Virus record (IMG/VR): IMGVR_UViG_3300049893_001527
Location: 1 to 61,641 of that record
Direction: 5' to 3' (one strand)
DNA: 61,641 nt
From: a virus
Taxonomy: Duplodnaviria; Caudoviricetes
A program made the position numbers and the translations under genes. Positions 1 to 61,641 of the stretch are shown piece by piece. Position 1 is the stretch's first letter, and every line of letters begins with the position of its first letter. Below the pieces are notes generated by a model, which had not been told where the DNA came from, searched no databases, and worked only from the letters and a program-made list of their open reading frames with translations.

Positions 1-77
1 ATCTTTTTGCTAATAGATGCCCAAATTGCCGCTAACCGCAATGCTTCTTCTGGCGGCATCGAATTGACACTAAGCAT
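1..77 (-). CDS. Partial hypothetical protein (MLSVNSMPPEEALRLAAIWASISKK...), runs off the left edge
   Basis: ATG overlaps the TAA of the sbcC-like gene (TAATG coupling); frame open to position 1. Confidence 0.5.
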   Translation of the reverse strand, partial: MLSVNSMPPEEALRLAAIWASISKK

Positions 78-2110
78 TATATTATCCTAGATACATCCCC
101 ATTGCATTCTACCTCGATTTGTTTGGTAAACCACTCATTGAAATCAGCAGCGTGATCTACCACCAGCACTATAGCAGACCGCGCGTGCGCCGTCAACAAC
201 CCGACGCACCCCTCTTTGACCGCAGAATCGTGCCCGTCGAACGCTTCATCTAGCATAATCCAAGCGGGCCCCGACCCTACCCTATGCCGGATCACCTTGT
301 TGAGAGCCAAATCTACCGCCAAATCAAGCGACGTAGCCTGTCCACCTGACAGGTTCTCCCGGTCGAACGCCACCCCCGACTTGATAACAATAGGCTTAAT
401 TTCGTTTTTGGCTACCCCCGCTTGGGTAGTTTTAACAGTAGAAAACTGAACAGTAAAGGTATTGGCATTAGACAATTGAGCCAAATAACCATTAGCAGTA
501 ACAGCTATTTCATCTAATAATTCTTGAAAAATCCCACCCAAATACCCTTTGGACAAGGCAATAAAGTCTGTTTCTAAGTCTATTGTGTTTAGATAAGTTT
601 TGATGTTGGCGTCATAATGGTCTAGGACTTGAATTGACTTTTCATAAGCCGCCAATGCTTTATTATAGGCGTCTTTGGCAGCAGCATTAGCCACTATTAC
701 CATTTTGTTTTGCTCAACCCACCAATTTCTAGTACGGTCCAATTCATCTATATGATTAACTAATTTATTACGGTGTTCCCGGCAATCCCTAATACGGTCT
801 TTGAGGGCAGCTAAATTAGACAAATGAGATTCTTTTAGCTTAAGATAATCTGAATCAATTTTGGCCTTAGTCTTTTCCCAATCTGACACAGCCTTTTGAC
901 GCGCTGCGTCGAATTCTTTTTGTCTAGCCTTGGCTTGTGTGAGTTGTGATAGTTCAGGGTATACATGATTTACCATACCAGCTATTTCAGTTTCCAAAGA
1001 CAAAACTTTATTGCCAAAATAATCAGGCTGAACGAGCGTATCCCGTAGCCGGGCAAGTTGTTGCTCATATTGGGCCTTTAAGGCCAATACTTTATCGTCA
1101 TCTATTGCAGAACCACAACTTTGACAAGATTTCTTGGTCTTTAAATTATTTAATTCATTTTCTAATGTATAGTATTGATCTAATTTGGCTTTATTTAATA
1201 CATTTTGATTTTTAACCAAAGCTAATTGTTCCTTGAGTTGAGCCAATTTGTGCCCAACCATTGCCTTTGACCGCTCCAAGGAATCCTGTAGGGATTCTAT
1301 TAGATGTAAATTTTCTTCGCTGGCTTCATCCAACGCAATTGGTGGCGGATAAACCGGTACTGGTACATCCATGATTTTTAATTGATTAAGTTGACGTTCT
1401 AAATCAATCAAATTCTCGTCACAACTACTCATTTCTGTCCGATATTGGCCTTCCAATAAGTCTAATTGTTTAAAATCTTCCACACCCTTGATTAATGATT
1501 TGTCTGTTGGGGGTAGGGGTGGCTCCATTTTAGGTTGGGCCACCTTTAATTTTTGGTAAACCTCTAAGCCACTTTTGGCGGACTCTATGGATTCTTGAGC
1601 TTTGATTATAGCTAACTCGATTTGCTCTAACCCTAGTAATTTACTAAGGAATTCTTTTTTTTCTGAATCCGTCATACTTAAAAAGAAACCCGGTTGTTGC
1701 TGGTAGCGCATAATCAAAGGCTCTACCAAATCCAAAGACATACCAAAAACCGTAGCTATTGCTTCGTTTACCTTAGCAACACTACCACTAATGGTTTGGC
1801 CATTGATGATTACATTAGTGACAGCCCCTCTATTAATAACAACTGGCCCATGACCAGTATCAAGTTCTAGAGTAACTTGCATTTCGGCTTGGGTTTGCTT
1901 GTTGGCGTGCCGCTTGGCATTAGATAACAACCCCAAAGCATACATAATTGCCAACCCGATACTGCTTTTACCCGCACCAGAACTACCACCATTATTACGG
2001 TTATAGCCCTTTATAGCCACTAAGCCATTTTCGGGAAATTCCACGGTATTAACACCAACAAACCCCCTAAAAGCTTGTATGGTTAGCTTTTTTAGCTTAA
2101 TGGTGTTCAT
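77..2110 (-). CDS. SbcC/Rad50/T4 gp46-like SMC-type recombination ATPase
   Basis: N-terminal Walker A (GSSGAGKSS), long coiled coil with central CQSC zinc hook, signature LSGGQ, Walker B MLDEAFD, H-loop VVDH. Confidence 0.92.
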   Translation of the reverse strand: MNTIKLKKLTIQAFRGFVGVNTVEFPENGLVAIKGYNRNNGGSSGAGKSSIGLAIMYALGLLSNAKRHANKQTQAEMQVTLELDTGHGPVVINRGAVTNVIINGQTISGSVAKVNEAIATVFGMSLDLVEPLIMRYQQQPGFFLSMTDSEKKEFLSKLLGLEQIELAIIKAQESIESAKSGLEVYQKLKVAQPKMEPPLPPTDKSLIKGVEDFKQLDLLEGQYRTEMSSCDENLIDLERQLNQLKIMDVPVPVYPPPIALDEASEENLHLIESLQDSLERSKAMVGHKLAQLKEQLALVKNQNVLNKAKLDQYYTLENELNNLKTKKSCQSCGSAIDDDKVLALKAQYEQQLARLRDTLVQPDYFGNKVLSLETEIAGMVNHVYPELSQLTQAKARQKEFDAARQKAVSDWEKTKAKIDSDYLKLKESHLSNLAALKDRIRDCREHRNKLVNHIDELDRTRNWWVEQNKMVIVANAAAKDAYNKALAAYEKSIQVLDHYDANIKTYLNTIDLETDFIALSKGYLGGIFQELLDEIAVTANGYLAQLSNANTFTVQFSTVKTTQAGVAKNEIKPIVIKSGVAFDRENLSGGQATSLDLAVDLALNKVIRHRVGSGPAWIMLDEAFDGHDSAVKEGCVGLLTAHARSAIVLVVDHAADFNEWFTKQIEVECNGDVSRII

Positions 2111-2652
2111 TTAATATTCTTTGGTCTTGCTGGGAATTCGCCAGTACCATAATCACCGCTAATAATTATGGCTAAATGTTTGACTTTTTGACCATCAGCG
2201 GTTTTATCGTGCCATCTAGACTTAAAATCAGCTATAGACAACTTACCGTAACTGTCTGGAATAGATGGGTCCATCAAAATAATGTCTGAGTCATCTATAT
2301 CTACCAATACGCCATAATGGCCATTTTTGAAGTCTTTGGAATATTCTTTTTTGCCGTTTTCGGACCAAGCTTGGTAATTTAAAATAACTGTAATATGTGA
2401 TTCTTTATTAATCAAATCTTCTAGCTTTTCAAAATCATACCCTAAAACCAATTTGGCCTTTAAACCGTACTTTTTGGCCACTTTTACTATATTATTAGGC
2501 ACAGTACCTTTAGTTTTAGTAGTGTCACAAGCAGATTGAATTTCTGGCTCAGAACCATCAAATACTTGCCAATAATACAAACAAGCTGTAAGTGCAGCCG
2601 CACCACAGCTAAAAGACTCAGTTTGTCTAACTATTGGGATAGCAAAACTCAT
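2107..2652 (-). CDS. C39-like cysteine peptidase
   Basis: QTESFSCGAAAL (Q...C nucleophile), GHYGVL (His), MDPS (Asp), F.SRW. Confidence 0.85.
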   Translation of the reverse strand: MSFAIPIVRQTESFSCGAAALTACLYYWQVFDGSEPEIQSACDTTKTKGTVPNNIVKVAKKYGLKAKLVLGYDFEKLEDLINKESHITVILNYQAWSENGKKEYSKDFKNGHYGVLVDIDDSDIILMDPSIPDSYGKLSIADFKSRWHDKTADGQKVKHLAIIISGDYGTGEFPARPKNIK

Positions 2653-2888
2653 TTATCGTATTTCTTGGAATGGTCTTTATATATTTCTTCTGCTTGATAC
2701 AAACGTTCCAGTTTACGAGGCATCCAACCATTGTCTAGGACTTCCATAGTTTGACTGGTAGGAGCCTTGAAAACTCGCTCTAGCACCCCGTCACAGCTAT
2801 CACACTTCGTAGCATCTGTCAAGGGTTTGTCTAATAACAATTTGGTACTGACAGAACATTTATTACAAACATATGTAAATATAGGCAT
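2649..2888 (-). CDS. FmdB-like zinc-ribbon protein
   Basis: MPIFTYVCNKC...CDSCDG.LER pattern. Confidence 0.75.
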   Translation of the reverse strand: MPIFTYVCNKCSVSTKLLLDKPLTDATKCDSCDGVLERVFKAPTSQTMEVLDNGWMPRKLERLYQAEEIYKDHSKKYDK

Positions 2889-2889
2889 A

Positions 2890-3186
2890 TTATACCGCCA
2901 AAGTCATACCGATTAACATAAATACTAGGGCTAAAGCTTGTTTCATGGTAGGCTCATTCCCCAACAACACAAAAGTACCAAACCAAGTAATAGTATAAAC
3001 TAAATCAAACACTAAACTCATAGTCCATGGATTAATATTTTGCTTAGTCATCCAAGCCCAAACACTTGCGGAAAATATAGTGGAGACAAATGGCCAAGCC
3101 CAACTATATCCTTGGATAGACCAATTACTAGTTACTGAACCCGCTATACCCGCTATCGACACCAAAACTATACATAACCATATCAT
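2890..3186 (-). CDS. Small 4-TM membrane protein, DMT/SMR(EamA)-like
   Basis: 98 aa, four hydrophobic segments, C-terminal LGNEPT..QAL.L...LIG typical of DMT proteins. Confidence 0.55.
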   Translation of the reverse strand: MIWLCIVLVSIAGIAGSVTSNWSIQGYSWAWPFVSTIFSASVWAWMTKQNINPWTMSLVFDLVYTITWFGTFVLLGNEPTMKQALALVFMLIGMTLAV

Positions 3187-4907
3187 TGCATACCCGCCAA
3201 ATCCACCATCGCACTCGCTTCGCTTCGCTCTAAGATTTCATCTCTAGGGAAAACTATTGCCCCACCCAAAGTACCCAACAACGCCGCAATAGATATACTA
3301 TTACGGATAGCTTCGGCTACAGCAGGCATTGAATCCACTACGCCTAATTGTTCGACTGTACCAAATTCTCGACGCAATGCGTCATAAACCTTATCGTGGT
3401 TTATAATTTCCGACATTACGTGTTCTATGTCATTGGTAGTACAACCAGTATTTAATAACAATACCTCAACTGGTTCTTGGAATGCCTTAGCCAATATTTC
3501 TGTCGCTGGCCCCTTATCGGCTAATTCATTAAACAAAAGGTCCGATAATTTCAACAACATCCAGCCACCACCGGGTAATACCCCAAACTTAATAGCACCC
3601 CGGACAGCACAAGCCGCATCTTCCGCTCGGTCGCGCTTTTCCCTGACTTCTCCGGTACTTGGCCCACTAATGGTTAGTTTGGCAATACCACCACTTAGCT
3701 TCCCTATACGTTCTTTTAGTATAGTTTCTTCCAACATAGAGCCCTGACCTAATTGGGCCTTTAGTTCTTCTACTCTATTTATTACTGCATTGGAATCAGA
3801 ATGACCTACGACATTTGACCGATAGCGGCTAGCTTCAAAATAATCCAACTTTGGCCCTAATTGTTCCAAAGTGCCTCGTTCCATTGGATTACCCAATGCG
3901 TCAAAGATTTTACTACCGGTTACTGCTGCCAAATCTTCTAATACATTTTGTAGGCCAGAATGTATTGGTGACTTTGGAATTACCATTGGGTAAACTCTAA
4001 TGGTTTCACCACGGTCTGCCGCAGTCCAATTAGCTGCCAAATTACCTAATACTGTTTCACTAAAATCAAAAGCTACCAAAACTACATTTTTAATCGCATC
4101 GGAGTCCCCGGATTCAAACTTAGATCCAATTTGATGCATTAATGGCAAAATCATAGACATATCTGTAATCGAACCGAAAAATAGTACGAATACAGGGGAT
4201 TCCAGATATACCCGTTGGTTAGTCTTATCGTTTACGAAAACGCTATAAAATCTCTTACAAGCATCTTCGTAACCAGAATTCAAAGGATAGCCCTTTAGTA
4301 GTTCAACTTCGTATCCACTAGGGCCAGATTTTTCAGTTAGGGTGACATTACCGTCATCCCCAGCCAAATCAAAACATTTCATTATAGCTGTAGCCAGTTC
4401 GGTATCACCGTTGGCTGAACAAGTGGCTACTTGTTTTAATAAAGTAGGATTAGGAGTCAGAACAGATTGCTCAATTTGAGGCAAAATGTGTTCTTTGAAT
4501 AGGGATTCTAGTTCTCTAACCACACGTTGAGGGGAATATTGTGGGTGTGCTTGACAGAATTCGTGTGTGTGGCGTACTATGGCTTCTGCCAAAATGGTTG
4601 CGGTAGTGGTGCCGTCCCCGGCTTCTTGGGCTGTACGGACAGCAGCATCCCTAGCAGCTTCCATTATGGCATGACGCACCGCGTCTTGAAATCCCAAAGC
4701 TTTAAATACAGTTACACCATCCTTGGTAATAAGGTTAGGTAAACCGTATTCTTGTCGCTCTATTAATACTTGTGATCCACCCGGTCCTAGAGTAGATCCT
4801 ACTATGGTAGATATATCCTTCATAGTAGATAATACTTTTTCTGCTAATATTTTCCCTTTAGGGAGGGTAATTTTAGAAACTGATTTAACTTTCTTATAAG
4901 AAGTCAT
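3183..4907 (-). CDS. groEL: Phage GroEL-like chaperonin (Cpn60)
   Basis: TLGPGG, ITKDGVTV, AGDGTTTA, ERIGKLSGG, EKRDRAEDA, GVLPGGG; divergent, with no C-terminal GGM tail. Confidence 0.95.
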   Translation of the reverse strand: MTSYKKVKSVSKITLPKGKILAEKVLSTMKDISTIVGSTLGPGGSQVLIERQEYGLPNLITKDGVTVFKALGFQDAVRHAIMEAARDAAVRTAQEAGDGTTTATILAEAIVRHTHEFCQAHPQYSPQRVVRELESLFKEHILPQIEQSVLTPNPTLLKQVATCSANGDTELATAIMKCFDLAGDDGNVTLTEKSGPSGYEVELLKGYPLNSGYEDACKRFYSVFVNDKTNQRVYLESPVFVLFFGSITDMSMILPLMHQIGSKFESGDSDAIKNVVLVAFDFSETVLGNLAANWTAADRGETIRVYPMVIPKSPIHSGLQNVLEDLAAVTGSKIFDALGNPMERGTLEQLGPKLDYFEASRYRSNVVGHSDSNAVINRVEELKAQLGQGSMLEETILKERIGKLSGGIAKLTISGPSTGEVREKRDRAEDAACAVRGAIKFGVLPGGGWMLLKLSDLLFNELADKGPATEILAKAFQEPVEVLLLNTGCTTNDIEHVMSEIINHDKVYDALRREFGTVEQLGVVDSMPAVAEAIRNSISIAALLGTLGGAIVFPRDEILERSEASAMVDLAGMQ

Positions 4908-5056
4908 ATTTATTTAAATCCTTTAAGTTAAAATAAGTTGGCCCACAATAATTATTTAATTAAATAATCAGTAGTTAGCCTACTACGATCTACTTAGATC
5001 CATACTGATTTTTTGTTGGGTTTTGATTTCTAGTTGGCCAATATTGGCTAAGATCG

Positions 5057-5085
5057 ATTATAGCGTGTTCACAACCGGGTGTCAA
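5057..5085 (-). promoter_or_regulatory. sigma70-type early promoter for the leftward (groEL) operon
   Basis: Minus strand reads TTGACA-cccggttgtgaacacgc(17)-TATAAT, a perfect consensus. Confidence 0.9.
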
Positions 5086-5101
5086 GCGCAAAATTTTCGC
5101 G

Positions 5102-5130
5102 TTGACAGCCCGCCGAAGTCCTGCTATAAT
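5102..5130 (+). promoter_or_regulatory. sigma70-type early promoter for the rightward operon
   Basis: TTGACA-N17-TATAAT with extended TG (TGcTATAAT). Confidence 0.9.
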
Positions 5131-5159
5131 GAAATCCAACATTGGCCAAAGGAAATCAA

Positions 5160-5774
5160 ATGTTAATCGGATTTTTAGGTTGCCCTAATTCTGGCAAAAC
5201 TACTGTAGCTGCTAAAGTATATGCTAGTTTAAAAGATGATGGTTTATTGGCTGAATTCATACCAGAACAAGCCAGAACTTATATTGCAGAAAAAAGAAAG
5301 CGTAAGCCAATAATAGAACTAACAGATGATGATCAAAATAAAATAGCATCAGCCCAAACCTATGCTGAATTCTTATTTGATGAATCAGGAACCATAGTAG
5401 TAACTGATTCTTCTACAGTCAATACAGGACTTTATGTTAATAATCCACAAAACGCAGAATGCAGATTTAGGACAATAGTCAACTACGACATATTGTTTTT
5501 GTGCCCCCCTATTTACGAGTTTTTCATAGACCCAAACCGGGTACATTCTAGGGAACAGTCTTTGGCTTTGCATGATAAATTAATGAATTACTTAACTAGC
5601 AATAATATACCAATATTGGATCCAGACAATTTCGATCAAGCAGTATTTGGCAAAATGGGCAATATCTTTAGGGTAAATGGAAATTCGGACACGCGAATGC
5701 GCCAAGCCCTAAAGGTTATCCATTATGCTTATTTTAGAAACACCGACCAAACTAAGGATTCATCCAAAGGATGA
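5160..5774 (+). CDS. P-loop nucleotide kinase / NadR-like (AAA_28) ATPase
   Basis: GCPNSGKTT, EFIPEQARTYI, TDSS, YDILFLCP; ATG 5160 follows AAGGA. Confidence 0.75.
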   Translation: MLIGFLGCPNSGKTTVAAKVYASLKDDGLLAEFIPEQARTYIAEKRKRKPIIELTDDDQNKIASAQTYAEFLFDESGTIVVTDSSTVNTGLYVNNPQNAECRFRTIVNYDILFLCPPIYEFFIDPNRVHSREQSLALHDKLMNYLTSNNIPILDPDNFDQAVFGKMGNIFRVNGNSDTRMRQALKVIHYAYFRNTDQTKDSSKG

Positions 5775-7212
5775 ACAAATCCCTAAGTTACGTCAATTAT
5801 TGACTTATAGAGATTTGACTTTGGTTGGTGAATACCAACGCTTCAAAAAAGCAGTTTGGTTTGCCAATAAATATGGCAGACAAGCTTTTTATGAGGAACT
5901 AGAAAGAAAGAAAAATGCAATCAACGTTTGTTTACTTATGGAAGACGATAAAGGCTATTGGACTTATAGTGGTTTGTCTAATCGGTTATCTAATGAATTC
6001 AAATTACCGGTGGATAGCCTTGTCACTTATCCTGAACCCAAGCTTATACCTTGGGCTAGGGTGCCTACTATTGAACCCCGACCTTATCAATTAGTTAGCA
6101 AGGATAACTTAATAGAAATCCGACACGGGGGGGTAGAAATAGGGACTGGCCTAGGGAAATCCTTTATTATTTTAAACCTAATCAAGCATTATGGGCTACC
6201 TACGGTAGTAATGGCCCCTAGTCGGTCTATTGCTTGGCAGTTATACGATGAATTTGTAGACAAATTTGGTAAAAACAAGGTAGGTTTGTTTGGGGATGGT
6301 AAAAAGCAACTAGGCAAACTAATCACCGTTGGTATAGCGGCTAGTTTAGCCCGGGTCAAGCCGGGGACGGCTGAATTTGCCCACTTGGCATCAGCCACGG
6401 TCTTTATAGCAGACGAGTCCCACTTGTGTCCAGCGGAGACTTTGGCACAAGTTTGTTTTGGGGTTTGTGCTAATGCGCCTTACAGGTTTTTCTTCTCAGG
6501 CACCCAATTTAGAAATGACGGGGCCGATTTATTATTAGAAGGCATAACTAATAAAATAGTTTATCATATGACGGTCAAGGAGGGGGTAGACCAAGGGTAT
6601 TTGGCCAAACCGAAGTTTAAGGTCATTACCGTAGAGTCACCCTCTAATAAAACAAACTTAGAATACCAAGAATTCGTTGACGAACATTTCTACAAGAATA
6701 AATTAATTAATCAAAAAGCAGCCAATTTGGCCAATTTGGCCGTAGAACAACTAAACCACCAAGTATTAATACTAGTAGAACACATAGAACAGTTCCAATA
6801 CCTATTACCCTACTTTAAATATGAAGTGGGCTTTGCTCATGGTGGCGCTACACAATCCAATAAGCAGTTTTTGCCGCCAGAATACCATAAGTCAGACCCT
6901 AATGCCCTAGTTGAACGTTTTAATAAGGGTGATCTTAAAATATTAGTTGGCACTAGTTGTATTTCAACTGGCACAGACCTTAAACCAGTAGGTACTTTAA
7001 TTAATTTGCAAGCTGGAACGTCGGAAATCAAAATTAGACAAGCCATAGGTAGAGGTACGAGAAAAGTTGCAGATAAGGTATATTTTAATTATGTTGATTT
7101 TTGTGTAACCGTTAATGGTTTAGCGGATTCTGACAACATATTAGTACGGCATTGCCTGTCTCGGGTCCGTACTTATCGTGACGTTTATGACACCGTAGAA
7201 TGGATAAGCTAA
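5725..7212 (+). CDS. SF2 DNA helicase, UvsW-like
   Basis: RPYQ, TGLGKS, DESH, SGT, STGTD, RQAIGRGTR. Confidence 0.9.
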   Translation: MLILETPTKLRIHPKDEQIPKLRQLLTYRDLTLVGEYQRFKKAVWFANKYGRQAFYEELERKKNAINVCLLMEDDKGYWTYSGLSNRLSNEFKLPVDSLVTYPEPKLIPWARVPTIEPRPYQLVSKDNLIEIRHGGVEIGTGLGKSFIILNLIKHYGLPTVVMAPSRSIAWQLYDEFVDKFGKNKVGLFGDGKKQLGKLITVGIAASLARVKPGTAEFAHLASATVFIADESHLCPAETLAQVCFGVCANAPYRFFFSGTQFRNDGADLLLEGITNKIVYHMTVKEGVDQGYLAKPKFKVITVESPSNKTNLEYQEFVDEHFYKNKLINQKAANLANLAVEQLNHQVLILVEHIEQFQYLLPYFKYEVGFAHGGATQSNKQFLPPEYHKSDPNALVERFNKGDLKILVGTSCISTGTDLKPVGTLINLQAGTSEIKIRQAIGRGTRKVADKVYFNYVDFCVTVNGLADSDNILVRHCLSRVRTYRDVYDTVEWIS

Positions 7213-8223
7213 ATGAAACAATGGAATTCAGGTATTTTTAAACAATTCGCTATTGATTTAAGTAGGATTATACAATCATACGGTAAAAAGCCAGCCAAAG
7301 CGGATTTTGATAAAGTACAACAAAAGCAAGTAGAGGAAATGGTTGCGGCTGAAACAGCTTTTAGGGAAGCATTAATTAAATCTTCGGTAGGGGAGGAAGT
7401 TTACCAACGGTTTATGGATTATGTGTTGTCTGAAAAGGGTAATATATTAGCTGCCAGACCATATTTTAGAGAACGCCAAGTCACCTACAGGGATACTATA
7501 GCGGCGGCATTTAAGGCCAAAGACCCTAAAGGTTTGTTTCCGTACCATATCAACTACCATTTTATTCAATTAGCTATTAAGACCGGTTTATTAAATAAAG
7601 GTCTATTGAAATTAGCCAAAAAGGCTGAACTTAAGCGGCAACTGCTGATTGAACTCAATATGCCTTTGGCTTTGTCAAGAGTTAAGTTATTTAGTAAGAA
7701 TAAACCAGCTAAACACTTGGATTATATGGATTTAGTGCAATCTGCTGTTGAGGGACTAGTAGCCGCTATAGACAAATTCGTACTCCCTTATACACCCGTG
7801 TTTAGGTCTGTTATCATAGGGCGGGTAACTGGCCAACTAATAAAAGATTATTCGGAAACGGTATTGCATTTTTACCCTTCCGACAAACGTAAAATATATA
7901 GGGCCAATATTGCTCGTAAGAAAGCCGGGGTGACCCCGGAGCAATTAGCCGAATTTGTTAATAGTTTAGAAAAAAACGATAATTTCACGGATGCAGATGA
8001 AATCAGCAAGCTACTAGAAGCCGTAGACCATTTATCGTTAGATATGCCTATTGACGCTGGGGAAGATCCAGACGACTTGGGGGAATTTGAAGCACCAGAC
8101 GATTGTAGACCAGACAATCAATTTGAAAATGAAGAACTTAAATACAAATTATATGATGGGATTTCTAAATTAAATGTTTTTCAACAAAAATTGCTTAAAT
8201 TAAAGGGTTTAGCAATAAAATAA
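7213..8223 (+). CDS. Phage sigma70-family sigma factor, truncated in region 4 (probable late sigma)
   Basis: Region 2 (LIELNMPL...DLVQSAVEGLVAAIDKF), region 3 LSLDMPI; ends after region 4.1 (ISKLNVFQQKLLKLKGL) with no 4.2 HTH. Confidence 0.8.
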   Translation: MKQWNSGIFKQFAIDLSRIIQSYGKKPAKADFDKVQQKQVEEMVAAETAFREALIKSSVGEEVYQRFMDYVLSEKGNILAARPYFRERQVTYRDTIAAAFKAKDPKGLFPYHINYHFIQLAIKTGLLNKGLLKLAKKAELKRQLLIELNMPLALSRVKLFSKNKPAKHLDYMDLVQSAVEGLVAAIDKFVLPYTPVFRSVIIGRVTGQLIKDYSETVLHFYPSDKRKIYRANIARKKAGVTPEQLAEFVNSLEKNDNFTDADEISKLLEAVDHLSLDMPIDAGEDPDDLGEFEAPDDCRPDNQFENEELKYKLYDGISKLNVFQQKLLKLKGLAIK

Positions 8224-8233
8224 GGTAATTACA

Positions 8234-8659
8234 ATGATAACTCTAAATAAATTAATTGCTTGTAAGCCATTTAAAGAAGTAGCTATTAAAACTAAGATAG
8301 AAAAGGGGTTTGGTGGTATCGAACAGAAGCAATCCCTGATTTCAACAGAGGTTTTGCTTAGTTTTTTTGGTGATCATAACCTCGTTTTTACGCCCGGCGA
8401 TACCGTTTGGTTGTATGGCGATGCACTATCCCATCACGTATGGTCCCGAAAAGTGTATAATGTGGACAACTTAGAATTTATATTGATTCCTTTTGAATCA
8501 ATTGTAATGTGCAAACACCTACCCGTAACGAGTGATTTAGCGCCGCCTGTAGGTAGCCCATGGCGAGTTACAAACCCATTACCACCGTATACCGTAGGTG
8601 ATCCTGCGCCATATATTATCACTTGTGGGACAAGCACAACGGAACCAACCGATAAATAA
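8234..8659 (+). CDS. Putative GroES/gp31-like co-chaperonin with Pro-rich C-terminal tail
   Basis: Residues 1-95 follow the Cpn10 pattern: LNKLIACK, mobile loop KTKIEKGFGG, EV, PGDTV, VDNLEFILIPFESIV. Confidence 0.55.
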   Translation: MITLNKLIACKPFKEVAIKTKIEKGFGGIEQKQSLISTEVLLSFFGDHNLVFTPGDTVWLYGDALSHHVWSRKVYNVDNLEFILIPFESIVMCKHLPVTSDLAPPVGSPWRVTNPLPPYTVGDPAPYIITCGTSTTEPTDK

Positions 8660-8660
8660 T

Positions 8661-9644
8661 ATGCGCCCATACTTAATAATAGGTGATGTTCATGCGACTC
8701 CTAGCGAACTCAATGATTGCTGGGAACTCATGCATTATATTAATCAAATAGCAATTGAACATAAAGTACATGGCATAGTATTTTTGGGTGACCAATACCA
8801 CACGCACTCTATTATCCACTTAGAAGTACAGGATTTCTGGCGTAAAGCCCTAGAATACCTCAAGGAACCTACTTGTAATACTATTTGTTTGGTTGGAAAC
8901 CACGATATGTCTGGCGTCAAGGAATCCAAAGTATCGGCTATGGACGTACATGACCAATTGGCCTTTATTATTAATAAACCAACTTGTTTAGATGGTATAT
9001 TATATATACCTTATATGGCAGACACACAGGAATTCATCAGGGTGTGTCAAAAATACCACACCGACTACCCCGAAGTTAAAATAGTAGTTTGCCACCAAGA
9101 ATTCAATGGGGCCAATATGGGTGGTATGTATTCCAAAGAAGGCATTGACATTAATCAAATCCCGCAAGCTATTATAGTGTCTGGTCATATTCATGCCAAG
9201 CAACAATTGGATAAAGTATTTTACCCGGGTAGTCCGCGTTGGCGGACTTTGGCAGATGCTAACGAACATAAGTCAATAGTTTTAATGGATTTTTATAGTG
9301 GTACTGTAATTAAGGAATTTCCAACCGATAAGGTATGCAAAAAAGTAATAGTACACGAATCACACGAATCACAGCCCCTAGAACATACCTTAGACCCCCA
9401 CACCGACACCACCATTAAAATATTTGGTTCAGCCAAGTTTTGTGAATCTGAGGCGGAACGCTGGAAGGCATTAGGGGCTAAAGTTAAGGTATTTGTGGAC
9501 CAAGTAACGGTTGCGACTATTAAAGAATCAGATGGGCTCAGTACGTCTTTTTATAAATATTGGCAAAAATATCAACCGCCACGCCAATCTTTAAAGGAGC
9601 AACTATGGAAACTGGCACAGAATCGGATAAGCTGGTTAGGGTAA
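8661..9644 (+). CDS. SbcD/Mre11/gp47-like metallophosphoesterase nuclease
   Basis: GDVH, LGDQYH, GNHD, CHQE, SGHIH, YPGSP motifs; start moved to ATG 8661. Confidence 0.88.
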   Translation: MRPYLIIGDVHATPSELNDCWELMHYINQIAIEHKVHGIVFLGDQYHTHSIIHLEVQDFWRKALEYLKEPTCNTICLVGNHDMSGVKESKVSAMDVHDQLAFIINKPTCLDGILYIPYMADTQEFIRVCQKYHTDYPEVKIVVCHQEFNGANMGGMYSKEGIDINQIPQAIIVSGHIHAKQQLDKVFYPGSPRWRTLADANEHKSIVLMDFYSGTVIKEFPTDKVCKKVIVHESHESQPLEHTLDPHTDTTIKIFGSAKFCESEAERWKALGAKVKVFVDQVTVATIKESDGLSTSFYKYWQKYQPPRQSLKEQLWKLAQNRISWLG

Positions 9645-9937
9645 AGGAAGTCCGTGCTCAACTTAGGGAATTCACTAAACTTACCGGTGGGTTACACGAA
9701 TACCAAGTACAACACTTAAAAATGTGGCCTTTGGTGTTTTTTGGGTATAATGAGTCAGAATGTCATTTCGATTATGAAGCCAAAGAACTAACGTTTTTCT
9801 TAGCCAAAAACCAAGAAAACCTCGCTAAACGCATTATGGCGGTTCGTTTTAAAGAATTTGTTAAAGCAATTAAAGAATTAATAGGGGATTACAAAGTAAT
9901 AGTTCGTACCAACAAGAAAGTATTGTATGAGTCCTGA
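9605..9937 (+). CDS. Hypothetical protein
   Basis: ATG after AAGGAG; overlaps both neighbours within the operon. Confidence 0.6.
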   Translation: METGTESDKLVRVKEVRAQLREFTKLTGGLHEYQVQHLKMWPLVFFGYNESECHFDYEAKELTFFLAKNQENLAKRIMAVRFKEFVKAIKELIGDYKVIVRTNKKVLYES

Positions 9938-10505
9938 TATTGAGTCCTTATTAACGGTAGAAGAACAGCAAGCATTGCTGAAATGGCGAGCAAATACCAA
10001 TTTGCGACCAATACCGGTGGCTAATGCTTTACAATTATATCAATTGTATTTAAATGGTTATAGTTGTAAAGATATATATAGATTAAATGATGAATCCTTG
10101 CCATTAGGGTCGATAGTGGATGCACGTATTCGTCACGAATGGGACCGCCGCAAGGATGAACACTTAAAGCAATTATACGATACGATTTCCGACAAAGTAT
10201 TAAAAACTCAAATGGAATCAGCGGCATTTTTGGCAGATTCCCTAAGTGCAGCCCACGTAGAACACGGGACAAAATTTAAGAAATACCTTCAAACACACAA
10301 TCCCGAATTCATAGAACAAATAGGCATACATTCCCTAAAGGAATATCGGGAAACCCTTAATGCTTTAACTAATTTAGTAAATAAGCAAACTGCTAAAATA
10401 GAAAAAGAATCCCCAGCCGTCAAAGAGTTGCCGGTCAAGGAACAGCCAGTTGAGCTTGACAACGAAGCTGCGCTTAAGTTATTGGAATCATTAGAGAATA
10501 AGTAA
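9927..10505 (+). CDS. Putative terminase small subunit
   Basis: Immediately upstream of and coupled to TerL; HTH-like N-terminal part (LYLNGYSCKDI), helical. Confidence 0.5.
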   Translation: MSPDIESLLTVEEQQALLKWRANTNLRPIPVANALQLYQLYLNGYSCKDIYRLNDESLPLGSIVDARIRHEWDRRKDEHLKQLYDTISDKVLKTQMESAAFLADSLSAAHVEHGTKFKKYLQTHNPEFIEQIGIHSLKEYRETLNALTNLVNKQTAKIEKESPAVKELPVKEQPVELDNEAALKLLESLENK

Positions 10506-12409
10506 TGGATGATATAGAACGGACAAAACGCAAGGCTTTATTCGTCCCTTGCCAATCCAAGGATTCATTAAAAAGATGGATTAAGATATATTTAGGTCTA
10601 GATATACCCGATACCATACTTTGCGATGACGACACCACTACGCCACCATCCAATTCTAGCCCCATGGATTTATTATGGGAAATATATCATAAGGCATTGG
10701 ATGGTAAAGACGAAGATTTCCAAACAGTTTTGGCTTACGCTGCCCGGGACTCTTATAAAACATTGTCGGCTGCCGTAATGGAAGTGCTTTGTTTGTTCCA
10801 CTTAAGACGTAGCGTAGCCCACATGGCGGCTATTGAATCCCAAGCGGCCAAAGCGGTACAATATGTAGATAAGTTTTTGCGTAGACCGATTTTGAGGGAT
10901 TTCGTTACTTCCAACAACAAAAGAACGGTTGAAATAACTCGTTACGACCACGTTAACTTTAAATATCCTACTTTATCTAAAGCTGAATACGATGCGTTAG
11001 ATATTAGCAAAAAGGGTAGTTATACCGCACATTCTTACTACATTAAAGTAGTTATAGCTACTATGGCTGGTGCGAACTCAGAACACGTACCTTTTATGGT
11101 TTTGGACGAATTAGACTTGGCCCCACCCAAGCCAGTAGAAGAAGCACAAATGATTCCGTCACAGGGGGAAAATGGGGAAGTCCCTATTACTTTAATGATT
11201 TCCAGCCGTAAATTCGCCTTCGGCTTAGTACAGAAAGCATTAGACGAGGCTGAATCAAAGAAAACTATAGTTAGGCATTGGAACTTATTGGATGTAACCA
11301 AAAAGTGTGAACCAACCAGACACCTACCCGAAGAACCTAAAATACCTATATATTATAATGAAAATACTTTAGCGGCTATTAATGAGGCAGATTTTAAGTT
11401 ATTATCACCAGAAACCCAATCAAAATATAAAAAAGCCGAAGGTTTTGCTGGATGCTTAAAGAATTGCTCGTTATTTGCTAGCTGTAAAGGTCGATTAGCC
11501 ACTAAGCCGGTAGGAGATTCTAAATTATATAAGTCTGTAGCGGTTACCAAAGGGGTGTTCCATAAAGTAACAGCAGAAACCGCTAAAGCCCAATTACTTT
11601 GTTGGAAACCATCTAGTGAAGGCTTGATTTACCCCCACTTTGACCGTACCAAACACGTAGTTAGGGCTAGGGCTATGGCGGAACTTATTACAGGAGAACT
11701 ACCGAAAAGCCCATTTTTTAGTAAAGCAGATTTAATTAATTTAATGAAAGCTAGGGGTATGTCTTTTCATTTAGGCATGGACTTCGGCTTTACACACAAT
11801 TTCGCTACAGTTTTAGCGGGTTTAGATGGTCACCGGTTATTTATATTTGACGTACAAGCTGTGGCTGGATTAGAATTAAATGAAAAAATAGGTATTTGTA
11901 AGCCATATTTGGATTATGACCCCACAGTTTATCCAGACCCCGCTTACCCTAGCGACATTAAATCATTTCGCAGGGCTGGCTTTAGGTGTAAGACTTTTAC
12001 CAAAGATATATTAGCTGGAATTGACTCAGTACGTATTAAATTAATGCCGGGTGGTGGCAAAGAACCAGAACTATTTATATTAGGTGGTGACGAAGGTTGT
12101 GAACTATTAGTAGATCGTGTATCAAAATACCATTGGGTATTGGATGATGCGGGTAGGCCAACTGACGTACCAGACGATTCTTTAGATGACGAAGTTGACG
12201 CATTGCGTTATTTGTGTCAAAATTTGTTCGGTCCTAAAGGGAAACCGGTAGCTGCCAGTATTAATCAAACCACCATTACCCAATCCGGGGAATCTACCGT
12301 AATCACTAGGGATAATTGGATGGTGGAGCGTATTAGGACTTTGACGGATGGAAATAGCACTTCAAATATAATAAAAGGCAAGAAGGGCTCCTTTATATTT
12401 GAGGTATAA
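10505..12409 (+). CDS. terL: Terminase large subunit
   Basis: Walker A variant AARDSYKT, Walker B FMVLDE, motif III ISS, nuclease GMDFG and DDEVDALRY. Confidence 0.88.
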   Translation: MDDIERTKRKALFVPCQSKDSLKRWIKIYLGLDIPDTILCDDDTTTPPSNSSPMDLLWEIYHKALDGKDEDFQTVLAYAARDSYKTLSAAVMEVLCLFHLRRSVAHMAAIESQAAKAVQYVDKFLRRPILRDFVTSNNKRTVEITRYDHVNFKYPTLSKAEYDALDISKKGSYTAHSYYIKVVIATMAGANSEHVPFMVLDELDLAPPKPVEEAQMIPSQGENGEVPITLMISSRKFAFGLVQKALDEAESKKTIVRHWNLLDVTKKCEPTRHLPEEPKIPIYYNENTLAAINEADFKLLSPETQSKYKKAEGFAGCLKNCSLFASCKGRLATKPVGDSKLYKSVAVTKGVFHKVTAETAKAQLLCWKPSSEGLIYPHFDRTKHVVRARAMAELITGELPKSPFFSKADLINLMKARGMSFHLGMDFGFTHNFATVLAGLDGHRLFIFDVQAVAGLELNEKIGICKPYLDYDPTVYPDPAYPSDIKSFRRAGFRCKTFTKDILAGIDSVRIKLMPGGGKEPELFILGGDEGCELLVDRVSKYHWVLDDAGRPTDVPDDSLDDEVDALRYLCQNLFGPKGKPVAASINQTTITQSGESTVITRDNWMVERIRTLTDGNSTSNIIKGKKGSFIFEV

Positions 12410-12416
12410 TCTTTAC
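12407..12416 (+). promoter_or_regulatory. Putative late promoter motif (Y)AATCT(W); representative copy of about 15
   Basis: The same motif precedes structural genes at 18791, 19290, 21774, 26887, 30094, 32091, 36624, 37630, 39232, 43803, 50477, 54059, 56024 and on the minus strand at 18762-18766. Confidence 0.75.
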
Positions 12417-12432
12417 CTAGACTGGACAACCC

Positions 12433-13416
12433 ATGCCATTTTTAAACAAATCCACACATATTTTAATTCACGGGGACGATACCGCTACAAATAACCCTCA
12501 AAAAAGGTTTGTTGATTGGCGTAAGGGGTGGTTAGGGGTAACGGTTGAAGACCCCGAATCGGTGCGGGTGACGTTGGTGCCCAACGAAACCAAGACGGTT
12601 TTTAGCGGCACCCGTACCCTAGGCGTTGACGGGACCACGGTGTTTGACCTAGAACTCAACTCCTACACCGATGGATTATACCGATTGCTTTATTCTGCCG
12701 GAACGTTACCGGCATTTAGAACCAACCGTGGTTTAACATTAACTGGCAGTACCGTGGATGTAGCAGTTAATAATAATGCTACTGTTACATTTACTTCTAA
12801 TCCGGTTGGGGGATTTGCCGGGGTAGTAGTAGGAGACATAGTATTTATACCGCATACCACTACCGGGGATTCAGCTAGTCCATTTAATGTAGACAATGTA
12901 GGGGAATGGCAAGTTTTGGCCAATACCGGCACGGTGTTGACGGCTAAAAGATTAGCTGGAACAGATTTTAGTGGGGCAGCCGAATTAGCTGTAGCTATTA
13001 GCAGTAATAGCCAATTCCAAGCATATAGTTCAAGTGGGGTCCAAGTTGGGGACACCCTAGAATTATCTGCCGGGTTTTCAACGGTAACACAAAAGACCTA
13101 TATTGTTTCAACTGTTACCCATAATCGACTAGAGTTTATGTCTACTGAGCCATTACCGTTGGAAACGGGTATTACCCCGGGTGCGGCTGGCATTACAGTA
13201 TATTCTAATGCAAAGCGTTATTTGAAAATAGAAACCGACCAAGAATCAGTTATTAGATTAAATGGCGACACCGGTAATACTAATCGTTTGCAGCCAATGA
13301 TTGTAGCTGATGCCGGTAATATGGCATTTTTCGAAAAATGGGGTCCGGTTTGGTCATTAGTAATAGTAAATCGTTCTAGTTCAGAAATGAATGTAGACCT
13401 AATAATGGCAGAATAA
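12433..13416 (+). CDS. Putative virion structural protein, beta-rich
   Basis: Thr/Gly/Val-rich, between terL and portal, has the late motif; shares a TNR...GDI...NVG.W.V module with the sheath insertion. Confidence 0.6.
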   Translation: MPFLNKSTHILIHGDDTATNNPQKRFVDWRKGWLGVTVEDPESVRVTLVPNETKTVFSGTRTLGVDGTTVFDLELNSYTDGLYRLLYSAGTLPAFRTNRGLTLTGSTVDVAVNNNATVTFTSNPVGGFAGVVVGDIVFIPHTTTGDSASPFNVDNVGEWQVLANTGTVLTAKRLAGTDFSGAAELAVAISSNSQFQAYSSSGVQVGDTLELSAGFSTVTQKTYIVSTVTHNRLEFMSTEPLPLETGITPGAAGITVYSNAKRYLKIETDQESVIRLNGDTGNTNRLQPMIVADAGNMAFFEKWGPVWSLVIVNRSSSEMNVDLIMAE

Positions 13417-13417
13417 A

Positions 13418-15298
13418 ATGGCTAAAACATTACAAGACCAAATAGACGAGGGCTTCAAGCCTAAGCCAGTTAATGTCAAATTTAGCTGGTTAGATCATAA
13501 TGATTTAGCTAAGGCAGAAGAAAAGCATGAGTCCCTAGAAAAGTCGGTGCTGAATTCTTTGGATTCCCTTAAAAGAGGGGAAAAGATACACCGTATAGCG
13601 GTAATGGAAGACCCTAGTAATAGGAATTTCCAAACCTTATGGAAGCCAAAGCGTAATTTATTACCGGACGATGTTTTAAAAAAAATATCGGTACAGGACT
13701 CATTGGTTTCAGCTATTTGGATGGCTAGGGCCAACCATTTAACGGTATTTGGTAGAGAATTACAAGACCGTTTTAGTTTAGGTTATATATTAATGCCTCG
13801 TAAGGGGGTTATGGAAAAGGCTACGGATTCTCAAAAGGAAGAATTGCGTAGTAGAATTAAAAATGCGACTAAGTTGTTGGGGACTTGTGGGTTTACCGAA
13901 GGTTGGTCTAGGGGAGAACAAGAATCCCTACCGGTTTATTTATATAAACAAGCCAAAAATGCATTAATCAATGGTCGATTTGCTACAGAAATCATATATA
14001 CCCGTAAAATGGATGGAACTAGGGTATTTCATGCTTTTAGGTCAGTTGATGCAGGTACAATATATAAAACGGTTCCTAAACTAGAAGCAATAGACCGTAT
14101 TAGACAACAAGCATTGAGTCATTTGCAATCCATCAAGAATGAAAAGTTACAGCCAGAACGTTTCCAAAATGATGAATATGCCTACGTTGAAGTAATAGAA
14201 AACCAACCTAGACAAGCGTTTACGGAAGACGAAATGGTCGTTTGGGATATGTATCCAGTTACGGACTACGAACTTAACGGCTACCCTATTACACCAATTG
14301 ATACAGTAATAAATGATGTAGTAACACACATTAATATAACTACTTATAATAAGTTATATTTCCAAAATGGTCGTGCCGCTAGGGGTATGATTGTAATCAA
14401 GTCTACAGACATATCACCTGATTTGATTACTCAGATCCGTAATCACATGACGGCTAGCATTAATAATGTAAATAACTCTTTCCGAGTACCTGTATTTGGT
14501 GTAGACGTAGAGGATGAAATTAGTTGGCAACCATTTGAGGGCCAAGGTGCCCGGGACATGGAATTCGAGTATTTGTATGATAATAATGCTAGGGCAATAT
14601 TGTCGGCTTTCCAAATTTCCCCTGACGAATTACCGGGTTACAGCCATTTGTCTAAAGGAACCAATAACCAAGCTTTATCAGAATCAAGCAACGAATACAA
14701 AATGGAAGCGGCCCGGGACGTAGGTATTAGACCGCTTTTGCTAAAGTTCCAAGATTTCTTTAATGAAGTAATTATACCTTTAATTGACCCAGTTTTGGCT
14801 CAATTGTGTGTATTGAAGTTTGCTGGCTTGGATGCGGATACAGCCGAAAAGGAATCAACTAGGCTAGCTCAAGACCAACAACTACACATGGATTACGATG
14901 AAATCCGCCTACACGTTGAAAAGGAGCCAGTAGGACAAGAATGGGGTGGTAGGTTCCCACTAAATGCAGCTTATCAAGCTGTTTTGGATAAATATTGGAC
15001 TGTAGGACAAATAAAAGAACACTTCTTTGGTCAAGTGGGGGCCAGCAAAGACCCTAAGTGGGATTATGTAAGAGATCCATTCTGGTTCCAATACCAACAA
15101 CTATTACAAGCTAAAGAGCAAATGGCCCAACAGCAACAACAACAACAAATGCAACAGCAACAAATGCAACAGCCACCCGAAGGTGAGGGGGACCAACCAC
15201 CCGAAGGTGAGGGCGAAGGCCAACCACCCGAGGGTGAATCAGAAATAGCCCAAAAAGCAGACCAAGTGGCACAATTATTAGGTGGAAACAATGGCTAA
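13418..15298 (+). CDS. Portal protein
   Basis: Position; YPITPID, YFQNG.AARG, RDMEF, AF.ISP.E, G.RPLL...QD.FN motifs of phage portals; polyQ/PPEGEG tail. Confidence 0.88.
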   Translation: MAKTLQDQIDEGFKPKPVNVKFSWLDHNDLAKAEEKHESLEKSVLNSLDSLKRGEKIHRIAVMEDPSNRNFQTLWKPKRNLLPDDVLKKISVQDSLVSAIWMARANHLTVFGRELQDRFSLGYILMPRKGVMEKATDSQKEELRSRIKNATKLLGTCGFTEGWSRGEQESLPVYLYKQAKNALINGRFATEIIYTRKMDGTRVFHAFRSVDAGTIYKTVPKLEAIDRIRQQALSHLQSIKNEKLQPERFQNDEYAYVEVIENQPRQAFTEDEMVVWDMYPVTDYELNGYPITPIDTVINDVVTHINITTYNKLYFQNGRAARGMIVIKSTDISPDLITQIRNHMTASINNVNNSFRVPVFGVDVEDEISWQPFEGQGARDMEFEYLYDNNARAILSAFQISPDELPGYSHLSKGTNNQALSESSNEYKMEAARDVGIRPLLLKFQDFFNEVIIPLIDPVLAQLCVLKFAGLDADTAEKESTRLAQDQQLHMDYDEIRLHVEKEPVGQEWGGRFPLNAAYQAVLDKYWTVGQIKEHFFGQVGASKDPKWDYVRDPFWFQYQQLLQAKEQMAQQQQQQQMQQQQMQQPPEGEGDQPPEGEGEGQPPEGESEIAQKADQVAQLLGGNNG

Positions 15299-17471
15299 AG
15301 CAATGGTAATAGACGGTATTGCGGCATCTGAGGCTATAGATAGCTCTGGTGAAATATTGTCTGTTGCCGGATTAGATATTTCTGATTTGGAAGCTGGGCT
15401 AGGAGTATTAAATTACGAACACCGTTCCGAAAAGGATGGTGGTGCATCTAGCAATGATATTATTGGGGCTATTACATACGCCAAGAAAATATTTAAACCA
15501 GAAGATTGTGAAAATCCCCGTCAAAGGATGTATTGGGATAAAATTGAATTACCGTTCGTTTATATTACGGCAGAACTATTTAATGGGGAAGATCATACCG
15601 GGGCCAAAGCCGCCGCTAGTTTAATTAGGTATTACCACCGTAGACACCTACCAATATTAATGCGTTTTAGTATTGAGGGTTCTACAATAGAACGCGAAGG
15701 TAATTTCTTAAAAAGAAGTGTAGCCCGTAGAGTAGCGGCTACCCTAAAGCCTTGTAATAGAAGCTGCATTTCGGGTGTTTTGGAAGATGCAGATGACGTT
15801 AGTTCTTTAGATGAATTGGTTAGGGGGGATTTGCCAACTACCCAAATCAAAAAGTCGGTAGTATATGAATTTGATGCCTTGGTAAAGGATGAAGCCGAAC
15901 TATTGGCCGATAAGTTGGAAAACTTCAAGGAAATCAAATACTTAAACGAGCTACTAATGAAATACAATGTAGCTCCAACACAACTTAATGGTTATAGTGC
16001 ATTACAAACAGAATGGGTTGACGGGAAATCCAAGAAAAAGAAAAAGTTAATAGATACCTATAAGAAATGGGCCCGTAAGGAACCCCTAGAAAAATTCATA
16101 AACCAAGAACACCCGGACGTACCGGCGGACTTGGTTAAATATTTCCTAGATGGGATAGAATCCTACCATAATGGACAAACCGAGTTATTGTATGCCGCGT
16201 TGCATCAATTGAAGCCAAAGTCTGTTTTGATTAAGAACCTAGGGGATTTGTTGGCAAAATTTAACCAATTAGTTAAAACAGTTGGCCCAACTGAAACCAC
16301 CCCTAAAATCCAAACAGACAAACACGGATTACAGGAATTGTCTAAACCAGACGCAGCGGTCCCCGGTAAAATCAAAGTCCATACTGGCCCCTACGCTGGG
16401 AGTGTGCTACACTACCACGGGCCAGACGACCGGGACGGTCATGTTTGTAGTAAAGACCCTGACTCTCATAAGTTTATAATAGACGAAGACCATAAAGTAG
16501 AAATATTAGAACATCCAATTAAACCAGTATTAAGGCATCAAGTACACGGTATAGAACACGCGGTATTCGATAATAATACACCCGAACAAACTAATTTAAT
16601 ACACGGGTTAATATTGAATCCAGACCATCGAGAATACCAACAAGACCGTAGTTTTAGTTCTGGTGGCCTTATCTTTGATCGTTTGGGACAAATGGTTGAC
16701 CCCGGCAAAAGTATTAATGGCAAGCATATTAATCCGTTGACCGGTAAGGCTGTATTTATTAAATCTGATTGGATATCTGATTGGACAGATCCTATTATGG
16801 ATGATTTAAATAGGGTTGCAGCAACTTTGCCAATACCTAAAGCTGAACAAATACACCATGACGCAGCGCATCATTTTTGGGGTACTGGTGCATTGTATCC
16901 AACCTTAACCGCTTTTAAACATCCAGATCATAATTATGTTTCAAAACACTTTGCTGCTTCCGAATTTGTGCCCGGTGAAGAATTGTTTTCCGCAGAACGC
17001 ACACCAGAATTCCAAAATTGGAGATGGAAACCCGAAAACGATGAACTATTAAAGCGTCATATGGTATCTGAAATGATAATGGGGAACACAGATCGTCATG
17101 CCGGTAACATGATTTGGGACAAGGACAGTCAAAAGCTGCATATGATTGATAACGGCTTTATGAATGAACACGCATTATCAACACCGTATTTCTTGCAATT
17201 ATCGGAAATGGACCATGGTTTGCCACAATCAATTAGACAATGGTTACACCAATTAGATTTTAGCAAATTAGATAAATTATTACAAGACCGCCAACTACCA
17301 GACCATTTAAGACGCCAAGTAATGCACCATGCATTGAACGTACAATCCAAGGCAATGCAACCAGTACCTTTGTTATGGCGGGACTTGGTAAATCCAAGAT
17401 TTGACCCCGGTGTGGCGCAGCCAACCAAAGAATCAACCCCTGACGATAGACCATTTAAAAGAAGAAGATAA
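15291..17471 (+). CDS. Prohead protease fused to a C-terminal PI3K/PI4K/HipA-like kinase domain
   Basis: N-terminal D..GE, NYEH (His), FSIEGS (Ser), T.KPCN; C-terminal VFIK...GNTDRHAGN...IDNG. Confidence 0.8.
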   Translation: MAKAMVIDGIAASEAIDSSGEILSVAGLDISDLEAGLGVLNYEHRSEKDGGASSNDIIGAITYAKKIFKPEDCENPRQRMYWDKIELPFVYITAELFNGEDHTGAKAAASLIRYYHRRHLPILMRFSIEGSTIEREGNFLKRSVARRVAATLKPCNRSCISGVLEDADDVSSLDELVRGDLPTTQIKKSVVYEFDALVKDEAELLADKLENFKEIKYLNELLMKYNVAPTQLNGYSALQTEWVDGKSKKKKKLIDTYKKWARKEPLEKFINQEHPDVPADLVKYFLDGIESYHNGQTELLYAALHQLKPKSVLIKNLGDLLAKFNQLVKTVGPTETTPKIQTDKHGLQELSKPDAAVPGKIKVHTGPYAGSVLHYHGPDDRDGHVCSKDPDSHKFIIDEDHKVEILEHPIKPVLRHQVHGIEHAVFDNNTPEQTNLIHGLILNPDHREYQQDRSFSSGGLIFDRLGQMVDPGKSINGKHINPLTGKAVFIKSDWISDWTDPIMDDLNRVAATLPIPKAEQIHHDAAHHFWGTGALYPTLTAFKHPDHNYVSKHFAASEFVPGEELFSAERTPEFQNWRWKPENDELLKRHMVSEMIMGNTDRHAGNMIWDKDSQKLHMIDNGFMNEHALSTPYFLQLSEMDHGLPQSIRQWLHQLDFSKLDKLLQDRQLPDHLRRQVMHHALNVQSKAMQPVPLLWRDLVNPRFDPGVAQPTKESTPDDRPFKRRR

Positions 17472-17921
17472 ATGCTAAATAATATTTTAAGAATCTATGC
17501 TTTAAGGTTTAAGGGGCAAGACCACTATTGGGTACTTGCTGGCAAGGTATTTTTGGACCAACCCAATAAGAAATTAGTATGGTTGGAAGACCATACTGAC
17601 ATAAAATCCTTGTTGGGAGACAGCTTGGACGATACATTTATCAGACGTATCAATTCAATGAATGCCAATGGTAGATTTAAAGTAGTGCCAGAATCCCATT
17701 TACACGTATATCATCCAGAAGCCCTACCTAGACACGATTTAGGGGATTCTGCGCCAGACCATAAGTTCAAAGTAATTGGGCCCGACATAAATGTCATAGT
17801 AGAATTCCATGGCCCCAATGCGGTAATTAACGGGAAAAAGGTATCTGAGGAAGAATTAAAGCCCATAACAGATAAATTAAATAGCGGTGAATATCATTTG
17901 GAGCCATTAAATGCCGTATAA
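17472..17921 (+). CDS. Hypothetical protein in the head module
   Basis: 149 aa ORF abutting the protease gene. Confidence 0.65.
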   Translation: MLNNILRIYALRFKGQDHYWVLAGKVFLDQPNKKLVWLEDHTDIKSLLGDSLDDTFIRRINSMNANGRFKVVPESHLHVYHPEALPRHDLGDSAPDHKFKVIGPDINVIVEFHGPNAVINGKKVSEEELKPITDKLNSGEYHLEPLNAV

Positions 17922-18450
17922 TCCAGATTCCCATACCCCAATGGAACGCCATGCTTTGTATTCCGATTCGGACATACATGGTTTAGGCAATAAATTGGCT
18001 TATGAACTACACACCCAAAGAGCTAACAACACAGGTATTTGGGTCCATATTAAGCCATTATCTGAAACGGTCCCTAATGGGAAATATATAGCCAAACTAA
18101 GTCAAGCGCATAATGGGCATGGATTTAGGTTTAAAGGCAATGATTTTAGGGTATGGTTTCCTAGCACTAAAGAATCGCATCGTTTTACTAGAGCGTATCG
18201 GGCTAGTAAATTACAAGGCCAACACGCTATAGGTATGGGGCATAATGCGAACCAAGCAGAACAATCTCAAATTATAGCAACGGCTGCCTTAAAAGAACCT
18301 AATCACACTAGTATTAAGGCGTTATTAAAGGAAAAGCCCGCAGATTGGTCTGAGGGTAAATCCCACAATGCCATACACCATGAGCCAAAACCACATGATT
18401 TTGGGCTTAATTTAGCTAATCCTTTAAAGAAGCCTGATACAGACGATTAG
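17911..18450 (+). CDS. Degenerate GGDEF-like protein
   Basis: DSDIHGLGNKLAY resembles D.LTGL.NRRAF; FRFKGNDFRV resembles R.GGDEF.V; AIGMG then AEQ..IA.AALK resembles SIG...AD.AL..AK. Confidence 0.5.
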   Translation: MPYNPDSHTPMERHALYSDSDIHGLGNKLAYELHTQRANNTGIWVHIKPLSETVPNGKYIAKLSQAHNGHGFRFKGNDFRVWFPSTKESHRFTRAYRASKLQGQHAIGMGHNANQAEQSQIIATAALKEPNHTSIKALLKEKPADWSEGKSHNAIHHEPKPHDFGLNLANPLKKPDTDD

Positions 18451-18754
18451 CTATTTGTTTACATTTAATACAAATACCGCGGTCTTTATAAAAAGAAGTG
18501 TTATGCAATAAAATTTCGTGGCATTTATTGCACTCCTTAAGACCTTGTTGGGCATTACATTTTTTGCATATATTATTAGAATTTAATGGTTTATGTATTT
18601 TGCAGTTTTGGCATTGTGGATAACGGTGTTTGAAGCGGTATTGTTTAAAACATTGTATACACCATAATTGCACAGGGCGTTCAGTAGTTAAGGATTCGTG
18701 GTATTTGGTTCTAGGCAACAACTGGTTGCAATTTAAGCAAAGATAAGTGTCCAT
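18416..18754 (-). CDS. Cys-rich zinc-ribbon protein (six CxxC), inverted insertion
   Basis: CLNC, CIQC, CQNC, CKKC, CNKC, CIKC; AATCT motif 12 nt upstream of ATG. Confidence 0.7.
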   Translation of the reverse strand: MDTYLCLNCNQLLPRTKYHESLTTERPVQLWCIQCFKQYRFKHRYPQCQNCKIHKPLNSNNICKKCNAQQGLKECNKCHEILLHNTSFYKDRGICIKCKQIANRLYQASLKD

Positions 18755-18824
18755 AAACCGTAGATTCAGTTTTTGTCAATGAGATTGTGGCAATCTAAGG
18801 TTTAGTTCAATAGGAGAACTTATC

Positions 18825-19292
18825 ATGGCTTATAAATCAAAGAAGGCATCAGCAACCATGCGTCAATTGAAGGACGACCTTGGTCAACGTTTGGGTTCCA
18901 CTTTTACACTAACTGAAAGTGTTGGCGTATCAGACAATTATCCTACACTAGTAGTTGGCGACGCTACCCCAGCAGCCGGTGAAGATGGTTGTTTTATTAA
19001 AATTGGTCCCGAAGATGGCGTAGTACAAGCTCTAAACGCGGTTGGTGGTACACAAGACGTATTTACCCCACATATCGTACACGTAGCGTTTGAACAATCT
19101 GCCGTATTGGGACAAACCCTTGCCAGCATGGCGTTCGTAACCCGTGTTCTTTCACACCTATTAACTTTGGGTATGAAGGTCAAGGTATACCACTCTGCTA
19201 ACGGTGTATTCCCGGTAGAAGGTACATTGATTGCTGGTAACCTAAAGGTAACTATCGATCAATTGTGGCACCCACTAACTCAAACGTTGTAA
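18825..19292 (+). CDS. Putative structural (head-associated) protein
   Basis: Late motif plus strong RBS (TAGGAG); codon usage looks like that of the major capsid gene. Confidence 0.6.
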   Translation: MAYKSKKASATMRQLKDDLGQRLGSTFTLTESVGVSDNYPTLVVGDATPAAGEDGCFIKIGPEDGVVQALNAVGGTQDVFTPHIVHVAFEQSAVLGQTLASMAFVTRVLSHLLTLGMKVKVYHSANGVFPVEGTLIAGNLKVTIDQLWHPLTQTL

Positions 19293-19325
19293 TCTTAGTG
19301 GCAGTAGATTACACGGGGTTTGGGT

Positions 19326-21776
19326 ATGTCAAAATTCGACCAAGATGTTGCCGCGCTTATCAAAGAAGCGCGGCAACAAATAAGTGAATTAATTAAGTCT
19401 AGCCAAGAAGAATTGGCTAAAGCTACTATTGGTGAAGTGCTTGAGGCTAAGGCTAAGGGCGAATCATCACCAGAATCATCACCAGAATCATCACCAGACG
19501 TACCCAAATCAGTTAGTTCAAAACCTGTTGGTGTATTAGTTAAAAAGCCGGGGCAACCAAAGCCTGTATTAGATAGGGCGGTTACCCCTGCTAGTCCATT
19601 TATTGCTGGTCGTGATGTTCCAGCGACAGCAGAAAAATTCCCGCAAGTAGTTTCTAAGCCAGAATTTATTGCACAACCTACAAGTAAATCCCCAAAGCCT
19701 GAAATAGAAGACAAAAGTGTTCAACATGATCCGCATCAACATTTGTCGGATAAAATGAAGCTTTTGGGAAACATTTTAGAGCAACACCCAACAAATCCAG
19801 ACGTAGCTAAAAGAGTAGCTAGATCGTTTGCGGATTACATGGTTGCACACAAAGATACCGCCAAAACGTCTAACAAAAAAGAAAGCCATATAGGATCTAG
19901 TAAGGATGCTGCTGCTGGTTTACTAGCACAACCAACTCTAACAGCAAAGTATAGAGCCAAACACGATCCAAAGTTTAGAAAAGAATTGTTAGCTCAACCC
20001 GAATACCAAGACGTATTAGACGAAAAGGGTGAATTAAAATCCAAGCCAGACTTAGGCGATTTTGAGCATTGGACCAAAAAGATGCTAGATATTGCATCTG
20101 GCCAACGTGAACCATTAGAAAATGAGCCTTCAAAAGAAGAAGCGTCCGAAAAGCTATTAAGCTTTTTGCAACACGCTCCTTTGGCTGACCAAGTAAAACA
20201 ACGTGTAGCTCGCGGTTATAAAGACGCAAATGTCACAGCCCGCGTAGCTACACCAGAAGAAATAGCCGATCCGGCATTTTATGAACAATTGTTTGGTAAG
20301 CAAAGCAGGCAACAAGCCGAACACCAACCTGACCCATTATTGCCAGACGAGCTTGATAGTGGCCAAACTACAGACACCGGTTATGAGGGTGGAGCAATCA
20401 AGGATAAAGGCGGTAAAGGTGGGACAAAGGCGGGATTTGGTAATTATGGTTCTGCTATCCCAAGTATTGCTAAATTACAGCAATGGGCCGAAACCAGACC
20501 CGAATATGCTTTTTTGCAACGTCAACAAAATCCAGATGGCACCTATGAATCATTGGAAACCCACCATCAACGTTTGGAAAGTGCCAGAAACAAACTAATA
20601 GATGCTCAAAACGCTGCTAGAAAAAAAGCAGATAAATCTTCATTTTTGGCGTCACCAGAAGAAAAAGCTGCACTAGCAGCCCGTAAAGCCGCTGTTGGCC
20701 AAATTGGTCAACCCGGTGGACCACAACCTAAAAAGGTAGAAGTACCGGATAAAATTAAATCAAAAGTAGAACAACAACCAACCGTAGGTTTTGGTGGTAT
20801 GGGTGGTTCTAGTGGGGATACATGGAATGCGGTTCAAGTAGCCCAACAATTACATGATGAAGTACAAGCCCACAAAAAGCAAAATGAATCCGCACGTTTA
20901 TGGCAAACGCCAGAAGGTCAAGCTAAAATATTGGCTAGACACAAATCAGAAATGATGGCTCATAAGGATCTTCAAAAGGATCCGGTCTTAACTAGTGCTT
21001 TAATACACCCATCTTTTATGCAAACCGTTATGGATAGCGGTAGATTTAGGGTAGATCCGGCTACTAAGCAATCTGTACCATATGTGGATAAATTGTTAGA
21101 AATACCATCTTTGAAAAACTATGCACAAAAAATTCAAGGTGATGTTGTCAAACAAGTCTCAGATGAATTAAAGGCTAGTGGTCGTGGGGCAGATCCACAA
21201 GCAGTAAATGAAGGTGTAGCTAAAAAAATGGGCCAAATGTTAGGCCAAAAAATAGTTCAATCTCGTGCCGCAAAAGCACAAAGCTTAATGGCTAAAAAGC
21301 CGGGTGTTAAAATGCGTCCCGGTGTAGGTATTACACCTACCGCATCCCATAGTGGACGTATAGCGGAAACCATTAAACGTATTAGGTCAAAGCCTTTTGG
21401 TACTAGAGCATTTACTGGAACAGGTAATATGCCTGACAATTGGGAAGATAGCCCACCAAAGGGTGTTGGAAGTATAGCTAGATTACCAGATGAAGCAACC
21501 CCGGAATATGTTGATAGAACTGGCCTATTGGGTAATAAGAAAAAAGCGACAGACGTAGCAACAAAATCTAAAATAAGTGGTCCAGAAGCAGACGCTACGG
21601 CACAAAAAATAAAAGCCGATCATGCTGCGAAAGAAGCAGCAAAACTAGCAGCTAATGTAAAACCGGGTAAATTAGAACAAACACCTTGGAAACCCGGGGA
21701 AAAAGAAGCTTGGATACAAACCGGGGATAGATTGGCTAAGATAAAAGCAGAACTTGGAAAAAAGAAGAAGTCCTAA
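19326..21776 (+). CDS. Large low-complexity (K/A/P/Q-rich) putative internal head protein
   Basis: About 816 aa, late motif upstream, N-terminal ELIKSSQEELAKA motif, ESSP x3 repeat. Confidence 0.65.
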   Translation: MSKFDQDVAALIKEARQQISELIKSSQEELAKATIGEVLEAKAKGESSPESSPESSPDVPKSVSSKPVGVLVKKPGQPKPVLDRAVTPASPFIAGRDVPATAEKFPQVVSKPEFIAQPTSKSPKPEIEDKSVQHDPHQHLSDKMKLLGNILEQHPTNPDVAKRVARSFADYMVAHKDTAKTSNKKESHIGSSKDAAAGLLAQPTLTAKYRAKHDPKFRKELLAQPEYQDVLDEKGELKSKPDLGDFEHWTKKMLDIASGQREPLENEPSKEEASEKLLSFLQHAPLADQVKQRVARGYKDANVTARVATPEEIADPAFYEQLFGKQSRQQAEHQPDPLLPDELDSGQTTDTGYEGGAIKDKGGKGGTKAGFGNYGSAIPSIAKLQQWAETRPEYAFLQRQQNPDGTYESLETHHQRLESARNKLIDAQNAARKKADKSSFLASPEEKAALAARKAAVGQIGQPGGPQPKKVEVPDKIKSKVEQQPTVGFGGMGGSSGDTWNAVQVAQQLHDEVQAHKKQNESARLWQTPEGQAKILARHKSEMMAHKDLQKDPVLTSALIHPSFMQTVMDSGRFRVDPATKQSVPYVDKLLEIPSLKNYAQKIQGDVVKQVSDELKASGRGADPQAVNEGVAKKMGQMLGQKIVQSRAAKAQSLMAKKPGVKMRPGVGITPTASHSGRIAETIKRIRSKPFGTRAFTGTGNMPDNWEDSPPKGVGSIARLPDEATPEYVDRTGLLGNKKKATDVATKSKISGPEADATAQKIKADHAAKEAAKLAANVKPGKLEQTPWKPGEKEAWIQTGDRLAKIKAELGKKKKS

Positions 21777-21808
21777 TCTAACACGATATAAAGGATTTGG
21801 AGCATAAA

Positions 21809-22621
21809 ATGGCAAAACTACGTAAAGATGATGAAACCGCAGCAAGCGCACCAGCGCCAGAAGAAACTTCTAGCCCTGCGCCAATGGATACTGATGGTCC
21901 AGATGCTTCTTTGGAAGGATCTGATGAAGTAGAACCATCTACAGCTAGTGATGCCGGGGCAGACCCGTCCGCGTCCGAAGATGCGGCCCTAGGGGACGCG
22001 GGCGAAGGCGTAGCCGGTGACGACACCGCTGCATTAGTTCAAGCTCTAAGTGCATTGCCACCAGAAAAGCTAGAACAATTAGTTAATGCTATAGAACAAG
22101 TAATTATGTCTAAGGGTGGTGAAGCGGGTGGTGAAACCGCACCAGTAGACGGTCAAGGCGATGCGGGCCAAGCTGCTTCACCGCCAGCCGAAGCCGGTGC
22201 AGAACCCGGGCCAGTAGGACAGGATGCAGGCCAATTAGCACCAGAAATGGGTGCCCCACCAGAAATGCCACCAGAAGAACAACTAGCTCAATCCGAAAAG
22301 GTTGTTCCAAGCGAAGCTTTAGTAAAGTCAGAAGCTAAAGTTGCTGAATTAGAAAAAGCTGTTGGTGATCTAATTGGCACTTTGGAATCAGTATTGACAC
22401 AACCAGTACGTAAGGCTGGAAAAGAATTAGCTAAGGCAGAAAAGCCAGCCATGCCAAAGTTCTCTGAATTAAATAAATCAGAACAAACTAAAGCTCTAAC
22501 TGGTTTATCACGCAATCCGTCACTAACCAAATTCGAACGTTCTAAGATCAATGACTTCGTGTTGTCTAAGTCAGTTTCTATCAATGAGATAGAATCAATC
22601 TATGAAAAGTATAACAAATAA
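21809..22621 (+). CDS. Putative capsid scaffolding protein
   Basis: Directly before the major capsid gene; acidic disordered N-half, coiled coil, several LxK[SA]E motifs. Confidence 0.65.
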   Translation: MAKLRKDDETAASAPAPEETSSPAPMDTDGPDASLEGSDEVEPSTASDAGADPSASEDAALGDAGEGVAGDDTAALVQALSALPPEKLEQLVNAIEQVIMSKGGEAGGETAPVDGQGDAGQAASPPAEAGAEPGPVGQDAGQLAPEMGAPPEMPPEEQLAQSEKVVPSEALVKSEAKVAELEKAVGDLIGTLESVLTQPVRKAGKELAKAEKPAMPKFSELNKSEQTKALTGLSRNPSLTKFERSKINDFVLSKSVSINEIESIYEKYNK

Positions 22622-22639
22622 AGTTATAGGAGAAATAAA

Positions 22640-24049
22640 ATGTCACAATTAGCGGAAAAACTAGAATCACTAGCAAAGGCTCTTGAAGCCGGTGGTTACA
22701 ATGCTGTACCTACCACCTTGACTCAAGGTTCAGCATTACAAGTAGAAGATTGTTCTCCTGTAATGTATAATGTTACCTTCAACGACAAGCACATTAAGCT
22801 ACAAAAGGCTTTGAATGTCAAGTCAGTCAAGTCAGTATTCATTCAATTCAACCGTCGTCTAAGCTACGGTCAATTCGGTGGTTCAGCCCAAATTGAAGGT
22901 GCAGTAGGGCAAGAACAAACTAGCGATTTCGTCCGTGTAGGCGTACCAATGGCATTCTACTCAGAACTACGTAGAACTACATTGGTATCAAACATGGTAA
23001 AGACCCAATCCGGTGAAAAGCCAGAAGACTTGGAAGCCGAAGCCGCAGCACTAAGAATTGCTGCCGACATTGAATTCGACTTGTTCCGCGGTAAGGCCGA
23101 TTTCAGCAATGCAGGGGTATTCGATGGTAACCCTAATGCTGTACCTCCACTACCAAACATGATGGGGGTAGACCTACAAATCCGTCAATCCGACCTACAA
23201 ACCAATACCCAAGACCTAATGTTTGAATCATTTAGCTCTGGTTTGTCAGTTGTATTAAACGGTGGTGGTGTTTTGACTCAACCTATAATCGAAGACGCCT
23301 CAGTACGTTCTGCGATTAACCACGGTTCAGCCGATACCCTATATATCGACCCACTTGTACTAAGTGCGTACAACAAATTAGCATACGCCAACAAGGAACG
23401 CATTGTATTAGCTGGCAGCCCACAAACCGCTGTAGGCGCAGACGTACAACGTCAATGGGTTTCCGGTGGTACTGTAAAGACCGAAGCTAGCAGATTCCTA
23501 AGCGGAAAGACTCAACCAATCCGCGCACGCGCTATCGGTCCTGCGACCCCGCTTGTTCCAACCTCTGCCCAAAACGCTTCTAGCACTACTTTCGTAGCTG
23601 CTCAAGTATACAACTACTACACTACGCAAGAAAACGAAATCGGTGAAAGCTCTCGCAGCCCAGCCCTAGCAGTAACGATTTTGGTTAACGGAAACAACGT
23701 TGTTCTTTCTGGTGCCTCAATTGCTCCAACCAGCAAAATAATGAACGTTTACCGTTCTGCTGCTGGTGGTACTGCCGCAAGTGCTAAGTTTATCGGTCGT
23801 GTAGCTACTAACGGTTCAGCTACCCCAGCATTTACCGACCTAAACAACAAAGTACCGGGATTCGTAACTGGATTCTTGCTACAAGATGACACAATGGAAA
23901 TCGCTGAATTAGCTCCATACTCAAGAATGAAGATGGCGGTTGCCGATTTGTCAGAACCAGAAGCGCATTTTAGATTCTGCTGCCTAAAGGTTACTGAACC
24001 TCGCAAGAACGTTCTAGTAGACAACCTAAAGGGTGACCAAAGCTTCTAA
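22640..24049 (+). CDS. Major capsid protein (SPO1/Twort-like)
   Basis: 469 aa, strong RBS, N-terminal LAKALEAGGY..P.....ALQVE like Herelleviridae capsids, IA..IE..LF.G, followed by a strong terminator. Confidence 0.88.
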   Translation: MSQLAEKLESLAKALEAGGYNAVPTTLTQGSALQVEDCSPVMYNVTFNDKHIKLQKALNVKSVKSVFIQFNRRLSYGQFGGSAQIEGAVGQEQTSDFVRVGVPMAFYSELRRTTLVSNMVKTQSGEKPEDLEAEAAALRIAADIEFDLFRGKADFSNAGVFDGNPNAVPPLPNMMGVDLQIRQSDLQTNTQDLMFESFSSGLSVVLNGGGVLTQPIIEDASVRSAINHGSADTLYIDPLVLSAYNKLAYANKERIVLAGSPQTAVGADVQRQWVSGGTVKTEASRFLSGKTQPIRARAIGPATPLVPTSAQNASSTTFVAAQVYNYYTTQENEIGESSRSPALAVTILVNGNNVVLSGASIAPTSKIMNVYRSAAGGTAASAKFIGRVATNGSATPAFTDLNNKVPGFVTGFLLQDDTMEIAELAPYSRMKMAVADLSEPEAHFRFCCLKVTEPRKNVLVDNLKGDQSF

Positions 24050-24075
24050 TAGAAGCATCTAAGTAGTACACCTAG

Positions 24076-24110
24076 CGGGGTGGGTCAGAAATGACTCACC
24101 CCGTTTTTTT
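24076..24110 (+). terminator. Rho-independent terminator after the major capsid gene
   Basis: cggggtgggtca-gaaa-tgactcaccccg followed by T7. Confidence 0.9.
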
Positions 24111-24120
24111 ATTTACGTGG

Positions 24121-24149
24121 TTGACTCCTAAATCGACTTGTGGTAAGGT
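24121..24149 (+). promoter_or_regulatory. sigma70-type promoter for the thyX cassette
   Basis: TTGACT-N17-TAAGGT with TGTGG extension. Confidence 0.65.
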
Positions 24150-24168
24150 AGTCTACAAAGGAGCCCAA

Positions 24169-24798
24169 ATGCGTATCGTCAAACAATCAGCAGAACTCAT
24201 AGGTTTAATGCGGCCAACAGATACATTATCCCCCCCGGGTAAGTTAATAGAGAGGGCGGGTAGGGTTTGTTGGAAATCAGAAGATAGGATTACAGAAGAC
24301 TCACACGTAGATTTCGTGGACCGTATTTGTAATCAATATGGCCATGAATCGGTAGCAGAACATTCTTCTGCTACATTTCATTTAGTCACCAATAGAGCAA
24401 TAGCTAATGAATTGGTAAGACACCGGATAGCGGCTTACAGCCAAGAATCTACTAGGTATTGTAATTACAGCAAGGACAAGTTTGGTGGAGTAGCATTTAT
24501 TGAGCCAGAATTCTCTAACCAAGAATTAAGGGATCGTTGGTATAATTTAATGGTTCAAATCGAGCAACAATATTTATCAATGGTGCAACAAGGGGTCAAG
24601 CCAGAAGTAGCCCGAGACATATTACCGTTATGTTTAAAGACGGAAATAGTGGCTACAATGAATTTTAGAAGCTGGAAGCACGTTATAGAATTAAGGACTT
24701 CACCTAAAGCGCATTATCAAATACAGGAACTTATTGGATTAGTTAAGAAAGATTTGTTAAAGGTTGCGCCAGAATACTTTGGGACAAAGGTTAATTAA
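24169..24798 (+). CDS. thyX: Flavin-dependent thymidylate synthase
   Basis: GHESVAEH, ELVRHRIAAYSQESTRY, PEVARDILP, N.RSW; ATG 24169 after AAGGAG. Confidence 0.95.
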   Translation: MRIVKQSAELIGLMRPTDTLSPPGKLIERAGRVCWKSEDRITEDSHVDFVDRICNQYGHESVAEHSSATFHLVTNRAIANELVRHRIAAYSQESTRYCNYSKDKFGGVAFIEPEFSNQELRDRWYNLMVQIEQQYLSMVQQGVKPEVARDILPLCLKTEIVATMNFRSWKHVIELRTSPKAHYQIQELIGLVKKDLLKVAPEYFGTKVN

Positions 24799-25550
24799 TG
24801 TATCCTATTATAATGATATATGGCAACGCTGGTAGTGGCAAGGATTATATTGCGGCAAAAATAGAATCAGACCCGGGATTTCCGTATGTGGCTAAAATTG
24901 CATTGGCAGACCCTATTAAAGAATTGCTGGTCAGGGTTGTTGATTGGCCAGAACATAGTGACCTATTTGGCCCATCGTCTGAGCGTTCTAATGTTAGATT
25001 TTGGAAATCCGACAAGGCGACTAGAACCAAAACGCTTATGGAGAGGGAAGCGCCAATTGTGGTAAATAAATATATAGAACAGCTAGAAATCGGTCGGAAT
25101 AGAACACAAAAACATATAGACGATTTATTAGCTATATGTTCTAAAATAATATATCGTAAAGCTGGCACTTCTGCTAGAATGGCTTTGCAGGAAGTAGGGG
25201 ATTGGGGTAGGGCTATTCATCCTGAACTTTGGATTAGACTAACCCTACAACGAGCAGAAGAACTATTAAGTAATAGTCTAATTAGAACAGACACCGTTAT
25301 AATAACTGACGGGCGTTACAAAAATGAAGTGTTGGCCATTAAAAAGATTGGCGGGGCAGTTATTAAAGTAAATCCCTTAAATAAGGATTTCGTGCCCGAC
25401 AAACACTCAAGCGAACAAGACCAAGTAAACATACCGGATTTCTGGTTTGATACTGTTTTGAATAATTCCAATGATATGCCAGCCTTACACCGGTTTTTAA
25501 ATAAATACCAATGCAGACCATCAATCAATTTGTTCCTGCCACCCACTTAG
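24798..25550 (+). CDS. Deoxynucleoside monophosphate kinase
   Basis: GNAGSGKD, LADPIK, R..LQ..GDWGR, ITDGRY.NE, HSSE. Confidence 0.88.
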   Translation: MYPIIMIYGNAGSGKDYIAAKIESDPGFPYVAKIALADPIKELLVRVVDWPEHSDLFGPSSERSNVRFWKSDKATRTKTLMEREAPIVVNKYIEQLEIGRNRTQKHIDDLLAICSKIIYRKAGTSARMALQEVGDWGRAIHPELWIRLTLQRAEELLSNSLIRTDTVIITDGRYKNEVLAIKKIGGAVIKVNPLNKDFVPDKHSSEQDQVNIPDFWFDTVLNNSNDMPALHRFLNKYQCRPSINLFLPPT

Positions 25551-25855
25551 ATTTAAAGTTGCATAGGGACAATAATAACACCGTATACCATACTAGCTGT
25601 AAGAAAGTATTGTATTTTAATGTATATAAAGATACATACCAATGTGAACAATGTAGGGCAGTATGGCGACAAGACTTGATAGACCAATGGCCCGTCGATG
25701 AAATATCGCTAAGGTTTTCTGTTTTGGTGCCAGAAGATGAAGTTTATTACAAAAGGGTATGGGTTCAAGATGGTAAAAACGTGTATTCAACATTAGTACC
25801 AAAGGAAAGGATTAAAACAGATGCCCCCAAAGAAGAAGAATACTACTCCGACTAA
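25511..25855 (+). CDS. Hypothetical Zn-ribbon protein
   Basis: H..C...CEQC; overlaps neighbours in the operon. Confidence 0.55.
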   Translation: MQTINQFVPATHLDLKLHRDNNNTVYHTSCKKVLYFNVYKDTYQCEQCRAVWRQDLIDQWPVDEISLRFSVLVPEDEVYYKRVWVQDGKNVYSTLVPKERIKTDAPKEEEYYSD

Positions 25856-26033
25856 AACAGCATTAAACAAAATAGTTAAATCCTACAAAGTCCATGCTAT
25901 TACTCAACAAGAAGCAATGGACCAGATTAAAGAGCTAGTAGGCAATAACTTAAGTGCCGAAGTAATGAAAGCCGTAGATGCTATTTTAGAAATGCCAGCC
26001 GAAATCCCGGGTGAACAACATGAAATTGATTAG
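25821..26033 (+). CDS. Hypothetical protein
   Basis: ATG after AAGGA; operon context. Confidence 0.55.
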   Translation: MPPKKKNTTPTKTALNKIVKSYKVHAITQQEAMDQIKELVGNNLSAEVMKAVDAILEMPAEIPGEQHEID

Positions 26034-26334
26034 TTGGGACAAACTTGCCCCTAAGATAGAATCCGTAAAAGAAGAAATAGACGAAAAGTTCAAAGCCGGG
26101 CTAATGACCCCCCAATCATATCACAAAGCTATGTTTTTGATGATTTGTCGGTGTGTGGAAGAAGGTTTCGTAGAAGTAGCAGATGATTTATTATTAGAAA
26201 TGTCGCCTATTTACTTTAAAACAGATTTTTTGGAGCATTTGCAAAACGAAAACTTTAAAGTAAAGGCCGAAAAGTGTTTAGAAGGGATCAAGAATGGACG
26301 TATTAGACCAACCCAGCAAACAGGTGTTGCTTGA
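26011..26334 (+). CDS. Hypothetical protein
   Basis: Operon context; start may be the downstream ATG (MKLISW). Confidence 0.55.
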   Translation: MNNMKLISWDKLAPKIESVKEEIDEKFKAGLMTPQSYHKAMFLMICRCVEEGFVEVADDLLLEMSPIYFKTDFLEHLQNENFKVKAEKCLEGIKNGRIRPTQQTGVA

Positions 26335-26728
26335 TGAAAAAACATTTGATTTAAAAAATGTTAATTTGTTATATTGGGACACTAGGGCGGATTTCGATTC
26401 CGAAACCGAGATTTATTTCAACGATAATATTGTGCCAATCATAGATTTTACCCGGCACAAGGGCATTTTAATAGGTTTTGCCAACATCCAACAAGTCCCC
26501 TACAAAGAAGCATGGAAACTAATAGGGGATATAAGTGTAAAATATAATGACCCCATGAGAGTAGCTTTAGAAGAAGCGTTGGTGGTGCCTGAAATACAAG
26601 GTTTGGTATTAGAAGCAGAACCACAACCCGAAAATTTCGAATTAGTTAAGAAATTTTGGGTTACTGGCTTGACATTTAAGTCTAGGGATTCCAGCAAGGA
26701 TATTAGGTTGGAATTATGGAACTTATAA
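26294..26728 (+). CDS. Hypothetical protein
   Basis: Operon context. Confidence 0.55.
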   Translation: MDVLDQPSKQVLLDEKTFDLKNVNLLYWDTRADFDSETEIYFNDNIVPIIDFTRHKGILIGFANIQQVPYKEAWKLIGDISVKYNDPMRVALEEALVVPEIQGLVLEAEPQPENFELVKKFWVTGLTFKSRDSSKDIRLELWNL

Positions 26729-26838
26729 TGCGGATTATGTGGGATATTTGCGTAGCGATTAGCTTAATTTGGTGTATTGTATTGCTAAATACGGCCATAC
26801 ACGAACCATTATTAAGAGAACACGTACCCGGGGCATTA
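26728..26838 (+). CDS. Possible 36-aa membrane peptide (MRIMWDICVAISLIWCIVLL...)
   Basis: TAATG coupling to the previous stop; one hydrophobic segment; below the ORF-track cutoff. Confidence 0.3.
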
Positions 26839-26914
26839 ATATCGGTGGGGGCTATAGGTTTAGGGTATTATTTGAGATTTAGGCAGCAATCTTAGCTAGG
26901 AGTGAGGCTGCCAA

Positions 26915-27337
26915 ATGGTATTAAGTGCCCGAATTTTAGACAATGTAGCATCCGTTAATCAATTCACCTACGAGGAATCTGCTAAATTCACCGAAGGTGA
27001 CCAAGTATACGTATATTTTCAGCTAACGGACAAATCAGTAGACCGGGCAGAACAGGGATTTGTTCCTGCTGGTAGACGTTATATGCCAGCATCCGGGTCA
27101 ACCTTGGTAGTTACCTTACAAAACATAGATTCCAGCAAAACGCTAACCAAGAACGCTACTCAATTATATAGTACGTCTGACCCTTCTATTTGGCGGATTA
27201 CTATTAGTTCTAGCGATGAAATCGTTGGTATAGCCGATGCCTTGTTGGTTTTGACTGAGCCAACCAGAACTTTGCGCGGTAGAGTTAGCCGGGCATTAAG
27301 CGTAGAGCCACAATCGGGTTCTATGTGTCCAATATAA
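26915..27337 (+). CDS. Putative virion structural protein
   Basis: Late motif plus AGGAG RBS; beta-rich; first gene of the neck block. Confidence 0.6.
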   Translation: MVLSARILDNVASVNQFTYEESAKFTEGDQVYVYFQLTDKSVDRAEQGFVPAGRRYMPASGSTLVVTLQNIDSSKTLTKNATQLYSTSDPSIWRITISSSDEIVGIADALLVLTEPTRTLRGRVSRALSVEPQSGSMCPI

Positions 27338-27346
27338 GGGGCTCCC

Positions 27347-28189
27347 ATGGCTGATTATACAGATTCCGCACTATTAGACCAATCGTTATATCCAGAAAAC
27401 GCTATAGATGCCCAAGAATGGTCTAGGGTTGAACCATTATTGACGGCAGAACAGCTTAAACGTCGGTTTTTGTGGGGTATACCATTGGTTTCCCCTATTC
27501 GTGACCCTATTACGGGTAAAGCCGATACAATGACTAGTGAAGACCTTAAAGAATTTGTTTTAAGGGCTGTTGCACAAGTTGAACTAGACACGGGGATAGA
27601 CGTATTCCCGGTACAACGCTCCGAAGGCCAAGATTTTGACCGTAACCTATTAGTACAATACGGCCACCTTAGATTAGACCATCGTCCTATTGTATCAATA
27701 GATAAGTTATCTATTAAACCAGCCAGCGGGGACGATATTTATATAGTACCGCCAGAATGGATTGACCACAAGTATTTCACCAAGGGGTTATTGCACATAA
27801 TCCCACTAATGCCAGCTATTAATTCTGGTGTTATCCCTACTGGTCGTAGTGGTGGTACTATGTTTTTGCATATTATTGCTGGTGGTAGACAATGGGTTCC
27901 TAGTTATTGGAATATAGAATACACGACTGGCTTCAAAGACGGTATTTTGCCTAAAGTATTAAATGAATTAATTGGTTGTTATGCGGCTGTTGACATATTG
28001 ACTGTATTGCAATCAACTTATAGGTCTACTAGCTATTCTCTAGGGGTTGACGGTATTAGCCAATCTGGTTCTACACCGGGTCCAAATATGTTCGACCCTA
28101 GGATTAAGCAATTAGAACTCAAGAAAAAGCAATTGCTAGGTAAGTTTAAAGCGTTATTCCAAAATAAATTCATAGTGAGTAATATTTAA
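27347..28189 (+). CDS. Putative head-tail adaptor / neck protein
   Basis: AVAQVE..TG, L..RPIVSI, IEYTTGF..G..P, S.S.GVDGISQS pattern typical of neck adaptors; position. Confidence 0.7.
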   Translation: MADYTDSALLDQSLYPENAIDAQEWSRVEPLLTAEQLKRRFLWGIPLVSPIRDPITGKADTMTSEDLKEFVLRAVAQVELDTGIDVFPVQRSEGQDFDRNLLVQYGHLRLDHRPIVSIDKLSIKPASGDDIYIVPPEWIDHKYFTKGLLHIIPLMPAINSGVIPTGRSGGTMFLHIIAGGRQWVPSYWNIEYTTGFKDGILPKVLNELIGCYAAVDILTVLQSTYRSTSYSLGVDGISQSGSTPGPNMFDPRIKQLELKKKQLLGKFKALFQNKFIVSNI

Positions 28190-30096
28190 TGGCAGACCAA
28201 TCAGAACCACTAGAAAAAGCTGCGCCGCACATAGCGGCTTTCTTGGCTGCTGCCCAATTATTTACCGCCAAACCACACAAAACGGAACCGGCGGCTCCAA
28301 AAGTTGCAGCTACTAAGCAATCAGCTAAATCTACCCCCAAGCCCCTACCCTATGGGCCACACTTGCCGACTACTAACTCCGAGCGGGTAGCCCAGCCGTT
28401 CCCTGTATCCGCCGAACTGACCCAAGGCTTGCCGTCTGAAATGCATCCTATCATGCATTTGGAGTCCCGTAACGGACAAAACCAAAACCACGCTGTAGTA
28501 AATAATAATAAATGGCAAACAGCGCACGGACACCTAGGTTTTATGCCGTTTACCGCCCACGAACGTTATATGAAAAATCCGTCTATGCGGACAATGTTCC
28601 CGGGTTTGGAATCGGCAGATAAGTTTTATAAAACATTTACTACTAATGTTAATTTTTATAATACTTTAGCATATTTACATTGGGATTATTTAGGGAAGCG
28701 TTTAGGTAATAATTTGTCAAGAATGGCTTATGGTTGGCGTTTGGGCGAGGGGGCAGCTAAGAAAGCCGATGACCAAACAGCGCAATCCCATTCTTATGTA
28801 AAAGGATATCACGCCCATGCCCAAAATATTCAACCTCAACCAACGGTTACCAAACAAGCGCCTATTAAGAAATCTGAACCAATAGATGAATTTGCAGTTA
28901 AGTTTAAACAATGGATTTATAAAAAGCGCAAAAAGCTAAAGAAATCCGCTACTTACGATAATCTTATGGGTGATATTACGGATTTAGACCGTAAGATGGC
29001 CCGTAAGATGATTGGTAATGAAATATTAGATACACCAGAATTCAAGTCTGCTAGGTTTTTGGCTAAGGAATCCACCCCTAAAGCCAATCGCCTACAAGAC
29101 GCTTTGGCCATTTACGAACACAACCACATATTAGCTGCTTTGTATGCTTATGGGCTGCCTACCAACGATGAATTTGTGGCTAAAATTCAATCAATTATGC
29201 AATTGAGGGTAGGAGAACTAACTAAGGCTGCCGCCGAATACCAAGTCAAGCCCTTAAACATAGAATCCCGCGAAATCGCTGAATACCTACAAGAATCCTT
29301 TAATACTGGCCAATTTGAATCAGTACACTTAAAGGGTAAATATAATGAAGGTTCTATGATTGTAGTTAACAATAGAACACACAACAAATGGCTATTAAAG
29401 CCAGATCAACCACACAACTCGCCAGCTTCCGGGGTAGATCAAGAACCCATTGGGCAATCTCGTAGGGAAGTAATTAATTCCAAGGTAGCTGAACTATTAG
29501 GGATAGGGAATTTCGTAGTTAGTTCAGACTTGGTAGATATAAATGGAAAAGAATATGCTGCGATGGAATTCTTCAATTCCGATTATTCTGGTTTACACAC
29601 AAGAATGACCAATGGTGAAGATATAAAGAACATATTAGAGCCATATAGGGCCAGCGGGTTGTTATTTAAGTGGGCCTTTATGGATTATATATTAGGTAAT
29701 ACGGATCGGCACGGCATGAACGTAATGGCTGATTCTTACGGTAACATTAAATTAATAGACCATGGAAGTTCATTAGCTGGGGATGAATTTGACCCAGCCA
29801 ATGACCCTAATTCATTTATACCATATTATTTACGAGCATATTCCGTACACGACAACTTTAGGGATTTGTCACCACATGACCGTTATCACAGGTTCCCTAA
29901 AGGCAATTACCAATTAGAGCATGAATTCGCGCAATTTGTTCAAAGTGTAAGTGTGGAAGCTATTTGGCAAGTCCTACATAATTATGGGGCCAAAACCGAA
30001 GCCGTAACGCATCGCGTCAAAGAATTAAAGTCAATTCCACCAGAACACGTATTGAGTTATCTATTGGAAATATGGGCCGGTATAGTGGACCCGTAA
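28189..30096 (+). CDS. Lytic transglycosylase (SLT)-like domain plus PI3K/HipA-like kinase domain
   Basis: IMHLESR...AHGHLGFMPFTA...YL...AYGWRLGEG...SYV (SLT); WLLKP, RREV, DYILGNTDRHGMN, LIDHG (kinase). Confidence 0.72.
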   Translation: MADQSEPLEKAAPHIAAFLAAAQLFTAKPHKTEPAAPKVAATKQSAKSTPKPLPYGPHLPTTNSERVAQPFPVSAELTQGLPSEMHPIMHLESRNGQNQNHAVVNNNKWQTAHGHLGFMPFTAHERYMKNPSMRTMFPGLESADKFYKTFTTNVNFYNTLAYLHWDYLGKRLGNNLSRMAYGWRLGEGAAKKADDQTAQSHSYVKGYHAHAQNIQPQPTVTKQAPIKKSEPIDEFAVKFKQWIYKKRKKLKKSATYDNLMGDITDLDRKMARKMIGNEILDTPEFKSARFLAKESTPKANRLQDALAIYEHNHILAALYAYGLPTNDEFVAKIQSIMQLRVGELTKAAAEYQVKPLNIESREIAEYLQESFNTGQFESVHLKGKYNEGSMIVVNNRTHNKWLLKPDQPHNSPASGVDQEPIGQSRREVINSKVAELLGIGNFVVSSDLVDINGKEYAAMEFFNSDYSGLHTRMTNGEDIKNILEPYRASGLLFKWAFMDYILGNTDRHGMNVMADSYGNIKLIDHGSSLAGDEFDPANDPNSFIPYYLRAYSVHDNFRDLSPHDRYHRFPKGNYQLEHEFAQFVQSVSVEAIWQVLHNYGAKTEAVTHRVKELKSIPPEHVLSYLLEIWAGIVDP

Positions 30097-30120
30097 TCTA
30101 GCCGCTATAGGAGTAATATA

Positions 30121-30435
30121 ATGCACGTTGCATCTAATCAATTAAAATTTCAACCTAAAGCCATAGGCCAAATGGGCCCTAACGTTGTTTTGGAATCAGA
30201 AACCAAGGGGGGTTTGTTTATAGTATCTGCTGCTGGCAAGAATGGCCAACTACAAACATTAGGGGTTGGGCCGCATCGCGCGGTCGCAAGGTATATGGCC
30301 CAAAAGGACCATCCAGCAGTTAAGATAACTGAACTATCAAAGTCAGAAGTGTTGTCTAAGGCAGAAATTGAACAAATGTTGCCTAAAGCCTATGAGCTAT
30401 TGGCCAAAATAAAAGAAATAGAATCAAATGGCTAA
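30121..30435 (+). CDS. Hypothetical late protein
   Basis: Late motif plus TAGGAG RBS; LSKSE/LSKAE motifs. Confidence 0.65.
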   Translation: MHVASNQLKFQPKAIGQMGPNVVLESETKGGLFIVSAAGKNGQLQTLGVGPHRAVARYMAQKDHPAVKITELSKSEVLSKAEIEQMLPKAYELLAKIKEIESNG

Positions 30436-31261
30436 TAAAAATACCAAAGGTTACTTGCCCTTAATTGGGCCATTAGACAATGTGGCTTTCGATCACGAAG
30501 CCATAGATGATCTATTGCGTAGCCATGGTATTGAAGTTATACATTACAAAGCGATTAAATGTCCTATTGGGTTAAAAGAGCAATATTCCCCTAGAGGACA
30601 CGTAGACCACAACGATTGTTCCAATGGATTTATTTATAAAGTAGCTGGTGGAGTAACTATTCTATTTAGACAAAATTCAACTAGTGAATCCATAGGCAAT
30701 TTTGCCAACATAGCCAATGCTACCGTACAGGCTAGTTTCCCTAGGTTTTACGATGACTGCACGGATTTTAGCATTAATGAAGAAATAGTATTGCACAAAT
30801 ACGACCGTATTTATTTAAAGAATCCAGTTGGGTTTACGGTAACCACCCATTTATTTCAATCTAATAATACCGGGGTAGAGCGAATGGCTTACCCTATAAT
30901 GTGTGTTGAATACTTAGTGGATTATACCGGTAAGGAATACGTAGTTAACGAAGACTTCAACATAGTAAATGGCAATTTGCAATGGTTACCCAACAAACAA
31001 CCCGCTAGCGATTCTGATACTGGCCAAGGGGCGGTATTGTCAATTAGGTATCGGTATGTGCCATATTGGTATGTTGATTCTTTGCCACACGAAATCCGGG
31101 TGTCTCGTAAAATAAATCAAGTTACTGGTGAGTCCACCCTACACCGAATGCCGCAACAAGTTAACTTAGTAAGAGAACACGTATTTGAAAACGTACAATC
31201 TACAGGTGAATCTCCACGTAATATACCTTTGCCGGAATCCGGTGGATTTGGACCTAGATAA
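30428..31261 (+). CDS. Putative neck / head-closure protein
   Basis: CPIG...HNDCSNGF, YDRI.L, YSIRY-like and HEIR motifs seen in SPO1/Twort-type neck proteins; position. Confidence 0.6.
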   Translation: MANKNTKGYLPLIGPLDNVAFDHEAIDDLLRSHGIEVIHYKAIKCPIGLKEQYSPRGHVDHNDCSNGFIYKVAGGVTILFRQNSTSESIGNFANIANATVQASFPRFYDDCTDFSINEEIVLHKYDRIYLKNPVGFTVTTHLFQSNNTGVERMAYPIMCVEYLVDYTGKEYVVNEDFNIVNGNLQWLPNKQPASDSDTGQGAVLSIRYRYVPYWYVDSLPHEIRVSRKINQVTGESTLHRMPQQVNLVREHVFENVQSTGESPRNIPLPESGGFGPR

Positions 31262-31641
31262 TGGATGCGTTTCTGGTAAAGGTGGTGGGGGTGCATGGGT
31301 TTGACGCATTGCGTAAAGCTAGCGAACGTACTCCTTTATTAAAAACCATTATATTATCTAAAACTATAGTTAGTTGGCTAAAGTTGGCCCAAGAACAACG
31401 TTATGAAGGGCCAATACCGGGTTTGGAACAATCATTAATTAAATGTAATAAGGTTTTTAGTGGTAATATACCCATTATAGACTATGCGTTCGATAATATG
31501 GGATTATTACACACAGCAGCGGCTATAGGGGTAGCGTTTGGGGTAGAATTACCCACACTCAATCCATTAATTAAGAATGAAATACTAAACAAAATAGGCC
31601 AAGATATAGATTTATTAATAAAGGCTAATTTTAGGAAATAA
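31261..31641 (+). CDS. Hypothetical late protein
   Basis: Coupled ORF; LRKAS/LIKNE/LIKAN motifs. Confidence 0.6.
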   Translation: MDAFLVKVVGVHGFDALRKASERTPLLKTIILSKTIVSWLKLAQEQRYEGPIPGLEQSLIKCNKVFSGNIPIIDYAFDNMGLLHTAAAIGVAFGVELPTLNPLIKNEILNKIGQDIDLLIKANFRK

Positions 31642-31642
31642 T

Positions 31643-32086
31643 ATGCCAAATATAACAGCAAAATGGTTAGGCCACCCTATCGCAGACCCAAAACACCACG
31701 AAGAATTAGAACACAAAGCTGGTATAAAAGAATTCGAAGAAGGTTTGCCCCAAGAATCCGCGGAAACCGCTACCATGCATGAATACTTATTAGAGCAACA
31801 CTTAGATGGTGCTAGCCACCATATGTCACAATTAAGGGCTCATGCTAATCAAGGTAATAAGGCATTGGGCAATAACCATGAACGTATGTATAAATTACAT
31901 TTGGGCAAATTAGCCCAATTAGACCCACACGTTTATGGTAAGGCATTAAATAGTGGGGACACCCACCCAAACATTACGGCTAAGGTCAAAAATGACGCTA
32001 AAGCGTCTGACCGATACAATTCGCATAAATCCGACATATTATTATTTAATTATGGTGGCCCAAACGATTCCAGTAAAAAGCAATAA
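31643..32086 (+). CDS. Hypothetical His-rich protein
   Basis: 147 aa ORF with AGGA RBS. Confidence 0.6.
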   Translation: MPNITAKWLGHPIADPKHHEELEHKAGIKEFEEGLPQESAETATMHEYLLEQHLDGASHHMSQLRAHANQGNKALGNNHERMYKLHLGKLAQLDPHVYGKALNSGDTHPNITAKVKNDAKASDRYNSHKSDILLFNYGGPNDSSKKQ

Positions 32087-32103
32087 CCCCTAATCTTACG
32101 CAC

Positions 32104-32889
32104 ATGAACATTTTTGTATGTTGGGCCATGGACAGGTTAGCGGATAATGTTGACACTTATTTGGTAGGTGGCAATATTGACGCATTGCGTCAACAATCTC
32201 AAAACATGGAACGTTTTGGGCTAATGGTTAAGCAATGGGTTCAAGCCCACCATGGCAAAAATATATACCAAATGGGGGCCACCGGGGCATTTGAAATACC
32301 TAGTGACCGGGGCCACGAACTACGTAGTTTACACAACAAGTTTGACGAAATCATGCAATCTAACGGGTCTATGGGGGTAGGGTTGGAGCTACCGCAAGCG
32401 GCCCAAGCCTTGCATTACGCGGTGCGTCAAGGTGGTGGGACTATAGCCATGTTCGATGATTCCATGGTGGATGAACCCGAAACCACTAAGGAATCCGAAT
32501 TGTTGGGCTTAACTAAAGCACAAGGAGTGGAGGGGGTTAGAAATGAGGGCAGGGCTGCACCAACCCCTCCCCAACGTGGAAAACAAGAACCAGCCCCTAT
32601 GCCTTCTCCTGATGCTGGTCCAGCTAGTTTAGATCCAAGTGCTCCACCGGCAGAACAACCTGCGGGCCCTTCTGCCGGACCAGAGTCCCCTGAAATCGAA
32701 CCTAATCAACCAGAAGAATCTCCTAGAGAACAAGTAATGGCGGCATTAAAAGAAATAAAAGAAGCTGCGCCAATATTAGAACAAATAAAACAACAATCGC
32801 CAGAAACATATAAAGCGATAATGGATATAGTAGATGCCATGATAACTATGGCAGAGAAAATGTCTGGTGGCGAAAATGTCCCTGCTTAA
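32104..32889 (+). CDS. Degenerate mCpol (minimal CRISPR polymerase)-like domain plus Pro-rich linker and helical tail
   Basis: FVCWAMDRLAD resembles YxxxDGDxIG; WV...HGK.IYQMGATG resembles GG.vIf.GGD; SMGVG...QA.QAL.YA..QG resembles SiGiG....A..AL..AK..G; catalytic Asp residues missing. Confidence 0.55.
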   Translation: MNIFVCWAMDRLADNVDTYLVGGNIDALRQQSQNMERFGLMVKQWVQAHHGKNIYQMGATGAFEIPSDRGHELRSLHNKFDEIMQSNGSMGVGLELPQAAQALHYAVRQGGGTIAMFDDSMVDEPETTKESELLGLTKAQGVEGVRNEGRAAPTPPQRGKQEPAPMPSPDAGPASLDPSAPPAEQPAGPSAGPESPEIEPNQPEESPREQVMAALKEIKEAAPILEQIKQQSPETYKAIMDIVDAMITMAEKMSGGENVPA

Positions 32890-35800
32890 GCGTGTACGAG
32901 AATTAAGTAATTTATTAAAAACCGAAAAGGCAACCGAATACCCGGGTAATCCGGGGTCTACGGGGCACCGTTGGTTAACTAATGGTTTGCCTAAAAACGC
33001 CAATGGTCACCATGCTAATCCGGTGGCGACTAGTGCTAAAGGTGCAGTAGGTACTAATATACACAATAAATTGGGTAATATTAGACGTTTTTTGTCACCT
33101 AATGGTGAGCTTGTAACTACCACTAAGCAATCTGGCGTATTGGGGCCTAACGGCAATATAATAAAGCAACCCAAATTAATCAAAGCCGAAGGTGATCCGG
33201 TAGATGAAGGACAACCACAACCACAACAACAAGGAAAACCAAAAAGAAAGCCCGGCACGGGCGCGCTTTTACCAGTTAGTGATAAGTTGCGTAGAAACGT
33301 TAAAGCTTGGATGCGTAAGAATGGGTTATATATTGATTTAACGCCAGACCAAATCAGGGCAATTCAAAGGGCTGGTGGGGCTCCTATAGTAGCTCAAATG
33401 GCCAACGATCCAACTAAACACAAACAAACGGGCACTAGGCATTGGTGGACCGTTGTTGCGCCCAAAGATAAGATAGAGCAAGTTAGAGAAACATTGAAAC
33501 AATTAAGTCCTACTGTTTCTACGAATTATAGGGGCATAGAGGTTAATCCCGATTTTCCTGTTTTAATTGATGGTGCCGCAGTAGCAACAGACAAAAAAAA
33601 CACAGCAACATATGGTAATTACGTTTTGGGTCCAGACGGGACACCTATAGTTTCGGGTTCACCAGAACAAAGAGTATTTGACAATAATGGCAATTTAAAT
33701 AGACACTCTACGCATTTCAATTGGGATGATTTGGATTATTATTGGAAAAATGGTCGCACTCCTTTAACGCCAGAAGTAATTAAAGAAGGTAAAGTACCTA
33801 ATTTGCCAAAAAGTAAAACAATAGAAGAATCCGATACTTTAGGACCAGAAAACCGTAAAGCTTTAAAGGAGTTTTATATAAATTTACGGGATAAAATACC
33901 AGAACAGGGGCATGAACAGGTAATAGACCAAGTTAATGCCGGGGAAGCCTTAGAGGATGTATTAGAAGGTCATGCTAAACATTTAATTGGTCAACTTGAT
34001 CCAGACTGGCACGCAACCAAGTTATTAGCAAGAGATATAGCGCATGAGCTTCATACTAGAACTCAAAAAGTTTTAGGTTGGGACAAAAAGCCCGAAATCC
34101 CTAAAACCGAAGAACATATTAAAGAGATGTTTCCTTTACGCAAGGAACCTATTACAGAGGAACATTTAAGGGATTTGGATACTATTCCGGGTGGAGTAAA
34201 TAATTACTTTTTGGCTTATGCTAATTCCAAAGGATATAATCCAGAAACGGCTGATTCAGAAAAGCTTGTTCCAGTAAGTCCTTTAACTATTAAAACTAGC
34301 CATAAAGATCCGTCTAAGTTAACTGAATTGGATGCTACGCACTCGGTTGAAAAGTACCAAGGTGATGACAAACATAACCTAAAGGTGCGTAGATTTGACC
34401 ATAGTGATTTATTGTCTCCCGATTTGCGCCAAAAGTTTTATTTGTTTGTGGATGACGTTAAAATAGATGAAAGGGGTGGGAAAGAGCGTTTAAAGAGAGT
34501 TTTCCCACAACGATTAGACGAATTGCCATTGCGTTCTGGCAAAAAATGGTCTAATATATTGGAAAGTAAAGCCCAACCTAATCAAAGGGCTGCCGCCAAG
34601 GTGTTTGTGCGTTTAATACCTAAAGATCCAAATAATCCATATTTACCATTTGAGAAACCATATTGGGCATGGGGGGTAGATGACGACACCCACGTTCCGG
34701 GTGGTGGAGCTATTAATGCCGTAGCTAATTTATCTACGATTAGCCATCCGGGTTGGACGGGGTTTAGTAATCACCAATCCCCATCATTTGACCAACAACA
34801 ATCCCAAGTAGATCGTATTACTAGACGATTATCGGCTGGTCATGGGATAATACATCCTTATGGGCAAGCCTATACTGATAGACATTACGCTAAGGCTGGT
34901 GCAGACGAGGCTGTAAAGCATTATGGTGGACACGGTTATTCCGGTACAATAGATATGCCGGGTCGTTCAGTTAATCCAATTGACATAAAGTTGGATCCTA
35001 GTCTAAAGGACCAACCAGCCATGGCCAATGGGTTTGATTTTGAAAAAGCAATGATGATTGCTTTGTTGCGGCACTCTAAGCACCAATTACGTATTACGAA
35101 ATTATCACCCGGCGCGCATAGGGATTCGCACTTTAAATTATATAGGGACTTGGCAGAACATTTTTCAATGCCTGCTTCTGGTGGCCAACGTGGTACATTA
35201 ATAACAGAAAAACCAAAAGAGCCAGAATACGTACCATATACCGAAGAACATCACCAACAAGCAATGGCAGAACACGAAGCCGTTAGGCCAGACATTTCTT
35301 TGGAAGATACTGAATACGCACTAAATCAAGCACGTTCAGAAAACTGGGATCCAGAAGATATAAAAAACTTAGAAGAAACACATAAGCAAGTATTGGCACA
35401 CCATGAACAAGGTCTTGAGCTAGAAAAACGTTGGAAAGAATCACAAAAGAATGGTGGTAAAATATTATTACAAGGTGGCAGTCCGCAACCTAGCCCCGAT
35501 ATGTCTCCCGAAGAATTAGAATATATTAGTAGTTTGCCAATGCATTTCCCGGGTACAATATATTTGACTAAAGGAATAGAACACGAAGGCGTTAAATCAA
35601 ATAATTTGTTTGGGTCAGTACAGGAATCGACTGGCGTTAGTAGAGGTAAGTCGCCTACAAAGAAAGATACTGGTGGTTCTGTAGAATCTCGAATGTCCAT
35701 TTTGGATCCTTTGGTGGCCGATGAATTGGGAAGATTGGAAACCAATAATACTGGTGAATCAAATGATGCCTATAGAATTAGACAAGGTAATATAAGAGAA

Positions 35801-36070
35801 CAAACAAAATACGCTGAAAAATTACAAAGTTCGGTAGTGGAAATCCAAAAACAACCTAAACCTGCGCCGGTTACTGCCAAACCAGTAGAACGTAAACCGG
35901 GGGAATCTACGATTCCAAAACCAACAATTACGCCTGCACCTCCAACAAACAATAATGGTAATGGTGGTGGAGCGGTGGATCCAAAGAATCCAACCAAAAA
36001 GTCAGAAATCTGGTTTAGATTAGATTCAGCGATAGAGAAACTAGAAAAATCTAGGGGTAAACTTGGGTAA
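32867..36070 (+). CDS. Large (1067 aa) putative internal head / cargo protein
   Basis: Long ORF; LIKAE, LTKG, LEKS motifs bracket a central globular region; low-complexity ends. Confidence 0.7.
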   Translation: MAKMSLLKRVRELSNLLKTEKATEYPGNPGSTGHRWLTNGLPKNANGHHANPVATSAKGAVGTNIHNKLGNIRRFLSPNGELVTTTKQSGVLGPNGNIIKQPKLIKAEGDPVDEGQPQPQQQGKPKRKPGTGALLPVSDKLRRNVKAWMRKNGLYIDLTPDQIRAIQRAGGAPIVAQMANDPTKHKQTGTRHWWTVVAPKDKIEQVRETLKQLSPTVSTNYRGIEVNPDFPVLIDGAAVATDKKNTATYGNYVLGPDGTPIVSGSPEQRVFDNNGNLNRHSTHFNWDDLDYYWKNGRTPLTPEVIKEGKVPNLPKSKTIEESDTLGPENRKALKEFYINLRDKIPEQGHEQVIDQVNAGEALEDVLEGHAKHLIGQLDPDWHATKLLARDIAHELHTRTQKVLGWDKKPEIPKTEEHIKEMFPLRKEPITEEHLRDLDTIPGGVNNYFLAYANSKGYNPETADSEKLVPVSPLTIKTSHKDPSKLTELDATHSVEKYQGDDKHNLKVRRFDHSDLLSPDLRQKFYLFVDDVKIDERGGKERLKRVFPQRLDELPLRSGKKWSNILESKAQPNQRAAAKVFVRLIPKDPNNPYLPFEKPYWAWGVDDDTHVPGGGAINAVANLSTISHPGWTGFSNHQSPSFDQQQSQVDRITRRLSAGHGIIHPYGQAYTDRHYAKAGADEAVKHYGGHGYSGTIDMPGRSVNPIDIKLDPSLKDQPAMANGFDFEKAMMIALLRHSKHQLRITKLSPGAHRDSHFKLYRDLAEHFSMPASGGQRGTLITEKPKEPEYVPYTEEHHQQAMAEHEAVRPDISLEDTEYALNQARSENWDPEDIKNLEETHKQVLAHHEQGLELEKRWKESQKNGGKILLQGGSPQPSPDMSPEELEYISSLPMHFPGTIYLTKGIEHEGVKSNNLFGSVQESTGVSRGKSPTKKDTGGSVESRMSILDPLVADELGRLETNNTGESNDAYRIRQGNIREQTKYAEKLQSSVVEIQKQPKPAPVTAKPVERKPGESTIPKPTITPAPPTNNNGNGGGAVDPKNPTKKSEIWFRLDSAIEKLEKSRGKLG

Positions 36071-36350
36071 ACTGGCTTTAGCTATAGTAGGTTCTTGTTT
36101 AAACTTAATAGATGCTTTAGCTACACTTTACCTATTAAAATCAAATCAAGCCACGGAACTTAACCCGTGGCTTGATTTTTTATATAATATAAGTCCAGGT
36201 TTATTTTTGTTTTATAAGGTATTTGCTGTTGGATTGTTTGTTTTATTATCACAAATAAATAACAAATTAGCTAATTATGGGTTATGGGCGGGGGTATTAC
36301 TATATTTAGGGGTAGACTTATACCATTATTCTTCTTTTAACCATCTATAA
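36063..36350 (+). CDS. DUF5658-like small membrane protein
   Basis: LNLIDALAT...ATELNP...F..YK pattern, three TM segments. Confidence 0.6.
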   Translation: MGKLALAIVGSCLNLIDALATLYLLKSNQATELNPWLDFLYNISPGLFLFYKVFAVGLFVLLSQINNKLANYGLWAGVLLYLGVDLYHYSSFNHL

Positions 36351-36610
36351 CTAGTAGCTAATACATCTAATAAATCTTCTGGTAGGACACGCATGGGTGA
36401 TTTAGTGTTATATTTTTGGGTTTCTTCTTCTAACAAGGCAACCACTTTGTTTGCTACAGACCTAATCCAATCTACTTTGGGCCCTTCCGGGGTTTCCCCG
36501 GCCATGATGGCTTTTAGCAGTTTAGCGCGTTCGTCTTTGGAAATAGTAATGGATGTATGTAACGCTTGGGTGATTTTGTAGAAATCATACGATATTTGTT
36601 CTGGTGTCAT
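36326..36610 (-). CDS. Hypothetical protein (inverted)
   Basis: 94 aa ATG ORF filling the gap before the next late gene. Confidence 0.5.
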   Translation of the reverse strand: MTPEQISYDFYKITQALHTSITISKDERAKLLKAIMAGETPEGPKVDWIRSVANKVVALLEEETQKYNTKSPMRVLPEDLLDVLATSYRWLKEE

Positions 36611-36636
36611 TGACTAAAACCCCTAATCTTTCTAAC

Positions 36637-37626
36637 ATGATAGTTCAGACCGTCACACATGGGATTTTCCAGTCAGATATAGTTATTAGGTCTGCTATCG
36701 TGCAGGGTTTGGCATATTTGCGCGAATCCCCATGGTTGTTAGATTACGTGTTTGCGTATTTGCCACATGATGATTTGACTAGTAATTCTTGGGGGTTAGA
36801 AGAACTTAATAAAGCCAAAGAATGGTTTTTGCGAACCCAAATCCAAGTTCGATTAGGGTTTGATTCAGCAGAACCGCCCCGTACCCCTACAGTAGTAATA
36901 GTATTAGACGATTCTAGTGAAGCCGCGACTACTTTAGGGGATGTTTCAGCCCAAGGGGTAGAAGAAACCACAGATTTCTATGACTATGTTATCAAACCTA
37001 ATATAATATTAGGACCATTTACTCCAAAATCCTTTGATTCTACTACTGGTTTAGTGGTTTTACCAGACGACTTAGACACTACCAACATACATGAATCAAT
37101 GTATTTGATGGATAATGTAAATAAAGTAGCTTATTCTATTAATACAGTTGACATAGGACAAGAATTCTATATAGATGAAGATGTAAGGGCGAATTTTACT
37201 AACGCAACCATTATTTCTCAGAATTCCCTACATAAAGTGCAATTGGAATCCCTAGTAGAACGAGAAGTCTACCGTTTGGAGCTATTTTGCTCTAGTTCTA
37301 CGACTAATTTGATTTATTTGCATTCTATTATTAAGTTTATCCTATTACGTTATAGACAATCGCTGTTGGAAAAGCGTGGATTTGAGCGTAGTAACTTTTA
37401 TTCAACTGGTTTGCGTCTATTTAGGGATGACTTACCGGAAATTATATATACTAGGTCTATTGTTTTGGCTGGTTATGTCGTACAATATTGGCCAAAAGAA
37501 GTAACTGGCATGATAGACGGCTTACATATTGGGACTTTCAAAATCAAAGACGGTCCAGCGTCCCCGGATGCCTTGGAAACACAAATAGTTGACCAAGGTT
37601 GGGAAATGGAAAACGATTCTTGGTAA
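36637..37626 (+). CDS. Putative tail terminator / tail completion protein
   Basis: Position before the sheath; P.V.I.L...SE, ..IY.R.I.L pattern; ATG 36637 lies 12 nt after AATCT. Confidence 0.55.
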   Translation: MIVQTVTHGIFQSDIVIRSAIVQGLAYLRESPWLLDYVFAYLPHDDLTSNSWGLEELNKAKEWFLRTQIQVRLGFDSAEPPRTPTVVIVLDDSSEAATTLGDVSAQGVEETTDFYDYVIKPNIILGPFTPKSFDSTTGLVVLPDDLDTTNIHESMYLMDNVNKVAYSINTVDIGQEFYIDEDVRANFTNATIISQNSLHKVQLESLVEREVYRLELFCSSSTTNLIYLHSIIKFILLRYRQSLLEKRGFERSNFYSTGLRLFRDDLPEIIYTRSIVLAGYVVQYWPKEVTGMIDGLHIGTFKIKDGPASPDALETQIVDQGWEMENDSW

Positions 37627-37637
37627 AGGTAATCTAA

Positions 37638-39224
37638 ATGGCTATGGATACTAAAGATAAAATTAATCAATTTGAACAACGTTTGGCTTCTTTAGCGAAG
37701 GGTTTGGGCGGGGGTTTACCGTCAGACCAAGAAATCCATGATATAACAGAAGAAAAGGGTAGGGCACAATCCCTACAAACTAAACAGGGTGAATCAATGT
37801 CAGGACAAGATGAATTTGGGGCAGTATTTCAAGCTTTAATGTCGTTGAAGAAATCCGAAGATTTTATATTAAATAAACAAGAAGATTTAATAGATTTAAA
37901 GAATTCAAATGATCCAGACAAACGCTTTAAGTCCGTAGGTGGCAAAGGCGCAGTAGTACCAGAAGACAAAAAGGCCAAAGTAATACCTGCACCGGGTTCT
38001 GGTGGTAAGAAATCAAAGGGTCGTCCCGGCAAAAGAGTTAAGCCCAACACTAAGGCTGTATCTACCAAGGTTACTAGAGTAACTGTTACTATAGCCAAGA
38101 ATGAAGATTGTATGGATTGTCATGGAACTGGCACTATACCAACCGCTTGCCCTAGTTGTGTTACTGAACCCATAGACAATACTTACGAGGAAGTTACTAA
38201 ACCTATAGGTGATGCACCAGACAACACTTATGGGGAAGGTTTTGACCAATTGACTCAGGGTTCCGAAGCGGCCCCTGCGCCAGAAGTAATGGATTCGTTA
38301 ACTGATGGCGTAGATGAATCTGATGCCAGAGAAACAATGGCAGAACTGAAACTATCTGAATTTACTGGTGTTTTTGAGGCTTTGGCTAAGGGTGGAGCTA
38401 AGTGGTCCCAAAGGGATATGATTAGAACAGGTGGTGTCCCAAAAGCTGCTATGACGGCTACTGGTTCTGATGTTCCTGCTCCTAAAACGGATCCGGGTTT
38501 GGGAACAAGAACAATAGATTTGGGTGACCAACCAACTGAAAGCGTAGCTTTAGCTCAACCACAACCAAAGTCTACATTACCTACTACTCCTAAAGCTGGT
38601 GGTAGTGTAGTTAGAACAACTGGCAAAATTGGCCCAACTAAAATAGATTTTACTGGTGGCGGACAACCTTTACAAGTACAAGAAAACGTTGGTGGCCGAG
38701 GAAATAAAGCGCCTACTACCCCACCCATTCCAACACCCGCGGGTAAAACGCACCAAAAGGGCGTTCCGGGTTCTCAAGCGGCAGTAGGAACAAAACCGGG
38801 ATTTGTTGGTCAAATGGTTAATAAAGTAAAGGGAGTATTAGGCAAAAGCAATGGTAAGCCAGTACCAGAACCAGCGGCTAAGTTAGATGCCCATACCGAA
38901 CAATTTAAAGCCCAAAACGATGAATTAGAGTCCAAGCAAAGGGCTAAACAAGCTATAGCAGAACACCGGAAAAAAATATTAGGTAAGTCATTGGGGCCAG
39001 TACCGGTTAAGACACAAGAACATCATTTAGATAATGGTCAACCATTACAAAAAACCCCCAATTCCGACCCATTTGCGGCAATATGGGCTTGTTTAAATAA
39101 TAATAATTTAGATAAGAATTGTGGTGCTGCGCCAATGTCGGCCCCTAATCCGGCGATAGCCAAGTCAGAAATACCTAATTTATTAAGACAATTAGCAGAA
39201 TTAGCCAAAAAAGAAGGCTTGTAA
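37638..39224 (+). CDS. Low-complexity late protein with many LxK motifs and a CxxCxGxG...CxxC Zn finger
   Basis: LAKG, LKKSE, IAKNE, LAKGG, LGKS x2, IAKSE; CMDCHGTG...CPSC; start may be ATG 37644. Confidence 0.65.
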   Translation: MAMDTKDKINQFEQRLASLAKGLGGGLPSDQEIHDITEEKGRAQSLQTKQGESMSGQDEFGAVFQALMSLKKSEDFILNKQEDLIDLKNSNDPDKRFKSVGGKGAVVPEDKKAKVIPAPGSGGKKSKGRPGKRVKPNTKAVSTKVTRVTVTIAKNEDCMDCHGTGTIPTACPSCVTEPIDNTYEEVTKPIGDAPDNTYGEGFDQLTQGSEAAPAPEVMDSLTDGVDESDARETMAELKLSEFTGVFEALAKGGAKWSQRDMIRTGGVPKAAMTATGSDVPAPKTDPGLGTRTIDLGDQPTESVALAQPQPKSTLPTTPKAGGSVVRTTGKIGPTKIDFTGGGQPLQVQENVGGRGNKAPTTPPIPTPAGKTHQKGVPGSQAAVGTKPGFVGQMVNKVKGVLGKSNGKPVPEPAAKLDAHTEQFKAQNDELESKQRAKQAIAEHRKKILGKSLGPVPVKTQEHHLDNGQPLQKTPNSDPFAAIWACLNNNNLDKNCGAAPMSAPNPAIAKSEIPNLLRQLAELAKKEGL

Positions 39225-39264
39225 TAAGCCCTAATCTAAGGTATGTTTACGGAGATTTAATAAA

Positions 39265-42192
39265 ATGGCCCAATCATTTACTACGGACGATGGCAGCATA
39301 TTAATTATTCCCGGGGCTTATCCTCAAGTCAAGGTTCAAAAGACCAATGCTGGTTTAGCGGCAGTAGGGGTATTAGCTTTGGTAGGGGAAGCCGATGCTG
39401 GTCCAGATCATTCCGCTGAATCTGATTTATCAGAAGTCTTTTTCGGACCAGACCAAGAAGCAGATGTAGTAGCTAAATATAAGTCAGGTAACCTAGTAGA
39501 TGCTTTCCGTGCAGCAGTAGCAGCGGCTAATGACCCAGCTATTACCGGGGCTCCTACTGGTGTTTATCTATTAAAGACCAATGTAAGTGGTAAGGCTCAA
39601 TCTGAAATGGATCGGGCTGGTTTGACGGATTATGCTGTATTAGCTGATAAAACATATGGTAAAACTGGTAACTTTTTGTATTGGAACGTCCAAACCGATA
39701 CTGCCGAATCTGCGCCTACTACCGGTAATTTCGTTTATGTACCATTTATTACATTAACTGCTCCTAGCCCAATTTGGCACGTAAATGGTGGGACAGCCCT
39801 TTCACACGCAAATATTGGTACAACTGGCCAATCACCAAATGAATTTGTACGCCAAATTAACGTTAACTTAACTGGTGTAATGGCTACTGGTGGTACTAAT
39901 CGTAATGTATTGTCATCTTTCGTAGATGCAAATACATTAGCTTTAAACGTAACTGCTGGAAATGACGCGGTTATTACTGGTAGCGTAGCATGGGGAACCA
40001 ATCCAACTGCCGGGGATATCTTAATTATTGCCAAGGCTACCGATGGTATTACTGGCGTAGCTCAAGCATCGGTATTATTGGGTGCTGGTAATGCAAATTG
40101 GGGTGCATGGATTGTAACTAGCGCAACCAATACAACTATTAACGTAACCAAAATCAGGGATATGAATGCTGCTACCGTAACAGCGCCAGCAAACGTAGTA
40201 GCTACTGCGGTAGATACTGAACACACCGATATCTTGGTATTTGCTCCGGTTGTAGTAAAGAATATGACCGGCACAAATCGTAGTATTCTAACTGGTAAGG
40301 TAGGTAATGCCATTAGTTGTGTAGCGTCTGGTTCAACTTTGACTGTTACATTGGCTAGCGGTTGGGCTTCTAGACCACAAATCGGTGACATAGCTTATTT
40401 GGCTTCTACGGCAACTGGTATTGCTGGTGCGGCTACTGCAAGTCCTGCGCCAACTGCTAACGAAAACGTTGGTTGGTGGGAAGTAACTAGTTCAACCACT
40501 ACTACGGTTACATTAAATGCATTAAACGGTCAAACTCCCGGTAATGATGCCGGAACCGTTCAAGGCGTAACTGATTTAGTGGTTTACCGTCCCACAATAG
40601 ACGGTACTGGCAAAACAATGGAAATTGCTGGTACAAGTCTAACCGATTTCGTTAAGACTACTGGTGGGGCAGCCGTAAGCTGGATTTCTACTGCTGGAAG
40701 TCCTTATGTAATAACGTCTACTGCCGAACAAACACAAACCCTAAATGTATTACGTTCAACTGACACTACCAATGAAGAAATCACCGAAGGTGGTACGGTA
40801 GTATTGAAACTAGGGTATGAAGGTTCCGGCGCAAGCACCGTAACTATTACAAATACTCAACTATCCACTAGCGTAACTGGTGGAACTGGTACTAACCAAA
40901 CCTTATTGTTCAAGGATTTCACTACAGTAGCGGCTTTGGCTACTTATTTAAATAACCAAACAGGATATACTTGTGAAGTTGGTTCAGCATTAGTAGGCCA
41001 ACTACCACTACAAAAGGTATTCCTAGTAGCGGACGTACAAACAAAGAAATCCGTGTTAGATTTGGGTACTTACGGCATTTTGGGTACTTACGATGGTGCA
41101 ATGCCATGCCGTATCAAGCACGACGCTTACGCTTTCAATGAAGAACTAATGGCTGTAAGTGCCTCAGTCCAACTAGGGACAGACGATGACGGGTCAATCA
41201 AGCGGGACCAAGGATTACCTGAATCTACTATTGACCCTGTTACTGGCCAACCATTTAATACATTCTTAAGTGGTGGAACCAAGGGCTCAACTACTAATAC
41301 ATTAGTAGACGGTGCCATTGACGCTTGCGAATCCCTACGTTTGAATTTCTTGGTTACTCTATTTAGCCAAGACGCTACAGACGACATAGCAGAAAACTTG
41401 ACAGAATCAGGTTCTACTTATACTATTGACTCTATCAATGCATTAGTAAAGACACACGTAATTAAAATGTCTACTACTAAGCGTCGTCGCCACCGTCAAG
41501 GATGTGTTTCAAAGCGTGGTAGCTTTACAGAAGCTAAGACTGCTGCTAATAACTTGGCTAACTACCGTGTAAATTGTGCATTCCAAGATGTAAAACAATT
41601 AGATTCAACTGCTACTATCAAGCAATTCCACCCTTGGATGGGTTCAGTATTAGCTGCTGGTATGCAAGCTGCTGCCTTTAACAAATCAATCCTAAACAAA
41701 GGTATTAATTGTTCAGGGATTTTGATGGGCGACGGGTCATTTAATGACCAATTGGATTCTGACCTAGAATCAGCCCTAAAGAATGGTTTATTGGTGGCTC
41801 GTAGAACGGAAGACGGACGCTTGGTATGGGTAGCAGACCAAACTACTTATGCTACGGATTCAAATTTCGTTTACAATTCAATGCAAGCCATTTATTGTGC
41901 GGATATCGTATCGTTGTCAACCGCACAACGTATGGAACGTGCATTCGTAGGGGAATCTCTAGCCGATGTTTCAGCTACGGCTGCATTATCATTCTTGAAG
42001 GGCGTAATGTTGGATTTCCTACGCCTAAAGCTAACTGTAGGGGATGATGAAGCGCCACTAGGTTTCCGTAATGCCCGTATTCAAATCAGCGGTAATACAA
42101 TGAAAGTATCGCTAGAAGTCAAACTAGCTACCGCTATCGTATTTATCCCAATCAGTTTCTTGGTAACAGAAGTACAATCTTCCGCAGGTTAA
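39265..42192 (+). CDS. Tail sheath protein with large internal insertion
   Basis: PGAY, LALVGEA.GP N-terminus; LSGGT.G, C-terminal sheath domain (V.DQTT, F.G, V...FIPI); 975 aa. Confidence 0.88.
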   Translation: MAQSFTTDDGSILIIPGAYPQVKVQKTNAGLAAVGVLALVGEADAGPDHSAESDLSEVFFGPDQEADVVAKYKSGNLVDAFRAAVAAANDPAITGAPTGVYLLKTNVSGKAQSEMDRAGLTDYAVLADKTYGKTGNFLYWNVQTDTAESAPTTGNFVYVPFITLTAPSPIWHVNGGTALSHANIGTTGQSPNEFVRQINVNLTGVMATGGTNRNVLSSFVDANTLALNVTAGNDAVITGSVAWGTNPTAGDILIIAKATDGITGVAQASVLLGAGNANWGAWIVTSATNTTINVTKIRDMNAATVTAPANVVATAVDTEHTDILVFAPVVVKNMTGTNRSILTGKVGNAISCVASGSTLTVTLASGWASRPQIGDIAYLASTATGIAGAATASPAPTANENVGWWEVTSSTTTTVTLNALNGQTPGNDAGTVQGVTDLVVYRPTIDGTGKTMEIAGTSLTDFVKTTGGAAVSWISTAGSPYVITSTAEQTQTLNVLRSTDTTNEEITEGGTVVLKLGYEGSGASTVTITNTQLSTSVTGGTGTNQTLLFKDFTTVAALATYLNNQTGYTCEVGSALVGQLPLQKVFLVADVQTKKSVLDLGTYGILGTYDGAMPCRIKHDAYAFNEELMAVSASVQLGTDDDGSIKRDQGLPESTIDPVTGQPFNTFLSGGTKGSTTNTLVDGAIDACESLRLNFLVTLFSQDATDDIAENLTESGSTYTIDSINALVKTHVIKMSTTKRRRHRQGCVSKRGSFTEAKTAANNLANYRVNCAFQDVKQLDSTATIKQFHPWMGSVLAAGMQAAAFNKSILNKGINCSGILMGDGSFNDQLDSDLESALKNGLLVARRTEDGRLVWVADQTTYATDSNFVYNSMQAIYCADIVSLSTAQRMERAFVGESLADVSATAALSFLKGVMLDFLRLKLTVGDDEAPLGFRNARIQISGNTMKVSLEVKLATAIVFIPISFLVTEVQSSAG

Positions 42193-42207
42193 TAGGAGCA
42201 AATAAAT

Positions 42208-43794
42208 ATGCCTAGTTCAACAAATTGGAGAGAAACAACCGCTTTACCTACTACCCGTTATCAACCGGGGGTAGTAGTGCATAACGGGTGTTTGGTAGTA
42301 GCTGGTGGCGCTAGTTCTTTAACGCCTAGTGCTTATGGTGCTTTGGCAACAGTTATTACTGCTAAAATAACTGGTAGCGGGGAACTAGGTACTTGGACTA
42401 GCTGTACCAGTTTACCAGCGGCACAAATCCCAGCCGATACAGTAGCTCTTAATGGATTTATTTATTTGATTGGGGCGGCTAGAGGGGCATTAAGTAACCG
42501 TACCGTACAATATGGTCGTTTATTGCCAAATGGTCAAATTAATTCATGGGCTACCCAACAATTACCATTTGATGCGGTAGTAACTAAAGTATTAGTTAAC
42601 CGTAATCAAATATTTGCTTTCGGAACAGACGGTGCCTCTACTCAAATCTGGAAAGCCGCTGTCAATAGTGACGGTACGTTTGGACGTTGGACTAGTGCAG
42701 GAACTTTGCCAACCGCCAACCTAACTCCAAAATCAGTATGGCTAGTAGATAATAAAGTATGGCTACATTTGGATGGTGGTACGGTTTATGTAGGTAATAT
42801 GGATTCTACCGATGGTGTTGGTGGATGGGTTACAGTTAGCCCACCAGTAACATTGGCTGGTGCAGAATTAATATTAACCAAAAACCGGGTATATTTGATG
42901 GGTGGAGCCAATACTACCCCTGAAATAGATATTGCCGTAGTAGCCAAAGCTAATTTGGTAGACGGTGAAACCCTAACAATTTCAGATGGTTTGCGTACAG
43001 AAGTCTTTGAATTTGACGTAGCTGGGGACGGGGTTGTAGCTGGTAGAGTACAAGTAAACGTTTCAGCAGACGTTACAGCAGAAGACGTAGAGGCTAGACT
43101 AATTACTGCAATCAACGGGACGAGCCTAGCGGTTACAGCCAGCAACGGTGGGGCCGGTGTAGTGGCTGTCCTACGGGACAGCGTAGGATTCCTAAGTGCC
43201 GATGACACGGTGGCGGACGATGCGTTCACGGTTACCAGCGTAACGGCGGCTGGGGGTCAAATGGTTGCTTATAGTATGGAATTAGATTCCAGAGGGCAAC
43301 CAAGAACATTGACTTGGGATAATGAAACTCCGCTATTAGCTAGCAGACAATCACCTAAGATAGTAGTAGACGATAGTTCTAAGTATTGCTGGGTATTAGG
43401 TGGATTAGTAGGAAGTCCAGAAATCGACATTACTGTAGTTGCTAAGGCAAGTTTGGCCGATACCGATACTTTGACTATTTCAGATGGGATTGTAACTAAA
43501 GTATTCGAATTCGATACTGCTGGTGACGGTGTAACTTCTGGTAGAGTACAAGTAAACGTTTCAACAGACGTTACAGCAGAAGATGTAGAAGCCCGTTTGA
43601 TTACAGCGATTAACAACACAACCTTGGACGTAACTGCTGCTAATAGTGGGGCAGGTAAGGTTGCAGTAAGTAGGGATACTCCGGGGACGTTGGTAATTAC
43701 AGAATCAGTAATAAATGCTGGTTTTACCGTAACAGCAGCTAATCAAAGGTCAACACCGCTATTAGCGAATAACGTATATGTAAGAATGCTGTAA
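42208..43794 (+). CDS. Kelch-like beta-propeller protein with two inserted DG..FEFD..AIN domains
   Basis: LP..R...VV...LVVAGG, G.LG.W...LP, IYLIG, VYLMGG, WVLGG blades; two near-identical ~100 aa repeats. Confidence 0.7.
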   Translation: MPSSTNWRETTALPTTRYQPGVVVHNGCLVVAGGASSLTPSAYGALATVITAKITGSGELGTWTSCTSLPAAQIPADTVALNGFIYLIGAARGALSNRTVQYGRLLPNGQINSWATQQLPFDAVVTKVLVNRNQIFAFGTDGASTQIWKAAVNSDGTFGRWTSAGTLPTANLTPKSVWLVDNKVWLHLDGGTVYVGNMDSTDGVGGWVTVSPPVTLAGAELILTKNRVYLMGGANTTPEIDIAVVAKANLVDGETLTISDGLRTEVFEFDVAGDGVVAGRVQVNVSADVTAEDVEARLITAINGTSLAVTASNGGAGVVAVLRDSVGFLSADDTVADDAFTVTSVTAAGGQMVAYSMELDSRGQPRTLTWDNETPLLASRQSPKIVVDDSSKYCWVLGGLVGSPEIDITVVAKASLADTDTLTISDGIVTKVFEFDTAGDGVTSGRVQVNVSTDVTAEDVEARLITAINNTTLDVTAANSGAGKVAVSRDTPGTLVITESVINAGFTVTAANQRSTPLLANNVYVRML

Positions 43795-43828
43795 ATGGAA
43801 GCTAATCTTAGGGGATAAGGTAGATTAA

Positions 43829-44296
43829 ATGGGTACTACAGCTAAAACAATGACGGGGGCGCGGGCCCGTTTGATAGTGGATGGGAAATTGATAGGTATT
43901 TTCCAAGAATGCCGTTATGCCTTACAATTCCATTCTGCCCCGGTATATATATTAGGTAATTATGCTCCCCAAGAAATTACCTTAACGAGTCAGGAACCAG
44001 TAACGGTAGTTTGTACGGGTTGGCGTGTAATAGATTTAGGGCCACATTCCGCCCAAGGCGGCAAAGTCCCGCGCCTACAAGACCTATTGCAGCATGAAGA
44101 CATAAGTATCTCGATTTTTGATCGTCAAACAAATAAAGAAATAATGACAGTAGTAGGTGTAAGACCGACCGGATATAGTACAGACCTAGCAACAGGAAAT
44201 CAACAACGAATTACAGTAACATTCCAAGGATTAAAACTAAGCGACGAAACAGGCGACCAAGACGATATCGGTGGAGTAAAATACGGGACTCCTTAA
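43829..44296 (+). CDS. Tail tube protein
   Basis: 155 aa after the sheath; TGARA.L.VDG..IG, V..LG...P.E, V.F.GL pattern; late motif upstream. Confidence 0.78.
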   Translation: MGTTAKTMTGARARLIVDGKLIGIFQECRYALQFHSAPVYILGNYAPQEITLTSQEPVTVVCTGWRVIDLGPHSAQGGKVPRLQDLLQHEDISISIFDRQTNKEIMTVVGVRPTGYSTDLATGNQQRITVTFQGLKLSDETGDQDDIGGVKYGTP

Positions 44297-44320
44297 CTAA
44301 TTAGTTAAATCCCGGCAATT

Positions 44321-44360
44321 TAAACCCCCGATATCCAAGCGGTATCGGGGGTTTAGTTTT
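44321..44360 (+). terminator. Rho-independent terminator after the tube gene
   Basis: taaacccccgata-loop-tatcgggggttta followed by GTTTT. Confidence 0.85.
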
Positions 44361-44400
44361 ATAGAGTTTAGACAAATGTAGGGCCCGGGTGCGACGGGAG

Positions 44401-44429
44401 TTGACACCCGGGGGTCGTAGTGGTAGGGT
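44401..44429 (+). promoter_or_regulatory. sigma70-type promoter of the tRNA array
   Basis: TTGACA-N17-TAGGGT with GTGG extension; same architecture at 48879. Confidence 0.75.
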
Positions 44430-44489
44430 GGTTGTGTTGGCGCGGTTGGCAGCAAGAACCGCTACAACGGTGAAAACTGAATAGCAAGT

Positions 44490-44562
44490 GCATTGTGATG
44501 CGATTGGTATCGCAGTTACGCTGTCTACGTAATGAAAGCGGGTTCGATTCCCCTACAATGCG
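44490..44562 (+). tRNA. tRNA-Asp(GTC)
   Basis: gcattgt/acaatgc acceptor, loop CTGTCTA, GGTTCGATTCC. Confidence 0.85.
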
Positions 44563-44572
44563 TGTGTTTTAT

Positions 44573-44643
44573 GCGCGTATCGTCTAATGGCAAGACTGGA
44601 GCCTCCAAAACTCTTAACGTGGGTTCGATTCCTACTGCGCGCG
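44573..44643 (+). tRNA. tRNA-Trp(CCA)
   Basis: gcgcgta/tgcgcgc, loop CTCCAAA, canonical T arm. Confidence 0.88.
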
Positions 44644-44764
44644 TTTTTGGGTCGTATAAAGTGTAACAAATACGCTCTTAGCAAATGGTTTGACAAATGT
44701 CAAACAAATACTAGGGGAGATATTGGTCGTCCTATTTCGGACAATCCAATCCCAAAATTATTAC

Positions 44765-44848
44765 AGGGGTATAGTCTAATTGGCAAGACAGCGGGCTTTG
44801 ACCCCGCCGGGCGGAAGCCCATTCTAGGTTCGAATCCTAGTACCCCTT
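44765..44848 (+). tRNA. tRNA-Gln(TTG) with atypical long variable arm
   Basis: aggggta/tacccct, gcggg-CTTTGAC-cccgc, variable hairpin gggc-ggaa-gccc. Confidence 0.8.
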
Positions 44849-44850
44849 TT

Positions 44851-45249
44851 ATGAAACTACTAGTAACTGGTGACCGTAATTATACTAATTATAGTATAGT
44901 ATACGAAACAATTAAAATAATACAACCAACATTAGTAATACATGGTGCTTGTAAAGGGCTGGATTTGTTGGCTGATAAAGCCGCTAAAGCATTATGTATT
45001 AAAACACATTCAGAACCGGCCAAATGGGACACTTATAAGAAAGCGGCTGGTCCTATTAGAAATCGGGTTATGTTGGAAATGAAACCGGATTTAGTAGTTG
45101 GTTTTCACGATAATATAGCGTCATCGAGTGGCACAAAGGATATGTTGACAGCAGCCATCAACGCTGGTACAGTTGTCTGGCTGGTGCAACGAGGATTGTA
45201 TTACCCGCTTAAATCCATACCGGATTTAGTAGACCTAATGGTGGAATAA
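44851..45249 (+). CDS. YspA/SLOG-family (DUF2493-like) protein
   Basis: LLVTGDRNY, VIHGACKGLD, A.W..Y.KAAGPIRN..ML, GTKDM; true start ATG 44851. Confidence 0.85.
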   Translation: MKLLVTGDRNYTNYSIVYETIKIIQPTLVIHGACKGLDLLADKAAKALCIKTHSEPAKWDTYKKAAGPIRNRVMLEMKPDLVVGFHDNIASSSGTKDMLTAAINAGTVVWLVQRGLYYPLKSIPDLVDLMVE

Positions 45250-45387
45250 ATGTTAGAAATCCATACCTATTATTTGGTTTTTGATTTTGTTCAAAAACCG
45301 GAACTTTCAACTAATGAGGTTTGGTATCAAATTCGATTGATTCATCAAAAGTATCCAGTTAAAATACAAACCGCTAAAGCAGAATAA
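45250..45387 (+). CDS. Small hypothetical protein (45 aa)
   Basis: ATG directly after the previous stop; open frame up to the next tRNA. Confidence 0.4.
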   Translation: MLEIHTYYLVFDFVQKPELSTNEVWYQIRLIHQKYPVKIQTAKAE

Positions 45388-45400
45388 ATTTAGCCTATAC

Positions 45401-45474
45401 AGGCTCATAGCTCAACTGGTTAGAGCACCTGCCTTATAAGCGGGAGGTTTCGGGTTCGAGCCCCGATGGGCCTA
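45401..45474 (+). tRNA. tRNA-Ile(TAT)
   Basis: aggctca/tgggcct, loop CTTATAA, canonical D and T arms. Confidence 0.9.
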
Positions 45475-45492
45475 ACAAACACGGAGACACAA

Positions 45493-45678
45493 ATGCTTAA
45501 TACTGGATTAAAGGCTTCTGAATTAATTAAACTTTTGCAGCAGTTTATAAAACAGCATGGTGACCAACAAGTATTTTGTGGTGGTACGGATTATCCGGGT
45601 GGAGTTAAGGATATTTTAGTAAACAAGTATGGCGATGCTTATACCCCTAAAGACGTATTTGTAATACGTCACCATTGA
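45493..45678 (+). CDS. Hypothetical protein
   Basis: GGAG RBS, ATG 45493. Confidence 0.6.
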   Translation: MLNTGLKASELIKLLQQFIKQHGDQQVFCGGTDYPGGVKDILVNKYGDAYTPKDVFVIRHH

Positions 45679-45783
45679 GCTTGAAAATGAAGCACGCTCT
45701 AGTTTGCGTAGAACCATATAACGACAACATGGTGTATGCCGTTAAGGTGCCATTTATTACACAGTTTACAAAAAGCTTTCAAT

Positions 45784-45867
45784 GGAAAGTTAGCCTAATG
45801 GTAAGGCAAAGGTTTGCTACACCTTGGGGGTGAAAACTCCTTAAGAGTTCGATTCTCTTACTTTCCG
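45784..45867 (+). tRNA. tRNA-Ser(GCT)
   Basis: ggaaagt/actttcc, loop TTGCTAC, long variable arm, G73. Confidence 0.85.
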
Positions 45868-45868
45868 C

Positions 45869-45954
45869 AGGACTAATATTAGGTATAATTATTATTACGA
45901 TTTAATGACGATTAAATACGAATAATAAGAGGGTTCAAATCCCTTGAAGTCCTA
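45869..45954 (+). ncRNA. tRNA-like RNA with long AT-rich arm and no anticodon loop
   Basis: aggact/agtcct closing stem, T arm agggTTCAAATccct, internal tattatt...aataata hairpin. Confidence 0.4.
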
Positions 45955-46036
45955 TGTCAAGGCTTGGCGCATGATTTGGGCGGTCCCCGAATTAGGCTGG
46001 TTCGATTCCAGTAATCTGACGTTAGAAGGAAAACAA

Positions 46037-46240
46037 ATGACACAACAAGAAATCCGTACTAAGTATAATGATTTAACCACTAAAATAAATAATTTAATGG
46101 CAGAAGTAAGGTCTTTACAATCCAGTTGTAAGCACCCGAATTACATTGAATACTCACACAGGGATTTTTGGGAAAAAACGTGTAGAGATTGTTGTTTGGT
46201 ATGGGATAATGTGTATAATACGATAGACGAGCCGGATTAA
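46037..46240 (+). CDS. Small coiled-coil + CxH...CxxC protein (paralog 1)
   Basis: AAGGA RBS; LQSSCKHP...CRDC. Confidence 0.6.
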   Translation: MTQQEIRTKYNDLTTKINNLMAEVRSLQSSCKHPNYIEYSHRDFWEKTCRDCCLVWDNVYNTIDEPD

Positions 46241-46301
46241 TTAAATGGTATAATACCTGCCTTGTAAACAGGTTTTCTCAGTTCGATTCTGAGATTCGGC
46301 A
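46231..46301 (+). tRNA. tRNA-Thr(TGT)
   Basis: gccggat/attcggc, loop CTTGTAA. Confidence 0.85.
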
Positions 46302-46305
46302 ATGA

Positions 46306-46379
46306 CTGAGTGTAGCTCAATTTGGTAGAGCACTCGCTTTGGGAGCGAGGGGCTGTAGGTTCAAATCCTATCACTTAGA
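46306..46379 (+). tRNA. tRNA-Pro(TGG) #1
   Basis: ctgagtg/cacttag, ctcgc-TTTGGGA-gcgag. Confidence 0.92.
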
Positions 46380-46392
46380 CTAGGGTATTACA

Positions 46393-46590
46393 ATGAAATC
46401 TCCAAAAGAAATCCGGCATGAATTCCAACGATTATGGTCTGAATTAGAATCCGTACATGACCGTATGGATTTACTTAGAAAAGAGTGTTCCCATATCAAT
46501 TGGGTAACAAACGAAACCGCTATAACAGAAGAAGGTCGTAAGGAAAAGTATTGTGATGATTGTGGTGAATACATAGGACAATTAGAATAA
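46393..46590 (+). CDS. Small coiled-coil + CxH...CxxC protein (paralog 2)
   Basis: LRKECSH...CDDCG. Confidence 0.6.
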   Translation: MKSPKEIRHEFQRLWSELESVHDRMDLLRKECSHINWVTNETAITEEGRKEKYCDDCGEYIGQLE

Positions 46591-46623
46591 CATTTAGCCG
46601 AATCACGGCTAAGGGAAATCGTT

Positions 46624-46821
46624 ATGAATACAGACAATAAATCAGATCCGACACAACTAAACGCAACACAAACTGCTTTATTTAAGGCAGCGTTCAACAA
46701 CGATAGTGATGCAGTTAAGTCAATACAAGACAATTGCTCCCACCATAATCAGAAGCAATTTGTGTTGGAATGGGGTAAGGTCGTTGAGTGGTGTGGTGAT
46801 TGTTATACAAGATTTAAATAA
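46624..46821 (+). CDS. Small CxH...CxxC protein (paralog 3)
   Basis: IQDNCSH...CGDC. Confidence 0.6.
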   Translation: MNTDNKSDPTQLNATQTALFKAAFNNDSDAVKSIQDNCSHHNQKQFVLEWGKVVEWCGDCYTRFK

Positions 46822-46826
46822 ATTAT

Positions 46827-46901
46827 CGGGGAGTGGCCCAGTCTGGTTAGGGCTCCTGTTTTGGAAACAGGAAGTCGCAGGTTCGAATCCTGCCTCCCCG
46901 A
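46827..46901 (+). tRNA. tRNA-Pro(TGG) #2
   Basis: cggggag/ctccccg, cctgt-TTTGGAA-acagg. Confidence 0.9.
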
Positions 46902-46911
46902 CTGTAGTAAT

Positions 46912-46999
46912 GGAAAAGTGGCAGAATGGTTGATTGCAACGGTCTTGAAAATCGTAGCTGGCTAACGCTGGCTTGTGGGTTCGAATCCTACCTTTTCCG
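46912..46999 (+). tRNA. tRNA-Ser(TGA)
   Basis: ggaaaag/cttttcc, loop CTTGAAA, long variable arm. Confidence 0.92.
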
Positions 47000-47002
47000 C
47001 TT

Positions 47003-47073
47003 GGGCTCCTAGTATAATGGGATTATGTTGGCTTTGCAAGCCGAAGACAAGGGTTCGATTCCCTTGGGGTCCA
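47003..47073 (+). tRNA. tRNA-Ala(TGC)
   Basis: gggctcc/ggggtcc with G3:U70, loop TTTGCAA. Confidence 0.88.
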
Positions 47074-47114
47074 CTTTATGTAGTTGGTTAGTAAAACCTT
47101 AAAGGAAAATCAAA

Positions 47115-47633
47115 ATGACCCCAATTGAATACTTAGCTAAAATTACCCAACACGTATTGGTGCGGATACTTGCTGAACCATCATATGATTTTAGTCCACC
47201 AGATGTTCAAACAGTTGCGATTCAGGATTTGCAAGCTTTGGCTGATGAAGCTACGGAACAAGGTAACGCTTTGGTGGTTCAGTCAGTTTTGCCGCATGAA
47301 ATGTGTGTGTTAATGTTGGATTTCAAAACCCCTCATTTGGACGAAGGGGAATTGGTGCGATTATTGAGCCAAAACAAACTTGAAGGAGCTTTGTTTAGAA
47401 CCAATAATTCTTATCATTTTTATGGAAATAAAATGTTGTCTCACGAAGTTTATTACCGCGAGATTCTTCAATTAGTAGGAGTAACCATAAATGATCAACC
47501 CATTCTAGACCTAAAGCACGTTTCGATTTCTGCTAAAAGAAGAATGGCTGGTCTAAGGGTTAATGCGGCTTGGGGTAAGCGGGTGCCAAAATTTGTCACT
47601 AATTTACCTACATTAAGTGGGTTCAAATGGTAG
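47115..47633 (+). CDS. Possible archaeo-eukaryotic primase (AEP)-fold protein
   Basis: MLDF, TNNSYHFYG, D..H, LRV resemble AEP motifs I-III; AAGGA RBS. Confidence 0.45.
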   Translation: MTPIEYLAKITQHVLVRILAEPSYDFSPPDVQTVAIQDLQALADEATEQGNALVVQSVLPHEMCVLMLDFKTPHLDEGELVRLLSQNKLEGALFRTNNSYHFYGNKMLSHEVYYREILQLVGVTINDQPILDLKHVSISAKRRMAGLRVNAAWGKRVPKFVTNLPTLSGFKW

Positions 47634-47642
47634 TAGCAGTAC

Positions 47643-47713
47643 GCGGAGCTAGTTCAATGGTAGAATGTTAGTCTTCCAAACTAAGGATAAGGGTTCGATT
47701 CCCTTGCTCCGCG
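47643..47713 (+). tRNA. tRNA-Gly(TCC)
   Basis: gcggagc/gctccgc, loop CTTCCAA. Confidence 0.88.
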
Positions 47714-47843
47714 AGGGTTTCAATTAACCAAATAATGCTTCGCGCGGGGCTTATTTTGGGAATAATTGATTAAATACGTTCTAGTGAATATACGGCCCGG
47801 AGGGTTAGTATATAAGGTGCAATTCCTTACGTGGCCCTTATCA

Positions 47844-47914
47844 GGGAAAATAGTTCAACGGTAGAACTATCGGCCGATTACCGATAAATGTAGGTTCGAC
47901 TCCTACTTTTCCTA
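47844..47914 (+). tRNA. tRNA-Ile(GAT), atypical loop (C33, U37)
   Basis: gggaaaa/ttttcct, atcgg-CCGATTA-ccgat. Confidence 0.8.
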
Positions 47915-47987
47915 TGTGATTGAAACCAAATGGCTAGGTGTTGGTTTGTGAAGCCAATTTTAGCGGGTTCGATTCCCGTCAATCACA
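47915..47987 (+). tRNA. tRNA-His(GTG)
   Basis: (t)gtgattg/caatcac(a), loop TTGTGAA; U-1:A73 rather than G-1:C73. Confidence 0.85.
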
Positions 47988-47998
47988 CAGGAGTAAAT

Positions 47999-48217
47999 AT
48001 GACTAGAGAAGAATTAGTGGAATTGATGAAAGCTTTAAGAGAAATCCGTGATCGGGTTCAAGAAATAAATAATGAATTAGACGAGGTTTTGGCTGGTTTA
48101 GACCGTGAACACGTTATACATAAAATTTGGGAAATATCCCCTCCCCGCCACAAACCACCATGCGTGGATGGTGAAATCTGTACGTGTGGACTTCGTGGAT
48201 TAAAGCATTTGTTATAA
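47999..48217 (+). CDS. Hypothetical protein
   Basis: AGGAG RBS, ATG 47999. Confidence 0.6.
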   Translation: MTREELVELMKALREIRDRVQEINNELDEVLAGLDREHVIHKIWEISPPRHKPPCVDGEICTCGLRGLKHLL

Positions 48218-48220
48218 AAA

Positions 48221-48291
48221 GCGCCTATAATTAAATGGTATAATACCGGTTTTACACACCGGGTTTCCAAGTTCAATTCTTGGTGGGCGCA
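48221..48291 (+). tRNA. tRNA-Val(TAC)
   Basis: gcgccta/tgggcgc, ccggt-TTTACAC-accgg. Confidence 0.88.
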
Positions 48292-48303
48292 AGAGGAAAT
48301 AAA

Positions 48304-48798
48304 ATGTTTGACAAGTGTAACGATATTGGTTCGTTAAAAGAGTGGTTGAAAAGGTATTTTTGTATTGAATTACAACAAGACGAACTAGAGTTCGTTTGGT
48401 CAATTTACGGTAACTCAGCCCCCAAAGAATTAGTATTACCGGAGCATTTTGATAAAAACACCGTGCCGTTGGTGGTATCAATGGTTTATTTGTTTCATTT
48501 TGATTGTGACGTTAGTTTCTTTTGTTTGACACGTTACTATGTAATTAACCAAATTAAAAAGCGTTTATTGTTGACCAATTGTGCAACAATCGGTAATAAG
48601 CGGGTATCTGTCCAAAAACCTAATAGAACAAACAATATTAGGTTTATATTAAACTATGCTAGTGGACTTGGCATCGAACATACCCCGTTGGTAATTGTTA
48701 ATGGAATGTTTGGGTGTGACGAACGGTGGTTAGATGAAATGAAATTAGTGGCTTGTTCCAAAGGGGGATTAGCTCCCTTGGTTTTAATGATGACGTAA
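48304..48798 (+). CDS. Hypothetical protein
   Basis: GAGG RBS, ATG 48304. Confidence 0.55.
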   Translation: MFDKCNDIGSLKEWLKRYFCIELQQDELEFVWSIYGNSAPKELVLPEHFDKNTVPLVVSMVYLFHFDCDVSFFCLTRYYVINQIKKRLLLTNCATIGNKRVSVQKPNRTNNIRFILNYASGLGIEHTPLVIVNGMFGCDERWLDEMKLVACSKGGLAPLVLMMT

Positions 48799-48802
48799 TA
48801 AT

Positions 48803-48877
48803 GGTCCCGCAGTTTAATTGGATATGAATACTTGGTTACGACCCAAGAGAATGTGAGTTCGACTCTCACCGGGACCA
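48803..48877 (+). tRNA. tRNA-Arg(ACG)
   Basis: ggtcccg/cgggacc, cttgg-TTACGAC-ccaag. Confidence 0.88.
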
Positions 48878-48878
48878 C

Positions 48879-48907
48879 TTGACACCCCCGTAGGACCGTG
48901 GTAGGGT
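48879..48907 (+). promoter_or_regulatory. sigma70-type promoter, probably giving a leaderless mRNA
   Basis: TTGACA-N17-TAGGGT; ATG 48915 lies 7 nt after the -10 box with no RBS. Confidence 0.75.
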
Positions 48908-48914
48908 ACTGAAC

Positions 48915-49205
48915 ATGACGACGCGAACACCGGAAGCTGACCTAGACTTACTTAGGGTGGAACTAGCGAATTTAAGTATGGGGGAACACTTGGTAGTACA
49001 AACCAACATGGTTTTTACGGTAAGTTATTGTCAAATGTATGACACCATAGATGTTGCGATAGAAGAACGTGACGGTAAATACCCATCAAAAGTTAACCAT
49101 TTAGTTAAGCAATACGAAGCCAAATTGGCCAAATTTAAGGCCAAAATTGAACGTTTTTGTAAAAAGCATGGTTGGACCGAAGAAGACGTATGGGGTAATT
49201 TATAA
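48915..49205 (+). CDS. Hypothetical protein (paralog family A)
   Basis: C-terminal KIERF.KKHG..E.DVW. Confidence 0.65.
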   Translation: MTTRTPEADLDLLRVELANLSMGEHLVVQTNMVFTVSYCQMYDTIDVAIEERDGKYPSKVNHLVKQYEAKLAKFKAKIERFCKKHGWTEEDVWGNL

Positions 49206-49211
49206 AGGTAG

Positions 49212-49284
49212 GCATCCATAGCTCAATTGGTAGAGCATTCGGCTTTTAACCGAGCGGTTGGGGGTTCGATTCCCTCTGGATGCA
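49212..49284 (+). tRNA. tRNA-Lys(TTT)
   Basis: gcatcca/tggatgc, loop CTTTTAA. Confidence 0.93.
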
Positions 49285-49288
49285 ATAA

Positions 49289-49370
49289 GGGTTTGTTGAC
49301 GATAAGGTTAGCGAAGCAGTCTGTAAAACTGCTGCCTTTGGCCAACTCGGTTCAAGTCCGAGCAGACCCA
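49289..49370 (+). tRNA. tRNA-Tyr(GTA)
   Basis: gggtttg/cagaccc, gcagt-CTGTAAA-actgc, long variable arm. Confidence 0.85.
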
Positions 49371-49393
49371 TAATGATGCGATAAGGATAAAAA

Positions 49394-49675
49394 ATGGCTA
49401 AAAAAATATATTACACAGACCTTTTAGAAACTTACCTTGCTTTATCCCAAGTAAGACGAGTAAGTTGTTTTGAAATCAAATGGACAGAATTAACCAACGT
49501 GGAAATCACGCAAACCCGTACTTTGGCCGAAGCTAGAGCCAAAGCTAAGAAAACACAAAAAAACTTAAGTCGTAAGATTGAAAGACTAGTAAAACAAGTT
49601 CAATCCTATGCCGCAGAAAAAAAAATGACAGAATTGAATGTCTGGTCAATGTTAGCTGATGACGCTGCTTTATAA
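49394..49675 (+). CDS. Hypothetical protein (paralog family A)
   Basis: AAGGA RBS; KIERL...E.NVW. Confidence 0.65.
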   Translation: MAKKIYYTDLLETYLALSQVRRVSCFEIKWTELTNVEITQTRTLAEARAKAKKTQKNLSRKIERLVKQVQSYAAEKKMTELNVWSMLADDAAL

Positions 49676-49709
49676 GACAGTCTGCAATCCCAACCAAAGG
49701 AATAATACA

Positions 49710-50045
49710 ATGTCAACCCTAGCCAAAATTGCTTGTACGAAATGTGGTTGTAATAAAGAAATCAACCTAGCAAAGTTTGATGGTTTTGATGAACTTTTAA
49801 AAGAGTTCGAAGAACTAAGTAAAGGCGAATACGTAAAAATTCCCGGGGTAGTTGAGTACAAGATTTGTTGGGAAGAAGGTATGGAATGTAGTTCAAATGA
49901 GATCGAAGCTATGATTGACGTTAAGGCTTTAAAGCAAGCTAGGTTAAAGTTTAATAAAAAAATCAAGGCTTTTGAGCAAAAACTAATCAAATTTGCTAAA
50001 AGGCATGGGCTAGAACCCCAAACCGTTTGGGATATAATTATTTAA
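49710..50045 (+). CDS. Hypothetical protein (paralog family A)
   Basis: AAGGA RBS, ATG 49710; KF.KKI...KRHG....VW. Confidence 0.65.
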   Translation: MSTLAKIACTKCGCNKEINLAKFDGFDELLKEFEELSKGEYVKIPGVVEYKICWEEGMECSSNEIEAMIDVKALKQARLKFNKKIKAFEQKLIKFAKRHGLEPQTVWDIII

Positions 50046-50050
50046 GATTG

Positions 50051-50122
50051 TGCGGGGTAGTGAAATGGTTATCACATTAGACTCATACTCTAAGGTTGGC
50101 GGTTCAATTCCGCCCCCCGCAA
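50051..50122 (+). tRNA. tRNA-Met(CAT)
   Basis: tgcgggg/ccccgca, ttaga-CTCATAC-tctaa; initiator versus elongator unclear. Confidence 0.85.
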
Positions 50123-50131
50123 AGGAATAAC

Positions 50132-50389
50132 ATGGAACGTTTTAAAACAGAAAACTTTGCAAGACTCGGCAAAACTTGTGCTAGGTGTGGTGAAATTGCC
50201 TATAGCGGAATCAGGGATACCGAAACCCCGGGTTTGTTTGTGCATATTAATCGGCTTATTTGTGACAGATCGTTAGATGAACAAAATCGGGAACTTGACA
50301 AGGCGTGGGACGAGGGGTATAGTGAAGGCCACGATGAAGGGTACGATGAAGGGTATGAAGATGGTGTCGCAGCTAACAAGGATGATTGA
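50132..50389 (+). CDS. Hypothetical protein
   Basis: AAGGA RBS; CARC; (D/E)EGY repeats. Confidence 0.6.
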   Translation: MERFKTENFARLGKTCARCGEIAYSGIRDTETPGLFVHINRLICDRSLDEQNRELDKAWDEGYSEGHDEGYDEGYEDGVAANKDD

Positions 50390-50401
50390 GTAATGTAGTA
50401 T

Positions 50402-50473
50402 TGATAGGTAGCCTAATGGCCGGGCGCGTAACTGTTAATTACGAATATGGTGGTTCGAGTCCACCCCTATCAG
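50402..50473 (+). tRNA. tRNA-Asn(GTT)
   Basis: tgatagg/cctatca, loop CTGTTAA. Confidence 0.85.
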
Positions 50474-50502
50474 CTATAATCTTTTGCATAACAGGTGGTG
50501 TT

Positions 50503-50967
50503 ATGCAAAAGATTATAGAAAAAGAATGCAAAAAACATGGTTTGTCGGTATTTGTATTTGAGTTGGGTTCTAAAAGATATAGATGCAAAAAGTGCAGGGC
50601 TCAATCAGTAATGAATACCAGAAGAAACGCAAAGAAACGATTGTTGGAAGTTTTTGGAAATAAGTGTTGTATTTGTGGTTATTTTAAATGTTTGGGGGCA
50701 TTAGAATTTCACCACGTTGATTCTATGACTAAAAATTTTTCTATTTCTAGTTCTAAAGCCAATACCAGATCGTTAAAGGTCAAGATGAAAGAAGCGCAAA
50801 AATGTTTAGTTCTTTGCGCTAATTGTCATAGAGAAGTTGAGTCTGGCTTAATTTTAAAAGAAGTTTTAGTAGAAAAATTACAATTAAGGGTTTTGGATGA
50901 ACTGAAGTTTTCTGAACTTGGCTCAAACACAAAAGTGCCGAATTTACAAACTGACACAAATTCGTAG
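50503..50967 (+). CDS. HNH endonuclease (probable homing endonuclease)
   Basis: CCICGY.KC..ALEFHH.D...CLVLCANCHRE; start ATG 50503. Confidence 0.88.
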   Translation: MQKIIEKECKKHGLSVFVFELGSKRYRCKKCRAQSVMNTRRNAKKRLLEVFGNKCCICGYFKCLGALEFHHVDSMTKNFSISSSKANTRSLKVKMKEAQKCLVLCANCHREVESGLILKEVLVEKLQLRVLDELKFSELGSNTKVPNLQTDTNS

Positions 50968-50986
50968 TCCCACAAAGGAGTTTTGG

Positions 50987-51256
50987 ATGAAAACTAAAGT
51001 TTTTGTTGTGGAACGTCTTTATTGTAAATCATTGGTGCCAGATTTGTTGGAGGTTTGTGATTCGGTTGAGGCTGGTATGGCTGTAGTTAACCGGAAAATA
51101 GCTGAAACTGGCGAATCCGCACTTTTTAAGAAAGTACATGATGATTGTGGTCGAATAGAGGTTAGGTTACACACACAACATTATTTTTATTGCATCAACG
51201 AATATCCACTAATGTCAATTAATGACATACCACCCGTTGAACCCGTAGTACCATAA
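50987..51256 (+). CDS. Hypothetical protein
   Basis: AAGGAG RBS. Confidence 0.6.
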   Translation: MKTKVFVVERLYCKSLVPDLLEVCDSVEAGMAVVNRKIAETGESALFKKVHDDCGRIEVRLHTQHYFYCINEYPLMSINDIPPVEPVVP

Positions 51257-51268
51257 AGGAATATCCAA

Positions 51269-51568
51269 ATGGGCAAATCAGCTAGAACCAAGAAAGCCGC
51301 AGAACGACTAAAGCAAAAGCGGGCCAAGAAGGACGCTCAACGAGCCAAGTACCAATCATTTAGAGATCGTGGTGAGAATTCAAAGCGGGCGCGTCGGCAA
51401 GCTCGTAAAACGGTTAGAGCCGTAAAGTCTACTTTACATACTGTAGCGGATTGTGGGAATACAGGATGTTTGAAGTGCAATCCGGTTAACTTCAACCCAT
51501 TTCTCAAAGATGGGAAACCAACCCCCGAAATGCCTCGGTGGATGTTTCTAATGTGGCAGGAGGCTTAA
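51269..51568 (+). CDS. Basic hypothetical protein with C-terminal Cys motif
   Basis: K/R-rich; H...CGN.GC.KC. Confidence 0.6.
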   Translation: MGKSARTKKAAERLKQKRAKKDAQRAKYQSFRDRGENSKRARRQARKTVRAVKSTLHTVADCGNTGCLKCNPVNFNPFLKDGKPTPEMPRWMFLMWQEA

Positions 51569-51569
51569 A

Positions 51570-51956
51570 ATGGGCCTAGATATGTATCTGTATGATATGG
51601 TAATTACCGAAGAACACTCCTTAGCAGAAATGGATCGTAGCCAACTGGCTTATTGGCGTAAGGCTAATTCCATCCATGCTTGGTTTGTGGATAACGTACA
51701 ATCCGGGGTAGATGATTGTGAGTTTTATCCAGTAACGGTTGAGCAGCTTAAAACTTTGTTGGATTTGTGTAAAAAGGCTTTGAATGCGCCTAATATCCAT
51801 GAATCACTAAAGTTTTTACAGCCTAGAAGTGGATTTTTCTTCGGTCCCGTAGATGATATGGATTGGTATTTAAAAGATTTAAGAAATACAGTTGAACAGT
51901 TAGAGGGTATTCTTAAGGATCCACCAAAGGAGATTTATTATCATTCCAGTTGGTAA
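51570..51956 (+). CDS. Conserved phage hypothetical protein
   Basis: MGLDMYL...YWRKAN.IH.WF...GFFFG...Y.SSW, a widespread phage family pattern. Confidence 0.75.
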   Translation: MGLDMYLYDMVITEEHSLAEMDRSQLAYWRKANSIHAWFVDNVQSGVDDCEFYPVTVEQLKTLLDLCKKALNAPNIHESLKFLQPRSGFFFGPVDDMDWYLKDLRNTVEQLEGILKDPPKEIYYHSSW

Positions 51957-52158
51957 CACCAAACTATATTGACTTCGGGGTTGTGACACTAATCACAATT
52001 GGGGGCCCCAATATAGTTTGGTGCCCTTGGTAGCAGGGATTTAAAGAGCTACCCGACACAGGTTGGATTTCTAAATGATCCAAAGCCCAAACGAAATAAG
52101 GGTAGCGAGCGACTTCCTTTATTTCGGTAATGGGCGGGGTTCCATCGGCCCCGTGTTG
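51957..52158 (+). ncRNA. Unidentified highly structured RNA(s)
   Basis: 15-bp perfect stem 51957-52023, then a cloverleaf-like fold cgacac/gtgttg with a T-arm-like ggggt-tccatc-ggcccc. Confidence 0.5.
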
Positions 52159-52164
52159 TTTTTA

Positions 52165-52237
52165 GGTGCTATCGCCTACGTGGTCATGGCATTCGGTTGA
52201 AGCCCGAAACATCTTGGTTCGATTCCAAGTGGCACCA
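52165..52237 (+). tRNA. tRNA-Phe(GAA)
   Basis: ggtgcta/tggcacc, ttcgg-TTGAAGC-ccgaa. Confidence 0.87.
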
Positions 52238-52249
52238 CAAGGAAATATA

Positions 52250-52462
52250 ATGACTGCTAATGAAATTCAAGAAATAGCTAATCAAAATAAGTTAGGCAGA
52301 GTTTGGTTTCAAGTAAAAATAGCTCAAAATACTGGTAGAGAAATAGAAGTTGGTTATATTAGTCTTAAAGATGGTTCTAGGGATTTGTTTTGCAAAAGGC
52401 AATCCAGTAGTAATCCAGACCAGTTTTATTTGTGTAATGAATACGCTAAGTTGACACAGTAA
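52250..52462 (+). CDS. Hypothetical protein
   Basis: AAGGA RBS, ATG 52250. Confidence 0.55.
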   Translation: MTANEIQEIANQNKLGRVWFQVKIAQNTGREIEVGYISLKDGSRDLFCKRQSSSNPDQFYLCNEYAKLTQ

Positions 52463-52544
52463 ACGATACCGAGCGAGCCAGCGGGAGCCATAAATCCTTG
52501 CAAGGAGTAGTCGGGCTCCGGGGTAGGTGGAAGCCCTACTTTAT

Positions 52545-52618
52545 TACACCATGGCCGAAATGGATAAGGCAACGGATTGCAAACCCGTTATGTCCCGGTT
52601 CAAATCCGGGTGGTGTAT
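52545..52618 (+). tRNA. tRNA-Cys(GCA)
   Basis: tacacca/tggtgta, loop TTGCAAA, U73. Confidence 0.9.
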
Positions 52619-52629
52619 TTGGGGGTAAA

Positions 52630-52872
52630 ATGAATATAACAGCTTATGTTTCATACCAGATTGAACAAAGAATTTGTGATGGATGGATTAAGGTAAGGGA
52701 CTTTGATGGATATTGGGATTATGGTGTTAGGGAATTCTACACATTTGCAGACGCCAAGAAATACGTTGATTATATTTCTAAGCGAAATCCTAATATAAAG
52801 TTGAGAATAGTAAGGGTACAAACAAATACCACGGTATTAGATTCTACGGGCCAACCAGAGAGGCTAAAATGA
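52630..52872 (+). CDS. Hypothetical protein
   Basis: ATG 52630 after GGGGG. Confidence 0.55.
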   Translation: MNITAYVSYQIEQRICDGWIKVRDFDGYWDYGVREFYTFADAKKYVDYISKRNPNIKLRIVRVQTNTTVLDSTGQPERLK

Positions 52873-53153
52873 GCAAACCGTCAAATGAAGAACTATGCCA
52901 ACAACTAATTAATGTATTATTAGCATATGATGACCGGTCTTTTGACCCTAGCATGAAAACATTAGTGCAGAAGTGGTCTATTCCAATTAAACCAATTGAA
53001 TTATTAGAAGTCATAGACCGGTGTGTTTTTGGTAGTTTGTGTTCCGGGGTAGTATTGTCCGGGTTACAATTAGTTTATGACAGACAATTAGAAGTGTTTG
53101 GTTTAACACACGAAAACGTAGTAAAAGAAGCGGTATGGCGGGACAACCCATAA
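52869..53153 (+). CDS. Hypothetical protein
   Basis: ATGA coupling, GAGG RBS. Confidence 0.6.
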   Translation: MSKPSNEELCQQLINVLLAYDDRSFDPSMKTLVQKWSIPIKPIELLEVIDRCVFGSLCSGVVLSGLQLVYDRQLEVFGLTHENVVKEAVWRDNP

Positions 53154-53227
53154 GCGGATATGATGGAATTGGCATACATATTAGGTTTAGACCCTAAGTT
53201 TTGCAGGTTCGACTCCTGCTATCCGCA
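53154..53227 (+). tRNA. tRNA-Leu(TAG) with short variable loop
   Basis: gcggata/tatccgc, Leu-type D arm, ttagg-TTTAGAC-cctaa. Confidence 0.88.
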
Positions 53228-53242
53228 CTAAAGGTAAAACAA

Positions 53243-53647
53243 ATGAATCCACTCAAAGATACTCAAAAATTCATTAAAGCCCTACAAACCATAGTAGAGC
53301 ATAGGTATCAATACCAATTTTGGGTAAGCAATGGTAACCTAAATCCAGACCATGCTAAGACCGTGGATTTAGGTGAAGTAATGTATAACGGGGTCAAGCA
53401 TCCTAAACAACTTAAATGGCGGTCTTCCGAACATTTTAGTTGTTTGTTGAATGAATTAGTAAGTAAGCACGTAAAATTTGTATTTGGTTTTGATTATTAC
53501 AAATTTGATTCAGTATTCGCGTGTTATACCGAAGAAACCAGAGAAGAAGCTATTACCAGACTTAAATTACAAGAAAAAGCCGCCAACGCAGAAGAATCCA
53601 GAGAACGTGCATTACTGGCGAATTTAAAGGCTAAGTACGAGCAGTAA
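53243..53647 (+). CDS. Hypothetical protein
   Basis: AAGG RBS; C-terminal ER.LLA.LKAKYE, common in phage ORFs. Confidence 0.6.
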   Translation: MNPLKDTQKFIKALQTIVEHRYQYQFWVSNGNLNPDHAKTVDLGEVMYNGVKHPKQLKWRSSEHFSCLLNELVSKHVKFVFGFDYYKFDSVFACYTEETREEAITRLKLQEKAANAEESRERALLANLKAKYEQ

Positions 53648-53650
53648 TAC

Positions 53651-53986
53651 GGGGGTAACAAGGTTTCGACGTAGAAATGAAATCCTCAAAGGCAAGCCGT
53701 AGTTGGTCGTTGGCTACGTTAAAAAGCGACTAAAGCATAAAAGACGCTGACATGGCTCTAGCAGCAGCTTAATTGTTGTTGCCCTTTTATTATAAATGCG
53801 AATATATAATAAAAGGTAAAGAATTCGCTAAGGCTCCGGTGGTTTAGGTGGTGGCTAACAAGCCTAGGGGCACAAAAATCAAAGTCAGCTACCCTAGTAG
53901 TAGCCTTGTAGGGGGTTAATCCTACTAAGCTTGTAGAATTTAGGACGTAGGTTTTACGGACGCGGGTTCGATTCCCGCTACCTCCA
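53651..53986 (+). ncRNA. ssrA: tmRNA; tag ORF 53743-53772 encodes (A)DADMALAAA*
   Basis: 5' GGGGGTA..GGTTTCGAC; 3' GACGCGGGTTCGATTCCCGCTACCTCCA; G3:U70; pk1-like region; tag ending LAAA. Confidence 0.93.
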
Positions 53987-54004
53987 ACCGAAGCGCGCTG
54001 TACG

Positions 54005-54050
54005 ACCCCTAGATTATCCTAAATGGGATAATCTAGGGGTTTTTATTTTT
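54005..54050 (+). terminator. Rho-independent terminator closing the tRNA/tmRNA array
   Basis: acccctagattatcc/ggataatctaggggt 15-bp stem plus T-rich tail. Confidence 0.9.
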
Positions 54051-54052
54051 CG

Positions 54053-54082
54053 GGCTATCAATCTTTACGGCATTGGGGATTA
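54053..54082 (+). repeat. 30-bp direct repeat, copy 1 (late promoter + RBS cassette)
   Basis: ggctatcaatctttacggcattggggatta, identical at 56018-56047. Confidence 0.95.
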
Positions 54083-54086
54083 CGGT

Positions 54087-56012
54087 ATGGCTACCATTTC
54101 GGAAGCTGCTAGAGAATTAATTAATAGACAATGGGAAGAATTGTGTAAATTGTTGGGATATAAGTCATCTATTCCGTTGGGTGACTTTATTTCTAGTGAG
54201 CAAAGCAAAGATATAGAAAATCTGGGTACTGGTGCTGGTGTTTTAAAAGAATTTGCCGATAACTCCTTTTTTCTTAAGTCAATCAAAGAAGGCCAAAATA
54301 TTGTTGTTGATAATAATACTGATGAAATTGTAATTAATGCCGTACAGTCTACTTACGGTAATCATGTTGTACCTGCAACGGGCTCTAGGGCGGATTTGGT
54401 AACTGCTATAGAATCCTTAAGTGGAAATAATGGTACAGTACATATAGTTCAAAATACAACTATAGATACTGCCAATGTAACAGTACCTAGTAACGTGCAT
54501 TTAATTATAGAACCAACGGCTAAGTTGATTGGTAGTAACGATAAGAAAATAATTGTAGACGGAACGTTAGAGGCGTCTGCTCATCAAATATTTCAGGGAT
54601 TTGGTGCTACCGATGTAGTATTGCGTGGTCCCATTGACCGTATTTATCCACAATGGTTTGGAGCCAAAGCCGATGGCGTGACAGACGATACCGCTGCTAT
54701 TCAAGCAGCTATTAATGCGGCTAAAATCGAAATATCAACAGCATCTAAAACGGTGTATTTTTTGCCGGGTGTTTACTTGGTAAAGGGGACGTTGACGGTA
54801 TCTGGTACTGGTACGTTATTGGTTGGGGAACATTGGCGTAAATCGGCTATTCGGCATTCCCCAATTGTTGCTAATACCGATTGTGTGGTGTTTGAATATG
54901 CAACACCGTATGGTCATGGCAATGGATTTCAGGGATTGTTAGTAGAATCTACTACGACAAATAGCCGTAGGTTGTTGTCGGTAATAAATCAACACACATT
55001 CGCTGCTAGCGATTTTTATGTATCTGGTGGTGGATTTGCGAAAACGGGTATATATTTAGATTATTTAGTTAATTGTGTTTTTAAGAATTTTAAAAGTAAT
55101 GATTTTAGCGGGGTTGGGTGTCAGGGTGTGGAATCTGGACTTAATTCTTCTACAACTTGTAGCTTTAAAAAGGGTTATATTGGTTCAAACAAAAACGGAA
55201 TGGTTTTAAATGGTAGTACGTGGTTTTTGGAAGATACAATTATTGAATCTAACTCAAATGTGGGTATTTTTTTAGAAGCAGCGAATGTTGACTTAAGTAA
55301 TTGCCATTTTGAGAATAATCCTGTAGCGTCTATTTATTCTGGCACAAGTGGTAATATAAATAGCTATAGGTCTATTTATTTGGTCGGAATTTCTGGTACT
55401 CCAACAGCACAAATAGATATAAAATCAGGGAAATTTAATAGTTTTGGTGATTCTTGGTCCGGCAATTGTCCTTTGGTTAGATTAAATAGAGATGGCGTTA
55501 AACAATTAAATACCGAAGCAGCTATATTTAATTTAAATATTCCATTCAATTTCCCCGATGTAGTAGAAATTGTTAAAGATGATTCGGGCGTAATAGCTGG
55601 CACGCCTAGCTGGAAAGACCATTCGTCTTTGTATGGTCAATTTTGCGGTTCTGCGCCTATTATACGAGAAAGTTCTGCTGTTTTAAATGGTGGTGTTAGT
55701 TCATTAATGATTTTATCCGATGGGGGGGCTAGATGGCTGTTGAATGGCAGCATTACGGTTGATAAGCCTACTGCTTCGAATGGATCAACCCCAACTACGC
55801 AAACTTTGCATAATAAACGTTTTCAATTTATGTTTGAGCAAGGCGCGGGGGGCGGAAAAACCGTAGCTTTTAATCCTACTTATTGGAAACTATTGCAAGC
55901 GGTGCCAAATGGGGCAATAGCTACCGCTGGCCAACGTTTAACTGTTTGGTTTAAATATGAAGCCGACATAGGCTTATGGGTTCAGGATACTCCATTTTTG
56001 GGATGGGGTTAA
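54087..56012 (+). CDS. Tailspike / receptor-binding protein with pectate-lyase-like beta-helix
   Basis: WFGAKADGVTDDTAAIQAAI, VYFLPGVY, N/G-rich beta-helix; shared N-terminal anchor. Confidence 0.85.
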   Translation: MATISEAARELINRQWEELCKLLGYKSSIPLGDFISSEQSKDIENLGTGAGVLKEFADNSFFLKSIKEGQNIVVDNNTDEIVINAVQSTYGNHVVPATGSRADLVTAIESLSGNNGTVHIVQNTTIDTANVTVPSNVHLIIEPTAKLIGSNDKKIIVDGTLEASAHQIFQGFGATDVVLRGPIDRIYPQWFGAKADGVTDDTAAIQAAINAAKIEISTASKTVYFLPGVYLVKGTLTVSGTGTLLVGEHWRKSAIRHSPIVANTDCVVFEYATPYGHGNGFQGLLVESTTTNSRRLLSVINQHTFAASDFYVSGGGFAKTGIYLDYLVNCVFKNFKSNDFSGVGCQGVESGLNSSTTCSFKKGYIGSNKNGMVLNGSTWFLEDTIIESNSNVGIFLEAANVDLSNCHFENNPVASIYSGTSGNINSYRSIYLVGISGTPTAQIDIKSGKFNSFGDSWSGNCPLVRLNRDGVKQLNTEAAIFNLNIPFNFPDVVEIVKDDSGVIAGTPSWKDHSSLYGQFCGSAPIIRESSAVLNGGVSSLMILSDGGARWLLNGSITVDKPTASNGSTPTTQTLHNKRFQFMFEQGAGGGKTVAFNPTYWKLLQAVPNGAIATAGQRLTVWFKYEADIGLWVQDTPFLGWG

Positions 56013-56017
56013 ACAAA

Positions 56018-56047
56018 GGCTATCAATCTTTACGGCATTGGGGATTA
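56018..56047 (+). repeat. 30-bp direct repeat, copy 2
   Basis: Identical to 54053-54082. Confidence 0.95.
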
Positions 56048-56048
56048 T

Positions 56049-57683
56049 ATGCCTAAATATTTAGACGCCAATTACGGTGAATTACTAGATCGGACAATAA
56101 ACCAATTACTTAAGACCCAAGGTTTAAAGGAATTACCATTTAGTTTTAGCGAAGCAATCAATAAAACTGACCCAAGTATTGCTATAGCTACTAGAACCAT
56201 ATTTGTCAGCCCCCTAAACGGTGACGACAATAATGATGGTTTAAGTGTCAGTACCCCCCTTAGAACCTTGACTGCCGCGCAAAATATAATACCTAATCCA
56301 ATGGTGGGTAGTATAACAATTAGAGTAATCGGTGGTGGAGTATTACCGGGTATTAGTTGGCGTAAAATGGGGGCTACTAAAGGGTCTACTTTAATTATTG
56401 GAACAAATTTCCCGGGGCTGGTAACCAATGCTAATATAGATACAACTACCTACAATGTTTTAGCTACTGGCACTATTAGCTCTAATGCTTCTGATCCAGA
56501 CAACGCCAATAATACCGCTACGGCATTCCAATCACAAAACTGGACGGTAACGGTTGCTGGTACTCCATTTACCCCCAATGCATTTAAAGGTAAATGGATA
56601 TGGTTTACTAGTTTAAATACTGGCTCAACTCAAGCGGCTGTGTTAAGACAAGTTATATCAAACACAAATAATACCATTGAATTTGCTAGAAATGGCGCTA
56701 CTATAACAAATGGTCATACCTTTAGTATTATAGACGTAACTACTACCATGACCAACACTATTTGGCAAGGTCAATCGCAAGTAACATTTGCGGTACAAGG
56801 CATGGCTATGTCTGGTACGGGTGGGGGAATTAATTGGGTTGCTGGATATGATTCACAATTATTTTTGACTAGTGTTAGACAAACCTTTAGTGGAACAAAT
56901 GTATTGATAGTTGGTGGGGGATTTAGGGCTATTTACAGCAATTGTCATTTAAAGTTCAATAATACTGGCATAGTTGGCTTTGTTCCTAGAAGTGCTGGAT
57001 TAACTATTAATTTTTCTGGTTGTTATTTGGAATCTAGTACGGCTACTCTAATACAAATGTTGGATGATTATGGGGCAGGGGATGTTCAGGCAGAATTCAT
57101 AGCTTCTACCATAGATTTTTCTACTGGCGCAGATTGGTATATTTATGGGTCGCAAGTCAGAATCTTACCTAAATGTAAACTAGGTACTATATTTATAGGT
57201 TACGGCAGTAATATTTATGGTACTGTAAGTGGACCATTTATAATGCCTACTGGATTAAACAAACCAGCCATTAGGGCATTTGGGCCAGTAATTGTAGATT
57301 TAAATACATTCAGGGTAAATATGAATACCAGTACGGCACCAGCTATTATAGCTGAAACCGGGGCTGTTATAAATATTGGTGAATTAAGTGGGCATTCCAA
57401 TGGTGGGGTAGTTAACACAAGCCATTCAGCATTATATGCTAAAAACGGTGGTATAATCAGGGTTGCTGTAACAGCCGATACACAATTAGTTGGCAATGTT
57501 GGTCGATTTGTTTGTGAAGCCCGCGACGGTGGTAGTGTTATATTTAATAATAGCTTTAGAGGTAATTGGACTGGCACATTAGGTTTTGCTAGTGTAGACG
57601 GGGTAACCCCTGTAGCTAGTGGGGCTTTACCAGTAGGTAGTGCAACGGAATTTAGTAGAATATACGAATCTAATACGGTGTAA
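56049..57683 (+). CDS. Tail fibre / spike protein with beta-helix
   Basis: IFVSP.NGDD.NDGL....PLRTL.AA cap motif; T/N/G-rich. Confidence 0.75.
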   Translation: MPKYLDANYGELLDRTINQLLKTQGLKELPFSFSEAINKTDPSIAIATRTIFVSPLNGDDNNDGLSVSTPLRTLTAAQNIIPNPMVGSITIRVIGGGVLPGISWRKMGATKGSTLIIGTNFPGLVTNANIDTTTYNVLATGTISSNASDPDNANNTATAFQSQNWTVTVAGTPFTPNAFKGKWIWFTSLNTGSTQAAVLRQVISNTNNTIEFARNGATITNGHTFSIIDVTTTMTNTIWQGQSQVTFAVQGMAMSGTGGGINWVAGYDSQLFLTSVRQTFSGTNVLIVGGGFRAIYSNCHLKFNNTGIVGFVPRSAGLTINFSGCYLESSTATLIQMLDDYGAGDVQAEFIASTIDFSTGADWYIYGSQVRILPKCKLGTIFIGYGSNIYGTVSGPFIMPTGLNKPAIRAFGPVIVDLNTFRVNMNTSTAPAIIAETGAVINIGELSGHSNGGVVNTSHSALYAKNGGIIRVAVTADTQLVGNVGRFVCEARDGGSVIFNNSFRGNWTGTLGFASVDGVTPVASGALPVGSATEFSRIYESNTV

Positions 57684-57685
57684 TA

Positions 57686-59995
57686 ATGGCTATTAATGAC
57701 GTAGACAAAGACTTATTAAATAGAGCTTGGTCCCAACTAATGAAACAATTAGGATGGGGGGATATTATTCAATTAGGGGATATTCTCCAAGCCGAGCAAG
57801 TATCTACCATTAATGAAGTTAGTCAAGGAGCCAATGTTGGGGCAGGTAGTGGAATATTCAAAACCAAGGATGCCAATACCCTACAATTTAAAACTTTAGT
57901 AGCTGGACCCAATATGGGTTTGACGCCAGCAGCGGATACTATTACTATTACAACAAATAGTGAAATCAATACTGCATCCAATATTGGAACCGGAAGTGGT
58001 ATTTTCAAGGACAAATCAGGGGTAGACTTACGATTTAAGTCTTTGAAGGCTGGACCGAATATTACTTTAGTTAGTAATCCCAACGACATTACAATTGAAG
58101 CATCTGTTTCGGATAATACTGTAATAAATGTTAAAAGCTATGGTGCAGTAGGTGATGGTGTTACGGATGATACCGCTGCTATTCAATCAGCTTTGGACGC
58201 TATACCAGCGGCGGGCCCAACTGGTTTGGTGGCCGCCGAAGTAATATTTCCACCCGGTATTTATTTAATTAAGAGTCCCGGTTTGACTATTACCGCCAAA
58301 CAGGGTTTTACTATTACTGGTGGTTCAGACGTATCATTTCTTTATGACAGCGATACAGTAAATACAAGTGTTTGGAACATTATAGCTTGTTATTATGGAG
58401 TATTCAACGATATAACTGTTAGCCCTACGGCTGTTGGTTATGCCAAAGCAGGCTTTAGGATTGGTTCGCCACTTGGTAGACATACCTTTAATCGTTGTGG
58501 GGTAACTGGAAGCCACAACAACATACAGCCTTATCACATACAATACGGTTTTTGGACTGAACCAACTAACGGTGACGCCAATAATGACCACCATGTATTT
58601 AATACTTGTAGTGTTTCGGAATGTCGGGTAGGTTGGTGGATTAACCACACTCAATCAAAAGCCATTAGATTTTATGGTTGTATAGACCATTCAAGAGATT
58701 ACGGTGTTTTGTCTGAGGGCAGCTATTTCTGGCGTGACGGCAGTATGTCTAATCACGAAATTTCAGATTTTGCCCAAACAAACATTTCTGGTAACGACCC
58801 TATTATTATTTCGGGTTTAAATAGTGAATCATCGAAACGGTTATTTCAGGTTGGGGCATTTAGCGCAGATGGTAGTGTTCCTAATAGTTCTGCCGCTAAT
58901 GCCAATTATTTTAGCGTTACATTTGAGGGAGTTAGATTTGATTGTGATAACTTGGCCTTGGAGGGTATCGAGAACCTAGATGGCACTAATCCACAAGTAC
59001 GATTAAATGTTGTCCCTACAGCAGATGAATTAGACGGCTTACATGGCACGGTAGGTTGGGGGGCTCCCATTAATTTCCGCCAAATGGGGCCGGTCAACAT
59101 TATTGGGTGTCGTTTTGGGGCGGGGAACCCGGGTGCAGCAGGGGCTAGACGGGCGAAGATTAGCGTATTTGGTGGACAGCCCGAAGTAAATATAATAGGG
59201 TCATCATTTATTGGGGACGATCCTAGGGTATCCCCTGTTTTGGGGGCTATAGGTGGTAGTACATTTGGGCCTTTTACTAGTTCATCTAAAATAAATATAG
59301 TAGGTAGTAGTATGTTGGTTTCGGTGGCGACCCCTAATTATACTTGGCCAGTAGGCGTAACACATATGCCAATTGGGACACCGGATTTTTGGGCTTCTAC
59401 TGAATGGCACGGGTGGTATGGGCAAACTTATCCATTACCGGCATATAGGGGACACAACAGGATTAGATTGGCCGATAACTTAACAACCTTTAGTATACCA
59501 GACGGTGTAGCTCCGGGGGAATTAATAACTTTGGAATTCGTGCAGCACGATTTCTGGACTGGTTATACGGTTAGTTTGGCGTCAGCTACCAACATTGTAT
59601 TAGCTAATCCACATTTCTTTATGACCCCTGAAATCAACACAACTGTTAGTATAACATTGAGGTGGGATTATTTAATAAAGAAATGGGTTGAAATAGCTAG
59701 GTCTAATTTGGGGGTTATTAGACTAGACAGATCCGACAGTAGTGGTGCGCCGGGAAATGCAACAATTAATAAACCGAGTGGGGTATCTGCTATTGCGGCT
59801 GGGGCTAGTAGTGTAGTTATTAGTAACAATCTAGTGACTAGTTCTAGCAATATATTTGCAGTAATAAAACAAGCTGTAGCAGATGCTACATTAACGCAAA
59901 TTTTGCGCGTTAGTAGTGGGGCAGGTACATTTACCATATATGGTAATGCTATAGCGACAGGTAATGTGACCGTTAGTTGGTTTATAGTTAATTAA
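57686..59995 (+). CDS. Tailspike / receptor-binding protein with pectate-lyase-like beta-helix
   Basis: Two N.G.G.GIFK.K....L.FK.L.AG.N repeats; NVKSYGAVGDGVTDDTAAIQ; FPPGIY. Confidence 0.85.
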   Translation: MAINDVDKDLLNRAWSQLMKQLGWGDIIQLGDILQAEQVSTINEVSQGANVGAGSGIFKTKDANTLQFKTLVAGPNMGLTPAADTITITTNSEINTASNIGTGSGIFKDKSGVDLRFKSLKAGPNITLVSNPNDITIEASVSDNTVINVKSYGAVGDGVTDDTAAIQSALDAIPAAGPTGLVAAEVIFPPGIYLIKSPGLTITAKQGFTITGGSDVSFLYDSDTVNTSVWNIIACYYGVFNDITVSPTAVGYAKAGFRIGSPLGRHTFNRCGVTGSHNNIQPYHIQYGFWTEPTNGDANNDHHVFNTCSVSECRVGWWINHTQSKAIRFYGCIDHSRDYGVLSEGSYFWRDGSMSNHEISDFAQTNISGNDPIIISGLNSESSKRLFQVGAFSADGSVPNSSAANANYFSVTFEGVRFDCDNLALEGIENLDGTNPQVRLNVVPTADELDGLHGTVGWGAPINFRQMGPVNIIGCRFGAGNPGAAGARRAKISVFGGQPEVNIIGSSFIGDDPRVSPVLGAIGGSTFGPFTSSSKINIVGSSMLVSVATPNYTWPVGVTHMPIGTPDFWASTEWHGWYGQTYPLPAYRGHNRIRLADNLTTFSIPDGVAPGELITLEFVQHDFWTGYTVSLASATNIVLANPHFFMTPEINTTVSITLRWDYLIKKWVEIARSNLGVIRLDRSDSSGAPGNATINKPSGVSAIAAGASSVVISNNLVTSSSNIFAVIKQAVADATLTQILRVSSGAGTFTIYGNAIATGNVTVSWFIVN

Positions 59996-60006
59996 AGGGT
60001 AATAAA

Positions 60007-61641
60007 ATGGCTATTAGTGAATATACCGCAGAACAAATAAACAAAGCTTGGGCTTCATTAATGAACCTATTAGGGTTCAAACAAGGCATTGAACTCGGCA
60101 CTATATTACGCCAAGAAGAAACCGATATCCCTACTGGTGGTACTACGGGGCAAGTATTAGCTAAAGCCAGCAATACAGACCTAGACCTAGAATGGATTAC
60201 TAGTGGGGGTGGGTCAGGTAATTCTGGTTATTTGTTTGGGAGTGGTTATGATGGGGATGTTACTTTAACGTCGGGGCATATATTGGGTGTGCCGATGTAT
60301 AATAACTTAACTATTGATGGCACAGTAAGCATGGCCAACAATCCTTTGTTTGTTAAAGATACATTAACTATTAACGTTGGAGCAGTTTTACACGCTAATG
60401 GAGCCGATGGTGGGAATGCACAAGAAATCGAAGAAGGGCGTTATGGTAGAGCTTTGTTTATGCAAAGTAATACCCAATATGATGATGAAGGTAATGGGTG
60501 GGGCGGCACCGATGGTGGTACTGGTTCGGTATCAATAGCTGTTACCGATTTGGATTTTAACGGAAATACTATTACAGATGGTTTGACTATTATTGTGTAC
60601 GATGGAGCTTTAACTAAAACATTTGAATTCGATGATAATGCCGCTGTTACACCCGGCAATATTTCTGTAACATTAGACGTAAATGCTGAAATTACTGCGA
60701 CCAATTTCGAAAATGCCGTTAATGGTGCCGGTATGGCTGTTGGGGCCACTAGAAATGTTATGGTAGTTACTTTAACACATACAATAGCGGGGGCTGCATT
60801 AGACACTACTGGTACAGCAATTGCAGCATTAGGGGCTTTTGCTGAAATAGCTCAACCATTGGGGTCTTGGCTTGCAGCAGATGATCCTCAATCAATAACA
60901 GATCCGGTATGGGGTCCATACGATATTTTAGTGGATATAGGTACTGGTGGCAATGGTGGTGCTGCTACGGTTGCTGGTTTAGCTGGTGGTATCGCTACTA
61001 GGGTATTTAGGCAAGAAAATTTGCTACGTTTGTCGTCGTCAATACCATGGGTATCCGATTTTAATGATTGGCGACGTTTGGAAACTCATTTTGGTGGGCA
61101 GGGCGGGAGGGCAGGTACAGCAAATGGCGATGCAACTAGTGGTGCTGGCGGGGGAGGGGGGGCTGCTGGATCAATTATACATATATTAGCTAAAAATATA
61201 GTCAATAACGGAACTATTCAATCTAATGGCGGCAATGGTGGTAATGGTGGGGATGCCACAAACTATTCAGTACCACGATTACAATCACAGGGGTCTTTTA
61301 ATACGACAGGCCAACCAGTAGTAGAAGGCGATTTGTTTACTGTAGATGATGGTGTTATTAGTGTAACATTTGAGGCTGATTCAGATTCAATAGTAGGTGG
61401 TGGCAATACTCCCGTAACATTTGATAGTGTGTATTCAGAATTCTTCAAAGTAAATCTTGTGGCTGCTATTAATGACTCTGCTTTAAACGTAACTTCTTAT
61501 TATTCGTTCGGAACCATAGAAATCATACACAATGATTTCGGTGTCAACGATAACGCTTTGGTTACCACTTCGGCTGCTTTTTCCGCTAATGGTTTGGCTA
61601 ATGGAAATGCAGGAACCCCCGGTAGTGGTTATGGTGAAGCT
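60007..61641 (+). CDS. Gly-rich tail fibre-like protein, partial (runs off the right edge)
   Basis: MAISEYTAEQINKAW...; IPTGGTTGQVLAK, FG.G.DG, GGNGG repeats; no stop before the window end, so absent from the ORF track. Confidence 0.85.
   Translation, partial: MAISEYTAEQINKAWASLMNLLGFKQGIELGTILRQEETDIPTGGTTGQVLAKASNTDLDLEWITSGGGSGNSGYLFGSGYDGDVTLTSGHILGVPMYNNLTIDGTVSMANNPLFVKDTLTINVGAVLHANGADGGNAQEIEEGRYGRALFMQSNTQYDDEGNGWGGTDGGTGSVSIAVTDLDFNGNTITDGLTIIVYDGALTKTFEFDDNAAVTPGNISVTLDVNAEITATNFENAVNGAGMAVGATRNVMVVTLTHTIAGAALDTTGTAIAALGAFAEIAQPLGSWLAADDPQSITDPVWGPYDILVDIGTGGNGGAATVAGLAGGIATRVFRQENLLRLSSSIPWVSDFNDWRRLETHFGGQGGRAGTANGDATSGAGGGGGAAGSIIHILAKNIVNNGTIQSNGGNGGNGGDATNYSVPRLQSQGSFNTTGQPVVEGDLFTVDDGVISVTFEADSDSIVGGGNTPVTFDSVYSEFFKVNLVAAINDSALNVTSYYSFGTIEIIHNDFGVNDNALVTTSAAFSANGLANGNAGTPGSGYGEA

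Follow-up and report, generated by a model that had tools for sequence, protein, structure and literature searches.

Does one short lysine motif, shared by the capsid protein of a phage and several of its enzyme-bearing late proteins, mark the site at which a head protease cuts? The question arose from a 61,641-nucleotide stretch of viral DNA (the window), in which positions 13418..39224 carry the features described below, all on the plus strand. The window is part of the genome, about 150-175 kb long, of an uncultured myovirus of the Myxococcus phage Mx1 family, which is distantly related to SPO1-like phages; the Mx1 paper contains no proteomic or biochemical data. The original prediction had taken the motif, [LI]xK[SAG], as the signal by which polyproteins packed in the prohead are cut into domains and ejected with the DNA. 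Our analysis partly supports this interpretation, in that the motif behaves like a head-protease site and is found again, as a conserved feature, where domains of enzyme-bearing late proteins join. This motif, which the capsid, portal and scaffold proteins have in common with several late proteins that bear enzymes, is most likely the head-protease site; packaging of these enzymes in the capsid, and their separation by cutting there, is therefore probable.

Every L/I-x-K-S/A/G pentapeptide listed in the prediction was found in its ORF, and a regular-expression search added five: LSKGT in the portal, IPKAE in the protease fusion, LSKSV in the scaffold, LPKAY in ORF 30121 and LPKSK in ORF 32867. 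The predicted enrichment was borne out, since the 25 ORFs of 13418..39224 hold 36 [LI]xK[SAG] sites, as against 17.8±4.2 in whole-protein shuffles (z 4.4) and 18.2±4.2 in shuffles within 20-residue blocks (z 4.2). Seven decoy motifs of like composition were not enriched in the same ORFs (z -0.5 to 1.6). The remaining 37 ORFs of the window showed a mild excess (29 sites vs 19.7 or 21.4 expected, z 2.1 or 1.7), and part of the signal is thus background. When protein classes were set beforehand and each was compared with 1000 local shuffles, the portal, scaffold and capsid class held 10 loose sites vs 2.7, and 13 accessory late proteins held 25 vs 12.1. The latter count was reached in 0 of 1000 shuffles, as was the count of the strict form, L-x-K-[SA]-[ED], in the same 13 proteins (7 vs 1.1), and chance accounts for about half of their loose matches. 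The left arm had 11 loose sites vs 6.9. No excess appeared among the neck proteins and nucleotide enzymes (1 vs 3.2) or the tail proteins (7 vs 5.5, strict 0), so the motif was rightly described as sparse in sheath, tube and spikes.

The major capsid protein (469 aa, 22640..24049) was identified by PHROG 752 (E 6.8e-38) and by 67% identity to the Mx1 major capsid protein (MCP), and it also matches SPO1 Gp6.1 (9vel) and the phi812 MCP. Its candidate propeptide site, L11-A-K13|A14 (22670..22681), lies in a conserved column: P3 is L and P1 is K in 105 of 105 distinct N-termini of relatives, and P1' is A in 98, T in 6 and G in 1. K13 aligned with K24|S25 (VVK24|S25) of the phi812 MCP, of which the 439-aa chain 9row_B starts after K24, relative to the 463-aa 5lii_P. 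The site also aligned with LNK-ALEAG of SPO1 and SP-10. Judged from these PDB chain boundaries and the alignment, a cut here would remove a 13-residue propeptide.

The scaffold protein (274 aa, 21797..22621) has five sites, as against 0.69 in shuffles (p<0.001). Across 115 related loci the scaffold family contains 597 sites vs 101 expected, and decoy motifs occur there at 0.17-1.19 times expectation. Because P2' is E or D in 467/595 of the family's sites and the strict motif occurs 440 times vs 16.7, we refined the motif to L-x-K|S/A-E/D. The portal protein (626 aa, 13418..15298; Pfam Phage_portal E 3.6e-10, and PHROG portal families) has two N-terminal candidate sites within these coordinates, LAK32|A and LEK42|S, and the Mx1 portal likewise has two, 10 aa apart. 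A loose site falls within the first 70 aa in 18 of 23 portal homologues (four decoy motifs, 1 to 14 of 23); by a ±3 column criterion, the window's own portal sites are common to only 5-6 of 31.

ORF 15282 (15282..17471) encodes a 729-aa fusion that begins with a prohead protease domain (aa 1-172, 15282..15797). This domain shares 50.5% identity with the 'putative prohead protease' of Mx1 and 29% with an SPO1-like 'prohead serine protease'; it matches the SP-10 procapsid protease by BLASTP (E 3e-10), and LNY[ED]H and FSIEG are present in both. Its AF2 model (pLDDT 77-98) resembled the EBV, HCMV and PRV assemblins in Foldseek (prob 0.90-0.99, E 0.015-0.026). The linker behind it carries I189-K-K191|S192 (15846..15857) in a segment with pLDDT<50 (175-209). 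Of 19 protease fusions, 16 keep K in the K191 column and 3 have R; L, I or V occupies P3 in 18 of them, and E occupies P2' in 11. The K332 column is unconserved, IPK520 (not listed in the prediction) lies inside a folded helix of the AF2 model, and by the ±3 column criterion the window's protease-ORF sites are present in only 4 of 23 protease homologues. The fusion ends in a PI3/PI4-kinase-like domain (16569..17396), assigned from Pfam PI3_PI4_kinase (26.4 bits for the whole protein and 27.3 for the segment, cut-off 27.1), Foldseek (PI4K type II, E 3e-5) and a catalytic loop, GNTDRHxxN, followed by IDNG. The protease ORFs of 23 relatives measure 300-1639 aa, and in 18 that were scanned, eight have a C-terminal PI3_PI4_kinase domain, two a GGDEF domain and one a weak GNAT match.

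ORF 28189 (28189..30096) encodes a 635-aa polyprotein composed of a disordered N-terminus, an SLT-like module, a helical bundle and a PI3/4-kinase-like domain (AF2 mean pLDDT 73.8); HMMER found 730 representative clusters at E<=1e-3. The site L8-E-K10|A11 (28210..28221), where a helix modelled with low confidence begins (block pLDDT 46-54), may delimit a short N-terminal propeptide; in the Mx1 homologue, PLQK|A is found at 33. The SLT-like module (aa 72-215, 28402..28833) recurs in the Mx1 NUDIX polyprotein, in the protease fusion of locus L023 and in three other ORFs (E 4e-24 to 2e-8), with an invariant Glu in LES. An ESM Atlas lead (feature score 0.95 to SLT clusters, TM 0.63-0.69) and this motif pattern speak for the SLT assignment, while Pfam, PDB and PHROG gave no sequence match to the module. 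Further sites are I226-K-K228|S229 (28864..28875; pLDDT<50 segment 173-230), L250-K-K252|S253 (28936..28947; segment 250-256) and, in the loop before the kinase N-lobe, L344-T-K346|A347 (29218..29229; segment 341-346). In 80 aligned sequences, the K252 column is K in 71, with S or A at P1' in 53 and E or D at P2' in 60, and the K346 column is K in 79, with L, F, V, M or I at P3 in 75 and S or A at P1' in 56. The expected placement in linkers thus held for K228, K252 and K346, as for K191 of the fusion, all of which lie in pLDDT<50 segments of AlphaFold models. As candidate cut points, K252, K346 and K191 are conserved, but K228 is not.

The kinase-like domain of ORF 28189 (aa 353-635, 29245..30093; Pfam PI3_PI4_kinase 27.6-28.9 bits, cut-off 27.1) resembles VPS34, PI4KIIalpha and CtkA in Foldseek (E 2e-5 to 5e-4), and K404, E427, D506, H508, N511 and D524 are invariant in the 80 sequences. 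In 149 representative homologues (pairwise identity at most 50%), the strict motif occurs 148 times N-terminal to the kinase core vs 18.3 expected, and 10 times vs 8.0 inside the core, where it is not enriched. The sites gather at query positions 200-350, and 43 of the 149 representatives have no strict one. In 26 long proteins of the family, NUDIX was found in 15, GNAT in 5, PBECR5 in 3 and ART-PolyVal in 1; the kinds of module in kinase proteins of relatives are thus NUDIX, GNAT, ART and nuclease.

The region contains further accessory late proteins. ORFs 28189 to 37638 sit amid neck genes, not head genes, which is a point against their being head cargo. ORF 30121 (104 aa, 30121..30435) includes LSK74|S and LSK80|A, with three sites in all vs 0.46 (p 0.009), and [LM]-x-K-S-[ED] occurs at residues 71-78 in 8 of 9 homologues. 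ORF 32104 (261 aa, 32104..32889) has a degenerate mCpol/GGDEF-like N-domain, LTK138|A and a Pro/Glu-rich tail; a strict site occupies the LTK138 position in 1 of 6 homologues. The mCpol-like label, given in the prediction, corresponds to a Pfam match of 22.6-24.7 bits, which is present but below the cut-off of 26.4. The further reading as a decoy draws on one feature, the lost GGDEx motif, which is still GGDEG or SGDEG in relatives but ATGAF in the window and AVGVL in Mx1. Across related loci, in family genes other than scaffold and capsid, the strict motif reaches 4.1 times expectation up to 5 kb upstream of the capsid gene and, 5-10 kb downstream of it, 2.5 times (decoys 0.44-1.9 times). Among 3820 distinct ORFs of related loci, 7 contain P-x-L-P-K-[SA]-[ED] cassettes, 11 in all; the reversed pattern occurs 0 times.

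Taken together, these data suggest the following scheme, which as a whole we hold to be moderately probable. An assemblin-fold protease, the first ~172 residues of ORF 15282, would cut after Lys at L/I-x-K|S/A (or G, T), preferring E or D at P2', and would so mature the capsid protein, the scaffold (about five sites), the portal N-terminus and the linker behind its own domain. The same site in flexible junctions of accessory late proteins, most clearly ORF 28189, would make these substrates too; ORF 30121 (104 aa), ORF 37638 (low-complexity) and the kinase-like passenger on the protease are further candidates. The accessory proteins would be taken up into the prohead, one of them fused directly to the protease and thereby carried in, and be cut into modules at maturation, and the fragments probably exit with the DNA.

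T4 core proteins provide the model for assembly factors that are degraded and expelled around DNA packaging. The accessory proteins could likewise be prohead core or scaffold-like assembly factors, lost before or during packaging, rather than delivered cargo. ORF 19320 (818 aa, 19320..21776; N-terminal LIK|S and LAK|A) fits this reading, in that the scaffold gene follows directly downstream of it and its N-terminus is similar to those of relatives' scaffolds; its sites are not enriched (2 vs 2.6 expected), and no homologue was found among 176 loci. ORF 32867 (1067 aa, 32867..36070) has four loose sites, including PNLPK315|S, which are likewise not enriched (4 vs 2.4), and a homologue search found none. 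ORF 37638 (528 aa, 37638..39224), rich in Lys, Gly and Pro, has a CxxC zinc-ribbon-like stretch (weak DnaJ_CXXCXGXG match, E 0.009) and six sites vs 1.4 (p 0.001); its N-terminal RLASLAK21|GLGGG is similar to the capsid propeptide, and sites also occur in its Mx1 homologue (LRK|S at 13, LKK|S at 44). All three proteins are low-complexity, with no recognisable enzyme domains, and the motif is densest in scaffolds. However, the kinase-like domains keep all their catalytic residues across 80 sequences, the SLT-like module would be of use only at cell entry, the sites flank folded domains rather than riddling them, and the NUDIX, GNAT, ART and nuclease modules of homologues are typical of delivered effectors as described in passages of PMC5512222. 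We therefore consider the assembly-factor explanation unlikely.

Alternatively, capsid, scaffold and portal might be the only true substrates, and the accessory motif might reflect helix or linker composition and shared ancestry, uncut. Outside the region, the loose motif does occur often, about 0.27 times per 100 aa, several sites are unconserved, and counts over homologous families are not independent. Yet decoys made by reversing or shifting the motif, and so identical in composition, show no enrichment, also when shuffling is limited to 20-residue blocks; the strict enrichment in the 149 representatives is 8.1-fold and found only N-terminal to the kinase core; and two nearly invariant Lys columns fall in short low-confidence loops, which makes this explanation quite improbable. 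Finally, in T4 capsid-targeting sequences the targeting signal is also the cleavage signal, and L-x-K-S/A-E could serve to dock accessory proteins, uncut, to the protease, the scaffold or the inside of the capsid and so direct them to the prohead, but although binding and cutting predict the same data here, this is very improbable, since the homologous capsid site is the start of a deposited mature chain and several sites per scaffold suit degradation better than docking.

The preferred reading, cargo cut by the head protease, has relatives among known systems. Herelleviridae (SPO1 Gp6.1, 9vel; phi812 MCP, 5lii and 9row; SP-10 'major capsid protein precursor') have a homologous capsid protein and protease, with L/V-x-K|A/S at the same alignment position. 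The scaffold, portal N-terminus and protease of SP-10 have L-x-K-S sites too, but its protease is 247 aa long and lacks a passenger, and no kinase or NUDIX polyprotein is annotated in the SP-10 record (L005) between the holin and tail genes. The T4 prohead system comprises the gp21 protease, capsid-targeting sequences, internal proteins IPI-III and the ADP-ribosyltransferase Alt. In T4, as in the scheme proposed here, the capsid protein, the scaffold and those non-structural proteins that are packaged all carry one head-protease motif, short leaders are cut from N-termini, and the cargo acts in the next host. The T4 protease cuts after Glu, in contrast to the proposed cut after Lys, and the phage of the window would differ further in its large multidomain cargo with sites at internal junctions and in the passenger fused to its protease. 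T4 Alt is packaged and injected, according to the relevant passage of PMC5512222.

In phiKZ-like giants (SPN3US gp245 protease and ejection proteins), too, as excerpts of PMC10052503, PMC7411985 and PMC5694885 describe, an essential prohead protease processes many head proteins, and a large amount of protein is packaged and ejected. These giants differ from the phage of the window in lineage, in the size of the capsid and in cut motif, and nothing here points to an inner body. The Dar/DdrB anti-restriction proteins of phage P1, likened by description, are also large, processed and head-packaged, and once delivered protect incoming DNA, but passages of PMC5512222 credit the P1 processing to the protein's own metallopeptidase domain, not to a prohead protease. 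Another known kind are the polyvalent proteins that phages and conjugative elements encode (Iyer, Burroughs, Anand, de Souza and Aravind 2017, PMC5512222), multi-enzyme polypeptides whose genes stand beside those for portal and terminase and for which packaging and injection are predicted. In the passages of that paper drawn on here, assemblin-like peptidase domains in such proteins are already noted and a processing role is suggested, and a prohead-protease cut motif at junctions is not named. The NUDIX, GNAT, ART-PolyVal, PBECR nuclease, GGDEF and kinase modules in ORF 28189 homologues and protease fusions are alike; the polyvalent kinases described there are a Ser/Thr/Tyr-kinase clade without a C-lobe, whereas those here are PI3/4-kinase-like with a helical C-terminal part. 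Since these homologues and fusions are polyvalent proteins, and protease-processed head cargo is likewise a known kind, 'candidate new system' was an overstatement; the accessory proteins would be the Mx1 family's version of the T4 internal proteins and of polyvalent proteins.

The original prediction held that the [LI]xK[SAG] sequence found at the capsid N-terminus recurs in late proteins of the head region, and this observation was confirmed. All of the L/I-x-K-S/A/G pentapeptides that it listed are present, and five further pattern matches were found. The 25 ORFs of 13418-39224 (ORFs are named by start coordinate) hold 36 loose [LI]xK[SAG] sites, compared with 17.8 in whole-protein shuffles and 18.2 in shuffles within 20-residue blocks (z 4.4 and 4.2), and seven decoy motifs of like composition gave z values of -0.5 to 1.6 in the same ORFs. 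Protein classes were fixed before counting. The portal, scaffold and capsid class had 10 loose sites vs 2.7 in shuffles, and 13 accessory late proteins had 25 loose sites vs 12.1 and 7 strict sites (L-x-K-[SA]-[ED]) vs 1.1; none of 1000 shuffles reached either accessory count, and chance alone accounts for about half of the loose sites in these proteins. Conserved neck proteins and nucleotide enzymes had 1 loose site vs 3.2. Tail proteins, in which the motif had been judged sparse, had 7 vs 5.5 expected and no strict site, and the remainder of the window showed a mild excess of the loose motif (29 vs 19.7 or 21.4).

From 5142 onward the ORFs of the 61.6-kb window are nearly all on the + strand. 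Profile searches identified the large terminase (TerL, 10505, +), the portal (13418, +), neck proteins (27347, 30428 and 36604, the last matching PF23932), the sheath (39265, +) and the tube (43829), and the major capsid gene (22640, +) matched PHROG 752 (E 6.8e-38). TerL, portal, capsid and sheath genes on one strand indicate the virion gene block of a portal-terminase phage. Two tailspike-like proteins (54087-56012 and 57686-59995) matched PHROG tail spike/depolymerase families with E down to 1.4e-11. The nearest named phage is Myxococcus phage Mx1, with identical gene order and a capsid protein that is 67% identical, followed by SPO1-like Bacillus phages (capsid protein 23-25%). Scans of public contigs yielded about 160 related loci, and those on long contigs belong to genomes of ~150-175 kb.

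Several features of this block were recorded in passing. Between the capsid and neck genes, at 24091-25550, are genes for ThyX (E 2.2e-48 to Pfam Thy1) and for a dNMP kinase, as in Mx1, an odd placement for nucleotide metabolism inside a structural operon; neither carries a motif site. A 95-aa membrane-like DUF5658 protein (36063-36350, E 6e-17) is flanked by neck genes, and the same slot in Mx1 (L001 31248-31547) holds a similar hydrophobic ORF of 99 aa. Between sheath and tube, a 528-aa protein (42208-43794) with weak Kelch and DUF6242 matches contains two near-identical internal repeats of ~100 residues each (VAKA.L.D..TLTISDG...VQVNVS.DVTAEDVEARLITAIN). Directly downstream of the tube gene, 44489-53986 carries 22 genes for tRNAs and one for a tmRNA at 53651-53986, whose tag peptide is DADMALAAA, and the tRNA block of Mx1 occupies the same place. 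An ORF at 44587-45249 gave a YspA/SLOG-like match (PF10686, PHROG 289); its real start is probably downstream of 44848, because the listed start overlaps tRNA-Trp and tRNA-Gln.

The capsid N-terminus reads MSQLAEKLESLAK↓ALEAG, the arrow marking the proposed cut after Lys (P1). All 105 distinct relatives have L at P3 and K at P1; their P1' residue is usually A (98 relatives), otherwise T (6) or G (1). The site aligns with LNK-ALEAG of SPO1 Gp6.1 (PDB 9vel) and of SP-10, and also with VVK-SFQTGY of the phi812 capsid protein. The PDB has the phi812 protein in two lengths, 463 residues (5lii_P) and 439 residues (9row_B), and alignment offsets place the start of 9row_B at S25, just past K24, which is aligned with K13 of the window protein. 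We infer from these chain boundaries that S25 is the mature N-terminus; a paper text stating that terminus was not found in the literature searched. An apparent avoidance of the motif in the capsid body (21 vs 82 expected) was discarded as uninterpretable, because one decoy was just as depleted and the counts come from related, non-independent family members. In the late protein ORF 37638, the N-terminus (37638-37720) reads RLASLAK↓GLGGG and mimics the capsid propeptide KLESLAK↓ALEAGG (22640-22690); in Mx1 the capsid protein and the ORF 37638 homologue both carry LRK at the matching site.

Across the family, 122 loci encode distinct capsid proteins, and in 115 of them the capsid gene is immediately preceded by a gene whose product has a median length of 277 aa. 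These scaffold candidates hold 597 loose sites vs 101 expected from composition, family counts of this kind being inflated by kinship, a bias that the decoys share. The decoys (reversed, shifted, Arg and acidic-P1') gave 0.86-1.19x, and L-x-E-S/A/G was depleted (21 vs 121 expected, 0.17x). Of 595 scaffold sites, 400 have E at P2' and 67 have D, and the strict motif occurred 440 times vs 16.7, a 26-fold excess. In neighbouring genes, counted with the scaffold and capsid families left out, strict sites numbered 57 vs 14.1 in the 5 kb preceding the capsid gene, 21 vs 8.4 farther upstream, 32 vs 21.2 at 0-5 kb downstream and 32 vs 12.9 at 5-10 kb downstream, and five decoys ranged from 0.44x to 1.9x. 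Column conservation within +/-3 positions in MAFFT alignments was low where N-terminal regions vary (5-6 of 31 portal and 4 of 23 protease homologues), and this test was replaced by region counts and by column counts in better-anchored alignments. By region, a loose site falls within the first 70 residues of 18 of 23 portal homologues, vs 1 to 14 for four decoys. Several small families hold conserved single sites; in that of ORF 30121, [LM]-x-K-S-[ED] lies at residues 71-78 in 8 of 9 homologues. A K-P-N-L-P-K↓S-E cassette is repeated in proteins encoded just upstream of the sheath in more distant relatives, which were identified by way of the sheath gene. Among 3820 distinct ORFs, 7 contain the pattern P-x-L-P-K-[SA]-[ED], 11 times in all, and none the reversed pattern.

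The N-terminal domain of ORF 15282, a 729-aa fusion, is predicted to be a prohead serine protease from its sequence and assemblin-like fold. Residues 1-172 share 50.5% identity with the Mx1 protease and 29% with SPO1-like proteases. BLASTP matched the SP-10 procapsid protease at E 3e-10, and both proteins contain LNY[ED]H and FSIEG, which we take to be the catalytic His and Ser motifs. The domain has no Pfam match and a weak match to PHROG 1028 (E 6.6e-4). AF2 modelled it at pLDDT 77-98, and Foldseek retrieved the EBV (probability 0.99), HCMV (0.98) and PRV (0.90) proteases at weak E values of 0.015-0.026 and TM by target of 0.33-0.38. Motif statistics and the phi812 chain boundary suggest that this enzyme would cut capsid and scaffold in the prohead.

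The motif had been placed at domain boundaries, and in ORF 15282 the site IKK191↓S lies in a 35-residue low-confidence linker (175-209) behind the protease domain. Among 19 protease fusions the K191 column holds K in 16 and R in 3, with L/I/V at P3 in 18 and E at P2' in 11; IPK520 of the same protein is inside a folded helix. The C-terminus is a PI4K-type-II-like domain (Foldseek PI4KII, E 3e-5), for which PF00454 scored 26.4 bits on the whole protein, below the cut-off of 27.1, and 27.3 on the segment. Protease ORFs of 23 relatives range from 300 to 1639 residues, and all have one or more loose sites within residues 150-330. A Pfam scan of 18 of these ORFs found that 8 end in PI3_PI4_kinase and 2 in GGDEF; 1 contains a weak GNAT match, and 7 gave no match. 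The GGDEF endings are in L127:2669-7585 (1639 aa, E 5e-14) and L060:4471-8097 (1209 aa, E 9e-13). In Mx1 the protease is followed by a separate 'nucleotide cyclase' gene, to which ORF 17911 of the window is weakly related.

ORF 28189 encodes a 635-aa polyprotein made of an SLT-like module and a kinase-like domain, as ORF 15282 joins a protease to a kinase-like domain. The two kinase-like domains resemble each other only in the catalytic loop (38% over 37 aa), which rules out a recent duplication. A word-index search for homologues returned ORF 28189 alone, and HMMER was used instead; the exhaustive search gave 730 representative clusters (E<=1e-3), of which 341 reached E<=1e-30. Conservation covers about residues 260-635 of the query, a segment that forms the C-terminus of proteins of 345-2406 residues. 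The best 149 of the 730 representatives, which share no more than 50% identity with one another, contain 163 strict sites vs 26.7 expected, with 148 vs 18.3 before the kinase core and 10 vs 8.0 within it; decoys gave 0.5-1.6x. The sites are concentrated at query positions 200-350, and 106 of the 149 have at least one, the other 43 having none. In an alignment of 80 sequences, the K346 column is K in 79 with a hydrophobic P3 in 75 and S/A at P1' in 56, and the K252 column is K in 71 with S/A at P1' in 53 and E/D at P2' in 60; K228 showed no column conservation.

The AlphaFold model of ORF 28189 (mean pLDDT 73.8) has folded helices at 118-182, a helical bundle at 265-337 and the kinase-like domain at 353-635, and falls below pLDDT 50 at 1-6, 21-119, 173-230, 250-256 and 341-346. 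As predicted for inter-domain linkers, K228, K252 and K346 each lie inside one of these low segments, two of which are 6-7-residue loops with the site at the centre; K10 is at the start of a low-confidence helix. The kinase call itself was borne out by Pfam score, invariant residues and fold. PF00454 (PI3_PI4_kinase) scored 27.6-28.9 bits vs the cut-off of 27.1, the match spanning only about 45-50 residues around the catalytic loop. K404, E427, D506, H508, N511 and D524 are invariant in the 80 sequences and, by pattern, presumably represent the catalytic Lys, a Glu, the DRHxxN loop and the metal-binding Asp. Foldseek retrieved VPS34, PI4KIIalpha and Helicobacter pylori CtkA (E 2e-5 to 5e-4, TM by target up to 0.51). 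The kinase was found in only one of 50,697 phage records, that of Mx1. Of 26 long family members, 15 start with NUDIX, and 5 contain GNAT, 3 PBECR5 and 1 ART-PolyVal. Six NUDIX-first polyproteins (P0005, P0007, P0012, P0015, P0017 and P0027) begin M-(A)-K/R-L-G/R-K-S and thus have L-x-K↓S at residues 3-6, directly before the NUDIX fold, which may be a very short leader or chance.

The SLT domain that had been assigned to ORF 28189 stands as a lead but not as family membership. Searches for SLT (PF01464) found no match in Pfam at E<=1 or E<=5, in the PDB by phmmer or profile at E<=10, or in PHROGs at E<=0.1. In ESM Atlas, residues 56-215 matched SLT clusters in 20 of 30 matches (feature score 0.95, TM 0.63-0.69), part of this module falling in the low-confidence stretch 21-119 of the AF2 model, and in an alignment of six sequences the Glu of LES is invariant and a G-x-x-P-x-x-A / W-x-x-G pattern is present. 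The module also occurs inside the protease fusion of a relative (L023, E 5e-19) and in a 1479-residue Mx1 'NUDIX hydrolase' (E 4e-24). Protease passengers and free-standing polyproteins thus exchange modules, which is the best indirect argument that both share one compartment, the prohead. The mCpol domain proposed for ORF 32104 was not upheld: it scored 22.6-24.7 bits, under the Pfam cut-off of 26.4, and GGDEx is absent. Four relatives (L144, L111, L175 and L003) keep GGDEG or SGDEG, and the window (32104-32502) has ATGAF and Mx1 AVGVL; with the motif lost, the window domain is probably inactive. The site after this domain is common to only 1 of 6 homologues. Several relatives have Cys-rich CPYC repeats added after the mCpol/GGDEF-like domain.

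Taken together, the reading of the predicted substrates as cargo that is packaged, cut by the protease and ejected is partly supported. The low-complexity proteins may instead be assembly factors, not cargo. ORFs 19320 and 32867 are neither motif-enriched nor conserved, and neither BLASTP nor phmmer retrieved a homologue of them from 176 loci, nor did Pfam or PHROG searches give a match; ORF 32867 does contain PNLPK↓S. For the enzyme-bearing chains the cargo reading can be extended, and we regard the extension as possible though rather doubtful: the Mx1-like prohead protease would load and license a pre-packed enzyme arsenal. Some enzymes would enter the prohead as C-terminal passengers of the protease, and others would be carried by polyproteins with the conserved helical-bundle-plus-kinase module. 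The nearly invariant K346, in the loop before the kinase N-lobe, would be a zymogen-type switch, and the PI4K-like kinase would therefore be active only after capsid maturation. The SLT, NUDIX, GNAT, ART or nuclease modules freed from the same chains in relatives would likewise become active only then, and all of the enzymes would be injected ready to act upon DNA entry. If the cargo reading holds, cut sites could be read from sequence, helping to delimit injected effector modules in metagenomic phages. Mx1 grows on a laboratory strain, Myxococcus xanthus DK1050, and the cargo reading is therefore testable in that phage.

The original prediction had proposed a new system, and in kind such a system would not be new. 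One prohead-protease motif marks capsid, scaffold and packaged proteins in T4, and the accessible portion of the phiKZ literature indicates that one motif can do so in phiKZ-like phages; with these precedents and the polyvalent proteins, the kind of system is already known. Packaging and injection of polyvalent proteins were proposed as a prediction in 2017, and little experimental work has since addressed how they are loaded and cut. In the accessible portions of that work (Iyer et al. 2017, PMC5512222), phages encode about 35% of them, probably as capsid cargo, assemblin-like peptidases at their C-termini probably process proteins during assembly, and their kinases form a clade without a C-lobe. 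The chains described here are alike in combining unrelated effector-type domains (NUDIX, GNAT, PBECR5 and ART-PolyVal across the kinase family, matching the polyvalent repertoire) and in being encoded in the virion gene block of a portal-terminase phage. Unlike the polyvalent kinases, which lack the C-terminal subdomain, ORF 28189 has its best Pfam and Foldseek matches in PI3/PI4 kinases and CtkA, and its model has helices at 546-630 after the catalytic loop.

In the Mx1 paper and in the accessible portions of the polyvalent-protein work and further literature, we found no description of L-x-K↓S/A-E/D as a family-wide junction mark, of an N-terminal protease with kinase or GGDEF passengers, or of conserved sites flanking a PI3/4-kinase-like module, and no stated cut specificity for SPO1/Twort-type proteases. 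In this large and almost wholly uncultured phage family, that simple, readable motif ties capsid, scaffold and portal to enzyme-bearing chains, and the protease itself bears kinase-like or GGDEF passengers. Compared with T4 leaders, candidate sites near the N-terminus are K10 of ORF 28189, K21 of ORF 37638 and K26/K34 of ORF 19320, and a loose site occurs within the first 40 aa in only 19 of the 149 representatives of the kinase family. The T4 gp21-type protease cuts after Glu, unlike the sites described here, in which P1 is Lys.
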